Shown one piece after another: positions 1-64,000 of a DNA stretch of 64,000 bases. Source of the DNA: a virus (lineage: Duplodnaviria; Caudoviricetes); IMG/VR virus record IMGVR_UViG_3300028364_000013; one strand, given 5' to 3'. The notes beneath the pieces were generated by a model. That model saw nothing but the letters and a program-made list of their open reading frames with translations. It was not told the origin of the DNA and did not search any database. Within the stretch, counting starts at the first letter, position 1. Every line of letters starts with the position of its first letter. The translations under genes were made by a program, and so were the position numbers.

Positions 1-558
1 CATGGGGTTGACCTTGACGGATGCAATAGTTGGGCTGATGTTAAAAAAGCAATTGTAAAGCAAAAAAAGCCAATTGTAATTTTGCCACTTTACTTGTATG
101 ACCATTCAGGAATTACAATGAACACAACGGGATTCAGTTGTGGTTGGGATTCAGGACAAGTAGGATTCATTTTCATTAATGAAGCAAAGGCTAAAGAAAT
201 TGGATGGACAAAAGCATATGCCAAAACTTTAGCAAAAGGTGATGACGAAAAATACAAAGGTAAGACAAGAGAAGAAATTCTTACAGACTTTATGGTGAGT
301 GACGTTGAAACATACGACAACTACATTAGCGGACAAGTTTACCAATTCACTGTTAAAGATAAAGACGGTGAAGAAGTTGAGGACGGTTCTTGTGGTGGAT
401 TCTACGGGTATGACCACGACAAAAGCGGACTTCTTGACCATGCACAAAGCACAATTGATGGAGAAATTAATTGGAACATTAAGCAAAGAGTTGAAAAACT
501 TAAAGAGTTGATTAAAGCAAAAGTGCCAGTAATTTACAGAGTACTACCAAGTTTATAA
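1..558 (+). CDS. Hypothetical phage protein, 5' truncated by window
   Basis: Frame is open from base 1; YLYDHSG...WDSGQVGFI motif typical of phage/MGE early proteins. Confidence 0.8.
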   Translation, partial: HGVDLDGCNSWADVKKAIVKQKKPIVILPLYLYDHSGITMNTTGFSCGWDSGQVGFIFINEAKAKEIGWTKAYAKTLAKGDDEKYKGKTREEILTDFMVSDVETYDNYISGQVYQFTVKDKDGEEVEDGSCGGFYGYDHDKSGLLDHAQSTIDGEINWNIKQRVEKLKELIKAKVPVIYRVLPSL

Positions 559-598
559 ATTTGCGACCAGCAAAGCAGGTCTATACCTGCGGTCAGAA

Positions 599-626
599 AG
601 GGGGATTTTCAAAGTCTCCCTTTTTG
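599..626 (+). terminator. Intrinsic terminator
   Basis: GGGGGATTTT/AAAGTCTCCC hairpin followed by T-tract, directly before a class A promoter. Confidence 0.7.
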
Positions 627-683
627 TTTTGTAACTTTTTGAATTCCTATCGTTATATAGTTGTAACCAAATAAAAATAAATT

Positions 684-1124
684 ATGTTAAGCTCAATAAA
701 TAAAGAACAGAAATTATATGTAACTCCCTGCGGAGGTGGATTCTCTTGTTTAGGCTTTGACGTTTGCCACAACAAAACTATTAAGTTAGCAAAAGAATTG
801 GATAGAGAAGATTTGATTCCAACACGCAAAGGAACAAAGAAGGCATACAACAATTACGAAACGCTTGTCTCCCTTGCAAGAGAGAAAAACATTGCTACTG
901 GATGGCAAAGCAAAGCAGGGCTTACTCCAGAATTAATTGGCAAAGAAGGTCATAGAGTAGAGGTTGTTACTTCTTATGGAGAAAAAGTTCGTTTCATTGT
1001 AGGAAAGTCTACGGGATGGATTCCTTGCCACCTTGAAATTAAAAGAACAGATTCTTCTGGAGGTGGTGGCGCAATTGGTTCTCCATACAAAAGTATTAAG
1101 ATTGTAGAATACAATGCAAGATAA
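684..1124 (+). CDS. Hypothetical protein
   Basis: 146 aa ORF directly after class A promoter. Confidence 0.85.
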   Translation: MLSSINKEQKLYVTPCGGGFSCLGFDVCHNKTIKLAKELDREDLIPTRKGTKKAYNNYETLVSLAREKNIATGWQSKAGLTPELIGKEGHRVEVVTSYGEKVRFIVGKSTGWIPCHLEIKRTDSSGGGGAIGSPYKSIKIVEYNAR

Positions 1125-1178
1125 ATTGTAACTTTTTGAATTCCTATCGTTATACTATTGTAACCAAATAAGAAAGAG

Positions 1179-1763
1179 ATGAAAAGAAATATAGCAACCA
1201 TAGTAGAACATTATTTAGTAGCCGCTTTATGGACAAATGAGATTGACGATATGTCAGTTAAGTGCAATGTAAGTAGCAAGTCAATTAAAGATGCTATATT
1301 GCAAGTGCAATGCTTCTTAGGTGCAGCTCTCCCTTTGCTTACTGAGGAATGGACAGACGAACAAATAGGTCATGACTTATGGCTTACTCGTGGCGGACAT
1401 GGTGCAGGATTTTGGGATAGAGATTTGCCAAACGGAAAAGAACTTACTGCAATTTGTGAATTGTGTAGATTCAATAGTGAAGTGTGGGCAGACCGTGAAA
1501 ATGATATTGTTCATATTGATGGTGATGAAGAGGCACTTAACTTATTTGAACACTACGAACTTCTTCCTCAAAACGTACAAGACCTTTTAATTGAACTTGG
1601 TGAATTAGAGGACACTTATGAAGATTGCGACAAACTTATTGCAAGGCTTGAAGAATTAGGCTACACTTGTAGTTACTACCTCAACGCTGAACCTTATGAT
1701 TTAAGGTTAAATGAAGAGCCAACTTTTGAAGGTCAAAGCGAACCTTATAATTCTAAAGCATAA
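1179..1763 (+). CDS. Hypothetical protein
   Basis: 194 aa after class A promoter; GHDLWLTRGGHGAGFWDR motif. Confidence 0.85.
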   Translation: MKRNIATIVEHYLVAALWTNEIDDMSVKCNVSSKSIKDAILQVQCFLGAALPLLTEEWTDEQIGHDLWLTRGGHGAGFWDRDLPNGKELTAICELCRFNSEVWADRENDIVHIDGDEEALNLFEHYELLPQNVQDLLIELGELEDTYEDCDKLIARLEELGYTCSYYLNAEPYDLRLNEEPTFEGQSEPYNSKA

Positions 1764-1815
1764 TTGTAACTTTTTAAATTCATATCGTTATACATACATA
1801 ACCAATACATTAGAC

Positions 1816-2088
1816 ATGACAAATTCAGCAAAGAAAAAGAAAATAAAAGCATTAGCAAAGAAAATGTTAAAAACCTCCCTTAAAGAAATGGAGGCTAAGA
1901 TTGATAAGGCTTTAAACTCTGGAGCGTTGGATGTTGACGAATGGGATGAAAACTCAAACCCTTCAATTCTCCCTAAAGTAATTGTTATTGCAATTATGGA
2001 AGATGAGGCAGAGCAATACAAAGCAAAAGGCACTTCATTTGAGAAAGAAATGAAGAAAGATGTTTCTAACTTAAAATGTTTTATATAA
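1816..2088 (+). CDS. Hypothetical protein
   Basis: Start reassigned to the ATG downstream of promoter 1764. Confidence 0.8.
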   Translation: MTNSAKKKKIKALAKKMLKTSLKEMEAKIDKALNSGALDVDEWDENSNPSILPKVIVIAIMEDEAEQYKAKGTSFEKEMKKDVSNLKCFI

Positions 2089-2504
2089 TGATTTACGAAG
2101 TAGAAACATTCAAACTCATAGGGCTAACCATTTTCTTATACCAAGAAGTTGATTACTTAGAATTGGTGAAAGAAAAGAATATGCCAGAGAGACTAATTAA
2201 CACGAGAGTTAATAAGCCTGTGGTAAAACACCCAAGAAGATTTTACGTAAGTGACCTGAAAGAAATTCAGGGTAAGGACATTCAGGTTCTCAATAGAGAA
2301 GAGAGCTCAGACAAGCTGCCTTATTTCGCAGATGTAACGTCAGACATTCCAGGATACCTCAATATTGAGCCAGACACTTACAAGAGCTGTCAGCTAATGG
2401 CAGAGACTCATGGAGGCTACCTACAATTTTTCGATAACAAGACGGAGAAGATTTTAAGAATTGCAATTAATTCAAATACTTACTCTCCCTTAAAAAGCAA
2501 ATAA
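2088..2504 (+). CDS. Hypothetical protein
   Basis: TAATG stop/start coupling with previous ORF. Confidence 0.75.
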   Translation: MIYEVETFKLIGLTIFLYQEVDYLELVKEKNMPERLINTRVNKPVVKHPRRFYVSDLKEIQGKDIQVLNREESSDKLPYFADVTSDIPGYLNIEPDTYKSCQLMAETHGGYLQFFDNKTEKILRIAINSNTYSPLKSK

Positions 2505-2506
2505 AA

Positions 2507-2722
2507 ATGAAAAAGGTAACTTTATACTCAAAAGATTTTAACTTCTTTCTTCAGGAGCAAATAGGAATTGTGACTACTGGCAACGGTAGAGAGTCACGAT
2601 TTTTCTCAAGACTTGACAGTGCTTTGTTTAAAGAGACAAGGCGTAATGAAAAAATGAGTGAAGAGAAGGAAAAAGAAATTTGCAAAGACATTCATTTAGG
2701 ACTAAAATATTATAAAGATTAA
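2507..2722 (+). CDS. Hypothetical protein
   Basis: Adjacent ORF followed by terminator at about 2743-2770. Confidence 0.7.
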   Translation: MKKVTLYSKDFNFFLQEQIGIVTTGNGRESRFFSRLDSALFKETRRNEKMSEEKEKEICKDIHLGLKYYKD

Positions 2723-2852
2723 AAATATTGTTTGGTTACAATAGGGGGGAGGCTTAGGTCTCCCTTTCTTGTTTTTGCTTCGGTACGAACAATGAAATTG
2801 TAACTTTTTAAATTGCTATCGTTATACAGATATAACCAAAGAAAAAGAAATT

Positions 2853-3180
2853 ATGAGACAGTTAAAAAAAGAATTAGAAACATATTGTGAGTTACACTGG
2901 TGGAACATGGGCTCAAAAACTCTGTCCTTCAAAGGAGATTTGAAAGATTTGTTGGAAAAGCAGAACATTACTTTTACCAAGAAAAAAAACAGAAACAGAA
3001 GGAATTTTTACATACACCTTCAAAAGCTCTTATGGTATTAGTTTTAAAACAACTGGCTTGATACATGACTTTCCACACCTTGCAAAGCAGTTTATTCAAA
3101 TGGAATTAGTACGAATGGGTGATAAGTCGCAGCTACGTGTTAGTGGAGCTTGGAGACCTGTTGTAAATGTAAACTATTAA
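2853..3180 (+). pseudogene. Hypothetical protein with apparent frameshift at an A8 run
   Basis: Removing one A at 2982-2989 extends the ORF (TETEGIFTYTFKSSYG...VVNVNY) to TAA at 3180, just before the next promoter. Confidence 0.65.
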
Positions 3181-3231
3181 TTGAGACACAAGATAAATTG
3201 TAACTTTTTAAAAACCTGTCGTTATACAATT

Positions 3232-3726
3232 ATGAAATTATCCATAGCACATATACTCAGAACATTTCCAGAAGCACTTTCTCTGGCGTTCATAGAAACG
3301 GAAGCGAACACAACTGAACACCCAGAGTTTGGATTAAAAAAATTGACTCTGGCGCAGTTCAAAGCTTCACCTGGACATTACAAGCAAAGGCTTTATAGAA
3401 ATATTCAGTCAGCTATTCAAACGGAAGTAGATTCTATTTTGAGTGGTGAGGCTTACCAAGATTGCTTAGATGCACCACTGGTGAACTCTCCCTTAGTTGG
3501 ATTGCTCTGGAACAAAGATGTTGAAGGTGCGCATGAGATTAACAAAAGGTTAAAGTACCCAGAGTTAATGAATGTAGTTGACGAATTGTATAAGGAGCTT
3601 ACAGACAAAGTTGATGTCTCCCTTGCTAAAGCCAAAGGCGTTGAGTCAAAGATGCCTTACAAAGGTCAGTTCGTATTAGAAGAGATTATTCAAATGACAC
3701 AAGAGAAGTGGTCAAAAAGCGTTTAA
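3232..3726 (+). CDS. Hypothetical protein
   Basis: ATG just after promoter 3198. Confidence 0.8.
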   Translation: MKLSIAHILRTFPEALSLAFIETEANTTEHPEFGLKKLTLAQFKASPGHYKQRLYRNIQSAIQTEVDSILSGEAYQDCLDAPLVNSPLVGLLWNKDVEGAHEINKRLKYPELMNVVDELYKELTDKVDVSLAKAKGVESKMPYKGQFVLEEIIQMTQEKWSKSV

Positions 3727-3787
3727 TTGTAAGCGCAGCGGAAAAGCGTCAGCTTGTAACTTTTTAAAAACCTATCGTTATACATAT

Positions 3788-4072
3788 ATGGAAAAAGATA
3801 CTACATACTTAATTAGCGTTGCCATTCGAGATGAGAACGGCAAGGTCGTAGAAGACAAAAAAGGAATTAAAACTACTGGAATGAATTTCGAAATAACAGT
3901 ATTCAACGATAAGCAGTTGGAATTTCAAATGAAAACATTGCACCGTCAGTTTAGAGCATTTTTACCAAACCATAAAATTAACATTGAAGCAGGTTTGCTT
4001 AATAAAATTTCAAGAACTGTAATGTGTATGGCTTCATTTTATGGTAGTGAAGAGAGGTTTGTAAAACACTAA
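3788..4072 (+). CDS. Hypothetical protein
   Basis: ORF bounded by two class A promoters. Confidence 0.8.
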   Translation: MEKDTTYLISVAIRDENGKVVEDKKGIKTTGMNFEITVFNDKQLEFQMKTLHRQFRAFLPNHKINIEAGLLNKISRTVMCMASFYGSEERFVKH

Positions 4073-4145
4073 TTGTAACTTTTTAAAACCCTATCGTTAT
4101 ATTAATATGAAACAAATAGAACTTACCATAGAAACATTTTAAGAG

Positions 4146-4331
4146 ATGAGAAAATTCGTAGATACATATTTAACTGGAACAACTTACCCAGCAATTGGAA
4201 TAGACAAACCAGAGAACCATGAAGAGATTGTTGATTTCATTGTGGATGATGTCAAAGAGACAGCTGACCCAAAAGATTGGCACAGCGGAGATGTTGACAT
4301 TGCATTCAGAAGATTTTTAGAGAGCAAATAA
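4146..4331 (+). CDS. Hypothetical protein
   Basis: 61 aa ORF in the promoter 4073 unit. Confidence 0.7.
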   Translation: MRKFVDTYLTGTTYPAIGIDKPENHEEIVDFIVDDVKETADPKDWHSGDVDIAFRRFLESK

Positions 4332-4356
4332 TTCTAATTTTATAAAACACGACATA

Positions 4357-4740
4357 ATGAAAAGCAAATTCACAGAAATTCTTACAGACCACGTTGATGA
4401 AAACGGAGTTGTACACATGGATGGTTATAAAACAAATGACAGCGATGAAGAAGGAGTTGTTATTGGAGTTGTAATAAACGGTGAGCCATACTGGAGAGAC
4501 CCAGAGTACCAGTTTGACCCTTATGTTATAGAAACTGTTGCAGAAGTAAAGAAATGGCAACAGGAGCAGCGAGAGGCTTTAAAAAATGAGATTAAAAAAG
4601 CTGTTACCAACGTTGTTTATGATTTAAACGCAAAACCAAGGTTAACTTTTACTGACGGCTCTCCCTTAGAAAAGAAACTCTCCCTTATTGATGGTGGAGT
4701 TGATGAGATTATGAAACTAATAAAGACTGACATTTTGTAA
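4357..4740 (+). CDS. Hypothetical protein
   Basis: 127 aa ORF, co-oriented. Confidence 0.75.
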   Translation: MKSKFTEILTDHVDENGVVHMDGYKTNDSDEEGVVIGVVINGEPYWRDPEYQFDPYVIETVAEVKKWQQEQREALKNEIKKAVTNVVYDLNAKPRLTFTDGSPLEKKLSLIDGGVDEIMKLIKTDIL

Positions 4741-4808
4741 CTTTTTAAAATAACTGGACGTTGAATAACGACTAAGAACTAAATTCCTCCCCCTGTGCCT
4801 CATTTAAT

Positions 4809-4841
4809 TTTGGTAATTAAAATCTTTATTCATACATTTGT
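4809..4841 (+). promoter_or_regulatory. Bacteroidota housekeeping-sigma promoter (-33 TTTG / -7 TAnnTTTG)
   Basis: TTTG-N20-TACATTTG upstream of 4861. Similar sites at about 24309-24340 (+), 52196-52227 (-), 38653-38684 (-) and 5607-5639 (-). Confidence 0.7.
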
Positions 4842-4860
4842 GTAAATTAAAACATAAATT

Positions 4861-5028
4861 ATGAACAAAGAAGAGATTTTCGAAGAAATGCAAGAGTTGT
4901 GGACAACTTTTGAAACTGAACACAGCGGAGGAACTAAAGCATCTGCAGGAAGAGCAAGAAAAGCTATTGGTGAAATCAAAAAATTAGTTACTGCTTATAG
5001 AGCTGCATCTGTTGAGGCTGACAAATAA
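4861..5028 (+). CDS. Histone H1-like (Hc1-like) small DNA-binding protein, Bacteroidota type
   Basis: 55 aa ORF absent from the track: MNKEEIFEEMQELWTTFETEHSGGTKASAGRARKAIGEIKKLVTAYRAASVEADK. Has its own promoter and terminator (about 5051-5081). Confidence 0.7.
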   Translation: MNKEEIFEEMQELWTTFETEHSGGTKASAGRARKAIGEIKKLVTAYRAASVEADK

Positions 5029-5159
5029 GAAAACTTAAACTAAACTACAAAAAGCGTTATCATTAATTTGGTAACGCTTTTCTATTTTTATTATAAATAG
5101 ATAAAAAATATAAAATCGAACCCCAATTTCACAATTAAGTTTATAGGGCTATTAACTTG

Positions 5160-5233
5160 CACTCCGTATCGGATTCAAACCGATGGTCTTCTCATAGAAA
5201 GTGAGACGTGTTGGGTCGCTACACTAACGGAGC
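5160..5233 (-). tRNA. tRNA-Glu(TTC), non-canonical D and T loops
   Basis: GCTCCGT/ACGGAGT acceptor; TCTCA-CTTTCTA-TGAGA anticodon arm; T arm ATCGG-TTTGAAT-CCGAT; D loop lacks GG. Confidence 0.75.
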
Positions 5234-5236
5234 GTT

Positions 5237-5321
5237 TGGTCTTGCGTATCGGATTCGAACCGATGAACCTTTCGGGCTGCCTTGAAAGGGCAGTTACTTT
5301 GAGCCGCTTGTATAACGCAAG
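5237..5321 (-). tRNA. tRNA with TTC anticodon, extended (type II) variable arm and encoded CCA
   Basis: CTTGCGT/ACGCAAG-A-CCA; 3-bp D stem; CTGCC-CTTTCAA-GGCAG; variable region CCCGAAAGGTTC; T arm ATCGG-TTCGAAT-CCGAT. Confidence 0.8.
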
Positions 5322-5496
5322 AAATATAAGCACAAAAAAAGAGGATAACACTTGTGCTATCCTCTTGACTACGATTTTGCGATTTAAAAATCCCTCAATC
5401 TGGTTTGTTAACTTAGAGCATAGCGAAGTAGTGGAGTCTCCTCCAAACGTTCACTGTTCTCTATGTTTACAAATCTTTTCATTTTCTTATTTTTTG

Positions 5497-5569
5497 TTGC
5501 GCAGGCCAGACTCGAACTGACGACCTCAAGATTATGAGCCTTGCGAGCTACCAACTGCTCCACCGCACT
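5497..5569 (-). tRNA. tRNA-Met(CAT), initiator-like
   Basis: GAGC-AGTTGGTA-GCTC D arm; CAAGG-CTCATAA-TCTTG; A1:A72 mismatch as in fMet tRNAs, but lacks the three G-C anticodon-stem pairs. Confidence 0.85.
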
Positions 5570-5676
5570 ATATATAAATAGTAATCTTTTTTATTTATTA
5601 TACGCAAATATAAGAATAAAGTTCTATTAAATCCAAATGTTTTTGTAACTTTTTTAAAATTAATCGTTATACACGT

Positions 5677-6003
5677 ATGAAAAGAACAGCTCTATTTACA
5701 CTCACAGGTCAAACATACTGGCACTTTCACGCCATTGGCACAGGCATTATTTTTAATTACCATATTAATGCAAAACAAGTAATAACTACGTGTGAACTTT
5801 CAGGTCAAATGATAGAGGTTAAGGATTATTACCAAGAAGGAGGATTTGATTCACCTGAGGAATTCAGACAAAACTGTATTACAATTTACCAAGAGATGAT
5901 TCAAGACGGAGCGACCATAGTGTTGGACTACATAGACAACCCCGATATTTTTATGAGTGGTGAAGTTGCTATTGGATATGACCCAAAGGTGATTTGTAAC
6001 TGA
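5677..6003 (+). CDS. Hypothetical protein
   Basis: After promoter 5643. Confidence 0.8.
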   Translation: MKRTALFTLTGQTYWHFHAIGTGIIFNYHINAKQVITTCELSGQMIEVKDYYQEGGFDSPEEFRQNCITIYQEMIQDGATIVLDYIDNPDIFMSGEVAIGYDPKVICN

Positions 6004-6066
6004 TTGTCTAATTTGTAACTTTTTAAATTCCTGTCGTTATACAGACACGAACCAATAAAACACGAC

Positions 6067-6354
6067 ATGAATATTACAGAAGACAATTTTGACGAGGTAT
6101 TCAAACCTCAAACCAACCACCTTGACGACAACGCAGGATTCAACGGATGTATGTATGAAACATACGGAGAAGAAGTTGACTACGTTTTCAACCTCGCTAA
6201 AACTACAAAGAAAGTTTGGACAATTATTGAGGGGGATGATGATACAATGTTTTACGTTGCAGGATTCCACTATGTAAACAGAATAGGATTCCTTGTATGT
6301 GAAGTTGAGTATGAAGATGGACAAGAGGACATTCAATTAGATACTGATTTTTAA
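6067..6354 (+). CDS. Hypothetical acidic protein
   Basis: After promoter 6013. Confidence 0.8.
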   Translation: MNITEDNFDEVFKPQTNHLDDNAGFNGCMYETYGEEVDYVFNLAKTTKKVWTIIEGDDDTMFYVAGFHYVNRIGFLVCEVEYEDGQEDIQLDTDF

Positions 6355-6364
6355 AAACACGAAA

Positions 6365-6634
6365 ATGAAAATAACAGACGCACAAGACATATTGATTAAT
6401 GTAATTAATTGTTACCTTGAAGATTGTTCAAGCGAAGACCCAGAAGAGCAGGAGAGAGTTAGAAAAGCTTGGGCAACATTGACTCAACAAAAATTTACTG
6501 TCAAAGTACCTCTGGAAGAGGATGAGTTGGAACGGATGCAACATGAAGGCGAAGAGTTTGAGTGGGAATTTCCAACCGAAGAGAATGACACCCAGAACGT
6601 CACGATAATTATTAGTAAGAGAGAGAGCGAATAA
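6365..6634 (+). CDS. Hypothetical protein
   Basis: Co-transcribed ORF. Confidence 0.75.
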   Translation: MKITDAQDILINVINCYLEDCSSEDPEEQERVRKAWATLTQQKFTVKVPLEEDELERMQHEGEEFEWEFPTEENDTQNVTIIISKRESE

Positions 6635-6701
6635 GCTCTCTTTTTTTGTTTGTAACTTTTTGAATTGCTATCGTTATACAACCAGACTAAAACAAAAGAC
6701 A

Positions 6702-6971
6702 ATGAAAGATTTCAAACAAGAGTACGAAGAGAGACAAAATAATTATGAAAAGGAATGTCAGGCTGAATTAAAAGCAGACAAGAAATTCCAACTCTCCCTA
6801 ACTCCTGAACAAGCAGTTATTGTTCTTGAGCCAAGCCATGCGCCTGAAAACTTTTACTGTGATGGAGAAGTTAGCCATGCTCAGGGTCTGGCAATGTGGA
6901 AAGGTAGATTAAAAAATTCAGGATTGAACCCTGATAATGTTAACATGATTGTTAAATACATTTTCGGATAA
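6702..6971 (+). CDS. Hypothetical protein
   Basis: ATG after promoter 6650. Confidence 0.8.
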   Translation: MKDFKQEYEERQNNYEKECQAELKADKKFQLSLTPEQAVIVLEPSHAPENFYCDGEVSHAQGLAMWKGRLKNSGLNPDNVNMIVKYIFG

Positions 6972-6992
6972 TGACGACAAAACTTTAAATAT

Positions 6993-7283
6993 ATGATGAA
7001 TCAAAAAGAATGGCTTGAAAGAGCAGTAAAATTTGACTTAGGAGAGTGCATTTTTTACAAAAGACCCATTGTAATTGAAAGAAGATTGCAAATAGATGAT
7101 ACTGAAAAATGGGTTCTGAAAATGCACGAATGGGTATTGGGTAAAGATGGTGAATTTCATAGAGAACCAATGCCGTCAAGTAGAACTGATGAATTTATTG
7201 AGAACACAAGATTTAACAGCCCTGACGAATGCCATTCTTTTTGGGTTGAAAACGTGAACTCTGAAAAACCATTGTACGCTTAG
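6993..7283 (+). CDS. Hypothetical protein
   Basis: 96 aa; followed by an attC-like half site. Confidence 0.75.
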   Translation: MMNQKEWLERAVKFDLGECIFYKRPIVIERRLQIDDTEKWVLKMHEWVLGKDGEFHREPMPSSRTDEFIENTRFNSPDECHSFWVENVNSEKPLYA

Positions 7284-7377
7284 CATTGTGTACAACGTAT
7301 TGCTATATGAATAGTGCGACATTAAATGCACGGAACCTTGAATTAATAACAGAACTAAATAATTAAATTTCTAAAAA

Positions 7378-7617
7378 ATGAAAACATACTTAAATATTGA
7401 ATTGCCTAAAAACTTTATGAATGTAGGAATTACTAATAATAACGAATTAGTAGCCGACACAAACAATAGTGCTGAATGGGACACTTTAAAATTTCCACTA
7501 CCAAAAGGTAAATGGAGAATACATAGTTATAAGGCGGAATTAGATACGCAGACTACAAAAACAATACTAAAGTTAATTGATACTAGAAGTTGGATACGTA
7601 GATTTTTAGAAATTTAA
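7378..7617 (+). CDS. Hypothetical protein (cassette-like)
   Basis: 79 aa between attC-like elements. Confidence 0.75.
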   Translation: MKTYLNIELPKNFMNVGITNNNELVADTNNSAEWDTLKFPLPKGKWRIHSYKAELDTQTTKTILKLIDTRSWIRRFLEI

Positions 7618-7651
7618 TTATGGCATTAAAAGCACTAAACTTTAATTACAG

Positions 7652-7747
7652 CACGAACGTTTTGTGTATGTGTAGTAAGGCTATGCACGTACATTGAATA
7701 GAAGAGCTGAACTAATTTAGCCTTATTACATATACACTTTGTTAGCG
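7652..7747 (+). repeat. attC-like imperfect palindrome
   Basis: CACGAAC...GTGTATGTGTAGTAAGGCTA (7664-7683) pairs with TAGCCTTATTACATATACAC (7718-7737)...GTTAGCG. Confidence 0.55.
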
Positions 7748-7783
7748 TTTCGTTTTTGAGCGTTGGCAGTAAACAACAATAAA

Positions 7784-8053
7784 ATGAAAAAAGTAGATAA
7801 AAATTTATGGGTATGTACAACTGCTGATATTAAAAAATCAAAACCATCAGACTTTGGAAATGGTGCAGTAATATACGTGAAACCTAATACTAAGGGTGAT
7901 TATAAGTATATTATAAATTTAGACAAAAAAGGATATAAAACATATTCTCTTGGAAGTAGGGTTGAAGATGCTAATACTGGTAAAAAACTAACAACGGCAG
8001 GTTCTAAAAAAGGTATGCGACCATATTTTATAGACGATTTTTTAAGTAGATAG
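7784..8053 (+). CDS. Hypothetical protein (cassette-like)
   Basis: Flanked by complementary GTTAGCG (7741) and CGCTAAC (8073). Confidence 0.75.
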   Translation: MKKVDKNLWVCTTADIKKSKPSDFGNGAVIYVKPNTKGDYKYIINLDKKGYKTYSLGSRVEDANTGKKLTTAGSKKGMRPYFIDDFLSR

Positions 8054-8072
8054 AAATGCGTTGGCAAATGAA

Positions 8073-8135
8073 CGCTAACGTTTTGTGTATGTGTAGTAGC
8101 GAGGCACGAGCTATGCACTATATTTTGTGTTGTGC
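8073..8135 (+). repeat. attC-like imperfect palindrome
   Basis: CGCTAAC-GTTTT-GTGTATGTGTAGTAGC...GCTATGCACTATAT-TTTGT-GTTGTGC; 22 nt identical to the 7652 element. Confidence 0.55.
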
Positions 8136-8417
8136 TTAGTTTTTGTTGCGACTTTATGTGTACTGCATTTGGTACTCTCAATTTTATTTAGTACCTTTGT
8201 TGGTACAATGATTAATTATAGAACTATGGTGATTTATGCAATACAGCTTAGTAATAGCGTTGAAACTTCTTATGACTTAAACGTTATAGAACGGAAAGCA
8301 AAGAAATACGCTGAACAAAAAAAGACAGCAACTATAACCGAGAACGGAAACGAGATTGGATGGATAGGTGAGGATTTAACTAAAATAAAAGGTTGGGGAT
8401 GGAATATAAAGAAATAA
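8127..8417 (+). CDS. Hypothetical protein (real start probably 8208 or 8226)
   Basis: ORF track; the N-terminal part overlaps the palindrome. Confidence 0.6.
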   Translation: MLCLVFVATLCVLHLVLSILFSTFVGTMINYRTMVIYAIQLSNSVETSYDLNVIERKAKKYAEQKKTATITENGNEIGWIGEDLTKIKGWGWNIKK

Positions 8418-8623
8418 CAGCATTTGAACTTTGCGGAAACTACCAAGACCAAAAGTTTAAGTTGAAAGGTGGTAGAGTTGTGTGGGAAAGCATTTCTTAT
8501 GCTCAAAATACAGATAAATGTTACTTAACTCGAATAGTAAAAAGCGGTGGAAAACCTTTTATTTTAGGATTGAGGTACAAAAGTATGTATGTGAAACCCG
8601 AAACAAAGGTTATAGTGTTATGA
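8393..8623 (+). CDS. Hypothetical protein
   Basis: Overlapping adjacent ORF. Confidence 0.65.
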   Translation: MGMEYKEITAFELCGNYQDQKFKLKGGRVVWESISYAQNTDKCYLTRIVKSGGKPFILGLRYKSMYVKPETKVIVL

Positions 8624-8844
8624 GTATAGAAGAATTTTTAAAAGACAGACCAAGCCTTTCTTTGCGTAGACTGGAAACAGAGGCTGATTTGCCAACTAAA
8701 ACTTTAAGTCATTACGTTAATGGTAGAAGAAAATTGAGTGCTGAACATATTGAAAAACTGACGCCTGTATTGTCGAAGTACGGATTTAAGCAACAATTTG
8801 AAAATGATGGATGGTCAGTTGACGACTTGTTGGCCAAGTTGTAA
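8620..8844 (+). CDS. Cro/XRE-like helix-turn-helix protein
   Basis: SLRRLETEADLPTKTLSHYVNGRRKLS fits the HTH_XRE pattern; ATGA coupling. Confidence 0.7.
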   Translation: MSIEEFLKDRPSLSLRRLETEADLPTKTLSHYVNGRRKLSAEHIEKLTPVLSKYGFKQQFENDGWSVDDLLAKL

Positions 8845-8904
8845 CTTTTTAAATTCCTGTCGTTATACCAGTACCTAAGAATAATTAATTAAAACCTCAA
8901 AATT

Positions 8905-9420
8905 ATGCGTTACTTCAACGAAATGAGCATGACTCTGCTTATTCAACAAAACGAGAGTCTTCAAAAAGAATTTGCTAACCTTGGCTATGATGCCAGTGAA
9001 AAGGGATTAGAGCAAATAAAACTTCTTATTAACAACCATTTTCTGAACCACAAGTGCAAGAAAGTACTAACAAAGATTTTCAAAGAACACGTTGAGAATG
9101 CCACAGGATATATTCCAGCAATGTATGACGGCTTTGATGATGTATGCAGTGTATTTGAACCTTTTGAAGGTCAACGTTTCTACACTTACTCTATTGATGA
9201 GAGAAACGGAGAATACGAATACACCCACAAAGGAGTTGTTGCATTGGATGATGGAACAAACGCTGATGAGTGGCTTGAAGAGTATACAAGCGACTTCTAC
9301 GGTGGCGGTGGAGATGAAGAAGATGGTGGCTACTGGTTCAATGGAGAAATTATGTGTTTCGCAGGTGGAACGCAGGAGATTTCTAAGGATGTTTTTGATG
9401 TAGTAAAGAAATACATTTAA
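8905..9420 (+). CDS. Hypothetical protein
   Basis: After promoter 8839. Confidence 0.8.
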   Translation: MRYFNEMSMTLLIQQNESLQKEFANLGYDASEKGLEQIKLLINNHFLNHKCKKVLTKIFKEHVENATGYIPAMYDGFDDVCSVFEPFEGQRFYTYSIDERNGEYEYTHKGVVALDDGTNADEWLEEYTSDFYGGGGDEEDGGYWFNGEIMCFAGGTQEISKDVFDVVKKYI

Positions 9421-9532
9421 TAATACAGGGGGGCAGAAATGTCCCCTTTGTGCGTTTACGCCAAGTAGCTAAGCGGATTGTAACTTTTTAAATTCCTGTC
9501 GTTATAACCTTGAGCATTAAAAACTTCAACAA

Positions 9533-10051
9533 ATGAAAAACGTAAAGATTATTCAATTAACAATAGTATTTGATAGACTATTACAATTTAGCCCAAACAT
9601 TGGCGCAGTAACTCTAAGCAGGGGCGGTAGAGAATACATTTTAGATGTATGTTATAGCGAAACCTATGGAGAACCTGATTGTGGAGAAGCAACAGAAATT
9701 ATTTGTAAACTTGAAGTTGACAAAGAAATTTTTGAAGACTGTAAGTACGACTTAACACAGGAAGATTTGTTAAGCGAAGATTTGTTAGCCTTATTCTTTG
9801 TAGAAAGTGATGAAGAAGAATTTGAAATTGAAAGTATTAAATTAGAATTTGAAATTGATGGAGAACGAAAGTCAATTGATGCTCACAATGAAATGGAATA
9901 CGAAGAGTCAACTGTGACGGCTATGGACGTTCTTAATTGGCACGGAAGTGACCACAGCATTGAAGAACTTGCTCAAGTGCTGGCTGATGTTGTAAATGGA
10001 AAGTATAACTTTGTGCTTTGTAGAGAAGAAATTCTTAACCTAAAAGGATAA
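9533..10051 (+). CDS. Hypothetical acidic protein
   Basis: After promoter 9478. Confidence 0.8.
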   Translation: MKNVKIIQLTIVFDRLLQFSPNIGAVTLSRGGREYILDVCYSETYGEPDCGEATEIICKLEVDKEIFEDCKYDLTQEDLLSEDLLALFFVESDEEEFEIESIKLEFEIDGERKSIDAHNEMEYEESTVTAMDVLNWHGSDHSIEELAQVLADVVNGKYNFVLCREEILNLKG

Positions 10052-10108
10052 TTGTAACTTTTTAAATACTCATCGTTATACAAATATAACACTTTAAAAC
10101 CTCAACAA

Positions 10109-10453
10109 ATGAAAATTTTAAAAAAAGGAAACGCATTCATTGCGTACAGAACACAAAAAGGAGAACTTGGCTCTCCAATTGCAGAAGCAGGCTCAGAGAT
10201 TGGAAGAATTTCAATTACTACTGGTAAATATACAGGAGGAACAGGTGCGCTTGTAGAACTTTCAAAACACCTTGACGATTTCAATAAACCAAAAGAAGAA
10301 GAACTTCAAAAACTTGTTGATGAAGTTATAGAGCAAGTGGTAGCAGATGCTAACTCTGGCGATACAACGGTATTGGACGAAATTCTAAAGAATGTACCAA
10401 AAGAAGTATTAATTCAAAGCCTACCCGAAGAAGCGTGGGCAAAATATAAATAA
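10109..10453 (+). CDS. Hypothetical protein
   Basis: After promoter 10052. Confidence 0.8.
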   Translation: MKILKKGNAFIAYRTQKGELGSPIAEAGSEIGRISITTGKYTGGTGALVELSKHLDDFNKPKEEELQKLVDEVIEQVVADANSGDTTVLDEILKNVPKEVLIQSLPEEAWAKYK

Positions 10454-10473
10454 ACCTCAAAAACTAAAACCTC

Positions 10474-10839
10474 ATGGGAGTATTTGCAGAAGGTAGCATA
10501 CAAATATACCTTAACAGCGAAGAAGAAGCTGTAAAAGTATGCGAAATGATTAAGAACATTAAAGAGCGAACCGATAAACGCCTAAAGCAAGATGGTCACT
10601 TTGCTGTTCACGATTCGGATGTACACGGAGAAATGGTCGAGATAAGACTTTCCTCTGGTAGAACTCAAAACTGTGAATTTCAAATGGAAATGGTTGTTGA
10701 CGAACTTAAAGTAATGGTCCAGTCTGGAGAAATTACAGAAGTTGCAGAGTACAGCTCCAGCATGATGATAGACGGTGGAGGTCAGTACATGGAAACAGAA
10801 GATTTCCTCGAACCTCCAAGACAGCCTAAAGAAGAATAA
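10474..10839 (+). CDS. Hypothetical protein
   Basis: Followed by terminator at about 10845-10871. Confidence 0.8.
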   Translation: MGVFAEGSIQIYLNSEEEAVKVCEMIKNIKERTDKRLKQDGHFAVHDSDVHGEMVEIRLSSGRTQNCEFQMEMVVDELKVMVQSGEITEVAEYSSSMMIDGGGQYMETEDFLEPPRQPKEE

Positions 10840-10907
10840 GCCTACAAGCCTCCGTAACAGGGGGCTTTTTTGTGCTTTGTAACTTTTTGAATTCCTATCG
10901 TTATACA

Positions 10908-10975
10908 CATGGAGACGGGCACGACATTCAAAAATGGCGGAAGAGTAGACTCCAACCTGCCTTAAACTTTTTTGA
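10908..10975 (+). ncRNA. Candidate small RNA, AAGAGTAGACTCCA family copy 1
   Basis: Lies between promoters 10877 and 11001; only an 18-codon ORF that is not conserved in the other copies; ends in a T-tract. Confidence 0.55.
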
Positions 10976-11060
10976 CCTATATTTTATTGTTTTAGGCGTT
11001 TTGTAACTTTTTGAATTGCCATCGTTATATAGTCATAACCAATAAAAAAACATTAAGACA

Positions 11061-11255
11061 ATGGCAGTTTATACACTACATAACAACTCTGGAGATTACC
11101 TGCACGCCAAGTCAATAAGCAAGCAAAAAATGATTGATGCCTGCAATAGTTTGAGATTTGGAGCAAAAGTTTGTGAAGAGTATTTAGCTCCATCTCCCTG
11201 GGATAAAGCAAAAATTACCAAGCACGCTAGAGAAATTTATAACAATAAAAAATAA
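11061..11255 (+). CDS. Hypothetical protein
   Basis: After promoter 11001. Confidence 0.75.
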   Translation: MAVYTLHNNSGDYLHAKSISKQKMIDACNSLRFGAKVCEEYLAPSPWDKAKITKHAREIYNNKK

Positions 11256-11262
11256 GAAAGCA

Positions 11263-11493
11263 ATGTCAAGATTTAGAATTAAAGATAGAGATACAGTTAA
11301 AGCAACAGCAACCTGCTCAAGAAGTGGAAAGCTTTTAGCAACACTATACGATAGTGGCTTTACAACAATTAATAGCGCTAGGTCAGCTTTGATGAGGAAG
11401 ATACCCTTCTATGGCGGAAAGTTAATAAGCATTTCAATTACAAATATTGATGAAGAGACACATAAGTCTTTTGACGTTAAAGTAAACCGATAG
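11263..11493 (+). CDS. Hypothetical protein, paralog of 14761-14982
   Basis: Shares FRIK..DT.KAT..CS.S.K.LA..YDSGFT.I....SALMRKIPFY.GKL...FDVKVN. Confidence 0.85.
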   Translation: MSRFRIKDRDTVKATATCSRSGKLLATLYDSGFTTINSARSALMRKIPFYGGKLISISITNIDEETHKSFDVKVNR

Positions 11494-11550
11494 TTTGTAA
11501 CTTTTTAAATTCCTGTCGTTATACACTTGTAACCAATAAAAACATTAGAC

Positions 11551-12357
11551 ATGAAGACTGTAAAATTAAACAACAAGACTTATTATATTGACGGTGTTTC
11601 AGGAGCACTTAAGGAGCTGTTGAATAGAGCCAGCAAAGAACGCAAAGAAGCTCTTTTATTCGAACAGCCAGAAGCAATTTGCTTTTACAACCACAAAAAC
11701 TTTCAGGGCAACCCAGATTACTTAGGTGATGCTGTAGGAATTCTTGAGAATGTTAAACAACCAACAGCTCAACAGGTACGCCACGCAATGATATGGGGTC
11801 TTGGATACCCAGGTGAAGGTCTGGATTACATGATTAAAGCAGGAGGTGAAAGTAATTCTGATAGTATGTTCTCTTCATGCCTTAAGGTAATGATAGCTCA
11901 CCCAAAGACTGGTCTGGATACTGATGTTGTTGTTCTTAAGAAGTACAGCACAAAAATTGAAGACGTTTATATTACTGAGGCTGAGGTACGTGAATTATAC
12001 AAATTGTGCCAAACGCCAGAAGAGACAAAAAAGATTAACCAGACAAAGGTTGAAGGAGCTATTGGAATGCTCTGGAGAACTTTCCAAGGCTTCAAAGTTA
12101 ACATTAGTGGAAACAATAGAATTGCAACAAAGAAGCACGTTGAAATGATGACGCAGTTTCTTTTTGAAGTTGGTACGCCAGAAGCAATTGAAATTCATAT
12201 TAATAGAATGATTAAGAACCAAACTCGAAACCTTTCCACAACTTTAAATGAAGAGGCTTCAAGCCAGACAACAGCAGAATTTCACGCAACAGCAAGAGAG
12301 AGGTTGGCATTGCTTGACAATTTCAAAGTCTCCCTATTAGATAGGCAAGCAGCATAA
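11551..12357 (+). CDS. Hypothetical protein
   Basis: 268 aa after promoter 11495. Confidence 0.85.
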   Translation: MKTVKLNNKTYYIDGVSGALKELLNRASKERKEALLFEQPEAICFYNHKNFQGNPDYLGDAVGILENVKQPTAQQVRHAMIWGLGYPGEGLDYMIKAGGESNSDSMFSSCLKVMIAHPKTGLDTDVVVLKKYSTKIEDVYITEAEVRELYKLCQTPEETKKINQTKVEGAIGMLWRTFQGFKVNISGNNRIATKKHVEMMTQFLFEVGTPEAIEIHINRMIKNQTRNLSTTLNEEASSQTTAEFHATARERLALLDNFKVSLLDRQAA

Positions 12358-12447
12358 GTAAAGTCTCCCTTTGTGCGTTTACGCCAAGTAGCGAAGCGGA
12401 TTGTAACTTTTTAAATAATAATCGTTATAAAATAAAAACACGATACC

Positions 12448-12810
12448 ATGAACAAAGAAATTTACCAAGGAATTACCAAAGATGACGTATGGGGTGAATA
12501 CACTGAAGCAGGTGACCCAAGAGGTTCTCACAAAAAGATTAGTCAAGGAATGATTATAGCTCAAGGAATTCCTTATAAGCCAAACTCACCAGAAGGTAAA
12601 GACCTTTCAAAAAAGATTGGCGTTCCTGCTATTTGTCCAATAACAAAAAAGACTCTACCTTATAAGAGTGTAAGTGTTGTATGCAAAGCAGAAGACCAAG
12701 GAGCAGTTGAATACTGGTTGGAATATGTACACGGAGCACACAGCATTGATGGTACAGCAACGCTTGATGATGGTAAGGTTGTTATAATTTCTAACTATAT
12801 GTGTTGGTAG
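12448..12810 (+). CDS. Hypothetical protein
   Basis: After promoter 12401. Confidence 0.8.
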   Translation: MNKEIYQGITKDDVWGEYTEAGDPRGSHKKISQGMIIAQGIPYKPNSPEGKDLSKKIGVPAICPITKKTLPYKSVSVVCKAEDQGAVEYWLEYVHGAHSIDGTATLDDGKVVIISNYMCW

Positions 12811-12868
12811 TTTTGTAACTTTTTAAATCCGTGTCGTTATATACTTGTAACATAAAAAATATAACAAC

Positions 12869-13429
12869 ATGAGTATTAAAAACACATTGGCGACAGCCTC
12901 AGAATTAAAGATTACTTTAAAAAAGTTAAAGACCTTTCCAGGACATGATGGAATGGAGGGATTTGACGCAGATATTTGTGTGGATGGCAAAGCTGTCCTG
13001 CACGTATATGACAGCGCACATGGTGGATGCTTTGAGTACAGCCCAATTGGAACTGACTACAAACAAGCAAGAAACGTTGAGGCTGAATTAGAAGAGAAGT
13101 TGAAAACCTTTCCTGAACATGAAACAGAGATGGGTGGTGGACGAACTTACTCAAGCCGTGATACACTTGATTGTGTAATTGGTGCGCTTGTTTCTGAAGC
13201 AGGATTTCAAAAACAATTAAATAGAGATGCTAAAAAAGGAATTCTTATTGAAGTACCGAATGGCTACAGCATTATTTCATTCAAAGCAGGTACAATTACA
13301 GCAATGCTTAAAAAGTACAAGCAGGAGGCTGTGGCAACTATGCTTCAGGGCGTAGTGAAGAGAGAACTTAAAGCAGGAAACAAAATTCTAAACTTAGAAT
13401 ACCTAAAGTCAATAGGTGTAAAAGCATAA
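12869..13429 (+). CDS. Hypothetical protein
   Basis: After promoter 12813. Confidence 0.8.
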   Translation: MSIKNTLATASELKITLKKLKTFPGHDGMEGFDADICVDGKAVLHVYDSAHGGCFEYSPIGTDYKQARNVEAELEEKLKTFPEHETEMGGGRTYSSRDTLDCVIGALVSEAGFQKQLNRDAKKGILIEVPNGYSIISFKAGTITAMLKKYKQEAVATMLQGVVKRELKAGNKILNLEYLKSIGVKA

Positions 13430-13512
13430 AACTAAAGCCCTCATTGACGTGGGGGCTTTTTGTAACTTTTTAAATTACCATCGTTATACACTTGAACTAA
13501 TAAAAAAACATT

Positions 13513-13725
13513 ATGAAAAAATTAATTTTTACAGTAGAAATAGAATTTGAAGATAAGGTGTGTTCAGATGGAGATATTCGTGAAGTCATGCACAATGTTG
13601 CAGATGGTTTGTCATTTGCAGCTGATAGAGAAGGGCTTGCACCTGAAGATAGTGAAACATTTACAAGAAAAATTAAAGTTTCTTCAAGTGTTATTGATGA
13701 TTCTGTTGAGAAAGTTATAGTTTAA
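13513..13725 (+). CDS. Hypothetical protein
   Basis: Bounded by class A promoters. Confidence 0.75.
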   Translation: MKKLIFTVEIEFEDKVCSDGDIREVMHNVADGLSFAADREGLAPEDSETFTRKIKVSSSVIDDSVEKVIV

Positions 13726-13782
13726 TTGTAACTTTTTAAATTGCCATCGTTATACAAGTGAACCAATAAACAAATACATATT

Positions 13783-14592
13783 ATGAAAATAATTCAAAAA
13801 AGTGATTTTTACAAAGTAGCATTAGCAGCAATAATTGTTGAGAAGGGATTCAACGTCAGAACAGACCTTGGAGACATTGATGCGCTCGCTCAGTCAATTG
13901 CAAAACTTGGACAGCAGACTCCAATTATTGCAACGAAAGTTCGTGGAGAGGACAAATTCCTCTTGACAGCAGGACACCGTAGATTGGCAGCAATTGCGAT
14001 TGCCAACAAAAAGTATGGTGCAAACATTACTCACGTAAATGTGATGAGCGCAAAAGGAGATGAGAAAGGTCGTGTCTTAACAATGTTGCTTGATGGAGAG
14101 GCTTCAAAGAAACTTTCAGCCTCTGAGATGGCTACTGGGTTTGCAAGACTTAAAGCAATGGGAATGAAGCCGTTGGAGATTGGTGCAAACGTAGGTCTTT
14201 CACAAGCGCAGGTGTACAACATTATTAATGTCACCAAAGCACCTCAGACCATTCAAGACATGGTTGAGAAAGGATTGATTTCTGTGGCTCTTGTGAATGA
14301 GATTCAGAGAACAACCAAAGACCCAGAAGAGCAAGTGAAGTTGGCAGAAGAGGCTGTGGCAAATGCGAATGTTGATGCAGGGGATGAGGATGGAGAGCCA
14401 AAGAAAAAGAAGGCTACCTCAGCAAATGCTAACACAAAGAAATTGTCAGCGGATGTTGCCAAGTTGGAAGCAGCAATTGAACTTGCAATTGAGGATAACC
14501 CTGCAAGTGGTAAAGCAGCAGTACTTAAAGCAATTGTTAACAAATTGAAGTCTAAGGCTTCGGCAGAAGATATTGCCAAGCTATTGAAATAA
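13783..14592 (+). CDS. ParB/Srx-family protein with HTH
   Basis: FNVR...LAQSIAKLGQQTPII...LTAGHRRLAA ParB N-terminal motif; IGANVGLSQAQVYN HTH. Confidence 0.85.
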   Translation: MKIIQKSDFYKVALAAIIVEKGFNVRTDLGDIDALAQSIAKLGQQTPIIATKVRGEDKFLLTAGHRRLAAIAIANKKYGANITHVNVMSAKGDEKGRVLTMLLDGEASKKLSASEMATGFARLKAMGMKPLEIGANVGLSQAQVYNIINVTKAPQTIQDMVEKGLISVALVNEIQRTTKDPEEQVKLAEEAVANANVDAGDEDGEPKKKKATSANANTKKLSADVAKLEAAIELAIEDNPASGKAAVLKAIVNKLKSKASAEDIAKLLK

Positions 14593-14629
14593 GATTGATA
14601 GGGAGGAATTCACACCTCTCCCTTTTTTC

Positions 14630-14699
14630 GCTCCTATCAGTTGGTAGAAAGCTGGGCTTCTAAAACCCGCAGTCCACGGTTCGAACCCGTGTGGGAGCA
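14630..14699 (+). tRNA. tRNA-like gene with CTA (amber) anticodon and truncated D arm; possibly a pseudo-tRNA
   Basis: GCTCCTA/TGGGAGC acceptor; TGGGC-TTCTAAA-ACCCG anticodon arm; 5-nt variable loop; CACGG-TTCGAAC-CCGTG T arm; about 4 nt missing at positions 8-11. Confidence 0.6.
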
Positions 14700-14760
14700 C
14701 AAGTTGTAACTTTTTAAATCACCATCGTTATATAATTAACTAATAAAAAACCAAAATAAA

Positions 14761-14982
14761 ATGTTTAGAATTAAAGAAACAGATACAATTAAAGCAACTG
14801 TATGTTGCTCAAAAAGTAGAAAAATTTTAGCTTCAGTATATGATAGCGGATTTACAAGAATTAGCCAAGTTGAGTCAGCGTTAATGAGAAAGATACCTTT
14901 CTACAGCGGTAAATTGCTATATGTTTCGATTGTAAATATAGACAAAGAACTATGTAAGACTTTTGATGTTAAGGTTAACTGA
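14761..14982 (+). CDS. Hypothetical protein, paralog of 11263-11493
   Basis: High similarity by eye. Confidence 0.85.
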   Translation: MFRIKETDTIKATVCCSKSRKILASVYDSGFTRISQVESALMRKIPFYSGKLLYVSIVNIDKELCKTFDVKVN

Positions 14983-15151
14983 TAGAATTGTAGGGATGTC
15001 TCACCCAGTTGTGGGTCACGGAAGAGTTAAGAAGGATAAGATTCTAATTCGAAGTCTCCCTAAGTGGTACCAGAAATTTGGATTCGTTAAGACTCCTGAA
15101 TACACTGAGAAAAAAAAAAAAACGTACAATGTTGTACACTCCAAAAACTAA
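14963..15151 (+). CDS. Small basic hypothetical protein (start possibly 14996)
   Basis: Fills the gap between co-oriented ORFs. Confidence 0.55.
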   Translation: MMLRLTDRIVGMSHPVVGHGRVKKDKILIRSLPKWYQKFGFVKTPEYTEKKKKTYNVVHSKN

Positions 15152-15156
15152 ATAAC

Positions 15157-15525
15157 ATGAGCAGCATAGATAATAAATTCGAACAGTACCTGAATACCTT
15201 GGACCAAGTAGTGGCAAATATGTTAAGAGCAGCTGTTGAAGTAATTCCACAGGACCAGAGAAGAAAGTTCATTATTGATAACTGTCCAGTGAAAGCCCCT
15301 GTAGCAAATGACGCTAACTCAGACATGGCAGAGCACTGCTTGCCTGAAGAACCTAAGTCAAGAATATGGACTGTTGAAGTTTGTCGAACAACTCACGCCT
15401 TCAGAACAATGAAAGTTGTAGCAACAACTGAACAAGAAGCTTGTGAGAATGCAATTGACGCTGCTGGTGATGTAGAGTTCGGAAGTGGTGAGGCAGATTA
15501 TTCAACTCCAGACGGAGCATACTAA
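15157..15525 (+). CDS. Hypothetical protein
   Basis: 122 aa. Confidence 0.75.
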   Translation: MSSIDNKFEQYLNTLDQVVANMLRAAVEVIPQDQRRKFIIDNCPVKAPVANDANSDMAEHCLPEEPKSRIWTVEVCRTTHAFRTMKVVATTEQEACENAIDAAGDVEFGSGEADYSTPDGAY

Positions 15526-15622
15526 AATTATAAATTTAGAAAACGTTCTTTGAAGTATTGTTTTATAAAAATAGAAAACAGAGTTATTTTGGTTTTTCAT
15601 TTTTATTTTATATATTTATTAA

Positions 15623-16721
15623 TATGAAAGATATATTAATAAAATTTAAAAAGGTTCATGGTGAATTGTATGATTATTCATACGTAGATTATAAAGACAG
15701 ATTAACTAAAGTAGCTATAGGGTGTAAAGTTCATGGTGAATTCCTTCAAACTACAGCAGCCCACATTAGTGGCCAAGGTTGTCCAGAGTGTGGTAAAATT
15801 AAAAGAAGGATAGGGAAGAGAATTACTTTTGATGACTTCCTGATAAGAGCTAAAGATAAACATGGAAACAAATTTTCTTATAATAAAGAATCTTATGTTG
15901 ATATAGAAAAAGCTTTTGTTATTGTATGCCCTAATCATGGTGAGTTTACACAGTCTCCCAAAACTCATATAAAGAGTCACGGTTGTCCAAGATGTGGAAA
16001 CAACTCTGCATCACACAAACTCTCCCTTACTCGTCAAGAGTTTGTAGATAAAACTATCAGCGTTCATGGTGACAAATTCATTTATGATAAAGTCAAATAT
16101 ATCAACAATAGAACTCCTATTATTATAACTTGTAAGTTTCATGGAGATTTTAATCAAAAACCTAATTATCATTTATCTGGAAATGGTTGTCCTAAATGTG
16201 GAGGCACCTCTAAACTTTCTCTTGAAGGCTTTATAGATAGGAGTAATTTGATTCACGATTTTAAATATGATTACTCTAAATCAGAATTAATCAATAGCAA
16301 AAAAAAAGTTAAAATAATTTGCTTAAAGCATGGAGAATTTATGCAATCTCCCTCTCACCATATGATGGGCTCAGGATGCCCAACATGTAATGAGTCTAAA
16401 GGAGAAAAGTTGGTTGCAAAAATTCTTAAAGAAAAAAGCGTTAACTTTGTAAGACAAAAGAGATTTAAATATTGCAAAAATAAAGCAGTTCTCCCTTTTG
16501 ATTTTTATTTACCAGACTTAAATGTTTTGATTGAATTTGATGGTGCGCAGCATTTTTATCCTTGGAGATTAAAAGATACAGAAGTTGCAAAATTAAAACT
16601 TAAGAAGACACAAGAAAATGACCTTATCAAGACTGAATTTTGTAAAAAAAATGAAATTAAATTATTAAGAATTCGTTTTGATGAGAATGTTAAAAATAAA
16701 TTAGATAAACTATTAAAATGA
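15623..16721 (+). CDS. Homing-endonuclease-like protein: four zinc-ribbon (DUF723-like) repeats plus C-terminal PD-(D/E)xK/Vsr-like nuclease
   Basis: Repeats of C..HG.F.Q....H..G.GCP.C; LPFDFYLPDLNVLIEFDGAQHF C-terminus. Confidence 0.85.
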
Positions 16722-17695
16722 AGCCAGGCCAAAACATAATTAAACAAATAGAAGACGGGAATTTCAATTTAAGTTCGCATCCAGTTTTTAGTCATAATCC
16801 AAAAAGATTAATGGATATTGGTTTTAATAAATCTCTTGAGTTAATTAAAAGAAGAGTTGGAGACCACAATCTCTCCCCAGTATATTTATTTAATTTATAT
16901 AAAACGTATCAATTTAAAATAGATATTATTGAGAGTAGCATTAAATCAGAGCTTGAACAAATAGCGGAAGATACAATTAGAGAAATGTATGATGTACCAG
17001 AAGATATAAATATTAAACCAAAGATTGTTAATCAAGATGATATTGAATATGATTTTGACTCTGAAAATGAAAAAATAGAAGTCTCCCCAGAAAGACTAAG
17101 ATTAATAAAAGAAGAAGCAAATAAAAGAATAATACTAAATTCTATTGTTCATGGTTCATCTGTTATGATTTGGTCAAGCGCATATTATATTGTAAAAGAA
17201 AAACTTGATGAATTAAATAATAAATTAATTGAACTATATGATATTTATTCTGCAGTTGTTAGTTATTTACTTTGGCTTCAGGAACCAAGTCAAGATTTGT
17301 CTGGAGTAGAAAAACAAGGAGTTTGTGAAATTGATTTTGAAGATGGATTAAGTTGTGAAGGAATAAATTTTCCAGTACTTTTATTGGAGACAAATAAAGT
17401 GGTGATTGATTATCTTATTTGTAAAGGTATACCAACCGATTTTAGTGAAGAAGAGTTAAAATTATATTATGCTCTTTCAGATGATTATAATCAAGAAATT
17501 TGGCATAATACATTGTCTCCAGTTATATATTCTGATTTTTTAGAAACAATAGAAATAGAATCAAATAAATTACCTGATGTAATATCAAAATTATCTCAAC
17601 TAAATTATGAAGAATTAAAAACTGTGTTCATATCTATACAACAAGATTCAAAAGAATCAGGAAAAATAGAACTTTTAAAATTTAAAATCGTATAA
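16718..17695 (+). CDS. Hypothetical protein
   Basis: 325 aa, ATGA-coupled; not preceded by a class A promoter. Confidence 0.8.
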   Translation: MKPGQNIIKQIEDGNFNLSSHPVFSHNPKRLMDIGFNKSLELIKRRVGDHNLSPVYLFNLYKTYQFKIDIIESSIKSELEQIAEDTIREMYDVPEDINIKPKIVNQDDIEYDFDSENEKIEVSPERLRLIKEEANKRIILNSIVHGSSVMIWSSAYYIVKEKLDELNNKLIELYDIYSAVVSYLLWLQEPSQDLSGVEKQGVCEIDFEDGLSCEGINFPVLLLETNKVVIDYLICKGIPTDFSEEELKLYYALSDDYNQEIWHNTLSPVIYSDFLETIEIESNKLPDVISKLSQLNYEELKTVFISIQQDSKESGKIELLKFKIV

Positions 17696-17701
17696 TATAA
17701 G

Positions 17702-17848
17702 ATGAGGAATATACAGATGATTGAACCTTTGGTAGAACCAAAGCCAGTTACGAAACCATCTCCAACGGAAAAGCCCAAGGAGAAACCAAGGAGAGGAGAC
17801 CCATGGACAGTGCCCGCACCGAAAGTGAACCCCACTCCAAAGGCCTGA
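17702..17848 (+). CDS. Small proline/lysine-rich peptide
   Basis: 48 aa ORF absent from the track: MRNIQMIEPLVEPKPVTKPSPTEKPKEKPRRGDPWTVPAPKVNPTPKA. Confidence 0.6.
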   Translation: MRNIQMIEPLVEPKPVTKPSPTEKPKEKPRRGDPWTVPAPKVNPTPKA

Positions 17849-17899
17849 ATAATACAGACTGTAACTTTTTAAATATTAATCGTTATAAACATAATAGTC

Positions 17900-18109
17900 A
17901 TGAAGAAGAGAGATTTTAGCATAAAGAAAAAGATTATAAACAAAGGAGAGTATGATATGCTTAGAGGGATGATGACTGATGAAGCATTTTTCGATACATT
18001 CATAGTGTGTGACAAGTTGGTCACAAGAATGCTCGCTGCTGAGGCAGTAACATATGTAGCATTTACAGATGTTTCTCCAGTATACAATGATACAGCAAAA
18101 TTAAACTAA
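17900..18109 (+). CDS. Hypothetical protein
   Basis: After promoter 17859. Confidence 0.7.
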   Translation: MKKRDFSIKKKIINKGEYDMLRGMMTDEAFFDTFIVCDKLVTRMLAAEAVTYVAFTDVSPVYNDTAKLN

Positions 18110-18116
18110 GATAAAG

Positions 18117-19025
18117 ATGAAAACGAAAAGAACATATGATGAAGTTGAGATTATTAATACTCCGTCTATTAAGACAGGGATTAAAACTCTTGACCTGTTC
18201 CTTTCTAACAATGGAGGGTTCGAACTTGGAAACCTGATTCTTATGACAGGAACTTCAGGTGCAGGTAAGACAACTCTTTGCAAACTGATTCAAAGAGAAA
18301 TTAAAAAACCAACATTATTTCACGCCTTAGAAAGTTTAGCGTCTTCAGTTAAGAGACAAACTCTTAGAATTAAAACACATTCCAACTGTTTTATTACTGA
18401 CGGGAAAGATTACCAAGACTTTGATGAGTTCATGGATTTCATTTATAGAGATAAGCCAAGATTTGTTATGGTTGATTCACTTCAACACGCTGTGAAACAA
18501 CTTAGGAAAAAAGGCATGGGAAAAGATGAGGCTTACCACCACGTACTGGACTCTTTATACAGATGGAAAGATGAGACGCAAGGAATTGTAATTCTTATTT
18601 GTCAGTTGAATAAAGACAACACGTTTTCAGGACCGTCAGGAATGTTGTTCGATGCGGATGTTCAGGTACACTTAGAGTACAACTCTAAAACAGGAGTTAG
18701 AACAATGGATACGAAGAAAAATAGAATGGGTCAACTGGACTCGATTTATTATGAGTTCTCTTCAGGAGTTGAGGTGATGAAGTTCTACACTCAAGAAGAA
18801 TGGGATGTAATTAAAATGGGTGTCACTTTGCCAGAGATGTTAATGAACATCATCTTCCAGTATTCAAACGCCTACAGGAACCACGATTCGTATTCTGTAT
18901 TTAAGAAAGAATTCAACAAGAAGATTAAGGTGATTTATAATTCTATTGATGATGACCTTGAGATTTGTTTATCAGTTACAAAACTGATGAGTGAATTAAC
19001 TAAAAAGTATTTTGTAACTTTTTAA
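18117..19025 (+). CDS. RadA/Sms-like RecA-superfamily ATPase (no Zn finger or Lon-like domain)
   Basis: Walker A GTSGAGKTT, Walker B VMVDSLQ, ICQLNKD..FSGP, KNRMG (RadA KNRFG-like). Confidence 0.8.
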   Translation: MKTKRTYDEVEIINTPSIKTGIKTLDLFLSNNGGFELGNLILMTGTSGAGKTTLCKLIQREIKKPTLFHALESLASSVKRQTLRIKTHSNCFITDGKDYQDFDEFMDFIYRDKPRFVMVDSLQHAVKQLRKKGMGKDEAYHHVLDSLYRWKDETQGIVILICQLNKDNTFSGPSGMLFDADVQVHLEYNSKTGVRTMDTKKNRMGQLDSIYYEFSSGVEVMKFYTQEEWDVIKMGVTLPEMLMNIIFQYSNAYRNHDSYSVFKKEFNKKIKVIYNSIDDDLEICLSVTKLMSELTKKYFVTF

Positions 19026-19069
19026 ATAACCATCGTTATACATACACGAACCAATAAATAGAGAGAGAT

Positions 19070-19711
19070 ATGACAAACGTAAAGAAAGATTCAGAACAAG
19101 CTACTAAAGATAAAGCAAACGTAGCAGTGCTTCAAGATATTAATGCCACAGCAAGAGCAAAAGATGATGCTTTTAGTAAGCTGTATGGTAGACACAACCA
19201 ACAAGTCCGCATTCACTTCCTCAAGAGATTGAGAGATACAGATGTTGCTGAGGATTTGCTTATGATAACTTTTGTAAAGGCGCATGAGAACATTAACACT
19301 TATGACCCAAAAGTGGGTGCATTTTCTACTTGGTTGTACAAGATTGCAAACAACTCTTTGATTGACTTGTTGAGAAAAGCAAAGTTCGAAGTTCTTTCTT
19401 TGGATTCGCTTCAAAGTAAGACGTCAGACGACAATGATGGAATGGAATTTCAATTAGATTCAGATACTCCAAACCCATTGCAAATTCTTGTTCATGATGA
19501 GGTAACAAAACAAGTTTCTGATGCAGTTAATTCTATTAAGTCCAAAAAAGTTCGTGAATTAATGATTTGCAGATACATTGATGAAATGAGTTTTGAAGAA
19601 ACGGCAAAGGCTCTTGGTCTTGAATTGAATTCAACACTTAGAACAGCTGTTGCAAGAGGTAAAGAGATTCTTAAAAAGAAATTAGCTAACCTTGAAAATA
19701 ATGTCTCATAA
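19070..19711 (+). CDS. ECF-type (sigma-70 group 4) RNA polymerase sigma factor
   Basis: AFSKLY...AEDLLMITFVKA...FSTWLYKIANNSLIDLLRK (region 2); RYIDEMSFEETAKALGL...RGKEILKKKL (region 4). Confidence 0.9.
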   Translation: MTNVKKDSEQATKDKANVAVLQDINATARAKDDAFSKLYGRHNQQVRIHFLKRLRDTDVAEDLLMITFVKAHENINTYDPKVGAFSTWLYKIANNSLIDLLRKAKFEVLSLDSLQSKTSDDNDGMEFQLDSDTPNPLQILVHDEVTKQVSDAVNSIKSKKVRELMICRYIDEMSFEETAKALGLELNSTLRTAVARGKEILKKKLANLENNVS

Positions 19712-19849
19712 CATAAAACCAACGGTCTTATGACCGACCCCATACTACTGGGATGTGATAGTGTAGTGACTATTGTCTGGAAGTAGTGTTATGATAAAAA
19801 GCTATTAGTTCGGTGAATGAAGCAAAGCGTTAGCGCCAATAGTTTAAGT

Positions 19850-19883
19850 GCCCCGTGGTTATGATACACCACGGGGTTTTTTG
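19850..19883 (+). terminator. Intrinsic terminator
   Basis: CCCCGTGGT...ACCACGGGG followed by T6. Confidence 0.8.
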
Positions 19884-19944
19884 TGCGTTGCCCCGAACGA
19901 GCGCAGCGTTGTAACTTTTTAAATATCCATCGTTATACAAATAA

Positions 19945-20030
19945 GAAAAGGGCCTGGCGGAGAAAGTCGGAAGAGTAGACTCCAACGTGCGTTGGATTTT
20001 GTGAACAAGCTCCAACCTGCCCAATACTCT
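19945..20030 (+). ncRNA. Candidate small RNA, AAGAGTAGACTCCA family copy 2
   Basis: Directly after promoter 19909; core at 19970-19986; second TCCAACCTGCCC at about 20011. Confidence 0.55.
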
Positions 20031-20280
20031 CGTGAAATATAAATTTATAATTTTAGAAAAATAAAGCCCGTTATTAACATATCGCCTAAAAAAGATTGTT
20101 TTAGGTAGAACATTTTAAAATCTCTTACGTATAAGATAATGAAAGAACAAATAGATTTATATTTTTTACACTTTGTAACATTTTGTAACATTTTGTAACT
20201 TTTTAAATCTATGTCGTTATACAGTCATAACCAATGACCGCAGGGCAAGACCTGCTTTGCAGTCGCAAAAAACAATTATT

Positions 20281-21156
20281 ATGAAAAATGAAAATGCATT
20301 TAACTGGGACATTAAGCAAACAGGAATTCTTGACATTAATGGAAACCCTATAAAAGGGTACAAAGAAATTACTCGTGATGACAATGGGTCAAGCATTGCT
20401 GTTATGAAAGAGTCTTATACGCCAATGACAACTCAACAATTCTCTGATACAGCAAACGAAGTTGCAGGTGCAATTGGAGGTTCTGGACTTATTTTTAAGG
20501 ATTGGAATGACAATAGTGTTGAAGGGCAAATGGGAGCTAACAAGCCCGTGATTACTTGTCAGATGGAAATGAGCGAGCCTCTTGAGATTGCAGGCTCAAA
20601 GATTGAAGGTAAGTTAACAATTGGTGTTGGATTTGACGGAGGGCGTAGCTTCTTTATTGGTCACACAAATACTTACCTTAGATGCACAAATGAATTCTCT
20701 TCAATTGTGAAGGACTTCAAAAGCAGACTTACTGTAAATAACATGGTAAGAGTTGAAGACATTATTAAAAACATTCAAACGTATAGAGATTACGAAAGAA
20801 ATTTATACGAAAACTTTGAGAGATTTCATAACACAAAAATTGATGAAAAGATTGTTCAAGAATGTCTTGCACGTCTTGTTGATTTGACTGTTGAAGAGAG
20901 AGCAATGACTGTTAAGGAGAGAAACACAGAGTTGTCTTCTCAAAAGTTGAACAAGATTGATGACATTACTGCAAGTATTAGAACAGAAATGGCAGAGCTT
21001 GGTAACAACGCTTGGGGATTATTCAATGGGGTCACACATTATTCTACACATATTATGAACTCAAGAGGTTCAAATGAGTTGAGTACAATGTTCGGAGCAA
21101 AGAACAAAGCAAACCAAATTGTTTATGGCTTAGGTCTTGAATTACTTGATGCATAA
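20281..21156 (+). CDS. DUF932-family (phage/plasmid) protein
   Basis: FDGGRSFFIGHTNTYLRCTNEF and NNAWGLFNGVTHYSTH motifs. Confidence 0.8.
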   Translation: MKNENAFNWDIKQTGILDINGNPIKGYKEITRDDNGSSIAVMKESYTPMTTQQFSDTANEVAGAIGGSGLIFKDWNDNSVEGQMGANKPVITCQMEMSEPLEIAGSKIEGKLTIGVGFDGGRSFFIGHTNTYLRCTNEFSSIVKDFKSRLTVNNMVRVEDIIKNIQTYRDYERNLYENFERFHNTKIDEKIVQECLARLVDLTVEERAMTVKERNTELSSQKLNKIDDITASIRTEMAELGNNAWGLFNGVTHYSTHIMNSRGSNELSTMFGAKNKANQIVYGLGLELLDA

Positions 21157-21231
21157 GATGCTAAACAACAAACTTAAGGAGAGCAGAAATGTTCTCCTTT
21201 TTTTGTGACCAATTTTGTCTAAGGAAAGTTT

Positions 21232-21325
21232 AGGGCAGGGGTGGATTGCCTGTCAAGGCTGTGCTCTTGACTTTAAGGCACAGGGCACTTATTCTTACCT
21301 TGCCTGTTTCACTCAAGGGACATAG
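21232..21325 (-). ncRNA. Candidate antisense-oriented small RNA from the reverse class A promoter
   Basis: Promoter 21326-21354 points left; only a 4-codon ORF; 3' end TCCACCCCTGCCCTAAACTTT resembles copy 1. Confidence 0.45.
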
Positions 21326-21411
21326 TTATAACGATAATGGTTTAAAAAGTTACAACCGTTGGAATTCTGGTTTTTAATTCATATTTATCAGAAAATCTAA
21401 AACCAACAACC

Positions 21412-21657
21412 ATGAACCTAAAAGAAGCAAAACAATTGTTTGAAGAAATAGTAGAACTTTGTTACCAGACAGAAAATCAACAACTGATTGAAACCATTGA
21501 ACAAATTTATCCAGAAGTAGAAGAAGCAACAGCAGTTTTTAAAGTAATATCTTCAGCTGAAGAATTACAAGTTATCATAAACGAAATAGAATTCCTTCCT
21601 GAAGAAGAAGAGGATGTCCAGGAGCTGCAGGAGATAATCGAAAAGTTGTCAGAATAA
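21412..21657 (+). CDS. Hypothetical acidic helical protein
   Basis: 81 aa. Confidence 0.75.
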   Translation: MNLKEAKQLFEEIVELCYQTENQQLIETIEQIYPEVEEATAVFKVISSAEELQVIINEIEFLPEEEEDVQELQEIIEKLSE

Positions 21658-21714
21658 CATAAATAATTTTTATTTGTAAAAGTCTTTGCGTATCTTTGTG
21701 CAAAGACTTTTTTT

Positions 21715-22284
21715 ATGCACAGAGGAATTATCATATACTTATCAATCCTGATAGGCTTAGCTCTTACAGCTGGGGGTAGCTATTTTATTATTGACAACCT
21801 AATAAAACCACAGGGGTTTATGTTCGAAGGAATCATGGCAGCAGGCCTGGGAATAACATTGCTTATGTCAGTAATCGTTGCCGCAACAATCGGAAAGGCA
21901 ATTATGCTGTTCGGTGAAATCCTGGAGCAGACAACAAAGCTAAATCAGGAAATTGTAAAACAAAGCCAGCCGCAATCCATATCCAGTATATTTCAGGGAA
22001 TGATGCCGCCAGGCTCAAACATGACTGTTACAAACCTGAACACAGGAGAAACATCATCCAATAAACCTGAACTGGGAAAAATGAGTGAGATGATTTTTAA
22101 CGCAATGGCTGCTGGCTTGAGCGGCAAGACAAATGTAGAACTTAAAGATATGAGTGTCAAGGAGTTAGAGAAACTCTTGGCAAAAGCTATTAAGGATGAT
22201 GACTATGAATCTGCAACAGAGATTAGTGCAATCCTGAAGGAGAAGAAGAATCCTGGTTCAGGTGACTCTGAAAATAATTCATAA
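21715..22284 (+). CDS. Membrane protein with C-terminal UVR (UvrB/C)-like motif
   Basis: Two hydrophobic helices; LEKLLAKAIKDDDYESATEISAIL. Confidence 0.65.
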   Translation: MHRGIIIYLSILIGLALTAGGSYFIIDNLIKPQGFMFEGIMAAGLGITLLMSVIVAATIGKAIMLFGEILEQTTKLNQEIVKQSQPQSISSIFQGMMPPGSNMTVTNLNTGETSSNKPELGKMSEMIFNAMAAGLSGKTNVELKDMSVKELEKLLAKAIKDDDYESATEISAILKEKKNPGSGDSENNS

Positions 22285-22319
22285 AAAATAGAACATTCTA
22301 AATTTATAAACGTATAAGA

Positions 22320-22453
22320 TAATGTAGGCTGAAAGATACCTACATTCTAACGAGATTTCCTTTTGGAAGTTTTAGTTGTCTATCCTGAAGGTGGAATATC
22401 CTGACGGAATTGTCTCTTATCAGAAAAGCTCGGTTTTGTCACCGAGCTTTTCG
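22320..22453 (+). ncRNA. Candidate small RNA from class B promoter 22289
   Basis: No ORF; 5' hairpin AATGTAGG/CCTACATT; terminator GAAAAGCTCGGT/ACCGAGCTTTTC. Confidence 0.55.
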
Positions 22454-22554
22454 CTTTTATAGTAAGTTGCTTCGTTACGAACAACGAAGTTGCAAGCAAA
22501 GCGGAAAATGAATTTATTCATTGTAACTTTTTAAATTCCTGTCGTTATACAATC

Positions 22555-22767
22555 ATGGGAAACCCAAATTCAAAAAAACACAAAGCAAACCACGCAGGCT
22601 ACAGAGATAAGCCAGGGCGTAGAGCAATTGACGCACTTTGCGGAATGTACGCTGCAATTGGTAATGTAGAAATTCTGGTTGGAACGCCAGGAGAAGGAAA
22701 GCCGAGACTCGGAACTCCAGTAAACAAAACACAGCCAAAACCAGGTACACAGCTTAGTTTATTCTAA
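22555..22767 (+). CDS. Hypothetical basic protein
   Basis: Bounded by class A promoters. Confidence 0.7.
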   Translation: MGNPNSKKHKANHAGYRDKPGRRAIDALCGMYAAIGNVEILVGTPGEGKPRLGTPVNKTQPKPGTQLSLF

Positions 22768-22820
22768 ATTGTAACTTTTTAAATTGACATCGTTATACAC
22801 TTAAATTAAAAACAATTATT

Positions 22821-23324
22821 ATGAAAAAGTATTTATTAGTATTAGCATTAGCAGGATTGTTCACTTCAATTTCAAGTTGCAAGAAAGAAACAATTGAACC
22901 GAAACCTGAACCAGACACAACAGTTGTCACAACCAATGAACCAGTAGCAATGAACCTTCAGGTTTATTCTTTTGATGACGGCAATGGATTTGCAGGATAT
23001 GACTTCAAAGTTGTCATAAAAAGCCCAAATGAGTCCGTTGACTCTTTGTCTACAACATTCTCCAATTATTCTGATGGAGTTACTTCACCAAACTTTGCAA
23101 CACTTCAATGTAATGTAGATACCAGTCTCGTTTATACGATAGACATATATGATAATGCAAATAATTATTTGTTAACTGTTCCTTTAGAGTTTCATTGGGA
23201 AGATTATATTCTGGCAGTCAATGATGATGCAAGTAGTACAATTACTGGAGAAGTATTTAACCATGATAACATAGAAACACAAAACGCCTCACAGGCTCAT
23301 GTTGTTTTAGCTATTGGTAAGTAA
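22821..23324 (+). CDS. Predicted lipoprotein
   Basis: MKK, hydrophobic stretch, then SSC-KKE; Bacteroidota-type lipoprotein signal. Confidence 0.75.
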   Translation: MKKYLLVLALAGLFTSISSCKKETIEPKPEPDTTVVTTNEPVAMNLQVYSFDDGNGFAGYDFKVVIKSPNESVDSLSTTFSNYSDGVTSPNFATLQCNVDTSLVYTIDIYDNANNYLLTVPLEFHWEDYILAVNDDASSTITGEVFNHDNIETQNASQAHVVLAIGK

Positions 23325-23422
23325 ACTTTGTAACTTTTTAAATTCCTGTCGTTATACAGATATAACATAACCTGCGTGAGATTGTTCATGCAGGTTTTTT
23401 AACCACATTAAAACTTAGAGAT

Positions 23423-23752
23423 ATGAAATTCGTTTACATTATTGAAATTGGACAGCTTAGCAAATTAGAGAACAAATTTAACTTCTATGACATGGAAGTG
23501 TTCCCAAGTCAAAAGGCAGCTGACCATGTTGTTAAAAATATGATTGAGTGTAATACCTCTGGAGATTTTGAAGAACTTGTTAAGCAAGGTGATGTTAGAA
23601 TTGAGAAGTCTGAAGAAGGCGGATTCAAGAGAGGTGAAGTTAGTCATACTGTTTATACTTACAATTGCATGGGGTCTGGATTCAATAACGTTCCTACCAA
23701 AATGACAGTGAGATACGTAGTTAGAAAAATGTTAGTAAACAGAAACTTTTAA
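23423..23752 (+). CDS. Hypothetical protein
   Basis: After promoter 23328. Confidence 0.75.
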   Translation: MKFVYIIEIGQLSKLENKFNFYDMEVFPSQKAADHVVKNMIECNTSGDFEELVKQGDVRIEKSEEGGFKRGEVSHTVYTYNCMGSGFNNVPTKMTVRYVVRKMLVNRNF

Positions 23753-23756
23753 TATT

Positions 23757-23942
23757 ATGGCAGACGCAAGAACAAAACAAACAAGAGTGCTTACTATTAC
23801 AATAGAAGTCTCTTCAGATGTAAAACTTCCTTCAGACCATGAGATGGTCTTAATTGCTGCAGCAGCTTCAGGAGCTATGGCAGACAAAGCAAAAGAGAAA
23901 GGGTTGACGCTCGATAACTTAATAACTCATAGCAATGACTAA
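23757..23942 (+). CDS. Hypothetical protein
   Basis: Adjacent ORF. Confidence 0.65.
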   Translation: MADARTKQTRVLTITIEVSSDVKLPSDHEMVLIAAAASGAMADKAKEKGLTLDNLITHSND

Positions 23943-24270
23943 TTTATTCTGGATACAAAAATATAGACAACAAATTTTCGCTCTGGAGCTTCTGGTGGCG
24001 ATTATTTTTGGACCTGCTCTGGCAAACATCCTGAGCGGCTCCGTCCTGTTAAGCCTGGTAATGATTGCAGCAGTTTTTCTATTTTTAGAAATTACTCTGG
24101 CTTTTACCAGGGTCACCTTTGCGAAGGTAGCCCATGAGAATACCAAGAAGATTTATGATAAGACACAGGCAGCACACAAAAAGATTAAACAGGACTACCA
24201 GGATATGACTGGTGAGCAACTGGACAAGCGCAGGGCAATACAGCATTCAAAAAAGAAACGTAAGCCCTAA
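23935..24270 (+). CDS. Membrane protein (2 TM)
   Basis: Hydrophobic N-terminal half, basic tail. Confidence 0.7.
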   Translation: MTNLFWIQKYRQQIFALELLVAIIFGPALANILSGSVLLSLVMIAAVFLFLEITLAFTRVTFAKVAHENTKKIYDKTQAAHKKIKQDYQDMTGEQLDKRRAIQHSKKKRKP

Positions 24271-24361
24271 GAAGGCAAAAACAATATAAACTAAAAAGAG
24301 ATTATCATTTGGTAGTCTCTTTTTTAATCACTACATTTGCTTACATAAAAATTAATTAGAG

Positions 24362-24598
24362 ATGAGACTTACAGTACACGTATCAGGCGCAAAGAAAGAC
24401 ACGCACGAAAAGAAGACCAAAGAAGGAATTGTTAATGTTAAAAAAACATTTAACACTCTATCGTTCTCAAGTGTGAACCCAGAAGATGTTGGAAGCATCC
24501 TAAACAAGATTAAAGCTGAAGGGCTTGGAGAGCCTACCAAGCATTACCTCTCTAACGAGAAGATTCCTGGTCACGCCAGAGGGAAAAGAAAAGCCTAA
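24362..24598 (+). CDS. Small basic hypothetical protein
   Basis: Host-type promoter upstream; terminator at about 24619-24650. Confidence 0.75.
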   Translation: MRLTVHVSGAKKDTHEKKTKEGIVNVKKTFNTLSFSSVNPEDVGSILNKIKAEGLGEPTKHYLSNEKIPGHARGKRKA

Positions 24599-24709
24599 AC
24601 CCTGAACACAAATATATGAAAACCTTCAGCTATGCTGGGGGTTTTTTTTTGTCCAGTCGGGACTGGTCAAATTCAGATTTGTAACTTTTTAAAAACACAT
24701 CGTTATACA

Positions 24710-24790
24710 AATGTCGATGCGAACAGCGAGACGGGTCTGGTCACCGAGGTGAACCGAAAGAGTAGACTCCAGCCTGCCTTATATTTTCTT
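24710..24790 (+). ncRNA. Candidate small RNA, AAGAGTAGACTCCA family copy 3
   Basis: Between promoters 24679 and 24832; GAGACGGG...AAGAGTAGACTCCAGCCTGCC. Confidence 0.55.
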
Positions 24791-25069
24791 GCCAACCATT
24801 TTGTAAGCGAATCGGAAAAAGATTTTATTCTTTGTAACTTTTTAAATTCTTATCGTTATACAAGTGTAGACAATGAGAGACACATCTACTACCCCAGAAC
24901 TGAAAAACTTATGGCAGGGTTAATCCACTCCTGCCCCAAACTTTTTTGCCCAATTTATTATTTGAGCCTGCTCCATCGAGCACGCAGTGCTTATGCAGAA
25001 TCATTCTTAATAAGCATCATTTAAAAAGTTACAATTTTATAGAACATTTGTTGATAACTTACGTATAAG

Positions 25070-26010
25070 ATAATACTAAGTAACTAACGAAAAAACACAT
25101 TATGAAAAATTACTGACATATAGAAATCTCCAAAACTTTTTAAGCAAACACCGACCATGCTCTGAACTCGTTTCTTAGCTCTTCTACGCACGCCATGCTT
25201 AGTGGTCCAATATGCGCTTAAGAATCCTAAAGATTTCTTAGATTATTTCCCATAATTTCTATGACAGTATTTTGCACCTTCGGATGCAAGACTAAATAGG
25301 ACGACCCAGAGCTCGACTTGCTTCTTGCACTCAAGCTTTGGTATAGTCCTATTTTTTAGAAATTTAGGTGATGCACATGTACGAACAATTTCAATATCGC
25401 CTAAATTTTGGAAATTTGGATGGTTGAGAAAATTCAGTACTATGGTGTGGGGAAATGTGGGATGTGCAGCACCGAATATTAAACTACCTCTTTTCGATGT
25501 TTTTAATACCTAACTATCTGATTATTAGAAAAAATAGTTATTAACATTACCAACCTTTCCCTAAATGCACCCCCTAAATTTCCATTTTTTAGGCTATTAT
25601 TTTATCCCACATTTCCCCACCCTCCACCACATAAAATTGCACCCTCTCCCGCTCCCTCCCAGCTCTCCCCAGAATCGACCTCAAATATTACCCACTTCTC
25701 CCTGATTTTATACCCCTAATATAAGCTGCTGGTTGGGGATAAAACTATGCCAATCCAGAGACAAAATCCCCTTATCTCCCCAGAGATATTACCCAGGTCA
25801 TCGTGACATATTTACACCCCTCCCCTTGCTCACTCTGACGTTTCACAACTCTCCCTATGCAAATTGTTATAAATTTAGAAAATGCCTATACAATACATCT
25901 ATTTAATGTTTCTATTTAATCGTGATGCTCTGGGTACAATCTGCTCCTGCAGAATCAAAATATCCCTATACAAAAAAAGGAGAACTGCTTTCACAACTCT
26001 CCCTATTAAT
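25070..26010. other. Long non-coding convergence region with inverted/direct repeats and a G4 motif
   Basis: 17-bp perfect inverted repeat 25447-25463/25604-25620; 18-bp direct repeat TTTCACAACTCTCCCTAT at about 25841 and 25989; many CTCTCCC tracts. Confidence 0.7.
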
Positions 26011-26018
26011 AACGCAAA

Positions 26019-26131
26019 TTATAATGACAGGACTCGAACCTGCAGCTAACTGAACCATTCAGTCGGATGGAGTCGAACCATCACTTCCTCTACCAGTAGG
26101 GTAGGTCGGATACCAATTTCGACACATTACA
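26019..26131 (-). tRNA. tRNA-like element with two T arms (pseudo/chimeric)
   Basis: TGTAATG/CATTATA acceptor; GTCG/CGAC D stem; T arms GATGG-TTCGACT-CCATC and GCAGG-TTCGAGT-CCTGT. Confidence 0.55.
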
Positions 26132-26134
26132 ATA

Positions 26135-26563
26135 TTACATTAATCTTCTATCAATATATTTACCTCCAGACCAAATCTCTACCTTGTTACTATCTTTAAT
26201 TAATTTAATTTCAGTTTCTCCTTCTGAAAAAAGAAATTTAACTAATGATTCTAAATCGTTTGGTTTAATTTGTTCTGGCTTTAGTTCATCTACCACAGAT
26301 ACTTGTACTGAATTTAAAAACCATTCCCAGCGTTCCTTTACAAAGCCTTTTGCTTCTTCTAAGGATTCAAATGACTCGCTTTCATTTGCTGTATCATTTT
26401 GCATGGTTGGAAAGTGGCAAGTAACAAAAAAAGCGACCTCACCTTTAACTTCCAATCTGGTTATCCAGGCAATCCTAATATTATTGTAAGATGCTGTTCT
26501 TGCCCACCTACCCATTTTATCTGGTTGGTCTGTGCTGCTGTATCTATTCGAGTATTCAATCAT
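26135..26563 (-). CDS. Hypothetical protein
   Basis: Start reassigned to the ATG at 26563. Confidence 0.75.
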   Translation of the reverse strand: MIEYSNRYSSTDQPDKMGRWARTASYNNIRIAWITRLEVKGEVAFFVTCHFPTMQNDTANESESFESLEEAKGFVKERWEWFLNSVQVSVVDELKPEQIKPNDLESLVKFLFSEGETEIKLIKDSNKVEIWSGGKYIDRRLM

Positions 26564-26909
26564 TTTTTTTAAGTTTGCACCATAGTTGACCACTCTTGTC
26601 TCTTGTGGTATTAATTTGTTCAACGTACCCTCTATCTCTATATGGAGATTCCTTAGAGAAAGGAATGGTTGAAATTGTTTCCATCTCAAACTCTATTGGA
26701 AAATATTTTTTAGATTGTTCTAAATACATAGGAATGTCTTTGTCTACGAAGAATGTAGATGCTACTATGTTATTAACTTGCGGGCTTTTAACATAATCAG
26801 CATCGCCAGAATGATATATTTTATTCGTAAAAGAATCGTGGTAATACCCTTTTATATCAGCAATTTCATCAACTACAACTGTTCCTTGTGGTAATTTAAT
26901 TCTTTTCAT
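26556..26909 (-). CDS. Hypothetical protein
   Basis: ORF track; operon context. Confidence 0.75.
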   Translation of the reverse strand: MKRIKLPQGTVVVDEIADIKGYYHDSFTNKIYHSGDADYVKSPQVNNIVASTFFVDKDIPMYLEQSKKYFPIEFEMETISTIPFSKESPYRDRGYVEQINTTRDKSGQLWCKLKKND

Positions 26910-26952
26910 TGTTCTTTTTATTAAAAATAAATAAATTTGGAATTCACCTTTA

Positions 26953-27402
26953 CTACGCTTTAATCTTATCTATGATTTCGTTAGCCAATTCAAGCTGTGT
27001 TTTTGCGTGGTCAAAGATTTCCTTTGTAATAACTTCTGCTCCATACAATTCATCTGCAGACATATTATCATTACAATCTCTAAGAGCATTCTTTATGTTT
27101 GAGAACTGAACTTTCTCTCCTATGACATCATAGAGTTGTTCCCATTCAGTATCCATGCTTCCAGGCTTAATGCTATCAATTCTAATGTAGTCAACATCAA
27201 GTCCGAATGTGGCATCCTCATCTCTCACTTTTATATATACACCAGTGAAGTCGCTGCATACTTTATCATCATTGCTTAGTTTAGCCTTACGCTCTGCCTC
27301 AAGCTCTTTACCAAACTTATCGACAAGTTGTGCCACTGTAATAGATTTAATGTCTTCAGGGGCATCTTTAAGCATTCTCCATATTCTTGACTTATTTTTC
27401 AT
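26953..27402 (-). CDS. Hypothetical protein
   Basis: ORF track; operon context. Confidence 0.8.
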   Translation of the reverse strand: MKNKSRIWRMLKDAPEDIKSITVAQLVDKFGKELEAERKAKLSNDDKVCSDFTGVYIKVRDEDATFGLDVDYIRIDSIKPGSMDTEWEQLYDVIGEKVQFSNIKNALRDCNDNMSADELYGAEVITKEIFDHAKTQLELANEIIDKIKA

Positions 27403-27403
27403 C

Positions 27404-27790
27404 TTATAATTTTTTAAAAGAAGACAGTGCGCTTTCTAAGTCAGCATCAAACTGTTCCTTTGTTCTTGTGTAGTAATCTTCCTCCAGTAGCATTCTACTT
27501 ATTTCTGCAGCCTTACTTTTTTCTTCTCTATTAATATGGTTTTCAATCATACTAACTCTTACATTAAACCTTTCAACTATGCACTCCATGCTTTGATAAA
27601 CACAAGTAACTTCAAGTTCATATACATCTCCTTTTTTATTGTATTGATTGCCTTCCCACGTAACAAAAGTTGGAACTATTCTAATAGCTCTTCTAACTCC
27701 TGTCTGAAAACAATAGAATGGTTTTTCTGGAATGAATATTTCAGTTTCTTCTACTGGAACTTTCTCGTATTCGTATGTAGTTATCTTCAT
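27404..27790 (-). CDS. Hypothetical protein
   Basis: ORF track; operon context. Confidence 0.8.
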   Translation of the reverse strand: MKITTYEYEKVPVEETEIFIPEKPFYCFQTGVRRAIRIVPTFVTWEGNQYNKKGDVYELEVTCVYQSMECIVERFNVRVSMIENHINREEKSKAAEISRMLLEEDYYTRTKEQFDADLESALSSFKKL

Positions 27791-27796
27791 GTCTTC

Positions 27797-28231
27797 TTAT
27801 GAATTTTGTTTAAAGATTTCTGCAGACATTACAATAGAGCAATCTTCTTGAATTCCTTTTACTATAGCATCAATTGATTTCTTAAATCCTTGAATATCTA
27901 CTTCACCGTTTTGGTCTAAGTAATTTTTCAAAAACAATTTACATTCAAGAGAATTAATCATTGACGTATCTATTTCTGATATATGAACAGTTTCAACAGT
28001 ATGGTCATGTATATTATTTTTTTCAAGTGTATAGATACCACACCCATCTGACTCAAAGCCTTTATTTCTAAGTGACTTTTGAACTCCTGCAGCAGCGCTA
28101 TACTTAGATGGTGGGTCAACAGTTACTTCAATAGAGTATAGACTATCCTTAACTCTAACTCCACCTTGTTCAATACCCATAGAGTATTCGTCCTCAATAG
28201 TTTCTAATAGTGTTCTAAAATCTTCAAACAT
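27797..28231 (-). CDS. Hypothetical protein
   Basis: After class B promoter 28252. Confidence 0.8.
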   Translation of the reverse strand: MFEDFRTLLETIEDEYSMGIEQGGVRVKDSLYSIEVTVDPPSKYSAAAGVQKSLRNKGFESDGCGIYTLEKNNIHDHTVETVHISEIDTSMINSLECKLFLKNYLDQNGEVDIQGFKKSIDAIVKGIQEDCSIVMSAEIFKQNS

Positions 28232-28303
28232 AGTTAATTATTTATAATCTATTATACGCAAGAAATTTAGAAATGTTCTAAAATTTATCTTATAAAAGTT
28301 TAA

Positions 28304-29383
28304 TTAGTATTTAAGCTTCACCACTTTGGATACAATATCATTCCAGATTAATTCAGCTTCTTTACGCCTTGTCCTATGCGTGTTGCAATTAAAACACTGA
28401 CTCTCTTTACCAGATAGAAATTCGTAGCTAACACTTTTTGTGTATCCTGTCGTAATGAATTCTTCGAATCTAAGTTCTATCTTATCCTGGATGCCTTGGT
28501 CTAACAGAAATTTAAAAGTTTTCTGTATCATCTCAGATTTAGACTTAGATTTTCCATCTCTCATTTTACCAAGTTCTTCCAGTGGATTATTAGATACGAA
28601 ATAATAGAAAGGAGTGTTTCTAACACCTTTAATATACACTCCGAATACAGCGTGCATATTTTTATTCCAAATGTCTATAGAGGGTTCGAAATCACTTTGT
28701 ACAGAAATCTTATCTCTAAGTATAGAAATTTCCTCTGACATTTCAATAACATCTCTACCAAAGCTCATAATCTTCTGGTTCTTTTTATCAATTTCGCATT
28801 GCAATTTTTTCTCTTTATCAATGAGCCTTCCTATTCTCTTAGAGATTCTTCCTATCTCCTTATAACCTTCTTTAATCATTTTTTCGAACTTCATCTCACT
28901 ATCGTTAAGTCTTTGTTCTATTGAGCGTATTTTTAAATTGGTATAGTCATACTCTTCTTTAACAAGATGTAAGTCTATATGACTATCGTAGTCCTTAAAT
29001 TTAACTCCAGTCATCTCTAACTTTCCATACTGGTTTTCAATAAGGTGATTTACTTTTTCAAAGTCAAATTCTTTTGTAAGATGTTTTTTGGATAAACCCA
29101 GTTTATTGGATGGAATAGAGGAATTATATTTTGGCTTGAACTTACCTATGAAATATGCCTCCAAGTTATTTAGGTGGATGTTGTCTTCAACTATTATGTA
29201 AGCTACTCCATCAAAAGTTTTATCATTGTGCCCGCCAAAAGACCTTGATATTACGTTAAGGGATTGTCCAACGTAAACAACTCTATTATCGTGTACGAGA
29301 AAGTATATACCAGAGCCTCCACTAATATTAGAATCCTTAGATGATGAAATAACATCCTTATGATTTACTTTTGTTATTGCCAT
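28304..29383 (-). CDS. GIY-YIG nuclease-domain protein with coiled coil
   Basis: SGIYFLVHDNRVVYVGQS N-terminus; LEAYFIGKFKPKYN. Confidence 0.7.
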   Translation of the reverse strand: MAITKVNHKDVISSSKDSNISGGSGIYFLVHDNRVVYVGQSLNVISRSFGGHNDKTFDGVAYIIVEDNIHLNNLEAYFIGKFKPKYNSSIPSNKLGLSKKHLTKEFDFEKVNHLIENQYGKLEMTGVKFKDYDSHIDLHLVKEEYDYTNLKIRSIEQRLNDSEMKFEKMIKEGYKEIGRISKRIGRLIDKEKKLQCEIDKKNQKIMSFGRDVIEMSEEISILRDKISVQSDFEPSIDIWNKNMHAVFGVYIKGVRNTPFYYFVSNNPLEELGKMRDGKSKSKSEMIQKTFKFLLDQGIQDKIELRFEEFITTGYTKSVSYEFLSGKESQCFNCNTHRTRRKEAELIWNDIVSKVVKLKY

Positions 29384-30411
29384 GCCTTATTATAAATTTC
29401 ACAATTATGAATTGCCATAACCACATCTCTCATAGAATAGAATCTATATCTACTGCTTCCTCCATCATTGTCATAATCATATTCAGCATTAGGATTTTCT
29501 TCAGCACAAGTTTCTTGTGGGTGGGCTACATAATCTTTCTTAGCGTAATGTTCTTTTAATTCTGACACTGGATAGTATTTCATACTAAACAAAGCGTAGG
29601 CATCAGAGTAATCTGCTGGACAAATTGCATACTTTACTTCCCCATTGTTATCAGATAGATAAATTACTTTAAACTTTGGATTTATGTTTTCACTGGATAC
29701 TGTCAGTTTTTTATCTGCCTTATCAATAATATTTTGAAGTCTTGTCTCTATTGTTATAAAGTCAATCACTTTAATTTCATCTACGAAAAAGTTTCTTGGA
29801 TAGTCACTATTAGATTTTGTGTATCCGCTTATGTGCAATGCTTCAACTTTACCTGCACCAACAAAGTTTATAGGATATATAACTCTTTCGCTTCCTTTGT
29901 ATGTTATGTTAATATAAGAGTTTTCATCTATGGCTTTTTGAATTGAATCAATTGTATTTTTTACTTGCTTTGTTATTATGAATTCTCTTACTGGAGCTTT
30001 TGGTTTTGGCTTGGGTTTAATTATTTCTTCAAAAGCCTTGCATGCATCAATTGTATTTTTAATTTCTTTTCTTGATTGCTCCAGCAGTATTGTTAATTTG
30101 TCACGTTTCTTGTTTACAATATATTCATCTACCTCTTTAGTTTTATCAAAAGCCTGTTCAAGCATTTCTTGAAGTTTACAGTTCTCTCTGTAGTTAAAAT
30201 CTTTTATAAGGATTGACTGCTCCTTTAGGAGTGTTTTAAGTTTGCTACAGTTTTCTTCGAGGTGTGACAAGAAGTAATCTTCACTATGGGAACAACTATA
30301 CTTATTTGCATATGTTTCTTTACCAGTTCTCTTATACATTAGATTATCGAACATCGTTATTTTGGAACGTGTTCCATTGTATATTTTAAAGAAATAATTG
30401 CTTAAATTCAT
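29374..30411 (-). CDS. Coiled-coil plus WYL-like domain protein
   Basis: INITYKGSERVIYP...RNFFVDEI resembles the WYL fold pattern. Confidence 0.55.
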   Translation of the reverse strand: MNLSNYFFKIYNGTRSKITMFDNLMYKRTGKETYANKYSCSHSEDYFLSHLEENCSKLKTLLKEQSILIKDFNYRENCKLQEMLEQAFDKTKEVDEYIVNKKRDKLTILLEQSRKEIKNTIDACKAFEEIIKPKPKPKAPVREFIITKQVKNTIDSIQKAIDENSYINITYKGSERVIYPINFVGAGKVEALHISGYTKSNSDYPRNFFVDEIKVIDFITIETRLQNIIDKADKKLTVSSENINPKFKVIYLSDNNGEVKYAICPADYSDAYALFSMKYYPVSELKEHYAKKDYVAHPQETCAEENPNAEYDYDNDGGSSRYRFYSMRDVVMAIHNCEIYNKAWQ

Positions 30412-30534
30412 ATATTATTATACGCAAGAAATTTAGAAATGTTCTATTTTTATGACACAACAGCCTCTTTCTCTTTGCTAAGATAGAATTCTTTGTGCAT
30501 GTTTTTTATAAAATTCATTGTTGTAATTTTTTTG

Positions 30535-30804
30535 TTAAAGTCTTACCTTACTCTTAAGAGAGGTTTTGATGGTATCGTACTTGCTTTCAAACAACAGAGG
30601 GAAGTTTGATGGCATGGCAGTTTCTTCTATGACTGTTTCATAAAAGTATCTTCTTTCAGTGTCTGGGTCTTCTATTCTTGAAAGGCTCACGCTTTCTTCT
30701 ACAGTATAAGTGTATGTGTTTGTGTTTCCTTTGGTCCATGCTATTAGGTGAATCATAAAAACGCCTATGACCAATGACAATAATGTTCTATTTAAGTTTT
30801 TCAT
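30535..30804 (-). CDS. Hypothetical membrane/secreted protein
   Basis: N-terminal hydrophobic helix. Confidence 0.7.
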   Translation of the reverse strand: MKNLNRTLLSLVIGVFMIHLIAWTKGNTNTYTYTVEESVSLSRIEDPDTERRYFYETVIEETAMPSNFPLLFESKYDTIKTSLKSKVRL

Positions 30805-30808
30805 AATT

Positions 30809-31624
30809 TTATCTTCTTCTGGTGTAACGTGTGTTCCAAACTTCATCTGAAGTTCTATTATAAAGTTTCATGTCGCCATCATTAAACATAATGAGCAGAG
30901 TAAGCATTGACATTCCAAATGACATAAGCAAAATCCAAATCAAGTTTAAATATTGATGCCATTCTCCAGTGAATCCATTGAATAATACTCCAAACACTGT
31001 TGATATGATTACAGTCCATGCAGACATTAATACTGAAGTCATTGATGATGTTGATTCATAGAATATTCCCTTAAGTCTTCTTAGGGATGAGAACTCTTCT
31101 TTTCCCCACTTGTGAATGAAGACAAACTTTTCTAATTCACCACGCTCTGTTCTAACTTTGTACACAAGTATTAGGTCTGTCTTGGCTGATGGCTTTGCAT
31201 CTGAGTACTCCAGGTCGAATGAGTTCTCTGGAGCGATGATGTAGAATGACTCACTTACTGCTCCAATCTCTGGGTGCTCGGCTACAAATGCCTTAAGCTT
31301 TTCAGCAACTTCTGTATCGAGGTCTCCTCTAAAGTGTTTTGTTGGCAAGAGTCTAAGGTCATACTTAATGCATATATCCTTAATCTCTTCTTCAGTAAAT
31401 ACAAAGCCCTTATAGGTATCTTCAAGGTTCTTTCTATCTATCTCAAGTCCTTTGATTTTCTCAGCTTCCTTAATGTCGTGGTCAAGACCAGTTCTTTTAA
31501 GGATTTCTCTATCACCGTCTTCTCCAGACATAAGAAGTTTAACTGAAGGAACGTTCTCTGTCTTATCAACAGACATTTGTCTCTTACTTTCCAGTTCTTC
31601 CTTTATTCCTTTTATTTCGCTCAT
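30809..31624 (-). CDS. Hypothetical membrane protein
   Basis: Two C-terminal TM helices. Confidence 0.8.
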   Translation of the reverse strand: MSEIKGIKEELESKRQMSVDKTENVPSVKLLMSGEDGDREILKRTGLDHDIKEAEKIKGLEIDRKNLEDTYKGFVFTEEEIKDICIKYDLRLLPTKHFRGDLDTEVAEKLKAFVAEHPEIGAVSESFYIIAPENSFDLEYSDAKPSAKTDLILVYKVRTERGELEKFVFIHKWGKEEFSSLRRLKGIFYESTSSMTSVLMSAWTVIISTVFGVLFNGFTGEWHQYLNLIWILLMSFGMSMLTLLIMFNDGDMKLYNRTSDEVWNTRYTRRR

Positions 31625-31731
31625 AATTTTGTTTTTATAACCACTGTACAATCATGCACAATAGCATTATTATTTAACATACGACTAACACTGTTATCGT
31701 GTTGTCTTTTGGTTCTTTATTTTTCATCGTG

Positions 31732-32142
31732 TTATTTTAAAATAATTCCTCTATATGATTCCCTTTTTAGGAATATAAAACCATCTTCTTTTGCATACAC
31801 CATAAGAGAGCATTCTCCTTTGTAATGTTCACCTGGGTCAACTCTTGAGTAAACCTTTGTCAATGCGCCAGAATGGTCATAGAATAAATCCTCATTAAGG
31901 ATAAGCATTTTATATTTAAGTCTTCCATCATCTGACTCTACAGGCTCATATATGAAGCAGCTGATTACATCCTCTTCTAATATAATCTTTCTACCGATTA
32001 AGTCGCATTCATCACAACCGAGATAGTGTGGGAATTCTGACAAATTAATTCGTTTATCCAATTCTTTTATTAGACCACCGACTTCGCTTGGTTTATATTC
32101 TCCAGCAAGGTCTGATATATCAATTGTCTTTTCCTTCTTCAT
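31732..32142 (-). CDS. Hypothetical protein
   Basis: ORF track. Confidence 0.75.
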   Translation of the reverse strand: MKKEKTIDISDLAGEYKPSEVGGLIKELDKRINLSEFPHYLGCDECDLIGRKIILEEDVISCFIYEPVESDDGRLKYKMLILNEDLFYDHSGALTKVYSRVDPGEHYKGECSLMVYAKEDGFIFLKRESYRGIILK

Positions 32143-32782
32143 CTTGTTCTAATTTGTATAGATAATCAAACTCCTTTGCCTTAAACTTTTCCTTAAGCTC
32201 TTCGACTGTGAAAGTTTCCAATGTGCTTATGTTTGTAATCTTCACATTATCTTTCGCCTTATCATGTGAAATGAATCCTTTTATGTTTTCTATAATTTCT
32301 CTCATGGCTTCTTCTTGTGTTTCATGTCCTACAAATAAATTACCTGTCAATGACTTGCAATGTTCTTCAAGTTCCTTCTGTGTCTTTTTAGCTATAGAAT
32401 CTCCAGTGTACTTGTAATAAGTAAAGTTTTCTATGAGTATGACTTGCTCTACAATGTAGTATGTCTTGTATGCATTATCATTAAGACTCCATCTATCATA
32501 CTTGTGGATTAGGAACTCCAGCGTCCTAACGTGCTCCTGGCTTTTTATCATGAATAAAAATCCAATCAAGAATGTTAGAGTTGGGATAATAGACAAAAGG
32601 AACAATGCTACCATATCTTTGAGTGGCATGCTCCAGAATCCTGTGTTGATGGATGCGACAATCATGAATGTGCTCCACGAAATTAATAGAATTATCCAGA
32701 CTGTTGTACAGACGATTTCACGAGCATCCCTCTTTCTTGTTTCTCCTGGGAGAATATAACCTTTTCCTACTTTTGTTTCCAT
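32120..32782 (-). CDS. Hypothetical membrane protein
   Basis: Two N-terminal TM helices. Confidence 0.8.
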   Translation of the reverse strand: METKVGKGYILPGETRKRDAREIVCTTVWIILLISWSTFMIVASINTGFWSMPLKDMVALFLLSIIPTLTFLIGFLFMIKSQEHVRTLEFLIHKYDRWSLNDNAYKTYYIVEQVILIENFTYYKYTGDSIAKKTQKELEEHCKSLTGNLFVGHETQEEAMREIIENIKGFISHDKAKDNVKITNISTLETFTVEELKEKFKAKEFDYLYKLEQDEEGKDN

Positions 32783-32784
32783 AA

Positions 32785-33147
32785 TTATTTGTTTCTACAA
32801 AGCCCTGTACAATTGCATTGTCTAACATTATCTCCATAGCAGAAATCTTTTCCTACTACTTCAACTGCAGTTACTCTGTCTATGTCAATTTTAGCTTGTT
32901 GTCCTTTTTTGAATATGTCTATAACAACTTCGGACCACATGTTTCTTTCAATCCTTTCAGCTTCACCAACAAAGGTTCCATCTAAGTCAATAAACTTCAC
33001 TCTAACCCATGTCAATAGTCTTCTAAAATTAGAATCCCTCTTGTAGGCTGTTTCGTAATTATAGCTTTGATTGGTAGAGATAACTTTTCCTGTAGTAACA
33101 TCAACAAGATAAGGCACCTCAACAAGTTGTCCTTCTTTTATTTCCAT
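32785..33147 (-). CDS. Hypothetical protein
   Basis: ORF track. Confidence 0.75.
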   Translation of the reverse strand: MEIKEGQLVEVPYLVDVTTGKVISTNQSYNYETAYKRDSNFRRLLTWVRVKFIDLDGTFVGEAERIERNMWSEVVIDIFKKGQQAKIDIDRVTAVEVVGKDFCYGDNVRQCNCTGLCRNK

Positions 33148-33716
33148 TATTCGAATTCTTGGTCAATTATTTTTTGAATGAAGGCTGGTTTGGCAACTTT
33201 TATTAGCATCCACCCACATGTCTCAGCGTTTTCTATTCTACGCAAATAATCATTTACACATCTTTCTCTTGCGTTGCACTCTGTAATGTACTTAGATAGT
33301 TTGTTGGTATAATTCTCCAGTACTCCATTGAACTTTAACTCTGGATACTTAATCATAAGTGCGCTTATGTTTTCCACATCACTTGGATTCATGTTCTTGA
33401 ACATTTCCTTTTCGTAATCTGGGTACAGCTTGGTCAAGGAGTCGGTTATCTCATCCTTATATTCACTCATCTCTTTCTTAATGGACTTAACATCTCTTAG
33501 GTTCTCTTTGATTTCGTTGAAGTGTCTGTTTATCTCATTTCTAAACTCCATGTTACGAAATGCTGATATGATAAGAGTAACGGTGCTTGCTATTAGTCCT
33601 ATGACTCCTACAGTAATTGCAGCGTTCCACCAATTGCCAGCAGGCAAGAAAGTACCAGTAGTAAATCCTACTGCGGATATGAATGCGAATAATAGTATTG
33701 TGTAGATAAAATTCAT
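33147..33716 (-). CDS. Hypothetical membrane protein with coiled coil
   Basis: After class B promoter 33739. Confidence 0.8.
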   Translation of the reverse strand: MNFIYTILLFAFISAVGFTTGTFLPAGNWWNAAITVGVIGLIASTVTLIISAFRNMEFRNEINRHFNEIKENLRDVKSIKKEMSEYKDEITDSLTKLYPDYEKEMFKNMNPSDVENISALMIKYPELKFNGVLENYTNKLSKYITECNARERCVNDYLRRIENAETCGWMLIKVAKPAFIQKIIDQEFE

Positions 33717-33768
33717 TGTGTAGTTTTTTAGTTATGCGTTATACGTTCTAAATTTAGAAATGTTCTAT

Positions 33769-34239
33769 TTAATCCATTCCAATTATAATCTTATGGTTCT
33801 TCATAAGGAATTCTTTTGCTTTCTTCGGGTCTTTTACTTTATCTCCAAGGAGTTTAATTACTTGTGTAATGATTCTCTCGCCTCTATCCTCCATCTTTCT
33901 AAATTTATGGTTAAGAAGCGTTTCACCGAAATCAAGCACTCTCTTGGGAACTTGTTCCTCTGGGAGTCTATTACTTTCTGCTCCAGCTGATTGCTTCAAG
34001 TAAAGTCTCAGGCACATATCTAATTTATTGTCGGTAAGGAACTCATATCTATTATCTTCAGTGTCTATTGAATACTTCTTCATCTTCCTAAGGAAGTCAC
34101 TTGAGTGGTTTCCGTGTCCATCGTATGCCATTCCAGTTGCAACAGCTTTAAGTGGTTCACGAGAGTAGTGGGACAATCTGTATATTACAAATATCTCATC
34201 ACCAATTCTATATATGTAACTTGCCTTATGCTTTCTCAT
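33769..34239 (-). CDS. Hypothetical protein
   Basis: ORF track. Confidence 0.75.
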   Translation of the reverse strand: MRKHKASYIYRIGDEIFVIYRLSHYSREPLKAVATGMAYDGHGNHSSDFLRKMKKYSIDTEDNRYEFLTDNKLDMCLRLYLKQSAGAESNRLPEEQVPKRVLDFGETLLNHKFRKMEDRGERIITQVIKLLGDKVKDPKKAKEFLMKNHKIIIGMD

Positions 34240-34319
34240 TATTTACTAAATTGTTCAGTGTCAAAAATTTTATACCTAAAAGGCCTTCGGCTTGCCAAAA
34301 TGATTAAAATTTCTATGGT

Positions 34320-34847
34320 TCAATTTTTAGAGGATTTCTTTAAAAAGTTTTCCTCAATATTTTTTTTGTTTGCGTGTTCTAACATCTGCTCATTCAAAAA
34401 CCATTCATCAATAAATTCAGCCACTCTTTTTCTTAATTCTTTTATCTTCAACTCTTTATCATCATCTTCAAGGTTAGAAGCTATTCTTGGATATACATCA
34501 TATAGATTAAAAAGAACAAGGTTTGCATCAAAACCATCTTTATCTAAATCACCCATAAAACGATACCAATCAAAACTAATTCCAATAGACATATCGGTTT
34601 CAATCATAACAACATTGCCATCAGAAGAATTAACAATTTCTTCAATCTCTTCTTGTGTAAGTTTTTCTTCTTTATAATGCAACCTACTCAACAGATAATC
34701 AATAGTATGCTTAATGCTATTATTAAGGTCAATATTTACGTCTTCTATTCCTGCAAGTTCATTAATCATTCTTTCATATAAAAAGACTTTGAAGTCATTT
34801 ATAAACAAATCAATTATAAATTCTTTTTCCCTTCTACTGTGGTACAT
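34320..34847 (-). CDS. Hypothetical protein
   Basis: After class B promoter 34888. Confidence 0.75.
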   Translation of the reverse strand: MYHSRREKEFIIDLFINDFKVFLYERMINELAGIEDVNIDLNNSIKHTIDYLLSRLHYKEEKLTQEEIEEIVNSSDGNVVMIETDMSIGISFDWYRFMGDLDKDGFDANLVLFNLYDVYPRIASNLEDDDKELKIKELRKRVAEFIDEWFLNEQMLEHANKKNIEENFLKKSSKN

Positions 34848-35051
34848 ATTTTATAGTTTAATTTTTTATTATTTATTTACCGTTTTATTATACGTTTCTA
34901 AACTTAGAATGTTCTATTTTTCCCCCGCTTATTTATGGAATAGTGTTTAAAACTTTTGAGAATTCAGCTATTGGTGAATCGTCTAATTAATCAACAGTTG
35001 TGTGGTTTTTCTTATTTCTCCTGGCTATTAGCCAGTCTGTTAATTTTTCTA

Positions 35052-35297
35052 TCATACGTCAAATCCTTCAATCTTCAGCTTATCGTAAGCAATCTTTACA
35101 AGTTGTTCATGAGAGAACAATTTGCTCATGCTATCGTAGCTTGTTCCTGTAAGCAATTCGAAAGACTCTTCCTTAAGATTTGTCTTTTGCTGTTCTGTTA
35201 AAGTTTCATACCAAGTCATTGACTCAGTGCCTTCAAGAGCGTCATCCACAGGGCTCATTGCTCCTAATGATAACGAAAGTGCTGTTAATATTTTCAT
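35052..35297 (-). CDS. Hypothetical protein
   Basis: ORF track. Confidence 0.65.
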   Translation of the reverse strand: MKILTALSLSLGAMSPVDDALEGTESMTWYETLTEQQKTNLKEESFELLTGTSYDSMSKLFSHEQLVKIAYDKLKIEGFDV

Positions 35298-35337
35298 GTT
35301 ATTTTTTTTTAAAAACGGTTATTTGTTTTTAAGTTAA

Positions 35338-35979
35338 TTAATTTTCAAAATAATTATCACACATACCACAGTGCCACATATCATTACACATATATTCAGT
35401 GTATGTACTGCCACAATCACACATAACTCCAGGAATAGTTGGTTCGCCAGAAATCATATAATCTTTAACTTCAACTTCAGATTTTCCTATTTCTCCTGGA
35501 ACTAATCTTCCATCTTGCTGCACGCTGTACGATTGATACGGTTCGAGTTTCTGAATGTCTGTGTTTAGATTAACTAAAAAATCAAAATACTTCTCTGCAT
35601 CTTTTCTTAGCATTTCATCAGATTTATCCCATTTTTTAATCACTGCATCAATTGAATAATTGTATTGTTCATATATTTCATCATGATATGTTCTATCAGG
35701 AGCTATATGTCCAATTTTTTTGAATTCAATTTTCATTACATCAGGTGTATTAAAATTTAAAATATCTTTTCCATAAGATTCATCTACAGCATCAACAATT
35801 TTTTCAATAAAATCGTCTTCATCACTATATAATTTTTCACCTTCTTCAGAATCAAAAAATTCATCCCTTTCATCTTCATTAGTAAAAGCATTTCTTATCT
35901 TTTCTCTTTTTATGTTTAATAAAACAGCGTTTTTAAAAAGAGAAAAGATATAATCATTAAATTTAAGTTTTGAGTTCAT
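35338..35979 (-). CDS. Hypothetical acidic protein with C-terminal CxC..CxxC motif
   Basis: Starts 2 nt after the PARP stop. Confidence 0.8.
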   Translation of the reverse strand: MNSKLKFNDYIFSLFKNAVLLNIKREKIRNAFTNEDERDEFFDSEEGEKLYSDEDDFIEKIVDAVDESYGKDILNFNTPDVMKIEFKKIGHIAPDRTYHDEIYEQYNYSIDAVIKKWDKSDEMLRKDAEKYFDFLVNLNTDIQKLEPYQSYSVQQDGRLVPGEIGKSEVEVKDYMISGEPTIPGVMCDCGSTYTEYMCNDMWHCGMCDNYFEN

Positions 35980-35981
35980 TT

Positions 35982-37259
35982 TTAGTTATTAAGTTCAACA
36001 ATGTAAGCAATCGTGCATCTCTTTGATTCATAGACAATAATCTCATCATTATACAAAGAGCTTCCAGCGTGTGCGAAAGTACAATCGTAATCACCTTTGC
36101 TATCAAGTTTGCTTTGACAAAGACTTGAGTCTGATGAAGTTACATCATATTGTCTTCCTATGTGTACATCAAACAAAGCCAAGTATCCTTTATTGTCATT
36201 TCCTCTTGCCCAGTAAGAGCCAGAAAGAGATGAATATCCAATAGACTTCTGTGCTTTGTTGGAAAAGTAAATACCATCACCAAACATTGACCCTGTGTGT
36301 TGAACACCAGATGGACGAATAAGAAGTCCAGTCTGAATAATGTTAAACCAGTTCTCATTTCTTGAACCGTGCCACAATAGCAATCTATTTTTTAAATTGG
36401 CATTGGCATAGTGTGCATCAAACTTTGCTTGAGTTGATTTATTTACACACTTGAACAGTCTGCTTAATTGATTTGCGTTATTTCCAAGCAATTTCTTTAC
36501 AAGAGCAATTGCTTTTGGGTCTTTCTCTTCTGTAACTTCAAGCCCCATCTTATCAAGAAGGTCTGGCGCTGCTTTGACTTCATCCTCTTCTTCCTCATCT
36601 TCATCAGATGCGTTTTGAGTAATCATTGCCACCTGACCAGCCATTGTATCAAGAATAGACTGCTCATTGGCAATGAAGTCTTTCATTTCTTCAATGGTGT
36701 AATCATCTTCATTTAGCAAGAAGTCTTTAACGTTGCTCATCTTTCTTGGGATGGTAGCATAAAGTTCCAATAATTTTTCATTTATTGGCTCTATCTTATT
36801 TGCCTTGGTAGAATTGTTTCTCACAATTACTGCGGCAGCATCAATGATTGCTTGTGCGTTGTCAACCTGCTTCTGTGTTACATCTTCTTGTGTAATCTTA
36901 TAGTTGGCACCAATGGACTTGTTTGCGTATGCCATAAGGTCATCAAACAATGCTTGCACCTCTGCTTCAGAGATATTTACAATTCCAGTAGATTTTTGTG
37001 CTTGCTTAATTACAGCTTCATCAGTCTTGTCTACATAACCTTTTCGAGCTGAAGTCTTTTGGTTATATGTAGCATTCCACTTAGATGAAGATTTAACATC
37101 AACAGCCATTTTTGTACCAATCCTTCCATAGGTACATCTAATTGTTCCATTGGATTGCTCTTCCATTATGTAGACTTTGTTGGACTGACTTGTCTTTCCG
37201 TTGTCTACACTAACATGTATTAGTTTGGCATATCTCAGCCCGTCCTCTTTTGTTATCAT
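35982..37259 (-). CDS. Poly(ADP-ribose) polymerase-like protein (WGR + helical regulatory + catalytic)
   Basis: N-terminal SNKVY...YGRIG (WGR-like); LYATIP (PARP_reg-like); WHGSR...GSMFGDGIYFSNKAQKSIGY...NDEIIVY with H-Y-E triad. Confidence 0.88.
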   Translation of the reverse strand: MITKEDGLRYAKLIHVSVDNGKTSQSNKVYIMEEQSNGTIRCTYGRIGTKMAVDVKSSSKWNATYNQKTSARKGYVDKTDEAVIKQAQKSTGIVNISEAEVQALFDDLMAYANKSIGANYKITQEDVTQKQVDNAQAIIDAAAVIVRNNSTKANKIEPINEKLLELYATIPRKMSNVKDFLLNEDDYTIEEMKDFIANEQSILDTMAGQVAMITQNASDEDEEEEDEVKAAPDLLDKMGLEVTEEKDPKAIALVKKLLGNNANQLSRLFKCVNKSTQAKFDAHYANANLKNRLLLWHGSRNENWFNIIQTGLLIRPSGVQHTGSMFGDGIYFSNKAQKSIGYSSLSGSYWARGNDNKGYLALFDVHIGRQYDVTSSDSSLCQSKLDSKGDYDCTFAHAGSSLYNDEIIVYESKRCTIAYIVELNN

Positions 37260-37268
37260 TTGTGTGGT

Positions 37269-38087
37269 TTATATCAATTCTTTTTCTTTTAAGTAATCGT
37301 AAAGACAAGGTAAGTTCAATAAATATTGATTATGATATGTTGAACCTCCGTAGTAATCTCCTTCTCTAAATTCACGAACACTAACGCAATTGTTGGCAAT
37401 GTTCTTATATTGCAAGAATGATATTGATGGTGCTACTTTTTCAAGAAGCTCATCAAGTTCTGTCATTGAGTCTGGCGCTTTACTTGGAGACACAGAACCA
37501 GAATTGCCCCAGCAATCCTGCCAAGTTCCTCCAAGGCTCCATGAATCACCCTTAACAACCCCTTCTTCATTTGCATAAAGCTGATGCTCATCAGAAAACA
37601 TTTTCCATTCTGGCTTTCTCTGAACATTATAAGTTTTTTTGCTAAACTTTATCTTCTTATATTTTTCAATATCTTTGACCTCCATTATTTCATTAATAGA
37701 ATCAATTTTAGCATTCTCTATGGTGATTGCAGAGTCTTCATCTCTTCTGTGCGTGTCGTTCCAGATGCAAGCTTCTACGTTTGGATTCCAATAGTGAATT
37801 ATTACGTGTGATGGAAGCCTGTTTCTATCACAAGCAATTTCAAGAACCTTTTCAACATCTTTTCTTGTAAGAAATAACCCATCAAGAAAAGTATGTCTAT
37901 CAAACAAGCTGCTTCTATCTTTAATAAGCTCTTCCATGTTTTTATATCTTCCTCCTCTTGCTCCATGCAAATATTGGTCGCACTCAATTAAGTTGGCGAG
38001 TCTACCCATTTCCTTGTGAAGTATTTTGAATGCGGATGTCTTTCCGCTTCCTGGAAGTCCGACTGATATGTGTAATTCTCTATGCAT
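37269..38087 (-). CDS. AAA_33/polynucleotide-kinase-like P-loop kinase with C-terminal extension
   Basis: VGLPGSGKT Walker A at the N-terminus; after class B promoter 38107. Confidence 0.7.
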   Translation of the reverse strand: MHRELHISVGLPGSGKTSAFKILHKEMGRLANLIECDQYLHGARGGRYKNMEELIKDRSSLFDRHTFLDGLFLTRKDVEKVLEIACDRNRLPSHVIIHYWNPNVEACIWNDTHRRDEDSAITIENAKIDSINEIMEVKDIEKYKKIKFSKKTYNVQRKPEWKMFSDEHQLYANEEGVVKGDSWSLGGTWQDCWGNSGSVSPSKAPDSMTELDELLEKVAPSISFLQYKNIANNCVSVREFREGDYYGGSTYHNQYLLNLPCLYDYLKEKELI

Positions 38088-38169
38088 TAACGCTGTTGTT
38101 TGAAAGTTATACGAAAAAAAAAGAGGAATGTTCTAAAAACTTCCTCTTTTATTATATCTTGTAAAAACA

Positions 38170-38264
38170 ACCAAGTGGCTTACATGGCCAGTACCAGTTG
38201 CATGGTAGCAACCTAACACATGGAGAGTATCGACCTCCCTTTAACCAAAATCAGCCTACTTGGT
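38170..38264 (-). ncRNA. Candidate multi-stem structured RNA
   Basis: Outer stem ACCAAGT-A-GGCT/AGCC-ACTTGGT enclosing GGGAG/CTCTC and GTTGC/GCAAC hairpins; no ORF. Confidence 0.45.
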
Positions 38265-38279
38265 ATATCTTTAAGCTTC

Positions 38280-38627
38280 TTATTTCTTAAAAGAGCTTGC
38301 TACAGCAAAGAAGTATTCTTCTTTTTCTCTTTCAATATCTTCCAGTTCATCAAAACTACAAAGTCTTGGATTGGTTTTGTTTCTGGTAGAATAATCAGGC
38401 CCATATTCCCAACCATCTTTTCTCTTTCCAATTACAAAATTGTAGTGAGCTTCTTGTGGGCTTCTTACAATTCCTTTTACGATTTTCTCTACTGAGTCAG
38501 CAACAATTGCATGATGCTCTGGAGACTTATCTTCCCAAGGAATTACTTGCATTCCATTGTTTTTGCAAAGTACGTTATGCACCTCGTGGCACGTCTTTGC
38601 AATTTGTAACTTTTTCTTGTTTTTCAT
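38280..38627 (-). CDS. RyR-repeat domain protein
   Basis: AHYNFVIGKRKDGWEYGPDYSTRNKTNPRLCSFDELEDIEREKE matches the RyR (Ryanodine receptor repeat) pattern. Confidence 0.75.
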   Translation of the reverse strand: MKNKKKLQIAKTCHEVHNVLCKNNGMQVIPWEDKSPEHHAIVADSVEKIVKGIVRSPQEAHYNFVIGKRKDGWEYGPDYSTRNKTNPRLCSFDELEDIEREKEEYFFAVASSFKK

Positions 38628-38686
38628 ATTCTTTTTTTATGATTTTTAATACACAAATATACGACAAATTTGTCAAAAATTCAATA

Positions 38687-39007
38687 CTATTTTTTCTCTT
38701 TTTTCTGACAATATCTGTTGAAGCTTCCAAAGTCTTCGCTGATGATTTCGCACATCTTTACCTTGCTGATGTTATCAGTTTTCACACCTATGGAGTGAAG
38801 GAATTCTTTTATGACTTCAGTTCGTTCGCCTTTTGTCTTGAATCCTTTTTTAACCAAGTAGTTATTAACTCCGTTGCTTGGGTTTGACATCCCATTTCTT
38901 GAACTGTTACCCTCCATTGTTCTTGGATAACCGACTCCTGGTCCAATATATTCTCCTGTCTGTTCGTCAAGGATTCCATCAAGAATCATGTCTGCTATAT
39001 CTCCCAT
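38687..39007 (-). CDS. Hypothetical protein
   Basis: MGDIADMILDG...; host-type promoter immediately downstream. Confidence 0.75.
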   Translation of the reverse strand: MGDIADMILDGILDEQTGEYIGPGVGYPRTMEGNSSRNGMSNPSNGVNNYLVKKGFKTKGERTEVIKEFLHSIGVKTDNISKVKMCEIISEDFGSFNRYCQKKEKK

Positions 39008-39307
39008 CTTGTAAATTTTATTGTTGTAACTTCATCTTCAAATGTTATTTCTGGATAGAATCTCTTCATCTGCTCCCACATGTCGTGATGGTCTTTTAAA
39101 TCCATCGTTCTGAAGGTCTCCTATGTATACGTTTGCCAACCTGCAGTAATGCACATTGATTACGTTTACAATCTCTTGTCTATTTTCTTCAACGCTCTCC
39201 AGCTTCAAGTCGCCCAACTGAATGTCTCTTCGACCTTTTCTTATGGTTGTTTGCTTCCCAGTTTCAAGGGCATCAAATATGTCTTCTGCTAATTTTAAAG
39301 TCTGCAT
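38995..39307 (-). pseudogene. ASCH/PUA-like domain protein with apparent frameshift
   Basis: GKQTTIRKG...DGFK; removing one base at 39094-39097 gives DHHDMWEQMKRFYPEITFEDEVTTIKF, the expected ASCH C-terminus. Confidence 0.7.
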
Positions 39308-39317
39308 TGTAATTATT

Positions 39318-39554
39318 TTAAATACCTAAAGTTGCAATATTTAGGAGAATTTCTATAATTGCCAGAGGAAACATCATCATAGCCAAGACCATGAGAAATG
39401 GTGTTGTAATTTCAAGTGTCTTTTTCCTACCATCCTGGCAAGACTTGCATACACCATCTTGCCAATACATAGTTGATGACTCGTTTCCACAAGATTGGCA
39501 CACATCTTTATCTGGACCTCCAAATGAATTTCCGAAATGTTTTAATTCGTTCAT
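39318..39554 (-). CDS. Small Zn-finger membrane protein
   Basis: CQSC...CKSC plus C-terminal TM. Confidence 0.7.
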   Translation of the reverse strand: MNELKHFGNSFGGPDKDVCQSCGNESSTMYWQDGVCKSCQDGRKKTLEITTPFLMVLAMMMFPLAIIEILLNIATLGI

Positions 39555-39865
39555 TATTTTGAAGTGTCTATTAATTCAGCTCCTTCTGGAAGTCTAAACT
39601 TAACGTGACTAAATCCAGAAAATCCATTAAGGTCTTTCTTTACAAAGTGAGTCCACCAGCAAATAAAAGAAGCTACATCTTGGCTGTATTGGTCAAGAGA
39701 AAATTTATTTGCATTACCATAAGGGATGACCTCAATGCCACTTGATAGGTCAATGCAAGATTTGAAGGTGAAAGCATTGCAACCATGCTCAAGGGGTTTC
39801 TTTCTATCCTCTGGAGTTAGCATGCCTTCTTTATTTATAATGTTTATTTTATTGATGTTCATCAT
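39554..39865 (-). CDS. Hypothetical protein
   Basis: After class B promoter 39874. Confidence 0.7.
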   Translation of the reverse strand: MMNINKINIINKEGMLTPEDRKKPLEHGCNAFTFKSCIDLSSGIEVIPYGNANKFSLDQYSQDVASFICWWTHFVKKDLNGFSGFSHVKFRLPEGAELIDTSK

Positions 39866-39903
39866 AGCTTTTGTTATACGTTATAAATTTAAAAATGTTC
39901 TAT

Positions 39904-40185
39904 TTACCAATCGAGCATATCTTTAATTTGCCGCTGCCTCTCCTCTCGTTTTGGATGTTTATATGCAATCTCTTTGCATTTTGGACATTTCATATCCCAA
40001 GTAGAAGAATCAATATCTCTCATGTAAACAAACTCTTCATTACCACAATGTTCACAACTTAAATCATCTGGATATGTAATCACACCTCCAAAAGAAATGT
40101 TTGGACATCCAGTTGTAGAGCTTTCTCTTTTAATTGAAGCGGGAAAAATTATTGCGACTATTATGAGTATGAAAAGTATTTCCAT
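39904..40185 (-). CDS. Hypothetical Zn-ribbon protein
   Basis: CEHC...CPKC. Confidence 0.7.
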   Translation of the reverse strand: MEILFILIIVAIIFPASIKRESSTTGCPNISFGGVITYPDDLSCEHCGNEEFVYMRDIDSSTWDMKCPKCKEIAYKHPKREERQRQIKDMLDW

Positions 40186-40196
40186 TTACTGTTCTT

Positions 40197-40547
40197 TTAT
40201 TTTTTATTGTTTCTTTCTTCTCGGTCAATTTCAGCTTGCTCTTCATAGGCTTGCTCCATTTCCCAAGCATCTGTGTAACAAATATACCAAGAAGGCTCGA
40301 ATCCTTTAGGGATAGCTTCTTCCCCACATTCGTTTGCCATCATTGTCAAGAATCCAGCACAAGTCTGAGACTCTTGTCCAGCATAAGTATCTCCTTCATC
40401 ATCATGTTCAAGAGTCTTGTGGCAAGTAAATTCATTGTATGGGTTTTGAGTTAACCTGGCAAGTTCTGCACCACGCTCTGGGTGTAGAAATGGTTTAATA
40501 TCACTTCTGTATGGACAATGCTTGCAGGGTTTTTTACAGTAACTCAT
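40197..40547 (-). CDS. Cys-rich hypothetical protein
   Basis: CKKPCKHCPYR...FTCHKT...CAG. Confidence 0.75.
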   Translation of the reverse strand: MSYCKKPCKHCPYRSDIKPFLHPERGAELARLTQNPYNEFTCHKTLEHDDEGDTYAGQESQTCAGFLTMMANECGEEAIPKGFEPSWYICYTDAWEMEQAYEEQAEIDREERNNKK

Positions 40548-40738
40548 TATTCTCCTCTTAATAGTTTGAAATTAGTTGGTTCAACTCCAATAACTTTTTG
40601 AAGTGTATGAAGCTCTGACTCCATTGAAGTTTGAATCAATGCTAGAGGAGCATTTGAAAATACAACAGCGGTTTTTCCAGACATTCTTGAGTCTGCTAAA
40701 ATCTCATCAATTCTTTTTTGGATTTCTTTTTCGTTCAT
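40547..40738 (-). CDS. Hypothetical protein
   Basis: Start after class B promoter 40762. Confidence 0.7.
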   Translation of the reverse strand: MNEKEIQKRIDEILADSRMSGKTAVVFSNAPLALIQTSMESELHTLQKVIGVEPTNFKLLRGE

Positions 40739-40791
40739 AACTAAAGTATTGGTTCGATTAGTTATACGCAAAAAGATTAGAAATGTTTCAA

Positions 40792-41538
40792 TTACCACTC
40801 ACTATAACCAGACATTCTTTTATACACAACGCAATCATCGAAAACCCAAAAACCTATAGGTTCGTTGTATTGGTCTTCATCATCGTATATAATTGACTTA
40901 TCATCTCCATGATGAGTGATTTGGTAAAAAATCATTTCTCTACCATGCTCATCAGATTCTAGTTTTGTATAGTGCCAATTGTTTTTATTTATTTTTGAAG
41001 AAAGGGAGTCAGCCATATAAATGGTTTCTATACCAGTTATCTCTCTAAGGTGGTTTGCTATCTTTTCATTTGATTCACCCCAATGCTTACCTATGTGTTC
41101 ATTATCAAACAAACAAACTGGATGGGTGAACTCATTTTTATGTTCTCTCTCAGCACGTTCCATGAACTTTTGCATCATGTCACCATTACATATAAAGAAA
41201 AGTCTTTCAAATGGGACAGAGCACTTCATAGGCTCTATTGTTGAATCTGGTTCTATTATATAGATATTCTCATCTTCACTCTCAAGAGATTGTTCTAATT
41301 CTTTTTTCTTAAATCTTCTGGAAATCTTTTTGAAGAGTTCATACTCGGCTGGTTTTGTTCTGTAATAAGAAAATCTTTGAACATCACTAACAAACTGCGA
41401 AGGGGTTTCTCTATTGATTCTCCTTAAGGTGTTGTATTTGTATTTATCTTTATTCCAACCAATGAATTCTGACTTAATTAAGATATGTTTACCGACTATA
41501 TTCATAACATCTCTTGATGTGAATTTATCTTCGTTCAT
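40792..41538 (-). CDS. Hypothetical protein
   Basis: 248 aa. Confidence 0.8.
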   Translation of the reverse strand: MNEDKFTSRDVMNIVGKHILIKSEFIGWNKDKYKYNTLRRINRETPSQFVSDVQRFSYYRTKPAEYELFKKISRRFKKKELEQSLESEDENIYIIEPDSTIEPMKCSVPFERLFFICNGDMMQKFMERAEREHKNEFTHPVCLFDNEHIGKHWGESNEKIANHLREITGIETIYMADSLSSKINKNNWHYTKLESDEHGREMIFYQITHHGDDKSIIYDDEDQYNEPIGFWVFDDCVVYKRMSGYSEW

Positions 41539-42280
41539 CTTCTAATATTTTGTTACAAATACTTTCGATTACCTCAACATCTATTTCAGTCACACCAACT
41601 ATGTTGGAATTATTATCCCTTTTAATCTGAGTGTGTATTTGCAGTATAGCATGCTTCATCTCCTTATTTATCCTAATGAGTTCAAAGACCGCTTTAGCTG
41701 TTCCAGTGCTTGAGAACTGGAATTCTTTCTCCAGGTGCTCAATGAATTGAGTTATTGTAAATTTATTCCAATCTACAACTGGAGCTGGTTCATGGTAAAT
41801 TACCACTTCCATTTCTCCTATGTCATTTTTCTTTAGCTTCGGTATTTCTTTGAAGTACCCTCTATTAGAATGCATTGATGGGTGTGGTTCTACATAAATG
41901 CTATCCATCTCAATATCAACATAACCAACATCTGCATTCTCATAACAATAGTATCGAACAAATTTCTCTGGAATTGCTGGAATTCCTATCTTAATTAACT
42001 CTGGACATGTTGTTGCCACTACTACCTTTTGCTTATGCGCATATTGAGCGCCTCCAGAAGAGCGTGGTTTATTTAAGAAGTCATCTATATACCACTCATC
42101 AACTCCTTCCTTAACCTCTCTATCTTCAACAAAGCATAGATTTTGTCGCACATCACCCATATCTGGCATTGCACTATAGTACTGGTAAAAGTGAGTTACC
42201 TCATCTGTTGTTCTAAATACCAGAGGACCGAATCCTCCAGTATTAATACTCATTGGTATGAGTGATTTTATGTTTGTCAT
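41525..42280 (-). CDS. Hypothetical protein
   Basis: Start reassigned to MTNIKSL. Confidence 0.75.
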   Translation of the reverse strand: MTNIKSLIPMSINTGGFGPLVFRTTDEVTHFYQYYSAMPDMGDVRQNLCFVEDREVKEGVDEWYIDDFLNKPRSSGGAQYAHKQKVVVATTCPELIKIGIPAIPEKFVRYYCYENADVGYVDIEMDSIYVEPHPSMHSNRGYFKEIPKLKKNDIGEMEVVIYHEPAPVVDWNKFTITQFIEHLEKEFQFSSTGTAKAVFELIRINKEMKHAILQIHTQIKRDNNSNIVGVTEIDVEVIESICNKILEDERR

Positions 42281-42435
42281 TTGTATACGAAATATAGTGT
42301 TACTCCAATTGCAATTGCTACAATTACAATGGCAAGGAATATACATCCTCCTTTACTTTTGCTATCAGCTGCGGCTCCAAGTAAGTCTGCGCCAGTTTCG
42401 ATAACTACTTCAACAATTTCTTCCATTTCTATATA

Positions 42436-42978
42436 TTAATCTGGCTTTGCGCCAAGTGCTTTTATTGCTTCTTCGTACTTACCTTCTGCAGCAAGACCAT
42501 ACTTGGCTGGAGTATTTACGTAATGTGGTCCTTGTTGAATGAAGAAGTCCCAATCATCATCAATGATGCAGTAACCTTCAATCTCACAATTATCTCTACC
42601 TTCTTGATTGTATGGCGCTGTCCAGTAGCTTGTTGGGTAGTACCAACCTTTGCTGCGAAGCCACTTGTTAACATCAACTCCACGAACTCTTTCGCTATCA
42701 TATCCTGTGATGTCGAATATTTCTCCTGGAAGCTCTCTGCCTTTCCAAAATTTCTTAAACCACTCAAGCCCTTCAGCTCTCCATGTAGATGAGACTACAA
42801 TCTTTGCTCCAGTAGCTTCAATGATTCTTCTTAACACTTCCACTGCCTCTGGACAAAACTGCTCCTTGTCATCCTTGCTATTTCTCATAAGCTTTGGATT
42901 CTCCCAGTTGTTGCTCCAAAACTTAAGACCATGTTCAGTGTTTAGAACACCATCTATATCAAGGAAGATTATATACAT
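42436..42978 (-). CDS. HAD-superfamily phosphatase (HAD_SAK_2, RNA-repair-associated type)
   Basis: IIFLDIDGVLN...IVVSSTWR...YCIIDD. Confidence 0.8.
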   Translation of the reverse strand: MYIIFLDIDGVLNTEHGLKFWSNNWENPKLMRNSKDDKEQFCPEAVEVLRRIIEATGAKIVVSSTWRAEGLEWFKKFWKGRELPGEIFDITGYDSERVRGVDVNKWLRSKGWYYPTSYWTAPYNQEGRDNCEIEGYCIIDDDWDFFIQQGPHYVNTPAKYGLAAEGKYEEAIKALGAKPD

Positions 42979-43259
42979 TAATATCTTTTTTCTATTTCGA
43001 TTGACATTAGCTTAATCCAAGTTTTTCTAACCTCAGTCTGCTCTTTCTTTTTAAGAAATTCTACTGTATTGATTAAGTGGATTCCAGACATCTTAGATAA
43101 TAATATATCTCCATCAAATTGAGTAGGCCACTTTAGTGAACCCATCATATAAGATTTATCCATATTCTCAACAGCCTCTCTCTCGAAATGTCTGTGAGCT
43201 TCCATTTCAACCTCTTGCTCCATAGCAAGGTCCATATAGTAGTCTGCCATGTCACCCAT
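42978..43259 (-). CDS. Hypothetical protein
   Basis: Coupled ORF. Confidence 0.75.
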   Translation of the reverse strand: MGDMADYYMDLAMEQEVEMEAHRHFEREAVENMDKSYMMGSLKWPTQFDGDILLSKMSGIHLINTVEFLKKKEQTEVRKTWIKLMSIEIEKRY

Positions 43260-43612
43260 TATACTAAGCTTCTTTTATTTTTGGCAAGAGCTGAGATTAA
43301 TTGAACTGCTTTAATTTCGGATAATTCACGCTCAAAAGCTTTATCATCAGCAATCTCAGCTGCTTCAAGTTCAGCAAATTCTCTTTCAATTGAAGTCATA
43401 CCAGACTTCAACTTTTCTGCAATTGCTAAATTAACTTTCTTTTTAGACTTTTTGTTATCAAGCTTTAACTTGCTAACTCCAGTCTTGTCTGCAACTTTTT
43501 TGATTACATCACCTGGCGCTCTGTGAGCAAAGTTCATTACTTTGTCAACTCCTTGTACAAACTTTGTATTAAATACAGCTGTAGCTACTTTTCTAATTCC
43601 TAATCGTTTCAT
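43259..43612 (-). CDS. Hypothetical basic protein
   Basis: Coupled ORF. Confidence 0.75.
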   Translation of the reverse strand: MKRLGIRKVATAVFNTKFVQGVDKVMNFAHRAPGDVIKKVADKTGVSKLKLDNKKSKKKVNLAIAEKLKSGMTSIEREFAELEAAEIADDKAFERELSEIKAVQLISALAKNKRSLV

Positions 43613-43624
43613 ATTATGTTGTTT

Positions 43625-43969
43625 TTAAATAAATTCAATTGCATTTTTACTAACCCACCTCATTATGTCATCATCAGACATTTTTTCAGAATAACCAGGA
43701 TATTTGTCTGTAACATTATAAGCTTCGTATTCTTTAATCCAAGCTCCAGATTCATTATATATATCTCCAAAATCAATCGTCTGTTCAACTCTAATTACAA
43801 ACTGCTTTGTAAATAAAAACAAAGTTCTATCAGATTCAGGACCATACATGGAGTCATCAATTAAGAATAAATCATTCTCATTAAAAATATCTTCCATTGA
43901 CGAATCAATGCCTATTCCATTTTCATATAGTCCATTGACTAATTTATATAAGTCTCTTCCTGGCAGCAT
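43625..43969 (-). CDS. Hypothetical protein
   Basis: ORF track. Confidence 0.75.
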   Translation of the reverse strand: MLPGRDLYKLVNGLYENGIGIDSSMEDIFNENDLFLIDDSMYGPESDRTLFLFTKQFVIRVEQTIDFGDIYNESGAWIKEYEAYNVTDKYPGYSEKMSDDDIMRWVSKNAIEFI

Positions 43970-44203
43970 TTACTTATCGTATTTAGATATGTTCTCTTGA
44001 ACGATTACAATATCAGAAGACTCGATTTCATAACGAACTTCCCACATATCATCTGGTGTAACATTTGGAGTCTTTCCATATGTTTCTTTGCAACACCCCT
44101 TAAGAGTGCTCCAAGAAGATGAAACAGCTTTAATTTTTCTTGTGTCTGGTAAACCGTCTCCTCCTGGGTTCGGGTCTATTTCTACTAGTTGTAATTGTGT
44201 CAT
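43970..44203 (-). CDS. Hypothetical protein
   Basis: After class B promoter 44210. Confidence 0.75.
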   Translation of the reverse strand: MTQLQLVEIDPNPGGDGLPDTRKIKAVSSSWSTLKGCCKETYGKTPNVTPDDMWEVRYEIESSDIVIVQENISKYDK

Positions 44204-44224
44204 ATCTTTTTATACGTAATTAAT

Positions 44225-44572
44225 TTAATTTTGTTTCATTTTTATAGGACTTCCATTTTTATCACACTCTAAAATAAAAGGACCAAGTGTTCCATTTGCA
44301 TATTGATGTTTATCACAATAAGTGCATTTATATTCCCAAATACCAGGAACAACACCTTCAGCCCCAGACTCTTTGTTTATATATGAATCAGAATGACTAA
44401 GCTCATTTCCGCAGTCACAGAAATACAAAGACCTCCAAGGCCCATCAACATTTTCAATCCTGTCTCCAATTTTAAACCCTGAATCTTTAATCCAAGTTCC
44501 ATTTATCTTGTAGTATAAATTATTTGAAAAAATTTCTCTATACCACTTATGTTGCCTAAGGTAATTTAACAT
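44225..44572 (-). CDS. Hypothetical Cys-containing protein
   Basis: CDCG...CTYC. Confidence 0.7.
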   Translation of the reverse strand: MLNYLRQHKWYREIFSNNLYYKINGTWIKDSGFKIGDRIENVDGPWRSLYFCDCGNELSHSDSYINKESGAEGVVPGIWEYKCTYCDKHQYANGTLGPFILECDKNGSPIKMKQN

Positions 44573-45405
44573 TATACTTCTTCTTTTGGAAATTCTGAAT
44601 TCATTTTAAATCTATCCCAATCTTTGATGTCTTCGCAAATGATATTTTGAATCTCTGGGTATTGCTTAAATAGATTTGTGCCTCTTGATAACATTCTAAT
44701 AGATTCCTTCTTAATAATGGCTTGTTGGTATCTACTCCAATCCATTTCACCTTCATAGATTTGCTTACCACATTCATCAATAGGTTTTCCAGAGTACCAT
44801 CCACCATCAACGCCTTCTCTAATTTTAATAACACCACGACACCAAGTCATTGTGTATTCTTTTCCGTTGGGAAGAAGATAAGTACCATCTCTATAGTTTG
44901 GCTCTTTGTCGATTCCTTTTGCAGAAGTTCCAACACAACTCATACTTTGAAGGTCTGGTTGGTAGTCGTAAAGAATCTCATTAAGTAAAATGTCAACCAC
45001 CTCTTGGTCTGTGAGTTCTCTTAGCTCATAATCATAAGCTTGGTAGTGGTCACTGTTCATAACTGTACCAGCATATAAGCAGTCTTCCCAGAATTTGAAA
45101 CTTTCTATTGACGAGCGTACATTATTTGTGTAGTGCATGTGTCCATAAAGTCTGTCTTTATTTCCATTTTTATCTTGACTTCTATAGTAGTCTTCAATAA
45201 TATCAAAAACTATATTTTTACCTTTCAGTACACCAAAGCCAATAAGTTCATCAGATGTGTATTCTTCTTCGTTTCCTTCAACATCCTTTACTGTACATTT
45301 ACTTTCGTAATTACCAGGATTAGAAACTTTAACTAATACATCTTTTTTAATATTTCCTTTTGCGACTCTCGTCTTGAACTCTGTTCCGTAATTTAAACTT
45401 ATCAT
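44572..45405 (-). CDS. Hypothetical protein
   Basis: 277 aa. Confidence 0.8.
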   Translation of the reverse strand: MISLNYGTEFKTRVAKGNIKKDVLVKVSNPGNYESKCTVKDVEGNEEEYTSDELIGFGVLKGKNIVFDIIEDYYRSQDKNGNKDRLYGHMHYTNNVRSSIESFKFWEDCLYAGTVMNSDHYQAYDYELRELTDQEVVDILLNEILYDYQPDLQSMSCVGTSAKGIDKEPNYRDGTYLLPNGKEYTMTWCRGVIKIREGVDGGWYSGKPIDECGKQIYEGEMDWSRYQQAIIKKESIRMLSRGTNLFKQYPEIQNIICEDIKDWDRFKMNSEFPKEEV

Positions 45406-45408
45406 ATA

Positions 45409-45618
45409 TTAAGTGTTTGATACTATTTTGAAATTATTCTCGACAAAAGTATTACATTCGCTCTCATCTTTACTGTTGTAGTGGATTACACCACCTTTCC
45501 AGTTATATGGCTCAGCATATATACCAGCAAATGCATTTCTATTCAAATGCTTTATATCTCGAACTAGACGTTCTATGGTATAAAGCTTTTTATTCTCTAT
45601 GTTTCTGTAGATATTCAT
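45409..45618 (-). CDS. Hypothetical protein
   Basis: In frame directly after the def stop codon. Confidence 0.7.
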   Translation of the reverse strand: MNIYRNIENKKLYTIERLVRDIKHLNRNAFAGIYAEPYNWKGGVIHYNSKDESECNTFVENNFKIVSNT

Positions 45619-46194
45619 CTATTTCCACTGATTATAATCGTCAATACAACATTTCTTAAGTTTCTTATCACTACCACAAGGACACTTGTCATTTCTGCTA
45701 AGGTCTGTTATATATGGTAATTCAGATACAAGCTTTATAACTTCTTCGACACCATTGATGTGATTAAGTTCATGCTGCCAAACTTGTGCTTGAAAGCCTG
45801 TGTGAGTTTCTTTGTGAAGTTCTCCGTCTGGAGTATAGAATTCTACATCTACGTGATAATATCTATCAGCAACCACAGTCATCCCTGGAACACCTTTCCA
45901 AGTTAAGCACCCTTCAAACTTCACAAGCTTGATTCCGTAGTACTTTGTAATCTTTGGGTCAATAGCTATAACTGTATCATTTGTGCCAGATGTTTTAACA
46001 GCAACCATTCTTAGATTAAATCTTTCACCATCTAGGCTGCATTGATTAGCTGCAAGTCCAACACCATCTCTTCTTGAGATAGCATACTCCTTGAAGGTTT
46101 CAATTTCTTCCTTGTGCTCTTCTATAAATTTAGAAACATCCTTAATCTCTGGTGTGATTGGTGTTTGCTCGTCAATTATTACATCAAATTCCAT
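45619..46194 (-). CDS. def: Peptide deformylase with C-terminal SEC-C motif
   Basis: GVGLAANQ, EGCLT, QHELNH motifs; RNDKCPCGSDKKLKKCC. Confidence 0.9.
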   Translation of the reverse strand: MEFDVIIDEQTPITPEIKDVSKFIEEHKEEIETFKEYAISRRDGVGLAANQCSLDGERFNLRMVAVKTSGTNDTVIAIDPKITKYYGIKLVKFEGCLTWKGVPGMTVVADRYYHVDVEFYTPDGELHKETHTGFQAQVWQHELNHINGVEEVIKLVSELPYITDLSRNDKCPCGSDKKLKKCCIDDYNQWK

Positions 46195-46229
46195 AACTCT
46201 TTATACGATATAAATAGAGAAATGTTCTA

Positions 46230-46541
46230 TTAATCTACATAATAATCAACACAAGCTTTTCTTGCCTTGACAACACACTCTTGATATTCTTCTTCAGTGA
46301 TACCATAGTTATCAGCTCCACCATCATTCAATAGGTCGTGAAGCCCCATCATAGGAATCTCTCTATCAGATAATTCGTACACGTTTCTTACATGCCCATG
46401 GAAATGTCCATCAAATTCTTTATACTCTTCAAGAGCTTTGTCGATGTCTCCACCATGCTTCTGTACAAGCAACTTGCAAACTGAGTTTACGAAATCACTT
46501 CTTTCATCCAAGCTATCTCCTGGTGCGTCAAAATTAAACAT
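46230..46541 (-). CDS. Hypothetical protein
   Basis: ORF track. Confidence 0.75.
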   Translation of the reverse strand: MFNFDAPGDSLDERSDFVNSVCKLLVQKHGGDIDKALEEYKEFDGHFHGHVRNVYELSDREIPMMGLHDLLNDGGADNYGITEEEYQECVVKARKACVDYYVD

Positions 46542-46542
46542 A

Positions 46543-46962
46543 TTATTTTCGTCTTACGTTTCCACTGATTGTGTTAACATCACCTTCGACATCTCCACAT
46601 TTTACATTTCCAGATGAAGTCTGAATGCTTCCGCTTACATCTCCTTCAACCTCTACATCTCCAGAAGAACATTGAATTCCTGCAAGAACGTTACCAGCAA
46701 CCTCTACATCTCCAGAAGAAGTTGATAGGTCTGTAACATCTCCAGACACAGTTATTGTATTGCAACCAGGTGCTTTAAGTTTTTCTACATTTCCTTCTAT
46801 TGAAATATTAATTTCCTTTGCATCTCCAGTATCTTGTTTCTTACCATTGATGAATACCTCACCGTTTATGATAGAGACAGAACCCACTCCGCTGGTGGTA
46901 ATTGTCTTACCATTTATAGTTACTTTATTCATTCCGATATTTTTAAAAAGTTTTTTAAACAT
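46543..46962 (-). CDS. Beta-helix repeat protein (bactofilin/DUF4097-like)
   Basis: Repeated SSGDVEVxGxV units; start likely at MNKVTING. Confidence 0.7.
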   Translation of the reverse strand: MFKKLFKNIGMNKVTINGKTITTSGVGSVSIINGEVFINGKKQDTGDAKEINISIEGNVEKLKAPGCNTITVSGDVTDLSTSSGDVEVAGNVLAGIQCSSGDVEVEGDVSGSIQTSSGNVKCGDVEGDVNTISGNVRRK

Positions 46963-47031
46963 AATTCAATTAATTATACGAAAATTATCCCTTTTTGTTT
47001 CATATTTATTAATAAACCTAATATAATTAAC

Positions 47032-48012
47032 ATGAAAAAAGGAGATAAAGGCGCAAAAGTAAAAGAGTTACAAGCGTTACTAAAAGGAAAAGGCTTCTAC
47101 AGCGGAGCTATTGATGGGGACTTCGGACCAAACACTGATAAGTGGGTTAAGAAATTTCAAGCAAGCAAAGGGCTTGTGGCTGATGGTATTGTAGGAAAGA
47201 GAACTTACAGACACCTTCTTGAAGGAGTTGACACAGACAGAACTGGATTTGATGAGAATGCAACTGACACAGACAACAAAGTCGAAATGCTTGGTTCTTA
47301 TGAGACTAAGGAAGGCCTTGTGATTGACAAAGCATACCTTGATACTGATGAGTACGTTAGAGACTATGGAAAAGTAGAGCCAGTTAACCTAATGATTCAC
47401 CACACAGCTGGATGGAACAACCCATATAGCACAGTTAAGAGTTGGAACAAAGATAAAAGAGGTCGTGTTGCAACTCAATATGTAATAGGTGGAACATCAA
47501 TCAAAAAAGGAAAATACGGAGATGACAAGTACAATGGTGTTGTTGTTGAATGTTTTCCAGATAATTATCTTGGATGGCATACAGGTAAAGTAGGTAACTT
47601 TAAAAAGGTATCTAAACTTTCTGCAGGTATTGAAATATGTAATTTCGGTTATGCTGAAAAAAAAGGAGACAAGTATTACAACTATGTAAACGTTGAGGTT
47701 CCTGCAGAGATGGTTTGTGACTTAGGTTATGAATTCAGAGGTCACCAGTACTGGCACAAGTACACTGATGAGCAAATTGAATCACTTAGACTTCTTATCC
47801 TGCACGTCAAAGATATTTATCCAAAGATTAACCTTGAGAACGGTCTTCCAAGATTACTTAAAGAAGGTGTACATCCAAAGGATGCATTTGAGTACAATGA
47901 AAATTGTAACTATGGTCGTGAGCTTGGTGTATGGACACACACAAACATTAGAAAAGACAAATTTGATTGTGCGCCCCAGCCCAAGCTCATAGAAATGCTT
48001 AAATCTTTATAA
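47032..48012 (+). CDS. Endolysin-like N-acetylmuramoyl-L-alanine amidase with N-terminal peptidoglycan-binding domain
   Basis: VKELQALL...IDGDFGPNT...FQ...GLVADGIVG (PG_binding_1); IHHTAG...GIEIC...HT (Amidase_2). Confidence 0.88.
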   Translation: MKKGDKGAKVKELQALLKGKGFYSGAIDGDFGPNTDKWVKKFQASKGLVADGIVGKRTYRHLLEGVDTDRTGFDENATDTDNKVEMLGSYETKEGLVIDKAYLDTDEYVRDYGKVEPVNLMIHHTAGWNNPYSTVKSWNKDKRGRVATQYVIGGTSIKKGKYGDDKYNGVVVECFPDNYLGWHTGKVGNFKKVSKLSAGIEICNFGYAEKKGDKYYNYVNVEVPAEMVCDLGYEFRGHQYWHKYTDEQIESLRLLILHVKDIYPKINLENGLPRLLKEGVHPKDAFEYNENCNYGRELGVWTHTNIRKDKFDCAPQPKLIEMLKSL

Positions 48013-48734
48013 TGGGGGTCATATACAAAATATCAAATATAATAGATGACAGAGTTTATATTGGTAGTTCTGTCAACTATTCCAGGAGACATAAGGAACA
48101 TCTCAATGACCTAAATAAAGGTAAGCACCACAATGTACACCTTCAAAGGTTTTATAATAAATATGGGCACAAGTCTTTGGTGTTTGATATTATAGAAGAA
48201 TGCGATGATAAAATTATTCTTGAACGTGAACAAAAATTCTTAGATTCAGAACTACACTTATTCAATATAAGTTCAGACGCATCTGCCCCTATGACTGGAA
48301 GGAGTCATTCAAACAAGACAAGGAAACATTTTTCTAATATTAGAGTGGGTGAGGGAAATCCTATGTTTGGCAAAAAGAGAGCAAAACATGTTGTTGAAGC
48401 CATGCAAGAAAACAGATGGGCAAATGGTATGAAGAAAAAAGAAAGAGTCCTCAGAAGAATTAATAGAAAACTAAGAAAAGAAGTTATAATAGAAAAAGAC
48501 AATAAGTCAATAAGATGTCTAAGCACAGCTCATGCATCCAACATAATTGGAGTTGCCAGTACAACCGTTGCAGATGCAATAAGAAGTGGGCGATTAAAAA
48601 GTAAAGGTTGGAACATTATTGTGTGTAATGACAAAAAGTATAGCGAAGAATTTGTTTTAAAGCATATTGAACTTTTTGATGGCATTTCTTTCTATCCTAA
48701 ACCTGAGTTAGTGGAGATGTTAAAGAATTTGTAA
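48012..48734 (+). CDS. GIY-YIG homing endonuclease with NUMOD3-like motifs
   Basis: GVIYKI...VYIGSS..Y.RR..EH; GRSHSNKTR, GEGNPMFGKK. Confidence 0.88.
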   Translation: MGVIYKISNIIDDRVYIGSSVNYSRRHKEHLNDLNKGKHHNVHLQRFYNKYGHKSLVFDIIEECDDKIILEREQKFLDSELHLFNISSDASAPMTGRSHSNKTRKHFSNIRVGEGNPMFGKKRAKHVVEAMQENRWANGMKKKERVLRRINRKLRKEVIIEKDNKSIRCLSTAHASNIIGVASTTVADAIRSGRLKSKGWNIIVCNDKKYSEEFVLKHIELFDGISFYPKPELVEMLKNL

Positions 48735-48747
48735 TCTATTTATAAAC

Positions 48748-48999
48748 ATGGAAGATTCTAAACTTAGAAAGATTGTAAGAGAGGTGCTCAAAGAAGAAAT
48801 TGGGCCTGAAATGAGATACGTTGCTACAATGGAATTCTACGTTTGGGCTCACAGTGACTCTGAAGCTCTTGCTCAAGCAAAAGCACAAGCTACTGACTTA
48901 GAGATGAAACATGATAATCGAGCTGCAATCACTGGCATGGTTAAGCAACCACAAGGTGAACTTGGAAATACTCCAGTTGATTTAAACGAAACAAAATAA
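48748..48999 (+). CDS. Hypothetical protein
   Basis: LRKIVREVLKEE N-terminal motif. Confidence 0.75.
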   Translation: MEDSKLRKIVREVLKEEIGPEMRYVATMEFYVWAHSDSEALAQAKAQATDLEMKHDNRAAITGMVKQPQGELGNTPVDLNETK

Positions 49000-49004
49000 A
49001 AAGA

Positions 49005-49034
49005 AAAGCCTGCTAAAATTTAGCAGGCTTTTTT
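49005..49034. terminator. Bidirectional intrinsic terminator
   Basis: AAAAGCCTGCTAAAA/TTTTAGCAGGCTTTT between convergent genes. Confidence 0.85.
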
Positions 49035-49155
49035 TATAAACAAAAGTAATGCTGGCGTGTTCCGCCCGTAGCGTGGTATGGTAAGTTTTAGGCACTTACA
49101 GTTATGGCACTTGTCCATTAGCCAGTGGAACACTTTAGTCACAAACCAACATACT

Positions 49156-49359
49156 TTATATTTCAGTTATTCCTAACTTCTTTTTCATTCTTTCGTTCTC
49201 CACAATCAATCTGTTGATGTCAACTGTGTGAAACTCTAAATAACCATGACCAAATCTACAAATCATATCAACAATTTCGTCATCTGTTTTTAATTGGTAT
49301 CCACCATCTTGTTCGTCTTCTGAATCTTGAAGCTCTTGCCTAATTGTCTTCATTACCAA
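49156..49359 (-). CDS. Hypothetical protein
   Basis: ORF track. Confidence 0.7.
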   Translation of the reverse strand: MVMKTIRQELQDSEDEQDGGYQLKTDDEIVDMICRFGHGYLEFHTVDINRLIVENERMKKKLGITEI

Positions 49360-49775
49360 TCTATTTCAAATGAGTCAAAATTTTCACTCACCATCTGCTT
49401 GCAACAATTCATAAAAATTGGGTCAGCTTCAAGGTCGGCAATATATTTTTCCTCTTCCTCTTTACTTTCGAAATAATCTTTTCCTTTTGAAAACGCATAA
49501 GCTTCAAAATCCTCATAATCAAGAAAACTAACGCACCCACGCATGCTGCCAAGGTCCAATTTTTCATCACAATAAGTCCTCGCTGCACCATCAGCAATAA
49601 AATCAAGCTGCCTGGCCTTTCCACTATTTGCCCAAATTATAAACTTATCTCTGAAGTTATCAGCAGAATCCATTAACTCTTTATTTAACCCATCAAGTTC
49701 TTTTTGTCTTGTATTGATTTCGGCCTCTAAGACCTTAACTCTTTCTAATTTCTCTTCTCTTTCCATTATAAACAA
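49353..49775 (-). CDS. Hypothetical protein
   Basis: ORF track. Confidence 0.75.
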   Translation of the reverse strand: MFIMEREEKLERVKVLEAEINTRQKELDGLNKELMDSADNFRDKFIIWANSGKARQLDFIADGAARTYCDEKLDLGSMRGCVSFLDYEDFEAYAFSKGKDYFESKEEEEKYIADLEADPIFMNCCKQMVSENFDSFEIDW

Positions 49776-50395
49776 TATTTTCTTTCTAAACCTTGCGCAT
49801 CCACATACTCTCTAACAGCAGTTTCAACATGACTGGAAATCCAAATCACATCTGTATCTCTTCCTCTGGCAAACTTATCAACAATCTCTTTCTTGGTATA
49901 TTTCTGAGCCTTCTTAAGGTCTGTAACATACCCACTACTATTAAGCCCCCACCAAAGCACAGCATTTCCAACATAGTTTCTTCTATCTTGAACGTAGTAC
50001 ATTTCATCATTTGGAAGAGCTTCAATTTTCTCAATTCTTTTTCGTGCCTCTAATTCATCTTCCATTTTCCATCTCTCAACTTCCTCTCCTTCAAAGTAAA
50101 CAATGTCAGAATATTTAGCTCTCTTGGTTCTCATATCAGTAAACAACAACTCTCTACCAAGAGAGCCTGAGTCCAAGTCATATAGACCATGAGTCTTAGC
50201 TTCACCAACCGTCTTAGCATGAACAACTGGTTGATTATCAATCACATATTCATCATGACTATAATCGTTATAAAGCATGCCTTCATGATATACTTTATAA
50301 GCTTTTGTTATTAAGCTTCCATTTTTAATTTCAGTCATTATTTCTCTTATTAAAACATTTTCTACACAAAGGAATATACTCTTTCTTTTCTCCAA
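49766..50395 (-). CDS. Hypothetical protein (start probably MTEIKNG near 50338)
   Basis: YVGNAVLWWG...GYVTDL motif. Confidence 0.75.
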   Translation of the reverse strand: MEKRKSIFLCVENVLIREIMTEIKNGSLITKAYKVYHEGMLYNDYSHDEYVIDNQPVVHAKTVGEAKTHGLYDLDSGSLGRELLFTDMRTKRAKYSDIVYFEGEEVERWKMEDELEARKRIEKIEALPNDEMYYVQDRRNYVGNAVLWWGLNSSGYVTDLKKAQKYTKKEIVDKFARGRDTDVIWISSHVETAVREYVDAQGLERKYCL

Positions 50396-50900
50396 GCATT
50401 ACAACTTCTTCGCTTTCTCCAAGTCTATATGAGAAATTAGATAGGCCAGAACAGTCCATACAAATAGCCTTAACCTTTGTTACAAACTCTGCAACAGAAA
50501 GAAGACCAGCCATCGGACCGAAAGGTTGTCCAGAGTAATCCATGTCAAGCCCAGCCACAATCACCCTCTTTCCAGAGTTAGCAAGATGAGTACAAACATC
50601 AACAATGTCATCATCAAAAAATTGCACCTCATCTACTCCGATTACATCATAATCTTCTGCAAGTACAAGTATCTCATGTGATGCGTTTACCACAATCGAA
50701 CCGACTTCGTTCCTGGAGTGACTTACAACTTTGGTATCGCTGTATCTATTGTCAACTTTCGGCTTGAACACTCTGTATGGTTGTCCAGCTATTCTTACTC
50801 TATTAATTCTTCTTATTAGCTCTTCTGTCTTACCAGAGAACATTGAGCCACATACAACTTCTATGTAACCATTATTGTCATTCGATTCTAAAAACATCAA
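50331..50900 (-). CDS. tdk: Thymidine kinase
   Basis: CGSMFSGKTEELIRR, DEVQFF, GLDMDY, CMDC...CRKC. Confidence 0.95.
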   Translation of the reverse strand: MMFLESNDNNGYIEVVCGSMFSGKTEELIRRINRVRIAGQPYRVFKPKVDNRYSDTKVVSHSRNEVGSIVVNASHEILVLAEDYDVIGVDEVQFFDDDIVDVCTHLANSGKRVIVAGLDMDYSGQPFGPMAGLLSVAEFVTKVKAICMDCSGLSNFSYRLGESEEVVMLGEKKEYIPLCRKCFNKRNND

Positions 50901-51223
50901 TTATCAATTTCTTTTAGTCTACTCAGATAAGAATCTGGACCAGTATCTCCACTCATATACCACTCAAGCTCCTTAGCTCTCTTAGCACATCTTCTCAAAT
51001 CCTCTACAAGACTATTTACCTCTTTTATTATTATCCCCTTTTGCTCCTCTGTAGCATCCTCAAGTCTATCTTTCTCAATCATCGGTCTTTTTCTGTCAAA
51101 ACCTGCGATAGGAGCAGACCAATCTTCATCCATATACTTTCCATCGTTAACGAATTCTCTTTCTATGTCATATGCAAGCTCTTCAACTCTAAAATGCTTA
51201 TAATCGTAATGTCCTCCACTCAT
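50897..51223 (-). CDS. Hypothetical protein
   Basis: MSGGHYDY...EW..SGD motif. Confidence 0.8.
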   Translation of the reverse strand: MSGGHYDYKHFRVEELAYDIEREFVNDGKYMDEDWSAPIAGFDRKRPMIEKDRLEDATEEQKGIIIKEVNSLVEDLRRCAKRAKELEWYMSGDTGPDSYLSRLKEIDN

Positions 51224-51238
51224 ATTTTCTATTTTTAA

Positions 51239-51880
51239 TTAATCCCACCAAGATTCGATGTGAATCTCAATTATTTTGAATAATAACTCTCTTGCTTTAT
51301 CATGCCTGAGTTGACCCATAGTTCTCGATACAAGACTTCTATCTGTATGGTCTACGTTGTATCTGTGTTGATTTTTCTTGATGTAATCAATAGCTCTATT
51401 GTGCCAGATTGGATACTTTTCAAAATACCCATCAAGATTATCTTCAAGTGTGTCTATGTGTATTTCAGATGTATCTGTGCCTTTAATCGGCTCAAATCTC
51501 ATCTCTGTTTTTTGATAGTCGAAATATTCTATATCATATGAATTATCTCCTGTTAATTTATCAATAAGGTCAACGCAAGTTTGCATCCAGAAAACATCAT
51601 ACTTATAATTAACACTTCTTTCGTGCTTATCAATGTATTTTAAAGTATTTTCTAACTTAAACTTTAAAGCAGTGTATATGAATCTATAATCCCAGTCTCT
51701 ATCATTCCAAGCAATCTTTCTCCACTTCAAAAGCGATGGCACTCCTGCTTTAACATTATACCAAATTTTTCCTATCCATGTGTATTTATACCACCTGAAC
51801 CATCTATAGCTTAAAGATGGCTTCCATTTTTTAAATTTCTCAACTTTATCTTCTGATATGTTTAACTTCTTTGCTTTCAT
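51239..51880 (-). CDS. Hypothetical protein
   Basis: 213 aa. Confidence 0.8.
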   Translation of the reverse strand: MKAKKLNISEDKVEKFKKWKPSLSYRWFRWYKYTWIGKIWYNVKAGVPSLLKWRKIAWNDRDWDYRFIYTALKFKLENTLKYIDKHERSVNYKYDVFWMQTCVDLIDKLTGDNSYDIEYFDYQKTEMRFEPIKGTDTSEIHIDTLEDNLDGYFEKYPIWHNRAIDYIKKNQHRYNVDHTDRSLVSRTMGQLRHDKARELLFKIIEIHIESWWD

Positions 51881-52191
51881 AATCTAAAATGGTTATCCTT
51901 AGCAAAGTTTAAAAAATATTGCTTAAGGTTTTTAACTGCAATTTCATAGTCTGGCTTATCGAAGTCTGCGCCAAACCTTTGGTGGTTAGCTTCCTCTTCT
52001 TCTATTTGCTTAATGCCTATGAACAAATCTCTAACAAGCTCTGTTAGCTTATCTTCGAAACTAAACTGCTTTGATTGTGTTGTCTCAATAACTTGACCCT
52101 CCAATTCTCTGCAGTAATCAATCAACTCTTTAACCTCCACGTCTTCCATTAGATTGGGGTTGTTTTTAAATATTTGATTTATTGATTTCAT
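51877..52191 (-). CDS. Hypothetical protein
   Basis: Host-type promoter directly upstream. Confidence 0.8.
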   Translation of the reverse strand: MKSINQIFKNNPNLMEDVEVKELIDYCRELEGQVIETTQSKQFSFEDKLTELVRDLFIGIKQIEEEEANHQRFGADFDKPDYEIAVKNLKQYFLNFAKDNHFRL

Positions 52192-52402
52192 CTATGCAAA
52201 TTTAGGCCAAAAAACATTTATAAACAAAAAAACTTAACGATTATGTTAAGTTTTTTAAATTTTCTTCTAAAGATTTTATCTTATCTAAAATGTCATGCCT
52301 CTTGTACCCTGGCTTGTTTGGATGTTCTATGTGCTCCTTCAGAATTTCAATCTGGCCTTGGATGAGTCTCTTTTTATTCTGTGACTCAATTGTTACCAGC
52401 AT

Positions 52403-52651
52403 TTATTTTACCACTGGACTGCTCTCTTTTGCTGTTTTGGCTTGACGAAACATTATCTCTTTGATTTTATCAGAACCACGTTCTTCATAAATCATAACAG
52501 AATCAGGAAGTCCAAAAATAGCTCCCATCTTATTTCTCAGCTTCGCCTCAATGGTTTCATTGTGACATGCCCAGTTTTCTTCTGTCTCTTCCATGTTACC
52601 AACTTTCTTCAACATAAATACCAGCCCACTGCTTATCTTCAGAAATATCAA
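52403..52651 (-). CDS. Hypothetical protein (start probably MEETEEN)
   Basis: ORF track. Confidence 0.6.
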   Translation of the reverse strand: MIFLKISSGLVFMLKKVGNMEETEENWACHNETIEAKLRNKMGAIFGLPDSVMIYEERGSDKIKEIMFRQAKTAKESSPVVK

Positions 52652-52919
52652 TCCTTACTGGATGGCCTATTCCTGATTTTAACCTATCTCTAAGCGCATC
52701 TATGTGTCTTCCAGCTTTGCCAATAAGAAGCCCAGGTCTCTCAAGAGTTATAGTTAAAACATGCTCTTCTTTACCAAGCTTCAAAGAAACATCAGTAATT
52801 AAAAGTGCATGTCTTGTTGTTCCAAGTTCTTCAAAGTGCCAAGCCATTGACCACTTTATTTTCTTCAATATTTCATCTTTCTCTTTGGCAATTGCCAAAC
52901 CTTCTAAAACTTCAATCAT
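52596..52919 (-). CDS. Stand-alone type II KH-domain protein resembling the ribosomal protein S3 N-domain
   Basis: ITLERPGLLIGKAGRHIDALRDRL (RPG.IG..G KH loop). Confidence 0.7.
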   Translation of the reverse strand: MIEVLEGLAIAKEKDEILKKIKWSMAWHFEELGTTRHALLITDVSLKLGKEEHVLTITLERPGLLIGKAGRHIDALRDRLKSGIGHPVRIDISEDKQWAGIYVEESW

Positions 52920-53257
52920 CTTATTTGTTTTTGTGGCGTTTTAATTTCAATCCAACCCTCTCCAGTATAACTTCCTGGAGCTTCAAGTCCAAGCTTCATT
53001 GTTACAAAAGTAAAGTCTCCATAAGTTTCTTTTACATTTTCAAATGTAATATCCTCTTCTTTAAGTGAATATTCACAAAAATCAGAATCCCACATAGATT
53101 CTATGAAACCTTTCATGATTTCTTTGTTTGCTTCTTCATCAGAAAAGTCAACATATCCAACTCTAAACCTAATTGTATGAGGAAGATACTTTTCTGCAAG
53201 CATGTATCCGTATTTTAGCTGAGCAATTCCACTCATCCTTGCAGGCTTTATAGGCAT
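52916..53257 (-). CDS. Hypothetical protein
   Basis: ORF track. Confidence 0.7.
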   Translation of the reverse strand: MPIKPARMSGIAQLKYGYMLAEKYLPHTIRFRVGYVDFSDEEANKEIMKGFIESMWDSDFCEYSLKEEDITFENVKETYGDFTFVTMKLGLEAPGSYTGEGWIEIKTPQKQIR

Positions 53258-53495
53258 CTTGTTCTATTCTTAACCTTTCTACAGGCTTCATGCCTGGCTT
53301 CATTTTTGAGTATTTTTCTTCACTCACTTTTGAATGCCACAGGTCAGAAAGCCTCCTTTTCTCTTGAGCTTCACCCCAAGTTACTTGAATTACATTTCTG
53401 GTCCAAGCATTGTGGCTAAGACTCGGCATCTTTGTGTGCATGATGTACTCAGCCAAAAACTCTCCAAGACTATGTAAGTGTGTGTTTTTCATCAA
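53169..53495 (-). CDS. Hypothetical protein
   Basis: ORF track; overlaps the next ORF. Confidence 0.55.
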   Translation of the reverse strand: MMKNTHLHSLGEFLAEYIMHTKMPSLSHNAWTRNVIQVTWGEAQEKRRLSDLWHSKVSEEKYSKMKPGMKPVERLRIEQDAYKACKDEWNCSAKIRIHACRKVSSSYN

Positions 53496-54065
53496 TTAAA
53501 ATAATTTAGTGTTCTTAAAATGATAAATTCTTTGGTGATTATACTTTGCAACTTCAGAGTCAAGAACATAATCTTCCTTAACAATTGTTTTAAGCTCCGC
53601 AGTGCTCTTATGTAAGTAGTTTCTTACAACTCTTGCAAATCTATTGTTAGACTCGTCAATCTCGTCCTGAGTAGCCTTAACGTTAAACATATCTGCTTCG
53701 TCCATCTCAGAAATAAACATACCAGTAGAAAACCCAGAAAGCTTGTACTTCTTCACAAACTTGTCAGCATTACACCAGATGTAAACATTTTCCTCTTTCT
53801 CTCTTAGCAAATATACCAGAGTAGAATCAATAATAGGAGTGATGTGCATTGGATAACCATTGCTGTACTTAACAAATCCCATTCCATGCTCAGTACCATG
53901 ACCAAGCATAATAATCCTATCAGCTTCCTTCATAAGAATCTTCAACTTGCTCTTACCAATTGGTTGGCGAATGACAGTTGCATTTATGTCACGATAAATC
54001 GTGCTCAGCATTTCTGTCGTTGGGTCGGCAGGATGTATTACTAATATGTTCTTATGATTGTTCAT
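53496..54065 (-). CDS. Hypothetical protein
   Basis: LVIHPADPTT...MLGHG...IWCNAD...GMFISE motifs. Confidence 0.8.
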   Translation of the reverse strand: MNNHKNILVIHPADPTTEMLSTIYRDINATVIRQPIGKSKLKILMKEADRIIMLGHGTEHGMGFVKYSNGYPMHITPIIDSTLVYLLREKEENVYIWCNADKFVKKYKLSGFSTGMFISEMDEADMFNVKATQDEIDESNNRFARVVRNYLHKSTAELKTIVKEDYVLDSEVAKYNHQRIYHFKNTKLF

Positions 54066-54295
54066 TATGATATATGTTCAAAAAATTCTATTCCACTTAT
54101 AATGTATCCATCTCCATGGTCACTACTTTTATTGTTGTAATGCTGTTCAATTTTTTTTTCTGCATCATCTTCTGTTGCAGCCTCAACAGTATGATTTCTA
54201 ACTCCTTTTTTAACTTCATGGTCCATATATGGATGGAAGTCGTAATGTACTTTAGCTATGAATAACATAATCTTATAATTTAGCTGCCATCTCAA
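54065..54295 (-). CDS. Hypothetical protein
   Basis: ORF track. Confidence 0.65.
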   Translation of the reverse strand: MRWQLNYKIMLFIAKVHYDFHPYMDHEVKKGVRNHTVEAATEDDAEKKIEQHYNNKSSDHGDGYIISGIEFFEHIS

Positions 54296-54980
54296 GCAGT
54301 TGTGTTTTCATGTATGATTTAATATTGCCTCCAACTTTTTCAAGAGACCCAGTAAGTTTGTTAATCATCATATCAACATCCCCATCAGTATCAAGCTTCT
54401 CGGCTAAGCTCAACAAAGAAACACTCTCTGTAACAAGAAATGGCTTAAGAAGTGAATCAATAGCCTTTTTAATGTCTTCAACATTTCTCTTGCATTTAAC
54501 AGAAACCCAGCTCCATTCACCTGTCCACAAGTTAACAGAAACTTCTTCAGCATTTCCATCATCTCCAAAACCTGCTTCAAGGCCCCAGAGAGTCATTTGA
54601 ATATCTGTTGAGCGATACCCATAGATATTCTTTTTGTTTAATGTATATACATCACTAAGCCCTTGTTTGCTAATTCCAATTGAATCCAGGTAATCATGGA
54701 TAATAAGCTCCTCAGTTAAACCTTGTCTGTATGTGGGAACGAAATACTCTGCAGCATAAGAAAGATTTGCAACGTGTTGCTCAATCTGAGATTCTAACAC
54801 CTGCATATCATTTGTTGGCTTGAAGCCTTCTACAAAGTAATAACCACCTGTAGTGTGCTTTTTGATATGCCAGATATATTTATCTACCATCCTCATTCCA
54901 CGCTCGGTCTTAGACCAAAGTTGAATGTGGTTATCGTGCTTGTAAACTTTGTATTTCTCTTTTAAATCCTTTAGTCTCAT
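54273..54980 (-). CDS. Hypothetical protein
   Basis: 235 aa. Confidence 0.8.
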   Translation of the reverse strand: MRLKDLKEKYKVYKHDNHIQLWSKTERGMRMVDKYIWHIKKHTTGGYYFVEGFKPTNDMQVLESQIEQHVANLSYAAEYFVPTYRQGLTEELIIHDYLDSIGISKQGLSDVYTLNKKNIYGYRSTDIQMTLWGLEAGFGDDGNAEEVSVNLWTGEWSWVSVKCKRNVEDIKKAIDSLLKPFLVTESVSLLSLAEKLDTDGDVDMMINKLTGSLEKVGGNIKSYMKTQLLEMAAKL

Positions 54981-54986
54981 ATAGCT

Positions 54987-55265
54987 TTATAAAATATATT
55001 CAATCTCACTAACTTCATCATACCCTTTTGGTACATCAGTTCTATCTTTAAGTGACACTTCAACAAAAGTAATACCCTTAACTCTCTGTCCACCATACTT
55101 GTGAACATGAATCTCATCATCTTTGATGTGAGGGAAATCTTTCTTAAGAGTTTCAACCATCTCATTGATGTGAGAAAGATTTGAACTATAATGATTAGCG
55201 TGGATTTGAGCCTTTGCTAATTGCACCCCATTCGAGGGTTTGAATAATTTTGTAATTTCTGCCAT
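54987..55265 (-). CDS. Hypothetical protein
   Basis: After class B promoter 55272. Confidence 0.8.
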   Translation of the reverse strand: MAEITKLFKPSNGVQLAKAQIHANHYSSNLSHINEMVETLKKDFPHIKDDEIHVHKYGGQRVKGITFVEVSLKDRTDVPKGYDEVSEIEYIL

Positions 55266-55317
55266 AGTTTCTTATACGAAAAAAAACCCCAGATGTTCTA
55301 TCTGAGGTTTAGTTTTT

Positions 55318-55749
55318 TTATTTAGTGCTTTTGAAGTCGAATTCAAGAAATCGTTTTGGCAATCTTTTTAGCAATAGACCATCAAGTTTTCTGTTGTATG
55401 CATCTTCAGGATATACTTTGAATCTGTAGTCTCTCGGTCTCTTTCTCCTCGCATTAGTATCAGGAGATGAAATCCAGAAATCACACTTAAATGTTTTTAT
55501 GATAGTTCTGTAGGTTCCAGTTGGCCTTCTGTAGTATGGAAACTTATCCATAGAATTGGTATGATACAAATTCATTACTGACCAGCACTTCCATCCTTTT
55601 TCCTTAATGTACTTTTCTATATCTCCATAAAACCCTTTTAATAAAAAGTTTCCTTTCGATGTATAAGTCCAAGCAAGGCACCACGCACCTCCAGACCAAT
55701 CTGGTTTTCCTGATGGAGTCACTTCAATGACTGGGAATTCATTTTCCAT
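55318..55749 (-). CDS. Hypothetical basic protein
   Basis: Downstream of the structured leader. Confidence 0.8.
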   Translation of the reverse strand: MENEFPVIEVTPSGKPDWSGGAWCLAWTYTSKGNFLLKGFYGDIEKYIKEKGWKCWSVMNLYHTNSMDKFPYYRRPTGTYRTIIKTFKCDFWISSPDTNARRKRPRDYRFKVYPEDAYNRKLDGLLLKRLPKRFLEFDFKSTK

Positions 55750-55765
55750 ATTCTAATTTTATAAA

Positions 55766-55873
55766 AATAAAGGGCTTATGACTTGGCTTTGTGGGTGATT
55801 GAGCAATCTTATAGGCACCTCCGCCAAGTCATTAGGGTGATTGAGCATTTTGTAAGCACCTCAAGCCTTTATT
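55766..55873 (-). promoter_or_regulatory. Structured 5' leader with tandem GAGGUGC-N9/10-GCUCAAUCACCC motif
   Basis: Repeats at 55793-55821 and 55835-55862; nested stems 55778-55787/55823-55832 and 55766-55777/55863-55873. Confidence 0.6.
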
Positions 55874-55924
55874 ATTTCAAATATAATACTTTTAATTGTT
55901 ATACGCAAAACTATTCCAAATGTT

Positions 55925-56587
55925 CTAACTCTTAAGCATTTTTTTAAACGCTGCCATAGAAGTGACAGAACCCTCTTTAAGCTTGTATTTACTCTCAAGA
56001 CCTCGACACAATACATCAAATTTCTTTTCAAGTGATGCATGCTTCTTTTCCAATTTCTCTAAATCTTCCTTAGCGTTGATGTAGCCCCACTGGTATTTTC
56101 CGAATAGCATTTTCTTAATGTCGAATTTTCTCTTGTGAAGAAGAGGTGCTTGCTTTATCACCTTTGTTGAATGTACACTATCTCCTACATATATGAGACC
56201 TGCGTACTCTGGAATCTCACTCACATCAATAAGGCCATGTGGACATGCAAAGAAGAACCTGTTCGGCATCTTTACTGTTTGTGGGTTTACTTCTTTCTCT
56301 GGAGACCTTCTAATCTGCTTCTTCCATCGCTTGCTGTATCTGTACTTAGCATCTTTGGTAACAGAGTCCTGCTTTCTGCCTTCAAACAATTTGTGCTTGA
56401 ACTTCAAGAAGTCAGCAGCATAGTCAGACTTAGAAATCTTAACTTCAACTTCGTAAATATATCCTGATTTAGCAACAGAAAAAAAATCTGATTCCCAATC
56501 ACTACCAAAAATATATCTATTATGAAAATGATGGTCGTGAGTGGAAAACAGATTTCCTATTATGTCTTGTATTTCTTTGGCGTTCAT
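55925..56587 (-). CDS. PD-(D/E)xK nuclease-like (MmcB-like) protein
   Basis: WESDFFSV...YEVEVKISKSDYAAD...FFFACP...PEYAGLI. Confidence 0.7.
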   Translation of the reverse strand: MNAKEIQDIIGNLFSTHDHHFHNRYIFGSDWESDFFSVAKSGYIYEVEVKISKSDYAADFLKFKHKLFEGRKQDSVTKDAKYRYSKRWKKQIRRSPEKEVNPQTVKMPNRFFFACPHGLIDVSEIPEYAGLIYVGDSVHSTKVIKQAPLLHKRKFDIKKMLFGKYQWGYINAKEDLEKLEKKHASLEKKFDVLCRGLESKYKLKEGSVTSMAAFKKMLKS

Positions 56588-56697
56588 TATAAAATATAAA
56601 AAACGAAAATTACAATCCCAAATCTGAAGCTATTTTTTAAACAAAAAAAGGTTTTCTATATTTAGAAAACCTTTTTTGTCATTAAAGCATTTGGCTC

Positions 56698-57180
56698 TTA
56701 TGTTTTTGTTAGAAAGCTATATATTGGTTTAGTTTCATACTTATCTTCAAAATCCTTAGTAATGTGATTTAAGTAATTAGGTATTGTAGTTACTATAGGT
56801 TCACAATGAAATAATTTCTTTTTACTCTTACCTACAAGCTCAAACCATTTTTCTTTAAGTTGTCTAACCTCATATTTTTCTTCTTTAATCAAAATATTTG
56901 CATAATAAGGAGGTAAATTATCATAATGCTCTTTATACCCCGCTCTCAATAAACAATTTGAAAATTTAGAAATAGGCCCTATGACAATTATGCACTCGAA
57001 ACCTTCCAAGAACTTTTCAATCATTTCTAAAAGTTTTACTTTAGACATCATGGAACCTACTGGAACTAATAACGTTAATTCAGATGATTTATTTAATATG
57101 AAATTGTGTTCATCACAATGGTCCAATAACTCTTTGTATACTTTTTTTTTAAATATATCTTTTTTAGGATTATTATTCAT
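56698..57180 (-). CDS. Hypothetical protein
   Basis: ORF track. Confidence 0.65.
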   Translation of the reverse strand: MNNNPKKDIFKKKVYKELLDHCDEHNFILNKSSELTLLVPVGSMMSKVKLLEMIEKFLEGFECIIVIGPISKFSNCLLRAGYKEHYDNLPPYYANILIKEEKYEVRQLKEKWFELVGKSKKKLFHCEPIVTTIPNYLNHITKDFEDKYETKPIYSFLTKT

Positions 57181-57188
57181 AACTATTT

Positions 57189-58016
57189 TTAAATGTGATT
57201 TGTGTTTGTTGCCTTTCTCATATAGCCTTTCTTTTTGAATGGCTCAATGAAAATCATTTTTGTTTCCTTCAATCCTTTTCCGAATGGCTGCAGTCTAAAA
57301 TGTGCGCTTACATCGAATCCTTCTGTTCTTATTGATGTGACGTTCCAATTGCTATTAACAATGGTCACAGGAATGTCTGGAAACGTATTAATAAGCTTTC
57401 CAGTCTTAGTTGTCCCATGTTTTCTTCCTGGCTCAACTATTATCATTTCATTATCAGAGAAATAAAAGAAACAAAGAAGTTTATATATCTTTGATTCCAA
57501 TTCAGTTACCACTGGGTCGTCCCAGTTGCTACTAAATCTCATTTCTTTTTGATTGTAATGAAATAGGTGAAAATTAAGAACGTGTTCTCCATGCTTCTCT
57601 TCTGAAGGAGTTGCAACAACCCAACAGAAACACAAGTGTCCTTTGAATGCGCAAAATCTAATAAGTGTATTGTTTGAATAGATGAATGTCATCTTCTGCT
57701 CTGGCAGTTTATCAAATATTGTCCAATCAAAATGAATACCTTTTGGCTTCACTTTGAGCATGTCAACCTTATCTAAAATTGTATTGGTGATGTAGTAAGC
57801 ACGTTGGTCGTACTGAGAAATTGTGTGATTTAGAGTCTTCAGTTGAGAACCTTCTTCTTCATCAAGCTCTTCATTGTTTTCAATCTTTCTAATTGCTGAT
57901 GGCAAGTGTGACTTCATCATCTCATAGAGAAGACCTTCATCAGTTAAGAATCTATATGCTATGTGTTTTTTTAAAACCATTATTTTGCTTCTTCTGGTTC
58001 GCATTCTCTTGTGCAA
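57189..58016 (-). CDS. Hypothetical protein (start probably MVLKKH)
   Basis: C-terminal VSAHFRLQPFGKG...IFIEPF motif seen in phage proteins. Confidence 0.8.
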   Translation of the reverse strand: MHKRMRTRRSKIMVLKKHIAYRFLTDEGLLYEMMKSHLPSAIRKIENNEELDEEEGSQLKTLNHTISQYDQRAYYITNTILDKVDMLKVKPKGIHFDWTIFDKLPEQKMTFIYSNNTLIRFCAFKGHLCFCWVVATPSEEKHGEHVLNFHLFHYNQKEMRFSSNWDDPVVTELESKIYKLLCFFYFSDNEMIIVEPGRKHGTTKTGKLINTFPDIPVTIVNSNWNVTSIRTEGFDVSAHFRLQPFGKGLKETKMIFIEPFKKKGYMRKATNTNHI

Positions 58017-58558
58017 TTCTCATCAACAAGAAGTATTGCGGTCATTAAAAAATGCTCTCCATCTGTACCAGGAAGTTTTGTGTAACCTTCGTTAAGACAA
58101 ATAGCTTTTATGTCACTTGTATAAAAGTCATGTAATTCCATTTGGTCAAACACTTCTCCAATATCATTCTTAAGAAAAAATCTTGATGAAGACTTTACAA
58201 GGTAAGTGATGGTCTTGTACTTTTTAAGGCCTTTAACCAATTCATCTGATGTCTTGCCTCCAAACCCAAGAGAAACCCCTCTCGGAGACTCCAGTGCATC
58301 TGTTAGGTCATAAGGGTAGTAGCCAAATTCAGTACCAACTCCTTTATGCTCTTTCTTGACGATTTGAATCTCGGCTAATTTTTTCTTTATATCGTCATCG
58401 CTCACGCTTTTATAGCTGTAATACAATTTAGGTATTTTTTCATAAGTGTCGCCCCACGCCTTTTCTCTCTTAAGCTCTGCTTCAAGTCTTATCACATCCT
58501 TCTCAAGGTCGTGAATTTTCAATTCTTCGTCAGTCATTTCAGTGATACTCTTTTCCAT
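57980..58558 (-). CDS. Hypothetical protein
   Basis: 192 aa. Confidence 0.8.
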   Translation of the reverse strand: MEKSITEMTDEELKIHDLEKDVIRLEAELKREKAWGDTYEKIPKLYYSYKSVSDDDIKKKLAEIQIVKKEHKGVGTEFGYYPYDLTDALESPRGVSLGFGGKTSDELVKGLKKYKTITYLVKSSSRFFLKNDIGEVFDQMELHDFYTSDIKAICLNEGYTKLPGTDGEHFLMTAILLVDENCTRECEPEEAK

Positions 58559-58663
58559 AATTTATGCTTTAATTAACTCATATACTGTTAGTGGAACTAT
58601 AGCAATCATTGCTAACGTACCAATAAGCATGCACTCTAAAAATACTAAAAACTTCATCTTTAT

Positions 58664-59026
58664 TTATTTTAAACTTAATTTTGAAACTACAGGTACAATC
58701 TCATGAAAATAATTCTCCTTTTCATAATAAAGTACTTCTATCTTTTTTCCTATTAACTTCTTAGCAAACTCTTGATTGAAATTTATTAAAATATCATCGT
58801 CATAATCAAATAAGATTGTGTCATCAACATAAATATCAACGCCATATCCAAATATCATATCAGAGTTGTGTTCTTTTACAGATGAGTCAATGTAGCCAAT
58901 ATAAAATGACCTGCTATCTCCTATGTCCTCAATAGCCACTTCAATGAAAGTAACTGTCTGAGTCTTAAAATCCTGACCATAAGCCAGAGAAGACAAGAGT
59001 AATAATATGATGGTTAATGTTCTCAC
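58664..59026 (-). CDS. Hypothetical secreted protein
   Basis: Signal peptide MRTLTIILLLLSSLAYG; after class B promoter 59033. Confidence 0.75.
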   Translation of the reverse strand: MRTLTIILLLLSSLAYGQDFKTQTVTFIEVAIEDIGDSRSFYIGYIDSSVKEHNSDMIFGYGVDIYVDDTILFDYDDDILINFNQEFAKKLIGKKIEVLYYEKENYFHEIVPVVSKLSLK

Positions 59027-59058
59027 TCTTTCTTATACGCAACAAAAACAATAATGTT

Positions 59059-59481
59059 CTATTCCTCTTCGTAAGAATCTGATTTTTCATGATTATGAAG
59101 CATGCACATTGTCTGATAATTCTTAATGTGATTCTTTCCACCTTTAGATTTTGGTTTGATGTGGTCTATTGTAAGCATCATGAGGTCGCCTTCGTGGTCA
59201 TAAGCATAAAGGTCCAAGTGGATTCCTCCACCGTTATCCTCTCCAAGTCCAAAGTGATAACCAGATAACTCACATCCAGAGTCAACACACTCAACACCCA
59301 GCTCAAGCAATATAAGTGCTCTTCTTAGCTTTATCTTTCTATCAGTAATCTCTTCATCCAAAAAAACTCAACGTCTCCGTGAGCTTTAATATCATCTATT
59401 GGATAGGTCTTCAGATTTTTCATCACCATCAAGGTTGTCAAAAATAGTTAAAACCGCTTTGTTTATGTTGTCAAAATTCAT
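59059..59481 (-). pseudogene. HNH endonuclease; 5' part interrupted by two compensating homopolymer indels
   Basis: LTIDHIKPKSKGGKNHIKNYQTMCMLHN; the upstream ATG at 59481 is in the same frame with internal stops between the A5 (59416-59420) and T7 (59360-59366) runs. Confidence 0.65.
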
Positions 59482-59681
59482 GTTAATTCATTTTAATTTT
59501 TAAATAATTTTCTCTGGCCTCTATCTTCTTTTTTAAGTACTCCTGATAGAGTTCTTCATTGAATCCTATTTTTGGACCATCCCAGTAGGATTTGTATTCT
59601 TCTAAAGTTTTATCTTTTTTAGGCATTTGTTTTACTAAAAAATGGAAGTGCCAATAAATATTATGACACTTCCATTTATTT

Positions 59682-60059
59682 TTATTTTTTTAGAGCCACT
59701 AACTCATCAATAGATAATTCTTTCATATCTGATTTTTGTTTTTCAAAAATCAAAGCATCTATCTCTTGATTATGAAGTTTTGTAGCTGCAGCATTTTTTT
59801 CAGCATCAAACTCTTGCTTTTTAGTAATATATATCTCTTTCAATACATCGAAAATAAGTTTTTGCTCTGAATCTACAGCCATATTTTCATCAAGAAATGA
59901 TAACTCATCATCATTTTCTTTTTTAAGTTTTTCCTTAACGTTTTTAACTATTATAGATAGTTTGTTAAGACTAAGGTCCCAAAGTTGTTCAACAGACAAA
60001 GGTCCTTGTGAAGTTTGTATTCTCAATTTTAATCGAGAAGCTTTCATGAAATTGTTCAT
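59682..60059 (-). CDS. Hypothetical protein
   Basis: FMKASRLKLRIQTSQGPLSVEQLWDL; paired with the 717 aa ORF. Confidence 0.85.
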   Translation of the reverse strand: MNNFMKASRLKLRIQTSQGPLSVEQLWDLSLNKLSIIVKNVKEKLKKENDDELSFLDENMAVDSEQKLIFDVLKEIYITKKQEFDAEKNAAATKLHNQEIDALIFEKQKSDMKELSIDELVALKK

Positions 60060-60078
60060 AATTTTTGTTTTTTTATTA

Positions 60079-62232
60079 TTAATTGAATTTTACTTTTATT
60101 GTTCTTTTAAATGTTCCATATAATTTTAAAATCAAATCATCTTTTACTGTGGCATTAAATCCAAGTCCACACAGTTGTTTTTCAGTAGGCTCAAGCATTG
60201 ATGTTAGACCAACTACCTCCATAACCTTTCTGTGGCCAACAAGCTCTGAGTTTAAATTTTCATTATGAAAACTCCTAAGTGAAACATCAGACCTACACCC
60301 ATCAATCATAAACATATAATGTTTATTTCCTGAATTATTATCACCCCAATGATTAGGGGAAAGACAAACAAGATTAACCTTATGAAATTGATTTGTGTCG
60401 ATGTTGAATATACTTTTACTTACAGTGTTTGATGAGGTGATTTCCATTTTTTCTGAAGTTTCAATTTTAAATTCACCATCTTTTAACTTAATTATACAAA
60501 CCTCTGCAGTATTTCCATTACTCCTGCTTTTATCAAATTTTAATGAAGTTATTTCACCACCATGCTCTATTTCAATAAAAAAATCAGCCTTAAATCTATT
60601 GCCACTATAATCAACGATATAAACTTTATATGAACCATTTTTCATTTTGTTTAAATCAGAATAAGTTATATTCTCAACTCTTTTTTCAGGTGTTTGATTT
60701 CCATCAACACCTTGAGCATCCAAGTCAAGCATTCCTGAAAAAGGAGATTCTTTTCTCACATTTCTATAACATATATCATATCCACCTGGTTCTTCTAAGT
60801 GCAAATCATAATCATTAGTAGTATCTGGAAAATGAAGTCTGACATTTAACACTCCATCAATATTTCCACCCCTACCTTTTACAGCTTCCTTAATTAGTGA
60901 TTTTCCAGCAAGATTTCCTCTAAATGTCCAAGAAAATGGATTACTCCACTTGAACATGTTTTTAGATTCCTTATCAACAGTTGTTAACGCTACAAAGTTT
61001 CCACCCATTCTATTTTCAACAAAAGCCTCAACAGAAGTACATGTTGGAAGTATGTCTGACATAAACTTTTCAATAGACACTTCTTCTATTCCATCAAACT
61101 GACTTCTCTTGTGTCTTGTTGGTTTTGATGGTATAACTGAATCAAATACAGAGGCGGTTTTTACCTCACCACTTCCAACATTTGAATGTAAAATCTCATT
61201 TACATTAATATCATCAATTGTAGCAAATCTCCTTTTAATAGAATTATCAGTATATCCTAATTCATAGAAATCTTTCATGGCCACCTTTTTCATAGACTCA
61301 GTTAATGGAGCTGTTGCTTTCATGAAGTTTGCTGGGTCAACACGCTTATTCCAAGTTCTACAAGCAGTGTTAAGCTCTACACCCTCTGCTAATTCTACGC
61401 AAAGAGTTCCTATTAGTTCGTTTCTAAATTTAGAGAAAGGAAGATTGTAAGAAGTTACCCAACACCAATTATCTTTTTGTTTACTGGATAATTTTTCATA
61501 TTCATTTTTGAATGGGATTATTTGCTCTATCTTATAAAGATGAGTTTTACCATCCAACAAAGAACCTTGGTTTATCAAATCTCTAACTAACTCAAGAGTG
61601 TCAATTGGAATTTCTTCAAGACCTCTCTTAAACACATCTTTTGATTGTCTGTAATCAGATAAAATAGTTGCTTGTGACTTTCCAGAAGAATCAACAAACT
61701 TTTTATTCAAAACACCATGAAAGTGGAAGAATTGATATGACTTACCTGGAGTTACAACTCCAAACTTTTCAGCCTCTTCTTTAGTATATGTTTTAAAGTT
61801 ACTCTCAAAACCAAGTTTATAAACTATTTGACTTTTATTTATTTTTTCATATGGCAAATCATTCAACTCATCAAAAGTTTCAAAAAACACATCTTTTATT
61901 GGCGCACTCTTTAATATTTTTGACATGTTCTCACAAGAACTACGATAAACATCATCTTCTTCTAAAACTAAGTCCCACATGGTAACTATTTTGTAAGATT
62001 CATCAATGGCTACAACATTACCATATCTTCTAATAAAAGATTTATCAAGATTACAATTGTTAGTCGAACTCTCTGGGTCTCTAAAAACAGGGTTGTCTCC
62101 TTTTTTAAAAGATGATATGTATAAATCCCATAACTTATTACCATCCACAGATGACCTAAATAATTTACCATTATTTTGAATATCTGAGAATCTCTCTTCT
62201 ATTTTTTTTGAAAATTCACTAAATTTTGACAT
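60079..62232 (-). CDS. Large hypothetical protein with a YfaP/DUF2135-like module
   Basis: 717 aa; DYDLHLEEP...LDLDAQG...VENITY; after class B promoter 62257. Confidence 0.8.
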   Translation of the reverse strand: MSKFSEFSKKIEERFSDIQNNGKLFRSSVDGNKLWDLYISSFKKGDNPVFRDPESSTNNCNLDKSFIRRYGNVVAIDESYKIVTMWDLVLEEDDVYRSSCENMSKILKSAPIKDVFFETFDELNDLPYEKINKSQIVYKLGFESNFKTYTKEEAEKFGVVTPGKSYQFFHFHGVLNKKFVDSSGKSQATILSDYRQSKDVFKRGLEEIPIDTLELVRDLINQGSLLDGKTHLYKIEQIIPFKNEYEKLSSKQKDNWCWVTSYNLPFSKFRNELIGTLCVELAEGVELNTACRTWNKRVDPANFMKATAPLTESMKKVAMKDFYELGYTDNSIKRRFATIDDINVNEILHSNVGSGEVKTASVFDSVIPSKPTRHKRSQFDGIEEVSIEKFMSDILPTCTSVEAFVENRMGGNFVALTTVDKESKNMFKWSNPFSWTFRGNLAGKSLIKEAVKGRGGNIDGVLNVRLHFPDTTNDYDLHLEEPGGYDICYRNVRKESPFSGMLDLDAQGVDGNQTPEKRVENITYSDLNKMKNGSYKVYIVDYSGNRFKADFFIEIEHGGEITSLKFDKSRSNGNTAEVCIIKLKDGEFKIETSEKMEITSSNTVSKSIFNIDTNQFHKVNLVCLSPNHWGDNNSGNKHYMFMIDGCRSDVSLRSFHNENLNSELVGHRKVMEVVGLTSMLEPTEKQLCGLGFNATVKDDLILKLYGTFKRTIKVKFN

Positions 62233-62331
62233 GTTTTTAATATTAATTTTATTTACTTATACACAATTTATTATAAAATGTTCTAAATAGAACATTAATA
62301 TTTATTGTACTGGGTAATTTTTATGGAAGAG

Positions 62332-62466
62332 TCACTTTTTAAAATTTTTAGCAACGTAACTTGCCATATCATCCATTGTATTGTAATAAGGGATGTTATA
62401 TTTTTCAGCCTTGTGAATCATATATCTCATTTTATCAGCATTCTTTGGATGACCCAGAGCAATCTT
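62332..62466 (-). pseudogene. Orphan duplicate of the 3' end of gene 63215-64000
   Basis: KIALGHPKNADKMRYMIHKAEKYNIPYYNTMDDMASYVAKNFKK* matches the C-terminus at 25/43 residues; in-frame TGA upstream. Confidence 0.85.
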
Positions 62467-62600
62467 TCAAAGATACAATTTTATTATAAACAATCCAATT
62501 ATTTAGTTAACTTATTTTATTTGTCCTATTATTATACTCATTATTCTGATTCCAGAAATTATGACATTTAATTAGGTTTTCATTTTCATTTTTACTAAGC

Positions 62601-62970
62601 CAATCTCTAAATTTTAGAATTCCCAAATAACAATCAAGTTCCAAAAAAATTATTACCACACTTTGTGAGGGGATACTTAGAAGGGGATGGATGTATCGGT
62701 GTATATAAAACCAAAAATATGATTTCTATCATAGGAACACAATATTTCTTATCTGGAATGAAAGAGTGTTTGGAATCCTATGAAATACCTGGAGTTTATT
62801 TGAATCAAAAAACTAAAAACACCTGGTCTCTAACCATATGGAGAAAAAGTAGTATTTTAATGTTCAAAAAACTGGTGTATGATAATTATTTGAATAATAA
62901 TTCAACTAACTCAGAATTAATACTCAATAGAAAGTATGAAAAACTATTGACCATTGAATCACTTAGATAG
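62601..62970 (+). pseudogene. Degraded LAGLIDADG homing endonuclease (C-terminal half)
   Basis: LEFPNNNQVPKKLLPHFVRGYLEGDGCI; frameshift near 62609; no N-terminal half or start found. Confidence 0.75.
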
Positions 62971-63028
62971 TTCAAATTGTTCTACACAATGGTCATAACA
63001 TAGCCATCCACCTCCAGTAAACCAAATT

Positions 63029-63211
63029 CTAAATATACCCATAAACCAATCTGTTTTTTAAAATTTGTTCTTTATGATTACTATTCCTTCTATCTTGTAA
63101 TTTCACTCCCACCAAATCTTCACCCCATTCAATTCCCCAACCATCATGTAATGCTTGTCCGCAATTAAACTTTTTACCAAATCCGTCATCAATATATTTA
63201 ACTATTCCCAT
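63029..63211 (-). CDS. Small hypothetical protein
   Basis: 60 aa, 3 nt after the upstream stop. Confidence 0.55.
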   Translation of the reverse strand: MGIVKYIDDGFGKKFNCGQALHDGWGIEWGEDLVGVKLQDRRNSNHKEQILKNRLVYGYI

Positions 63212-63214
63212 AAA

Positions 63215-64000
63215 TCATTTAAACTTTTTTGCAACATATTCTGCAACTTCTTTCATAGAGTGGTAAATAGGTATATCTCTTTTTTCAGCCATCATATGCA
63301 TATATCTCATCTTTTCTGCGTTTTTCGGATAACTTAATACACACTTCCCGCTATTAGCCCAATATCCAAATTCTATATTGGTTGTGAAACCTGGCATTGA
63401 GTCCAATTTCCTTGGAACCCAGAACAAAATTAGGTCGGATGCATTTAAAGCTCTCTCCTCCCATACAACTTGAGTGTCATAATCATACCCATCTTCTGGG
63501 TTTTCTTTCTCTGGCATCAAAATATGACCTTCATAACCTGCTTCTCTAAGTTTCTTAACCATAAGAGGTCTCCAAGTCTTAACATCAAGCTCACGAGGTG
63601 TTGGTCCTGCTAAAAACACTTTATCTCCTAAAGGAGGAATCATATCTGTAGCATACACATCAGCACCCTCAATCAAGTTAAGGTTTGCTGGAAGTTCTCC
63701 AGCAAATACATGCTTGTCATAAAACTTTCTGATTGCGTTCATGCAAAATATTAACTCATCTTCTGACACTGGAAGGAAGTTCCAAGCATCACATCCAACA
63801 TTAACCATATTTCTTTGAACTTTCCACAATCCGTGGATATGTCCAACAATGTTAAATTTATTTGCTACAGCTTTTCCTGGATAATGGTTTAAGTGAACCA
63901 TTTCTCCGTTTTTAAGCTTAAGGTCTGCGTTTACAACTACAGTTGCAAATAGTTTATTAAGCTTTGCCATTGGCCTTGGGTCATCGTAATTTCCCATTAC
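63215..64000 (-). CDS. Metallophosphoesterase (C-terminal part) fused to nucleoside 2-deoxyribosyltransferase-like domain; 5' truncated
   Basis: GNYD...HLNHYP...GHIHG...NVGCD; VFLAGPT...WE..AL...D.I.FW.PR...GFTTNIEFG. Confidence 0.8.
   Translation of the reverse strand, partial: VMGNYDDPRPMAKLNKLFATVVVNADLKLKNGEMVHLNHYPGKAVANKFNIVGHIHGLWKVQRNMVNVGCDAWNFLPVSEDELIFCMNAIRKFYDKHVFAGELPANLNLIEGADVYATDMIPPLGDKVFLAGPTPRELDVKTWRPLMVKKLREAGYEGHILMPEKENPEDGYDYDTQVVWEERALNASDLILFWVPRKLDSMPGFTTNIEFGYWANSGKCVLSYPKNAEKMRYMHMMAEKRDIPIYHSMKEVAEYVAKKFK

What the first reader, a model, noticed from the sequence alone, without database searches (positions are those of the whole stretch)
629..24860. 31-copy ECF-type promoter regulon with its own ECF sigma gene inside it
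TTGTAAC-N15-CGTTATA precedes nearly every early gene, including the ECF sigma factor at 19070 (promoter 19012). The AAC...CGT architecture is that of ECF sigma promoters (B. subtilis SigX TGTAAC..CGAC, SigW TGAAAC..CGTA). Inference: a phage ECF sigma drives an autoregulated regulon on host RNA polymerase, or the phage hijacks a host ECF sigma before its own is made.
Basis: partly seen in the sequence, partly recalled or inferred. Interest (0 to 1): 0.8.

Follow-up and report, generated by a model that had tools for sequence, protein, structure and literature searches.

The report
Phage promoter array, ECF-sigma type
A large lake phage of Bacteroidota-type bacteria carries about 74 near-identical copies of a phage-private promoter shaped like those read by ECF sigma factors, together with its own ECF sigma gene; but a second, equally phage-private promoter class fits that sigma at least as well, so the system looks like a sigma cascade, not one self-driving regulon.

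Summary
TTGTAAC-N15-CGTTATA occurs 32 times in the window, against 0.56 expected by chance. It occurs 74 times in one 44-kb block of the 142-kb record. Strand consistency and a fixed distance to start codons show these are promoters: 9 have the ATG exactly 5 nt after the motif and 41 have a 22-29 nt leader. The gene at 19070 is a true ECF-type sigma. Its nearest characterised relative is B. subtilis SigW, but it is not an ortholog.

The phage has a second ECF-like class, TAGAAC-N16-CGTATAA (class B). Neither class is enriched in sampled Flavobacteriales genomes, so hijack of a host ECF sigma gains no support. Fourteen metagenomic relatives carry sigma orthologs (44-77% identity). In them the class A boxes change without matching changes at the sigma's DNA-reading residues, and those residues change without class A changing. 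Class B stays constant and fits both the invariant residues and SigW geometry. A conserved class B promoter heads the sigma operon.

My reading: class A makes the sigma, which then reads class B (about 0.35-0.4). The scan noted both classes in overlapping windows of this genome. The record is a fragment, and an unverified second sigma lies outside it.

The parts
629..657 (+). class A promoter (exact); ORF 684-1124 follows
1126..1154 (+). class A promoter (exact)
1764..1792 (+). class A promoter (exact)
2798..2826 (+). class A promoter (exact)
3198..3226 (+). class A promoter (exact); ATG at 3232, 5 nt after the motif (leaderless type, 164-aa ORF)
3754..3782 (+). class A promoter (exact); ATG at 3788 opens ORF 3788-4072 (leaderless type)
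4073..4101 (+). class A promoter (exact)
5643..5671 (+). class A promoter (exact); ATG at 5677 opens ORF 5677-6003 (leaderless type)
6013..6041 (+). class A promoter (exact)
6650..6678 (+). class A promoter (exact)
8260..8288 (+). doubtful copy (TTGAAAC, degenerate T-tract); probably not a member of the array
8839..8867 (+). class A promoter (exact)
9478..9506 (+). class A promoter (exact)
10052..10080 (+). class A promoter (exact)
10877..10905 (+). class A promoter (exact) with no ORF behind it; drives a small-RNA candidate at about 10911-10974
11001..11029 (+). class A promoter (exact)
11495..11523 (+). class A promoter (exact)
12401..12429 (+). class A promoter (exact)
12813..12841 (+). class A promoter (exact)
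13460..13488 (+). class A promoter (exact), directly after a hairpin plus T-run
13726..13754 (+). class A promoter (exact); ParB-like gene 13783-14592 follows
14704..14732 (+). class A promoter (exact), just after a weak tRNA-like match at 14630-14699
17667..17695 (+). class B promoter (TAGAAC-N16-CGTATAA) at the head of the sigma operon; ATG of a 48-aa ORF lies 6 nt after it; conserved in 11 of the 12 relatives with enough upstream sequence
17859..17887 (+). class A promoter (1 mismatch, CTGTAAC) inside the sigma operon
19012..19040 (+). class A promoter overlapping the stop of the KaiC/RadA-like ATPase gene (18117-19025), ending 29 nt before the sigma ATG
19070..19711 (+). ECF-type sigma factor gene (213 aa), the only sigma found in the 142-kb record
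19850..19877 (+). strong intrinsic terminator (10-bp stem, 7 G-C pairs, T-run) closing the sigma operon; no anti-sigma ORF lies between sigma and terminator
19909..19937 (+). class A promoter (exact) with no ORF; small-RNA candidate at about 19943-20003
20106..20134 (+). class B promoter, in tandem upstream of the class A copy at 20193; the tandem is conserved in relatives
20193..20221 (+). class A promoter (exact) before the DUF932 gene (20257-21156)
21327..21355 (-). class A promoter (exact), the only minus-strand copy in the window; no ORF behind it (small-RNA candidate)
22289..22317 (+). class B promoter followed by a hairpin and no ORF
22521..22549 (+). class A promoter (exact); ATG at 22555 opens ORF 22555-22767 (leaderless type)
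22769..22797 (+). class A promoter (exact)
23328..23356 (+). class A promoter (exact)
24679..24707 (+). class A promoter (exact) with no ORF; small-RNA candidate at about 24713-24788
24832..24860 (+). class A promoter (exact), the last of the island
25040..25068 (+). class B promoter at the right edge of the island

Best explanation
Shown:
- The motif (class A) is a phage-private promoter of ECF-sigma architecture. It has a -35 box TGTAAC with a T5 tract, a 15-nt gap and a -10 box CGTTATA.
- It is repeated about 74 times, at a median spacing of 500 bp.
- It serves a 44-kb block of about 100 small genes and several non-coding units.
- A second phage-private ECF-like class (class B, AAC-N16-CGTATAA) serves other genes of the record.
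- The block contains the only sigma gene of the record, a SigW-like ECF sigma without an anti-sigma. This gene lies behind both a class A and a class B promoter.

Inferred:
- Transcripts start about 6 nt after the motif. They are either leaderless or carry a 22-29 nt AACCAAUAAA-type leader.
- Host core RNA polymerase carrying a phage-specified sigma2/sigma4-type factor reads these promoters. I put this general part at about 0.85.

Specific commitment (about 0.35-0.4): the two classes have different readers and form a cascade. A lineage-specific phage factor that is not in the available sequence reads class A. That factor may be a second sigma, possibly delivered with the DNA. Class A transcription makes the ECF sigma. 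The ECF sigma then reads class B, including the class B promoter at the head of its own operon, which gives positive feedback.
For: Promoter nature:
- There are 32 copies against 0.56 expected and 74 in one block.
- Orientation follows the downstream gene.
- Distance to the first ORF start is bimodal. Nine copies have the ATG exactly 5 nt after the motif and 41 have it at 22-29 nt. The ORF listing independently shows ORFs starting at 3788, 5677 and 22555.
- Many copies sit directly after hairpin plus T-run terminators.

Phage-private:
- The class A core gives 8 hits against 9 for the control in 200 Flavobacteriales genomes.
- Class B gives 3 against 14 in 61 genomes.
- 185,579 species genomes hold only 11 exact class A hits, about the chance level.

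Two readers:
- The classes are sharply distinct, with no intermediates. They differ in gap (N15 against N16), in the -10 box (CGTT against CGTA) and in the start offset (5 nt against 6 nt).
- Tandem B-then-A promoters before the DUF932 gene recur in every relative whose contig covers that region (L015, L017, L018, L027-L030, L038), and a similar tandem stands at the start of the window phage's block.

Sigma fits class B:
- The nearest curated family and the nearest solved structure are both SigW. SigW promoters are TGAAAC-N16-CGTA, and CGTA gives SigW selectivity (PMC5758882).
- Asp at the RpoE-Asn84 position is invariant. Arg at the Arg171 and Arg176 positions is kept in all but one ortholog each (Lys in P0007/L038 and in P0011). 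Asp there goes with -13C/-12G and Arg171 with -31C (PMC7776599 and its preprint).
- Class B keeps AAC and CGTATAA in every relative where it is seen.
- Its -35/-34 bases differ between the clade with Thr at position 172 (TAGAAC in 31 of 48 copies) and the clade with Val (0 of 7).
- A class B promoter heads the sigma operon in the window phage and in 11 of 12 relatives with enough upstream sequence.

Sigma does not track class A:
- L139 has a rebuilt recognition helix but a class A motif identical to the window's.
- L030 keeps the helix but its -35 box is CCGAC.
- L018 class A is TGTGAT...TGTTAGAG although it keeps Arg171 and Asp84.

Paradigm: in phiEco32, host sigma-70 reads the early genes and the phage sigma gp36 reads the middle and late classes (PMC12276001).
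Against: - No transcription data exist for this phage.
- The proposed reader of class A has not been seen. The only hint is an unchecked first-stage note of a 466-aa sigma-like ORF outside the 142-kb record, which I could not read.
- Class A is itself a textbook ECF promoter. It sits 29-60 nt before the sigma gene in all 15 phages. In cellular ECF sigmas that position is the usual place of the autoregulatory promoter.
- The residue-to-base rules are statistical (R2 about 0.4-0.6 in PMC7776599).
- The co-variation seen for class B amounts to one phylogenetic event.
- Class B is constant although the sigma's L3 loop varies, including an indel.
- Arg at the RpoE-176 position predicts G at -35, but TAGAAC has A there.
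Confidence: 0.38

Rival explanations
1. The ECF sigma at 19070 reads class A, drives its own gene from the copy at 19012 (positive autoregulation), and turns on the whole 74-promoter block. Another factor reads class B and seeds the first sigma through the class B promoter at 17667.
For: - Class A lies directly before the sigma gene in all 15 phages examined.
- Class A has the ECF hallmarks AAC, T-tract and CGT, and a spacer within the 14-17 bp range reported for ECF sigmas (PMC5758882).
- Class A varies by lineage, as expected for a phage-encoded reader, and this is the only sigma found.
- The two phages with the most altered -35 boxes, L017 and L018, carry unique residues at helix positions 175 and 178.
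- phi4:1 and phi17:2 lack both the sigma and the motif.
Against: - L139 changes seven helix positions, including 172, 175 and 178, without any change in class A.
- L030 changes three -35 bases with no distinctive helix change.
- Thr, Val or Ile at position 172, the main determinant of -34, all go with T at -34.
- L018 has T at -31 despite Arg171. L018, L042 and L039 have T at -13 despite Asp84.
- phi4:1 also lacks class B, so its absence there does not discriminate between the classes.
Confidence: 0.27
2. One sigma reads both classes. The 19070 product recognises AAC...CGT in both, and other factors or promoter strength set the timing.
For: - Both classes share AAC, a T-rich stretch after it, and CGT.
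- In the Val172 clade their -35 boxes are nearly the same: TTGTAAC against TTGAAAC or TTGTAAC.
- Overlapping recognition among ECF sigmas is known in B. subtilis (PMC5758882).
- Only one sigma was found in the record.
Against: - ECF sigmas are sensitive to single-base and spacer changes (PMC7776599).
- The classes are discrete, with no intermediates, and differ in gap and start offset.
- Conserved tandem B-then-A pairs would be redundant.
- L018 class A has lost both AAC and CGT while its class B keeps them.
Confidence: 0.13
3. Class A is read at first, or always, by a host ECF sigma that the phage exploits.
For: - Two orthologous loci keep the same boxes with diverged spacer and flanks, upstream of a thioredoxin-like operon. 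They are L141 and L147, from two Bacteroidota assemblies; L147 lies in G002, which is unpublished.
- One Flavobacteriales assembly (G003) has three to four copies just upstream of genes, one of them of the OmpA family.
Against: - There is no enrichment in 200 sampled Flavobacteriales genomes: 8 hits against 9 for the control.
- The total of exact hits in all species genomes is at chance level.
- Within the phage lineage the boxes change (TGTCAC, CCGAC, TGTGAT, CGCTATA). That is hard to reconcile with a conserved host factor.
- No sigma gene lies next to the cellular copies.
- The host is unknown.
Confidence: 0.07
4. The repeats are not promoters. They could be recombination, replication or packaging signals, or binding sites for a repressor.
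For: The extreme conservation, including part of the spacer, is unusual for sigma-read promoters.
Against: - The structure is bipartite with a variable middle.
- The strand follows the genes.
- The offset to start codons is fixed, including nine ATGs exactly 5 nt downstream.
- Copies are placed after terminators.
- Relatives keep the same geometry with different letters.
Confidence: 0.03

Closest known systems
Bacillus subtilis SigW (ECF01) and its promoters TGAAAC-N16-CGTA(TA) with a T-tract next to the -35 box (PMC5758882; structure 5WUQ)
   Same: It is the best curated-family hit (100.7 bits) and the best solved-structure hit (E 4.6e-17) for the phage sigma. The two share FSTWLY.IA.N..ID in region 2 and the T-x-R/K-T...RG recognition helix. 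Class B has the same AAC-N16-CGTA geometry. Class A has the same AAC plus T-tract plus CGT logic.
   Different: The scores are far below the SigW ortholog cut-offs (209 and 243 bits), so this is not SigW. There is no RsiW-type anti-sigma. The targets are about 74 (class A) and 25 or more (class B) phage promoters, not an envelope-stress regulon. Class A has a 15-nt gap and CGTT.
Phage phiEco32 gp36 sigma with gp79 (PMC12276001)
   Same: A phage-encoded two-domain sigma redirects host core polymerase to phage-private promoters. The sigma reads later promoter classes than the host-read early genes.
   Different: gp36 is only a distant sigma homolog. It reads a -10-centred AATGTA element. phiEco32 early genes use host sigma-70 promoters, whereas here the large early-looking block has no host-type promoter.
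Phage sigma cascades of SPO1 (gp28, then gp33/34) and T4 (gp55/gp33). This comparison rests on my own knowledge and was not checked here.
   Same: Successive promoter classes are each read by host core with a different phage-specified factor. Tandem promoters of different classes stand before the same gene.
   Different: Those phages start from host-sigma early promoters. Neither uses ECF-type sigmas or AAC...CGT promoters.
Promoter and polymerase co-variation in T7-like phages (T7, T3, SP6, K11). This comparison rests on my own knowledge.
   Same: Many near-identical copies occur within one genome. Related phages carry lineage-specific variants, which implies a co-evolving phage-encoded reader.
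   Different: T7-type promoters are single-block and are read by a single-subunit polymerase. Class A is bipartite and sigma-type.
Large aquatic Bacteroidota phages with core sigma genes ('moraphages', PMC12619734); jumbo phage group 2 with phage sigma factors (PMC7824862)
   Same: They are large aquatic phages with predicted Flavobacteriia hosts. They lack their own polymerase and encode sigma factors.
   Different: Membership of this phage in those groups was not tested. Those papers describe no promoter classes. Their shared sigma is annotated as sigma-F-like, not ECF.
Cellulophaga phages phi4:1 and phi17:2 (Lightbulbvirus)
   Same: They are the closest cultured relatives by the 717-aa protein (54% and 46% identity).
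   Different: They have no sigma region-2 gene, no class A or class B motif, and no highly repeated motif of this kind.

Membership tests
ECF (group 4) sigma-70 family factors (gene 19070-19711) | Sigma region 2 domain | tested here: met
   Pfam PF04542 scores 54.3 bits against a cut-off of 24, covering residues 38-105. The six-frame search of the record gave 56.9 bits.
ECF (group 4) sigma-70 family factors (gene 19070-19711) | Sigma region 4 helix-turn-helix | tested here: met
   PF08281 alone scores 19.1 bits, below its 25.7 cut-off. The full-length model TIGR02937 sigma70-ECF scores 80.9 bits against 42.9 over residues 33-205. The alignment to SigW runs through the recognition helix.
ECF (group 4) sigma-70 family factors (gene 19070-19711) | No region 1.1 and no region 3; small size | tested here: met
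   The protein has 213 aa. The ECF model covers residues 33-205 end to end, and only r2 and r4_2 are hit in Pfam.
ECF (group 4) sigma-70 family factors (gene 19070-19711) | Co-transcribed anti-sigma factor (common but not universal) | tested here: not met
   No ORF lies between the stop at 19711 and the terminator at 19850-19877. The upstream genes are an ATPase and small ORFs.
SigW orthologs (NF007223 / TIGR02948) | Score above the equivalog cut-off | tested here: not met
   The scores are 100.7 bits against 209 and 81.3 bits against 243.1. The protein is SigW-like but not SigW.
ECF-type promoters (class A motif) | AAC in the -35 box and CGT in the -10 box | tested here: met
   Both are invariant in 73 of 74 copies. 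The definition of the family follows PMC5758882 and PMC1540707.
ECF-type promoters (class A motif) | T-tract at -30 to -26 and a spacer in the ECF range | tested here: met
   TTTTT follows AAC directly in 73 of 74 copies. The AAC-to-CGT gap is 15 nt. PMC5758882 gives 14-17 bp for ECF sigmas.
ECF-type promoters (class A motif) | Transcription depends on an ECF sigma | not testable with these tools
   This needs in vitro transcription or a reporter assay.
Regulon of the phage's own ECF sigma (class A) | Promoter boxes co-vary with the sigma's specificity residues (RpoE positions 171, 172, 84) across relatives | tested here: not met
   L139, L030, L018, L042, L137 and L138 are counter-examples. 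The rules are statistical, so this lowers the claim without excluding it.
Regulon of the phage's own ECF sigma (class B) | Promoter boxes agree with the sigma's specificity residues across relatives | tested here: inconclusive
   C at -31 and CG at -13/-12 are invariant, matching the conserved Arg171 (Lys in one ortholog) and the invariant Asp84. TAGAAC against TGAAAC follows Thr172 against Val172, but that is a single split in the tree.
Bacteroidota housekeeping promoters (TTTG at -33, TAnnTTTG at -7) | TAnnTTTG box about 20 nt after TTTG | tested here: not met
   Class A has no TAnnTTTG. Genuine copies of that type occur elsewhere in the window, at 4809-4840, 24308-24339 and 5605-5637 on the minus strand.

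The most novel reading that the evidence does not exclude
This giant phage bypasses host sigma factors altogether. A phage sigma-like protein made late and carried in the virion programs host core polymerase for the 74 class A promoters at entry. These make an ECF sigma that reads the genome-wide class B. A third factor reads the late CTATTTATA class. This would be a fully phage-encoded three-tier sigma cascade, whose first tier co-evolves with its promoters as T7 polymerases do.
Probability: 0.2. Interest if true: 0.8.

Novelty: new variant of a known kind. Interest (0 to 1): 0.55.

Why it matters
Phage sigma factors that retarget host polymerase are known. An ECF-type phage sigma embedded in two discrete ECF-like promoter classes has not, to my knowledge, been described for Bacteroidota phages. 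Here those classes number about 74 and 25 or more copies in the available 142 kb.

The promoters are short, extremely uniform, and come in natural variant sets across relatives (TGTAAC, TGTCAC, CCGAC, TGTGAT; CGTTATA, CGCTATA, TGTTATA, TGATATA, TGTTAGA). That makes them a ready-made set for testing the ECF recognition code. It also offers candidates for orthogonal expression parts for Bacteroidota.

Neither class looks host-like, and the sigma gene has no host-type promoter. The system therefore raises a concrete question: what reads the first promoter class when the DNA enters the cell?

Tried and rejected
- RNA evidence: no RNA holder was listed for the region or for the sigma gene. Only lake and salt-lake DNA runs hold it, so no reads were laid.
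- Relatives in IMG/VR: the sigma protein, the sigma alignment and both motif patterns gave no informative relatives. Hits were single chance matches, plus one 9-kb fragment (L133) with three class B copies.
- The contig said to carry the identical sigma (longest 364 kb) could not be fetched. The rest of the genome, including the noted 466-aa sigma-like ORF, was therefore not examined.
- LR756500.1 is a 462-kb uncultured phage with 54% identity in the 717-aa protein. It has four to five sigma genes but no class B motif. It was too distant to use.
- Lys at helix position 178 (Met in L017, Gln in L018) at first looked like the determinant of the altered -35 boxes. I rejected this because L139 has Val there and an unchanged motif. 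The position is also not a base contact in the RpoE region 4/DNA structure.
- I rejected a 15-nt gap as an argument against ECF reading after PMC5758882 gave 14-17 bp as the ECF range.
- Upstream regions of 60 distant ECF homologs (about 30-35% identity) gave no clear autoregulatory consensus.
- Reading class A as a sigma-70-type or Bacteroidota sigma-A-type promoter does not fit.
- A resemblance of class A to sigma-28-type promoters (15-nt spacing, CGATAA-like -10 box) was considered only from memory and was not tested.
- Rfam found nothing for the promoter-driven non-coding units.
- The 717-aa protein, annotated in one phage as a putative RNA polymerase, has no Pfam match. I did not pursue it.

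Full report
**What the window is.** The window is the reverse complement of bases 279-64278 of a 142,155-bp IMG/VR virus record rated 65% complete. Its 717-aa protein is 54% identical to one in Cellulophaga phage phi4:1 and 46% identical to one in phi17:2, both of genus Lightbulbvirus. The DNA occurs in lake-water and salt-lake metagenomes. First-stage notes on other windows place features of the same genome more than 200 kb beyond this window's end. The identical sigma protein is on record on a 364-kb contig. The record is therefore a fragment of a much larger phage genome, and any statement about what the phage lacks applies only to these 142 kb.

**The observation.** TTGTAAC-N15-CGTTATA matches 32 times at up to 2 mismatches. 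Shuffles gave 0.56 +/- 0.72.
- Twenty-nine matches are exact. Site 17859 has CTGTAAC. Site 8260 is a degenerate outlier that I would not count.
- All but one (21327-21355) are on the + strand.
- The conserved unit is longer than reported. TTGTAAC TTTTT (A/G)AAT is followed by four variable bases, then (A/G)T CGTTATA. In most copies a leader (A/G)TAACCAA(A/T)AAA follows.
- The array runs on past the window start. The record holds 74 copies in one 44-kb block, window coordinates -18948 to 24860, at a median spacing of 500 bp.
- The block holds about 100 + strand ORFs with a median length of 97 aa. Fifty-seven have a copy within 120 nt upstream.

**Are they promoters?** Several independent features say yes.
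- Orientation follows the downstream gene.
- The distance from the motif to the first ORF start is bimodal. It is exactly 5 nt in nine cases (ORFs of 70-164 aa) and 22-29 nt in 41 cases. The mechanical ORF list shows ORFs beginning at 3788, 5677 and 22555, each 6 nt after a motif end. This points to a start site about 6 nt after CGTTATA and to a set of leaderless mRNAs.
- Many copies follow directly on hairpin plus T-run terminators.
- Nine copies have no ORF behind them. Most of these lead into short units with a shared 3' segment, which are candidate small RNAs.

**The sigma gene.** ORF 19070-19711 (213 aa) matches Sigma70_r2 at 54 bits and the full-length ECF model TIGR02937 at 80.9 bits against a 42.9 cut-off. 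Its best named hits are SigW models, but far below their ortholog cut-offs. The nearest solved structure is B. subtilis SigW, 5WUQ, at E 4.6e-17.
- It is the only sigma found in the record, both by Pfam region 2 in six frames and by a family HMM against all ORFs.
- No anti-sigma ORF follows it. A strong terminator stands at 19850-19877.
- Its closest phage homologs in GenBank reach only about 32% identity and come from crAss-like and Lak phages.

**A second ECF-like class.** Motif discovery outside the block found (T)AGAAC-N16-CGTATAA, here called class B, with 25 copies in the record.
- It stands before most gene groups of the minus-strand region at 26-62 kb.
- It also stands at a few + strand places: 17667, 20106, 22289, 25040 and the left edge of the block.
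- It too gives leaderless genes, with the ATG 6 nt after the motif in six cases.
- A late-looking motif CTATTTATA (27 occurrences in the record, most before genes of the arm upstream of the window) and a handful of Bacteroidota housekeeping-type promoters (TTTG-N20-TAnnTTTG) also occur.
- First-stage notes on other windows report class B throughout the rest of the genome.
- Classes A and B differ in gap (15 against 16 nt), in the fourth base of the -10 box (T against A) and in start offset. No intermediates occur.

**Host-type or phage-private?** The class A core with its T-tract gave 8 hits against 9 for the reversed control pattern in 200 sampled Flavobacteriales genomes. Class B gave 3 against 14 in 61 genomes. 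Across one genome for each of 185,579 species there are 11 exact class A matches, about the number expected by chance for AT-rich DNA.

Two exceptions deserve mention.
- Two Bacteroidota assemblies keep the boxes at orthologous loci with a diverged spacer, before a thioredoxin-like operon (L141 and L147). L147 lies in G002, which is flagged as unpublished, so that claim rests partly on unpublished data.
- One Flavobacteriales assembly has a few copies just upstream of genes.

Overall, neither class looks like a common host promoter. The host itself is unknown.

**Relatives.** The sigma has a family of metagenomic homologs at 45-94% identity. I obtained DNA for 14 phage fragments carrying orthologs: L015, L017, L018, L027-L030, L038-L040, L042 and L137-L139. 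Gene order around the sigma is conserved.

Every fragment has a class A-type motif in the same geometry directly before its sigma gene, and many copies elsewhere. The letters differ by lineage.
- The -35 box is TGTAAC in eleven fragments, TGTCAC in L017, CCGAC in L030 and TGTGAT in L018.
- The -10 box is CGTTATA or CGTTATG in most fragments. It is CGCTATA in L027, L028 and L038, TGTTATA in L042, TGATATA in L039 and TGTTAGA in L018.
- The conserved part of the spacer also differs by lineage.

Class B, by contrast, keeps AAC(A/T)T...CGTATAA in every fragment where it is seen. A class B promoter stands 0.4-1.4 kb upstream of the sigma gene, at the head of its operon, in the window phage and in 11 of 12 relatives with enough upstream sequence. 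Tandem class B then class A promoters precede the DUF932 gene in every relative whose contig covers that region. phi4:1 and phi17:2 have no sigma and no class A motif, and phi4:1, whose whole genome was read, also has no class B motif and no comparable repeat.

**Which class does the sigma read?** I mapped the sigma onto E. coli RpoE. In the RpoE region 4/DNA structure, Arg176 contacts G at -35, Ser172 contacts -34, Phe175 contacts -33 and Arg171 contacts -31 (PMC1540707). Mutagenesis shows that position 171 sets -31, that position 172 (with 173) sets -34, and that position 84 sets -13/-12, with Asp favouring C-G (preprint of PMC7776599).

In the phage family, Asp84 is invariant, and Arg171 and Arg176 are kept in all but one ortholog each, with Lys in their place. 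Positions 172-175 and 178 vary.

Class A does not follow these residues.
- L139 has a rebuilt helix (seven changes) and a class A motif identical to the window's, spacer included.
- L030 has an ordinary helix but three changed -35 bases.
- Thr, Val and Ile at position 172 all go with T at -34.
- L018 has T at -31 and T at -13 although it keeps Arg171 and Asp84.
- An apparent link between position 178 and the altered -35 boxes of L017 and L018 is broken by L139.

Class B agrees with the invariant residues in all phages. Its -35/-34 bases differ between the Thr172 clade (TAGAAC in 31 of 48 copies) and the Val172 clade (0 of 7). That is only one split in the tree. Class B also has the gap and the CGTA box of SigW promoters, and CGTA is what makes a promoter SigW-selective (PMC5758882).

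On the other side, class A is a model ECF promoter, and the same paper describes the T-tract at -30 to -26 as an ECF promoter element. Class A also sits where an autoregulatory ECF promoter is normally found. The residue rules are statistical. Class B has A, not G, at -35 in the TAGAAC form despite Arg176.

**Reading.** The general part is well supported. These are phage-private, sigma-type promoters of ECF architecture. They form one of two such classes, and they travel with a phage ECF sigma.

The discrete classes and the conserved tandem pairs argue for two readers acting at different times. Both classes are phage-private, so either assignment needs a second phage factor that I could not see.

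The sigma gene has no host-type promoter within reach. The nearest host-type promoter on its strand is 11 kb upstream, with terminators in between. Whatever reads the first class must therefore already be present at entry, or else act through leaky transcription.

I weigh the assignments as follows.
- Cascade, in which class A makes the sigma and the sigma reads class B with feedback through its operon promoter: about 0.35-0.4.
- The sigma reads class A and autoregulates: about 0.27.
- One sigma reads both classes: about 0.13.
- A host ECF sigma reads class A: about 0.07.
- The repeats are not promoters: about 0.03.
- The remainder covers readings I have not named.

The phiEco32 precedent, where the phage sigma reads the middle and late classes and host sigma-70 the early genes, fits the cascade (PMC12276001). 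I could not read that sequence and give it no weight as evidence.

**Comparison and novelty.** Phage sigma factors and sigma cascades are known kinds, for example SPO1, T4 and phiEco32. Large aquatic Bacteroidota phages with sigma genes have been described without promoter analysis (PMC12619734, PMC7824862). Three things are new here:
- the ECF type of the sigma;
- two discrete ECF-like promoter classes with very many uniform copies;
- lineage-specific promoter variants across relatives.

I class this as a new variant of a known kind, of moderate interest. The main open question is which factor reads which class, and a simple reporter assay can answer it.

Noticed in passing
window 10911-10974, 19943-20003, 24713-24788 (+); about 21222-21321 (-); also window coordinates -15710, -12761 and -673 outside the window: Class A promoters with no ORF behind them lead into short units. 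Each has a variable 5' part and a shared 3' segment, GGAAGAGTAGACTCCAAC.TGCC or the related GTAAGAGTAATCCAC.CCTGCCC. Similar units lie in relatives L015, L017, L018 and L030. There is no Rfam match. They look like a family of phage small RNAs.
   Followed up: partly
window 5159-5637 (-): Two tRNA-Glu(UUC) genes and one tRNA with a CAU anticodon lie on the minus strand inside the + strand block. Upstream, a Bacteroidota-type promoter (TTTG...TATATTTG), a class B promoter (AAC-N16-CGTATAA) and a CTATTTATA late-type box overlap or abut. This suggests expression in all phases.
   Followed up: partly
window 26135-62232 (-): Class B promoters (about 16 copies) precede most gene groups of the minus-strand region. 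Several give an ATG exactly 6 nt after CGTATAA, for example the genes ending at 30411, 46194 and 55297 on the minus strand.
   Followed up: partly
window 35982-37259 (-): A 425-aa protein has a PARP-type ADP-ribosyltransferase catalytic domain (Pfam PF00644, 88 bits). It lies in a class B transcription unit and is a candidate host-modifying enzyme.
   Followed up: no
window coordinates -77000 to -27000 (record only) and window 48736: The motif CTATTTAT(A/T) lies 15-30 nt before many start codons in the arm upstream of the window. It is a likely late promoter class, reminiscent of the T4 late TATAAATA box.
   Followed up: no
window 4809-4840, 8168-8199 and 24308-24339 (+): Three similar host-type promoters (ATTTGGTA-N17/18-TAC.TTTG) lie inside the class A block, before small ORFs (4861-5028 and 24362-24598). 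They are possibly the only genes of the block that the host holoenzyme can read.
   Followed up: no
window 15558-16721 (+); L027 6586-7479 and 12191-12883: Genes with DUF723/DUF4379 zinc-ribbon domains and a PvuRts1I-like domain vary in presence and position among relatives. They look like homing-endonuclease-type mobile genes. L018 carries an IS605 OrfB/TnpB gene in the block.
   Followed up: no
window 14630-14699 (+): A weak tRNA-like match (Rfam tRNA at 29 bits, exactly at threshold; not called by ARAGORN) ends 5 nt before the class A promoter at 14704.
   Followed up: no
L141 3466-3494 (-) and L147 1750-1778 (+): Two Bacteroidota assemblies keep TTGTAACTTTTT-N10-CGTTATA with diverged spacer and flanks. 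A conserved 36-nt stretch and a thioredoxin/AhpC-like gene follow. This is a probable cellular ECF-type promoter with the same boxes as class A. L147 comes from a genome flagged as unpublished.
   Followed up: partly

Follow-up and report, generated by a model that had tools for sequence, protein, structure and literature searches.

Small RNAs encoded by phages are, to our knowledge, few, and almost none of them is understood outside enterobacterial phages. Species 1 and 2 of T4 (RNA C and D) are small, stable RNAs that lie inside a tRNA cluster and are processed out of its transcript, and their function is still open. ToxI-type RNAs (ToxI, CptI, TenpI and the pseudo-ToxI of phage PhiTE) are tandem repeats of 34-36 nt; they imitate an antitoxin of the host, and the toxin cleaves them. 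RNA anti-CRISPRs (Racr), which Camara-Wilpert et al. are said to have described in 2023, are reportedly solitary repeat units resembling host CRISPR repeats. On the host side, FopS/GibS of Bacteroides (RF04319) and Qrr are genes for small RNAs that act via base pairing, and the put sites of HK022 and the nut sites (boxB-boxA) of lambda and rrn work in cis, through the polymerase that goes on to transcribe the downstream genes.

The stretch of phage DNA analysed here (the window, 64 kb) carries three small units that share features with each of these systems. As with pseudo-ToxI and its relatives, they are phage-borne, structured, multicopy and possibly able to titrate a protein, but they are single, non-tandem genes that lie kilobases apart and have a promoter and a terminator each. 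With Racrs, which bind a host protein, they have in common that they are stand-alone, promoter-driven phage small RNAs; in contrast to Racrs, their core is essentially missing from the host genomes searched, and no arrays were seen. They recall FopS/GibS and Qrr as stand-alone genes of about 70 nt with paralogues and Bacteroidota-type promoters, yet they are phage-specific, match no Rfam model and have no complementary target in the sequences searched. Their promoter-proximal variable hairpin and conserved single-stranded motif are reminiscent of put and nut, where the motif would bind a conserved host factor, as we propose for the units too; however, the units terminate and are followed by a new promoter. 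Finally, unlike T4 RNA C and D, they are separate genes without linkage to tRNA genes in 34 loci.

Three stand-alone units in the window

The three short promoter-driven units are genuine genes for a folded non-coding RNA of about 65 bases. Each combines a variable hairpin with the core AAGAGUAGACUCCA and a T-rich end; the order in the window is promoter, ~65 nt without an ORF, T-run and next promoter. The 29-nt promoter occurs 31 times in the window (0 expected), and the core pattern AAGAGTAGACTCCANCCTGCC is found at 10941-10961, 19971-19991 (two mismatches) and 24758-24778, where shuffles lead one to expect 0.01; all three core copies sit 35-50 nt 3' of a promoter copy. The transcript ends given for all units are predicted positions.

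Copy 1 (10906..10973, + strand, ~68 nt between its predicted ends) follows an ECF-type phage promoter (10877..10905, +) that matches the 29-nt pattern exactly. Its parts are GGG (10917-10919), the P2 hairpin (10920-10940), a junction AA (10941-10942), the mini-hairpin GAG-UAGA-CUC (10943-10952), the tail CAACCUGCC (10953-10961) and a T-run (10968-10973). It scores 57.3 and 57.7 bits at 10911-10966 with covariance models R1 and R2, respectively, and the promoter behind it (11001..11029, +) opens a separate protein-coding unit.

Copy 2 (19938..20000, +) is a variant, whose ECF-type promoter (19909..19937, +) lies directly 3' of the phage sigma gene (19070-19711; Sigma70_r2 match, 1e-14). GGG (19950-19952), P2 (19953-19970) and the mini-hairpin (19973-19982) are in place, and the UCCAAC of the core is absorbed into a terminator-like hairpin (19981-19996) that is followed by UUUU. 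The scores are 43.6 bits (R1) and 42.2 bits (R2) at 19944-19996, and the next promoter starts at 20193. A duplicated tail, CTCCAACCTGCCC, lies 3' of this copy (20010..20022, +); a similar duplication is also seen in an unrelated member, L107:12228.

Copy 3 (24708..24789, +) again follows an ECF-type promoter of the 29-nt pattern (24679..24707, +). GGG (24733-24735) precedes a P2 (24736-24757) that is closed by a U-A pair rather than C-G, and the junction AA (24758-24759), mini-hairpin (24760-24769), tail (24770-24778) and T-rich end (24779-24789) complete the unit, which scores 50.5 bits (R1) and 54.5 bits (R2) at 24727-24783. The promoter after it (24832..24860, +) drives a different non-coding unit (B-type, 24861-24947).

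An earlier note on this DNA had described promoter-driven non-coding units with a variable hairpin and a core, each followed by a new promoter, and this description is borne out, with unit lengths of 60-80 nt. Its claim that the core is not a peptide also holds. An ATG-to-stop frame runs across the core in copy 1 only, whereas that of copy 3 ends ahead of the core and copy 2 lacks an ATG, and no reading frame is shared; across the family members, the conserved blocks are separated by a hairpin of 12-30 nt, in lengths that are not multiples of three. The units thus show what is generally expected of a structured non-coding RNA gene, that is, a promoter and a terminator, no ORF, and compensatory changes in a helix.

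A phage family spread over aquatic viromes

Hundreds of phages of Bacteroidota-type hosts carry this RNA family, often in several copies; the family is confined to phages, and its promoters are mostly of the Bacteroidota type. The 142-kb phage record to which the window belongs has five units, the three described above and two upstream of the window. In IMG/VR, 44 other phage contigs display the same architecture with 1-9 copies each, the exact 22-nt pattern occurs in >120 aquatic metagenome contigs, and a covariance-model search of all 80 contigs among the matches listed gave 100 matches. Marine and lake viromes are the habitats, and the member phage genomes range from 47 kb to 360 kb, including jumbo phages. 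Boxes of the form TAnnTTT[GA] lie at most 45 nt 5' of the hairpin in 68 of 106 members, a T-run lies at most 40 nt 3' of the core in 63, and the promoter type of the window's own phage is present in 5. The family is well delimited and abundant, with up to nine copies per contig and an unusually fixed core, an invariance that is inflated by ascertainment, as members were found via exact core words or a core-dominated model.

BLAST searches of GenBank phages, with five different members as queries, retrieved only the lytic, cultured Tenacibaculum phage Larrie, whose host is T. larymnensis LAR25 (PMC10013915). Larrie carries three copies, all on the strand opposite to all flanking CDS, and this cultured, lytic, non-pathogen system makes an otherwise metagenomic RNA directly testable. 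A weak BLAST hit fell on the 635-kb uncultured phage LR745206.1 (E = 0.1). We do not label the member phages of ~60 kb as N4-like, because their 3009-aa ORF has no polymerase match in PHROGs.

The earlier note had recognised no named family, in agreement with our searches. With Rfam 15 at the gathering threshold the window yields only two tRNAs, two of its own copies at E<=10 give nothing relevant, and six member loci at E<=1 give zero matches. ARAGORN and RF00005 report only three tRNAs, at 5159-5569, and recognise no unit as a tRNA cloverleaf. A literature search with the core sequence returned unrelated matches only; the available text of a catalogue of >10,000 candidate phage RNAs (PMC10690425) has nothing relevant, and its supplement may hold an earlier listing. 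The family is large and previously uncatalogued; at a minimum it merits an Rfam entry, and it would help to annotate the intergenic gaps of such phages that now look "empty".

A nested fold with a covarying hairpin

Structure statistics rest on 106 distinct sequences in one set and 93 in another. MAFFT misaligned the variable hairpin, so RNAalifold was replaced by hand-anchored alignments combined with covariance models. Paired cells make up 87% and 91% of the two sets, as against 74-75% after shuffling and 26-56% when the partners are slid, and the covariation scores of 0.29 and 0.38 compare with 0.12 for shuffled alignments and were reached by 0 of 500 shuffles. The covariance analysis that the earlier note had suggested thus finds the covariation in P2, and this variable hairpin is strongly backed by it. 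The closing pair of P2 is C-G in 70 and U-A in 23 sequences of one set, and 80 and 11 in the other (U-A in ~20% of members), while the inner pairs show two-sided changes in 28-54 sequences, about a third to half. P2 is also rich in G-U pairs, which means that the RNA fits this strand only.

Support for a short closing helix, GGG:CCU, is weak. Two registers are about equal (80.5% and 76.7% paired), and cognate 5' and 3' ends pair no better than non-cognate ones (z = -1.5); modest support comes from members with a non-GGG flank, in which the adjacent closing helix reaches 2.83 bp versus 2.24 +/- 0.19. We also considered that the 5' leader might pair with the tail over a longer range, and rejected this, as the GUAGGU/ACCUAC cases are anecdotal and cognate pairs do no better than non-cognate ones. 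The H-type pseudoknot of GGAG with CUCC envisaged in the earlier note is unsupported, given that GGAG is present only in copy 1 and is not a conserved feature of the family, and that a nested three-helix fold fits the family.

A small element with a nearly invariant junction beside freely varying helices is a pattern typical of ribozymes and aptamers. Judged from this pattern, the junction might be the active or binding site of a new self-cleaving ribozyme or of an aptamer for a small molecule, such as one that soaks up an immune signalling nucleotide. GNRA tetraloops cap some of the P2 hairpins (16 of 100) and no protein partner is evident, both of which would suit such an RNA. However, neither the own copies nor the member loci match any Rfam riboswitch or ribozyme model, the hammerhead, twister, pistol, hatchet and HDV-like classes included, and self-cleavage would have no obvious use inside a primary transcript of 65 nt that has a promoter and a terminator to itself, so that we regard this explanation as quite unlikely.

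Targets, partners and a proposed mode of action

The core holds the 3-bp mini-hairpin GAG-UAGA-CUC, and its rare substitutions fall within the UAGA loop or change A to G so as to leave a G-U pair. This indicates structural constraint rather than a linear seed, and it bears on whether the units might be base-pairing regulatory sRNAs, in which the invariant stretch AGAGUAGACUCCAAC would serve as a seed for host or phage mRNAs and the hairpin and terminator would only stabilise the RNA. The stand-alone layout of promoter, hairpin and terminator, the several paralogues per genome and the position of the conserved stretch mostly outside long helices would all suit such an sRNA, for which the multicopy families FopS and Qrr are precedents; a seed of 6-8 nt with host mRNAs would also lie below the reach of our target searches. 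Yet the substitutions respect the mini-hairpin, and the own phage has no complement of 9 nt or more to the core. Four of 201 Bacteroidota genomes contain a 12-nt complement of the core, fewer than for a reversed-pattern control, and pairing of the core with 16S or 23S rRNA is no better than that of shuffled cores. The single 9-nt rRNA match is in the 23S of one genome; a second genome lacks the 9-mer in its partial 23S locus, where the homologous stretch could not be located. Moreover, the RNA is nearly identical in phages of different host groups, which would require an extremely conserved target. Regulation by base pairing is, in our view, rather improbable, though worth keeping in mind.

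The earlier note had speculated about early decoy RNAs that mimic a type III antitoxin. More broadly, the units could be decoys of a CRISPR repeat, a type III antitoxin repeat or part of a tRNA that saturate an RNA-guided or RNA-cleaving defence protein. Early, multicopy and strongly promoted units would suit titration, and three units of the same phage that end like tRNA-Tyr suggest that RNA mimicry may belong to its repertoire. Against this, the exact core pattern is found in just 7 of ~185,000 species genomes, in each case as one or a few phage-like copies on short MAG contigs and with at least 5 of the 7 being genuine, and the covariance model matches none of 150 sampled Bacteroidota genomes. 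Tandem repeats are absent, neither the tRNA model nor any other in Rfam matches, and beyond these isolated phage-like copies the genome searches gave no host counterpart, such as an antitoxin RNA beside an endoribonuclease toxin gene would be. A decoy is thus very unlikely, and the antitoxin mimicry finds no support.

With these alternatives weighed, we favour a structured RNA that acts early and in trans and that engages a conserved partner through its invariant junction, and assign this reading a probability of about 0.5. Each unit is an independent gene for an RNA of 60-80 nt, probably transcribed from the phage's own early promoter of the ECF-sigma type, with a T-rich stretch or a hairpin as its terminator. 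The RNA would form a compact junction, in which a short closing helix between the 5' GGG and CCU in the tail is followed by the freely covarying P2, two purines, the mini-hairpin GAG-UAGA-CUC and the conserved single-stranded tail C-R-N-C-Y-R-C. We infer that this nearly invariant junction offers a folded surface to which a highly conserved partner binds, possibly a small molecule or else a protein or complex of the host, and that this partner would be titrated or redirected early in infection, with neither long antisense pairing nor a role as a cis leader. The trans-binding mechanism is reached by exclusion of the alternatives. No protein family recurs as a neighbour across the loci, which suggests that the partner is not phage-encoded and adjacent: the neighbours are hypothetical early proteins, one DUF6011 protein and a weak, sub-threshold ParB_N-like match, and the compared phages have only RNR, ThyA and primase-helicase in common.

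Action in trans is suggested by the orientation of the Larrie copies and by the new promoter after each copy in the window. The same two observations speak against a cis element, be it a riboswitch or attenuator leader, a put/nut-type antitermination site, or an elaborate terminator or insulator between cassettes. The position directly 3' of promoters, the T-run ends and the tail that joins a terminator hairpin in copy 2 and in Larrie would fit a cis element, but a fresh promoter stands between each own copy and the next gene, and the Larrie copies point away from all neighbour genes. Nor are the units simple terminators, which the earlier note had named as a possible undoing of its proposal: the conserved 14-nt core and the covarying hairpin lie upstream of the T-run and are kept across hundreds of phages. 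We therefore consider a cis element highly improbable.

A more far-reaching version of the trans-acting reading, which we consider doubtful, takes the family for a takeover or counter-defence device that consists of RNA alone. Phages would produce it in large amounts in the very first minutes after infection, and its compact aptamer-like junction would sequester an immune signalling nucleotide or a protein conserved in Bacteroidota, or would be catalytic. Such a device may have spread horizontally among diverse lytic phages of 47 kb to 360 kb. As far as we know, the RNA biology of Bacteroidota does without Hfq and ProQ; if the RNA does bind a host factor or signal, it would represent an RNA-based route to takeover or anti-defence in this group.

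Two further elements had been linked to the units in the earlier note. At E<=1 the covariance model gives no match to the possible distant copy in the tRNA cluster (5432-5454, -). The two related 3' ends, 24913-24947 and 21232-21260 (-), do represent genuine repeats, although they are not family members by the model; they have a 15-mer in common, a third copy of which lies upstream of the window. The 15-mer is identical to the 3' end of tRNA-Tyr genes in other phages, and these three repeats are the tRNA-Tyr-like units mentioned above.

Promoter-driven units with a shared core

The window covers bases 279-64278, read on the reverse strand, of an IMG/VR virus record of 142,155 bp, estimated to be 65% complete and present in lake-water metagenome runs. 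A 29-nt promoter, TTGTAAC-N15-CGTTATA, occurs in 71 same-strand copies, plus three on the other strand, within a region of ~44 kb that takes in the left 25 kb of the window (1-24860) and continues upstream for about 18.5 kb more; 31 copies lie inside the window, against 0 expected. Judged by spacing and boxes, this promoter looks like the ECF-sigma type, and a phage sigma-70 family gene is found at 19070-19711 (Sigma70_r2 match, 1e-14). Behind most copies, an ATG with a small ORF comes within 5-37 nt, and many have a fixed leader (GTAACCAATAAA...) in between. For a minority, the next promoter follows 110-290 nt on with no ORF between, and all core copies lie within such ORF-less promoter-to-promoter gaps. 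At 20160-20221, -35-like TTTGTAAC boxes stand three times in tandem ahead of the promoter at 20193.

The conserved block that we call the A core matches its pattern three times in the window (10941, 19971 and 24758), against 0.01 expected, and five times in the whole virus record. A reading frame runs across the core only in copy 1 (10906..10973, +), and across the family the conserved blocks lie anywhere from 12 to 30 nt apart, in agreement with the earlier note that these units are not a peptide gene. The Rfam search that it had proposed returned no match for them. Taken together, the core count, the ORF-less gaps, the lack of an Rfam match and the lack of a peptide frame confirm its central observation of promoter-driven small RNA units with a shared core. 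Copy 2 (19944-19996) is atypical: UCCAAC of its own core pairs with GUUGGA in a terminator-like hairpin (from 19981), and a second CTCCAACCTGCCC lies downstream at 20010-20022. A similar duplication is seen in an unrelated member (L107:12228-12284 and downstream), in which GACUCCAACCUAC is repeated after an inserted hairpin.

Related 3' ends had also been noticed on both strands. These are real, but they mark another class of promoter-driven unit (B units) that R1, the first covariance model, does not match at E<=1. The three B units, at 24861-24947 (+), at 21215-21326 (-) and about 0.6 kb upstream of where the window starts, are non-coding and share the 15-mer AATCCAC[CT]CCTGCCC. In tRNA-Tyr(GTA) genes of other IMG/VR phages, the identical sequence makes up the 3' half of the T-arm together with the 3' strand of the acceptor. 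In the plus-strand unit, GGCAGG/CCTGCC pairing at 24913-24936 resembles an acceptor minihelix. B units could be truncated tRNA-Tyr mimics. The supposed distant copy in the tRNA cluster at 5432-5454 (-) is not a family member by covariance model; there, GGAGGAGACTCC forms a small GGAG/CUCC hairpin between tRNA-Met and the second tRNA-Glu. A tie of the family to tRNA clusters was considered and dropped, no linkage being found in 34 loci. Outside the window, the same record holds two more units that have a promoter and no ORF, 110 and 202 nt long; their promoters lie about 2.3 kb and 1.5 kb upstream of the window's first base. Neither carries the A core or the B 15-mer; the 202-nt unit contains a GGGACC repeat four times and ends in a strong terminator.

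Distribution among phages

Scanning IMG/VR with an exact 16-mer yielded 64 loci, which in all but five sequence types share a common layout of promoter box, (A)CGGG, variable hairpin, GGAAGAGUAGACUCCA, short tail and T-rich stretch. A covariance model built on 17 members of equal hairpin length recovered exactly the five own copies from the virus record, and found 1-9 copies per record in 44 IMG/VR records ranging from 4 kb fragments to complete genomes of 256-360 kb with terminal repeats. Searching IMG/VR again with a 12-nt word from the core brought in about 20 more contigs, and a 22-nt pattern picked out at least 120 loci in metagenomes; the 80 metagenome loci listed, from marine (including TARA) and lake samples, gave 100 model matches. 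Among about 185,000 species genomes, 7 contain the 22-nt pattern, with at least five true members, on short MAG contigs, and the model has no match in 150 other Bacteroidota genomes. On these counts, we rejected the idea that the RNA is a host gene or has been copied from one.

Among GenBank phages, the RNA is found only in Tenacibaculum phage Larrie (ON950054.1), a lytic siphovirus of 77.5 kb that infects T. larymnensis LAR25 and whose published description and annotation mention no non-coding RNA (PMC10013915). Its three copies, at about 16931, 18780 and 19413, lie in unannotated gaps within 2.5 kb (16931-19468), each with a host-type TAnnTTTG box, and one terminates in a clean hairpin-plus-U terminator. 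All three are on the strand opposite to the 27 flanking CDS, and in the phage studied here a new promoter follows the copies, which together led us to reject a cis leader. In its hairpin and conserved single strand the RNA does resemble put/nut sites; unlike them, it has no gene in cis, and a cis element has only a slight chance of being the right reading. The Bacteroidota-type -7 box (TAnnTTTG) is present at most 45 nt upstream of the hairpin in 68 of 106 members, while other subgroups have different phage-specific upstream motifs and the window's phage its ECF-type promoter. Since promoter types differ by subgroup, the RNA is plugged into whichever early promoter each phage uses. Copies of GCTATACAC or its complement flank the RNA in L071, L072, L132, L146 and related loci and have the look of a promoter or terminator signal peculiar to these phages; these are 47-64 kb phages sharing an ORF of 2,700-3,000 aa, with the RNA close to contig ends.

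Fold and covariation

We parsed 106 distinct members and realigned them to a three-helix model; 93 metagenome members, realigned likewise, served as an independent set. Support is firm for the variable hairpin, P2. It is closed by C-G in 70 and by U-A in 23 sequences of the first set (80 and 11 in the second), copy 3 (24708..24789, +) being one of the U-A members, and inner pairs show two-sided changes in 28-54 sequences. Overall pairing reaches 87% and 91% in the two sets, compared with 74-75% after shuffling of columns and 26-56% with partners slid. The covariation score was not equalled in any of 500 shuffles, so the covariation in phage homologs that had been proposed as a check is present in P2. 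GNRA tetraloops and UGAAAUA-type heptaloops are common among the P2 loops, and frequent G-U pairs show that it is RNA of this strand that folds.

P3, a mini-hairpin within the core (GAG-UAGA-CUC), is almost invariant and hence beyond a real covariation test. A base-pairing sRNA with a short seed is a reading that we consider rather unlikely. The few changes in P3 are loop variants (UGGU, UGGA, UAAA, UAUA) or A to G keeping a G-U pair, a pattern that fits a helix better than a linear seed. Members were gathered by exact matches to core words or with a model that the core dominates, so part of the near-100% conservation seen for AGAGUAGACUCC stems from ascertainment.

The closing helix, P1, is plausible but weak. 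The 5' GGG can pair with either of two CCU-like tail triplets (80.5% or 76.7% paired), members with a non-GGG flank pair slightly above chance, and a general duplex test of cognate versus non-cognate ends was not significant. The H-type pseudoknot suggested in the earlier note is not supported, as its GGAG/CUCC pairing needs a GGAG that is found only in copy 1.

A possible action in trans

The complement of the core was not found in the own phage and is no more frequent in 201 Bacteroidota genomes than the control, and the core matches a Bacteroidota 16S or 23S rRNA no better than shuffled cores do, on which grounds a long antisense RNA was rejected. A single 9-nt core match lies in the 23S of one genome; a second genome lacks this 9-mer in its partial 23S locus, where the homologous stretch could not be located. 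No neighbouring protein recurs across loci, and whole-genome comparison of six carrier phages found only ribonucleotide reductase, thymidylate synthase and primase-helicase in common. Thus, a dedicated phage-encoded partner is unlikely at BLAST sensitivity.

An RNA that is early-type, stand-alone, often multicopy and phage-restricted, with a free helix beside a fixed junction and no complementary target, is best explained as acting in trans. By exclusion, we give a trans-acting RNA with a recognised folded junction a probability of about 0.5. What recognises the junction would be a highly conserved component of the host cell or else a small molecule, and several copies would raise the dose. 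An aptamer or ribozyme is a reading that we hold improbable.

Mimicry of a host RNA is very doubtful. Pseudo-ToxI and RNA anti-CRISPRs are alike in lifestyle only: the tandem repeats and host look-alikes of the former are missing here, which speaks against the type III antitoxin mimic once suggested for these units, as are the host look-alikes that define the latter. The gene layout is like that of the FopS-type sRNAs of Bacteroides; unlike those, the RNA described here is phage-specific and has no Rfam match. From these likenesses and differences, we file it as a new family within a known kind, the phage-encoded stand-alone small RNA.

Follow-up and report, generated by a model that had tools for sequence, protein, structure and literature searches.

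The genome of this large phage, an uncultured lake virus with hosts of the Bacteroidota type, carries two rigidly spaced types of predicted promoter, class A and class B, and a single sigma gene lies within the window (the whole 64,000-nt stretch under analysis, contained in a 142-kb contig that is part of a ~364-kb genome). The question that this locus raises is which of the two classes that sigma factor reads, and we suggest below that it is probably class B, the reverse of the original prediction, which had by implication assigned it to class A and placed the class B sigma outside the window or in the host.

Definition and placement of class B

Class B consists of T-R-R-AAC, 16 nt and CGTATAA (equally, T-R-R-AACA, 15 nt and CGTATAA), and we found 16 exact matches to it in the window and 0 in 100 dinucleotide shuffles, which bears out the claim that a second promoter class exists. 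A weight matrix trained on the contig's 22 exact copies recovered 26 sites scoring at least 19.6 in the 142 kb (shuffles gave 0-1), with an empty gap in the scores between 14 and 19.6. Nineteen of these 26 fall inside the window, three of them near-matches (5598-5626 and 62257-62285 on the minus strand, 17667-17695 on the plus strand). The -35 box contains AAC at every site, most often as TAGAAC (19) and at four sites as TGAAAC, a variant identical to the SigW -35 box that had earlier been said to match the SigW-type consensus, and CGTATAA stands exactly 16 nt from the AAC in 25 of 26, the remaining site reading TGTATAA. All 26 are aimed at a gene or tRNA cluster on their own strand and 24 are intergenic; the distance from CGTATAA to the start codon is 5-8 nt at 10 sites and 19-40 nt at 10 more.

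Class A, with about 74 promoter copies in this phage, has a -35 box of the TGTAAC type, and here both classes carry AAC, CGT and TATA-like -10 tails; the N16 spacing and CGTATAA are the features of class B. The 7-15-7 geometry that the two classes were said to share holds literally, but class B has 16 nt from AAC to CGT and class A has 15 nt. On the strength of its sequence statistics and placement, we regard class B as a real ECF-type promoter class that is distinct from class A. No account of these motifs in phages turned up in the literature searched, and the ‘moraphage’ paper lists a shared sigma without a promoter analysis.

Segregation of class B to the opposite genome arm was only partly upheld, as 15 of the 19 window sites lie on the minus strand, but four on the plus strand are interspersed among class A promoters and seven further sites occur beyond the window, across the class A island (5 on the plus strand, 2 on the minus). 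Positions 20106 and 62285, between which the original prediction had placed the class, are the first and last of its exact or near-exact sites there. The four plus-strand sites in the window begin with 17667-17695, identified by weight matrix and conservation within the 3’ end of a 325-aa gene, which heads a unit of a small ORF, a RadA/KaiC-like ATPase and the sigma gene. The next, 20106-20134, stands in tandem with a class A promoter (20193-20221) 5’ of a DUF932 gene; 22289-22317 has a conserved hairpin, not an ORF, after it, and 25040-25068 lies where the class A island ends on the right, with about 500 nt free of ORFs beyond it.

On the minus strand, predicted class B promoters precede the genes at 27797-28231 (site 28252-28280), 29374-30411 (30418-30446, with the ATG 6 nt past the -10 box), 33147-33716 (33739-33767) and 34320-34847 (34888-34916), and 38107-38135 would serve an operon of a P-loop kinase-like gene, a PARP gene (35982-37259) and a 213-aa gene. 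The ATG lies 8 nt past the -10 box at 39874-39902 and 6 nt past it at 44210-44238, at 46201-46229, which precedes peptide deformylase (45619-46194), and at 55272-55300. TGAAAC variants are found at 40762-40790, at 44210-44238 and at 46974-47002, the weakest site with a score of 19.6. Site 59033-59061 is an exact match, and the near-match at 62257-62285, with a -10 box of TGTATAA, lies 24 nt 5’ of a 717-aa gene (60079-62232; phrog_1735). This arm had been described as metabolic, a label that claims too much: a PARP, a peptide deformylase and a HAD_SAK_2 phosphatase-like protein were confirmed along with a weak hit to a P-loop kinase, but the greater part of the arm matches no family.

A class B site had also been predicted at the tRNA genes, and there is indeed a near-match (AACT in the -35 box, score 24.2) at 5598-5626 on the minus strand, 28 nt 5’ of tRNA-Met. 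It is predicted to serve a three-tRNA cluster (Met-CAT and two Glu-TTC; 5159-5569, minus strand) that runs antisense to the class A island. A host sigma-A-type promoter (TTTG, spacer, TAtaTTTG; 5605-5637, minus strand) overlaps this site, and the cluster thus has a predicted dual promoter. The same arrangement recurs at 55899-55927 (minus strand), where a host-type TTTG/TAttTTTG-like promoter (55878-55909, minus strand) overlaps class B. Candidate promoters of the proposed host-type TAnnTTTG class thus include one where overlap with class B had been predicted, but the pattern is only about 2-fold enriched: with TTTG ~19-21 nt upstream there are 23 sites versus ~11 expected, some 10 of them, these two included, well placed, and TAnnTTTG alone is not enriched (214 versus ~215 expected). 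Sites matching the E. coli-type sigma-70 consensus showed no enrichment either (49 versus 52 expected).

The SigW-like sigma factor and its relatives

The phage sigma gene (19070-19711, plus strand) encodes 213 aa that contain only sigma-2 and sigma-4 domains, which fits an ECF (group 4) factor. Profile matches are to PF04542 (56.9 bits) and TIGR02937 (81 bits, spanning 1-165 of 165), with a weak region 4 match to PF08281 (21 bits, under cut-off). B. subtilis SigW is the top NCBIfam and PDB match, and at 100.7 versus 209 and 81.3 versus 243 bits against the SigW equivalog cut-offs (NF007223 / TIGR02948) the protein is SigW-like, yet outside the SigW equivalog. Immediately 5’ of the gene is a class A promoter (19012-19040, plus strand), and a strong intrinsic terminator is predicted 3’ of it (19850-19877, plus strand). 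No anti-sigma gene was found adjoining it: on the 3’ side are the terminator and a non-coding unit, and on the 5’ side the RadA/KaiC-like ATPase and the 325-aa helical protein without a fold match. Some ECF groups have no anti-sigma.

The search for additional sigma factors covered 142 kb of the ~364-kb genome and returned this one gene in the window and no second sigma in the contig, and none of the 277 ORFs came up as a paralogue in a phmmer search with the sigma. Weak region 4 matches considered as a second sigma proved to be GIY-YIG and HNH homing endonucleases, and a 251-aa gene preceded by a good host-type promoter is ParB-like and not a sigma. The conserved 325/363-aa protein, which exists in two forms ~35% identical to each other (model pLDDT 83, no PDB match), was considered as the class A reader or an anti-sigma and rejected, as its forms do not track the class A variants.

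We compared nine related phage contigs, whose sigma proteins are 75, 71, 68, 64, 62, 60, 55, 50 and 36% identical to this one. The motif (R)RAAC-N16-CGTATA(A) is kept in 8/9, the ninth being a 4.9-kb piece with no copy, and the site at 17667-17695 has a counterpart in the corresponding position of every relative (TGAAACTT..CGTATAA). Class A behaves differently, with -35 cores of GTAAC, GTGAC, GTGAG, GTCAC, CCGAC, GTGAT or a T-run and -10 boxes of CGTTAT, CGCTAT, TGTTAGA or GACCTATAA; at least 7 variants exist, both boxes shift between lineages, and the roughly 20-74 copies per genome switch in concert between close relatives. The contrast is sharpest in the orthologous spacers between the sigma and DUF932 genes, where all 7/7 sequences have the same class B boxes whereas the neighbouring class A boxes are lineage-specific. 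This agrees with the claim of at least two promoter specificities that need different readers.

The sigma is present in all ten lineages examined, and it does not co-vary with class A. No alignment column in the sigma-4 region follows the class A -35 changes, and the helix N-ST(L/M)RT(A/S)(V/I)xRG is unchanged in the lineages compared, those with GTAAC, GTCAC and CCGAC. Variation does occur in the sigma-2 loop, and residues 82, 100 and 101 differ between CGT and CGC lineages, differences that may reflect ancestry alone. In two lineages class A has neither AAC nor CGT while the sigma is kept, and class B is the sole ECF-type promoter there. Each lineage's own class A variant stands immediately 5’ of the sigma gene wherever sequence is available. 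Close relatives were also sought in public collections: 20 kb had no megablast match among GenBank phages, and when IMG/VR was scanned for the sigma, by single protein and by profile, only two 28%-identical loci were recovered, neither with either motif. A distant 67-kb relative (G006) has no sigma and no class B, an absence that carries little weight because this contig is a fragment.

Cellular homologues of the sigma point in the same direction. GAAAC-N16-CGTA occurs within 260 nt upstream of 18/80 of them, at a density of 0.87 per kb near the homologues versus 0.009 per kb elsewhere, and upstream of these genes the class A geometry does not rise above background. Members of the family are common across the Bacteroidota-Ignavibacteria-Zixibacteria group; no motif was found in the upstream regions of the Bacteroidota homologues because these genes sit inside operons. 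Several of the closest homologues belong to the Crocinitomicaceae, a candidate host family, and in five genomes of this family neither class is enriched and AAC-N16-CGTATAA falls below control. Characterized SigW promoters are TGAAAC / CGTA, with CGTA conferring SigW selectivity (PMC5758882). Class B has the same -35 AAC, 16-nt spacing and -10 CGTA as the promoters of B. subtilis sigma-W (ECF01), but TAGAAC is its commonest -35 box and its -10 box is extended to CGTATAA. The phage sigma also differs from sigma-W in its score at the equivalog cut-off (101 versus 209 bits) and in having no RsiW-like anti-sigma adjacent; moreover sigma-W governs a Firmicute stress regulon, whereas the class B set belongs to a phage of Bacteroidota-type hosts. 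The SM6 sigma-ECF class of Flavobacterium psychrophilum combines a CGT -10 with an AAC -35, as here (Guerin 2021, PMC9723704).

Proposed assignment of readers to the two promoter classes

Because class B is constant while the class A boxes vary with no change in the sigma helix, and because relatives of the sigma use TGAAAC-N16-CGTA, we assign the sigma at 19070-19711 to class B. Overall we put the probability at about two in three that class B is read by the host core polymerase carrying this sigma, with class A read by another factor. The host enzyme with its SigW-like subunit would then transcribe the tRNA cluster and multi-gene units of accessory, nucleic-acid or NAD-related genes that flank the class A island on both sides, and many of the resulting mRNAs would be leaderless or nearly so. 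The class A promoter before the sigma gene would provide its first induction and the conserved class B promoter farther upstream (17667-17695), which is likely autoregulatory, would add positive feedback, giving a predicted order from the class A reader to the class A genes, including the sigma, and on to class B. The three-tier timing that had been proposed is plausible. The class A reader would be a different factor in fast co-evolution with its ~74 promoter copies; none was found in the 142-kb contig.

In phages such as SPO1 (gp28, then gp33/34) and phiEco32 (gp36 with gp79), phage sigmas redirect the host core polymerase to phage promoters, and in such cascades the sigma genes are normally transcribed by the preceding class. 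The present phage resembles them in its predicted sigma redirection and in having the sigma gene behind a preceding class, although that class is here the bipartite class A and not of the host primary-sigma type; phiEco32 gp36 promoters, in addition, are mainly a -10-like AATGTA element with no AAC/CGT pair. Expression of a phage sigma gene from the preceding promoter class is documented (PMC12276001). This precedent bears on the alternative that class A is the target of the sigma, which would drive its own gene from the class A promoter at 19012, with class B left to a second phage or host ECF sigma. A class A promoter directly before the gene in every lineage is what an autoregulated ECF sigma would be expected to have, this phage's class A does contain AAC and CGT, and the remaining 222 kb of the genome may encode more sigmas. 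The cascade precedent speaks against this alternative, however, and we consider it unlikely given a sigma-4 helix that stays constant through at least 7 class A variants, the retention of the sigma in both lineages with a class A devoid of AAC and CGT, and the class B-type motif and spacing used by its characterized and cellular relatives.

A single sigma might instead serve both classes, as strong and weak or differently timed promoters set by a cofactor or a -35-adjacent T-tract. The elements common to the two classes in this phage and the tandem arrangement at 20106/20193 are in keeping with this, and ECF sigmas have documented overlapping recognition and modulation by -35-adjacent T-tracts (PMC5758882). 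We nevertheless think it improbable in light of the bimodal class B scores with no intermediates, the 1-nt difference in spacing, and the divergence in relatives of class A boxes but not of class B boxes. Equally improbable in our estimate is that a conserved host SigW-like ECF sigma reads class B, so that the class would fire at once after infection and the phage copy would boost or replace the host factor. The constancy of class B fits a conserved host reader, and the cellular family is both widespread in the Bacteroidota-Ignavibacteria-Zixibacteria group and associated with GAAAC-N16-CGTA; the below-control frequency of AAC-N16-CGTATAA in the five Crocinitomicaceae genomes and the retention of the phage's own sigma in all ten lineages speak against it.

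Divergence of class A and implications for phage transcription

With the sigma assigned to class B, the concerted change of the class A copies implies a dedicated, co-evolving reader. Class A alone resembles the polymerase-promoter pairs of T7/T3/SP6, in which all promoter copies change together between related phages, but its geometry is bipartite and sigma-type, and no phage RNA polymerase was found in the 142 kb. We tentatively raise the idea, which we hold to be rather doubtful at present, that class A and its reader form a private, rapidly diversifying specificity pair, its boxes switching in concert while the class B/SigW-like pair is frozen, and that the reader is possibly a sigma of highly diverged sequence carried into the cell by the virion. 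If true, this would be a sigma-type counterpart of T7/T3/SP6 polymerase-promoter divergence, and the early genes of each lineage would be transcriptionally isolated.

Taken together, these observations provide a testable transcription wiring for uncultured Bacteroidota jumbo phages, a group whose promoters are poorly known, and the proposed pairing would correct the natural assumption that a sigma reads the promoter directly before its own gene. Class B and the 213-aa ECF sigma are also a candidate orthogonal expression part, and the frozen class B and fast-switching class A boxes at orthologous sites offer clean data on how promoter specificity evolves.

Class B promoters and the promoter classes around them

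Class B, the promoter class with a TAGAACA/TGAAACA-type -35 box and a CGTATAA -10 box, is real. Its pattern (T-R-R-AACA, 15 nt, CGTATAA) occurs without mismatch 16 times in the window against 0 in 100 shuffles, and 22 times across the 142,155-nt IMG/VR virus contig from which the window was taken (positions 279-64278, reverse-complemented). A weight matrix gives 26 contig sites scoring at least 19.6 and none between 14 and 19.6; 19/26 lie inside the window, including three added by the matrix at 5598-5626 (- strand, ahead of the tRNA cluster), 17667-17695 (+) and 62257-62285 (-). We found that 24/26 sites are intergenic and that all point at a same-strand gene or tRNA cluster. At 10 sites an ATG lies 5-8 nt past the -10 box, which would imply leaderless mRNAs, and at 10 further sites it lies 19-40 nt past.

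Class A, the other bipartite class, was found independently via a dyad count and has a TTGTAAC -35 box, then a T5 tract, and the -10 box TCGTTATA. Its 74 copies (71 on the + strand) begin 19 kb to the left of the window and reach as far as 24857. As originally predicted there are two promoter specificities: the scores of the two classes do not overlap, and the AAC-CGT distance is 15 nt in class A versus 16 nt in class B. Segregation of class B to the opposite arm was overstated, since besides 15 - strand sites in the window (those at 28-62 kb and the tRNA promoter at 5598) there are four + strand sites (17667, 20106, 22289 and 25040) interleaved with the last class A promoters, and seven more left of the class A island. 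Units headed by class B in the window include PARP, peptide deformylase and HAD_SAK_2 protein genes, while the left-side sites precede NAPRTase, a CCA-adding/poly(A)-polymerase-family enzyme, an AAA_33 kinase-like protein and small genes; most class B-driven genes have no family match.

A back-to-back pair of overlapping class B promoters, one per strand, occurs at about 109830-109880 of the contig (G000 C1; window -45602 to -45551); one faces the CCA-adding/poly(A)-polymerase-family gene, the other a small gene that precedes NAPRTase. The class B spacers at 38107-38135 and 55272-55300 are long T-runs after G/C-rich bases, and might also serve as the terminator U-tract of the unit upstream. 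At 5237-5321 (-) ARAGORN calls an 85-nt tRNA-Glu(TTC) whose variable arm is long and which falls below threshold with the Rfam tRNA model. A leader element, AACCAA(T/A)AAA, sits downstream of many class A promoters and of some in class B (window 631-24860; relatives, e.g. L013:41-15600), with 109 copies versus about 60 expected, 32 of them 5-20 nt from an ATG and a peak 10-14 nt upstream of start codons; it is unchanged among lineages with differing promoter boxes and may serve in translation initiation or as a 5'-end element. Behind several class A promoters are short non-coding units (window 10879, 19911 and 24681; relatives L010:2434, 3198 and 10706, L013:2204 and 10747, L098:2012, 4356 and 10800) with conserved 5' parts (e.g. 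GAAGCCCGACA..GAAACAGCAGTCGC in relatives), which resemble a family of small RNAs with repeated copies both inside single genomes and across them.

Candidate host-type promoters (TTTG, 17-23 nt, TAnnTTTG) occur 23 times versus about 11 expected, with about ten copies well placed. Their predicted overlap with class B holds at the tRNA cluster and also at 55878-55909. Downstream of one, within the class A island, is a gene for a 55-aa histone H1-like Hc1 protein (4861-5028, +; PF07432, E 3e-8).

The sigma gene and its kinship

The contig has a single recognisable sigma, at 19070-19711 (PF04542 56.9 bits, TIGR02937 81 bits), in agreement with the claim that one reader is absent from the window; the remaining weak matches are homing endonucleases instead. 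A class A promoter lies immediately 5' of the gene, a class B promoter stands at the head of its unit 1.4 kb upstream, and a strong terminator follows 3'. Upstream of the unit, 16718-17695 (+) encodes a conserved 325-aa all-helical protein, confidently modelled (pLDDT 83, pTM 0.86) with no PDB match. A second form of this protein has about 363 aa; the two share about 35% identity and are swapped among otherwise close lineages.

Among curated families and among solved structures alike, the best match to the sigma is B. subtilis SigW, at a score well below equivalog cut-offs. SigW promoters are TGAAAC / CGTA, with selectivity conferred by CGTA (PMC5758882). Of 80 cellular sigma homologues, 18 have GAAAC-N16-CGTA in the 260 nt upstream, at 0.87 per kb versus 0.009 per kb elsewhere, and AAC-N15-CGTT is at background level upstream of the same 80. 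Neither class is enriched in five Crocinitomicaceae genomes.

The closest phage sigmas are those of crAss-like and Lak phages, and the closest cellular relatives are ECF sigmas from Bacteroidota, Ignavibacteria and Zixibacteria, the top hits including some from Crocinitomicaceae; the nearest relatives of the PARP gene are in Cellulophaga phages. This kinship makes a Bacteroidota host likely. The phage DNA occurs in lake-water metagenomes. An identical sigma is encoded on a 364,053-nt contig and no structural genes were found within the 142 kb, so the latter is a fragment.

Promoter evolution among related loci

Sigma homologues 36-94% identical occur on syntenic metagenome contigs sharing ParB-like, DUF723 endonuclease, ATPase, sigma and DUF932 genes, and our comparison took in nine lineages. 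Class B is constant wherever sequence allows: such loci have 2-5 copies, all of the form (R)RAAC-N16-CGTATA(A), among them one ahead of the sigma unit and one between sigma and DUF932; no copy was seen in one 4.9-kb relative locus. Class A copies are near-identical inside any one genome, and across lineages the -35 cores are GTAAC (three lineages and this phage), GTGAC, GTGAG, GTCAC, CCGAC, GTGAT or a T-run, and the -10 boxes CGTTAT, CGCTAT, TGTTAGA or GACCTATAA. In the aligned sigma-DUF932 spacer all 7 sequences have the same class B boxes and the same downstream leader TAACCAAT, and the class A boxes between these two elements are lineage-specific variants. No column of the sigma-4 region alignment tracks the class A -35 changes, and two lineages whose class A is without AAC or CGT retain both sigma and class B.

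A hairpin (22318-22350; in relatives L013:13925 and L098:13120) stands immediately after the class B promoter at 22289, and its stem carries paired substitutions between relatives, GTAGG/CCTAC versus GTGGAG/CTCCA, which point to a structured RNA and not an ORF. One relative has an IS605 OrfB / Cas12f-like TnpB gene inserted in its syntenic region (L017:11321-12514).

Which reader for which class

The original prediction implied that the in-window sigma reads class A and that a class B sigma lies outside the window or in the host. This is probably reversed, as the class A boxes vary and neither class B nor sigma-4 follows them. On comparative and homology grounds the SigW-like sigma of the window most likely has class B as its regulon, and class A would need another reader with rapidly changing specificity; the 142 kb yielded no candidate for it. 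First induction of sigma would then come from the class A site, and positive feedback from the class B site ahead of the sigma unit; the timing of the classes we can only infer.

SPO1 is an example of the well-known 'bring your own sigma' strategy, and the present phage resembles both it and phiEco32 in supplying its own sigma. phiEco32 is a further example (PMC12276001), and the present system is also like the SM6 class of F. psychrophilum (PMC9723704). What is new here is two promoter classes with opposite evolutionary behaviour.
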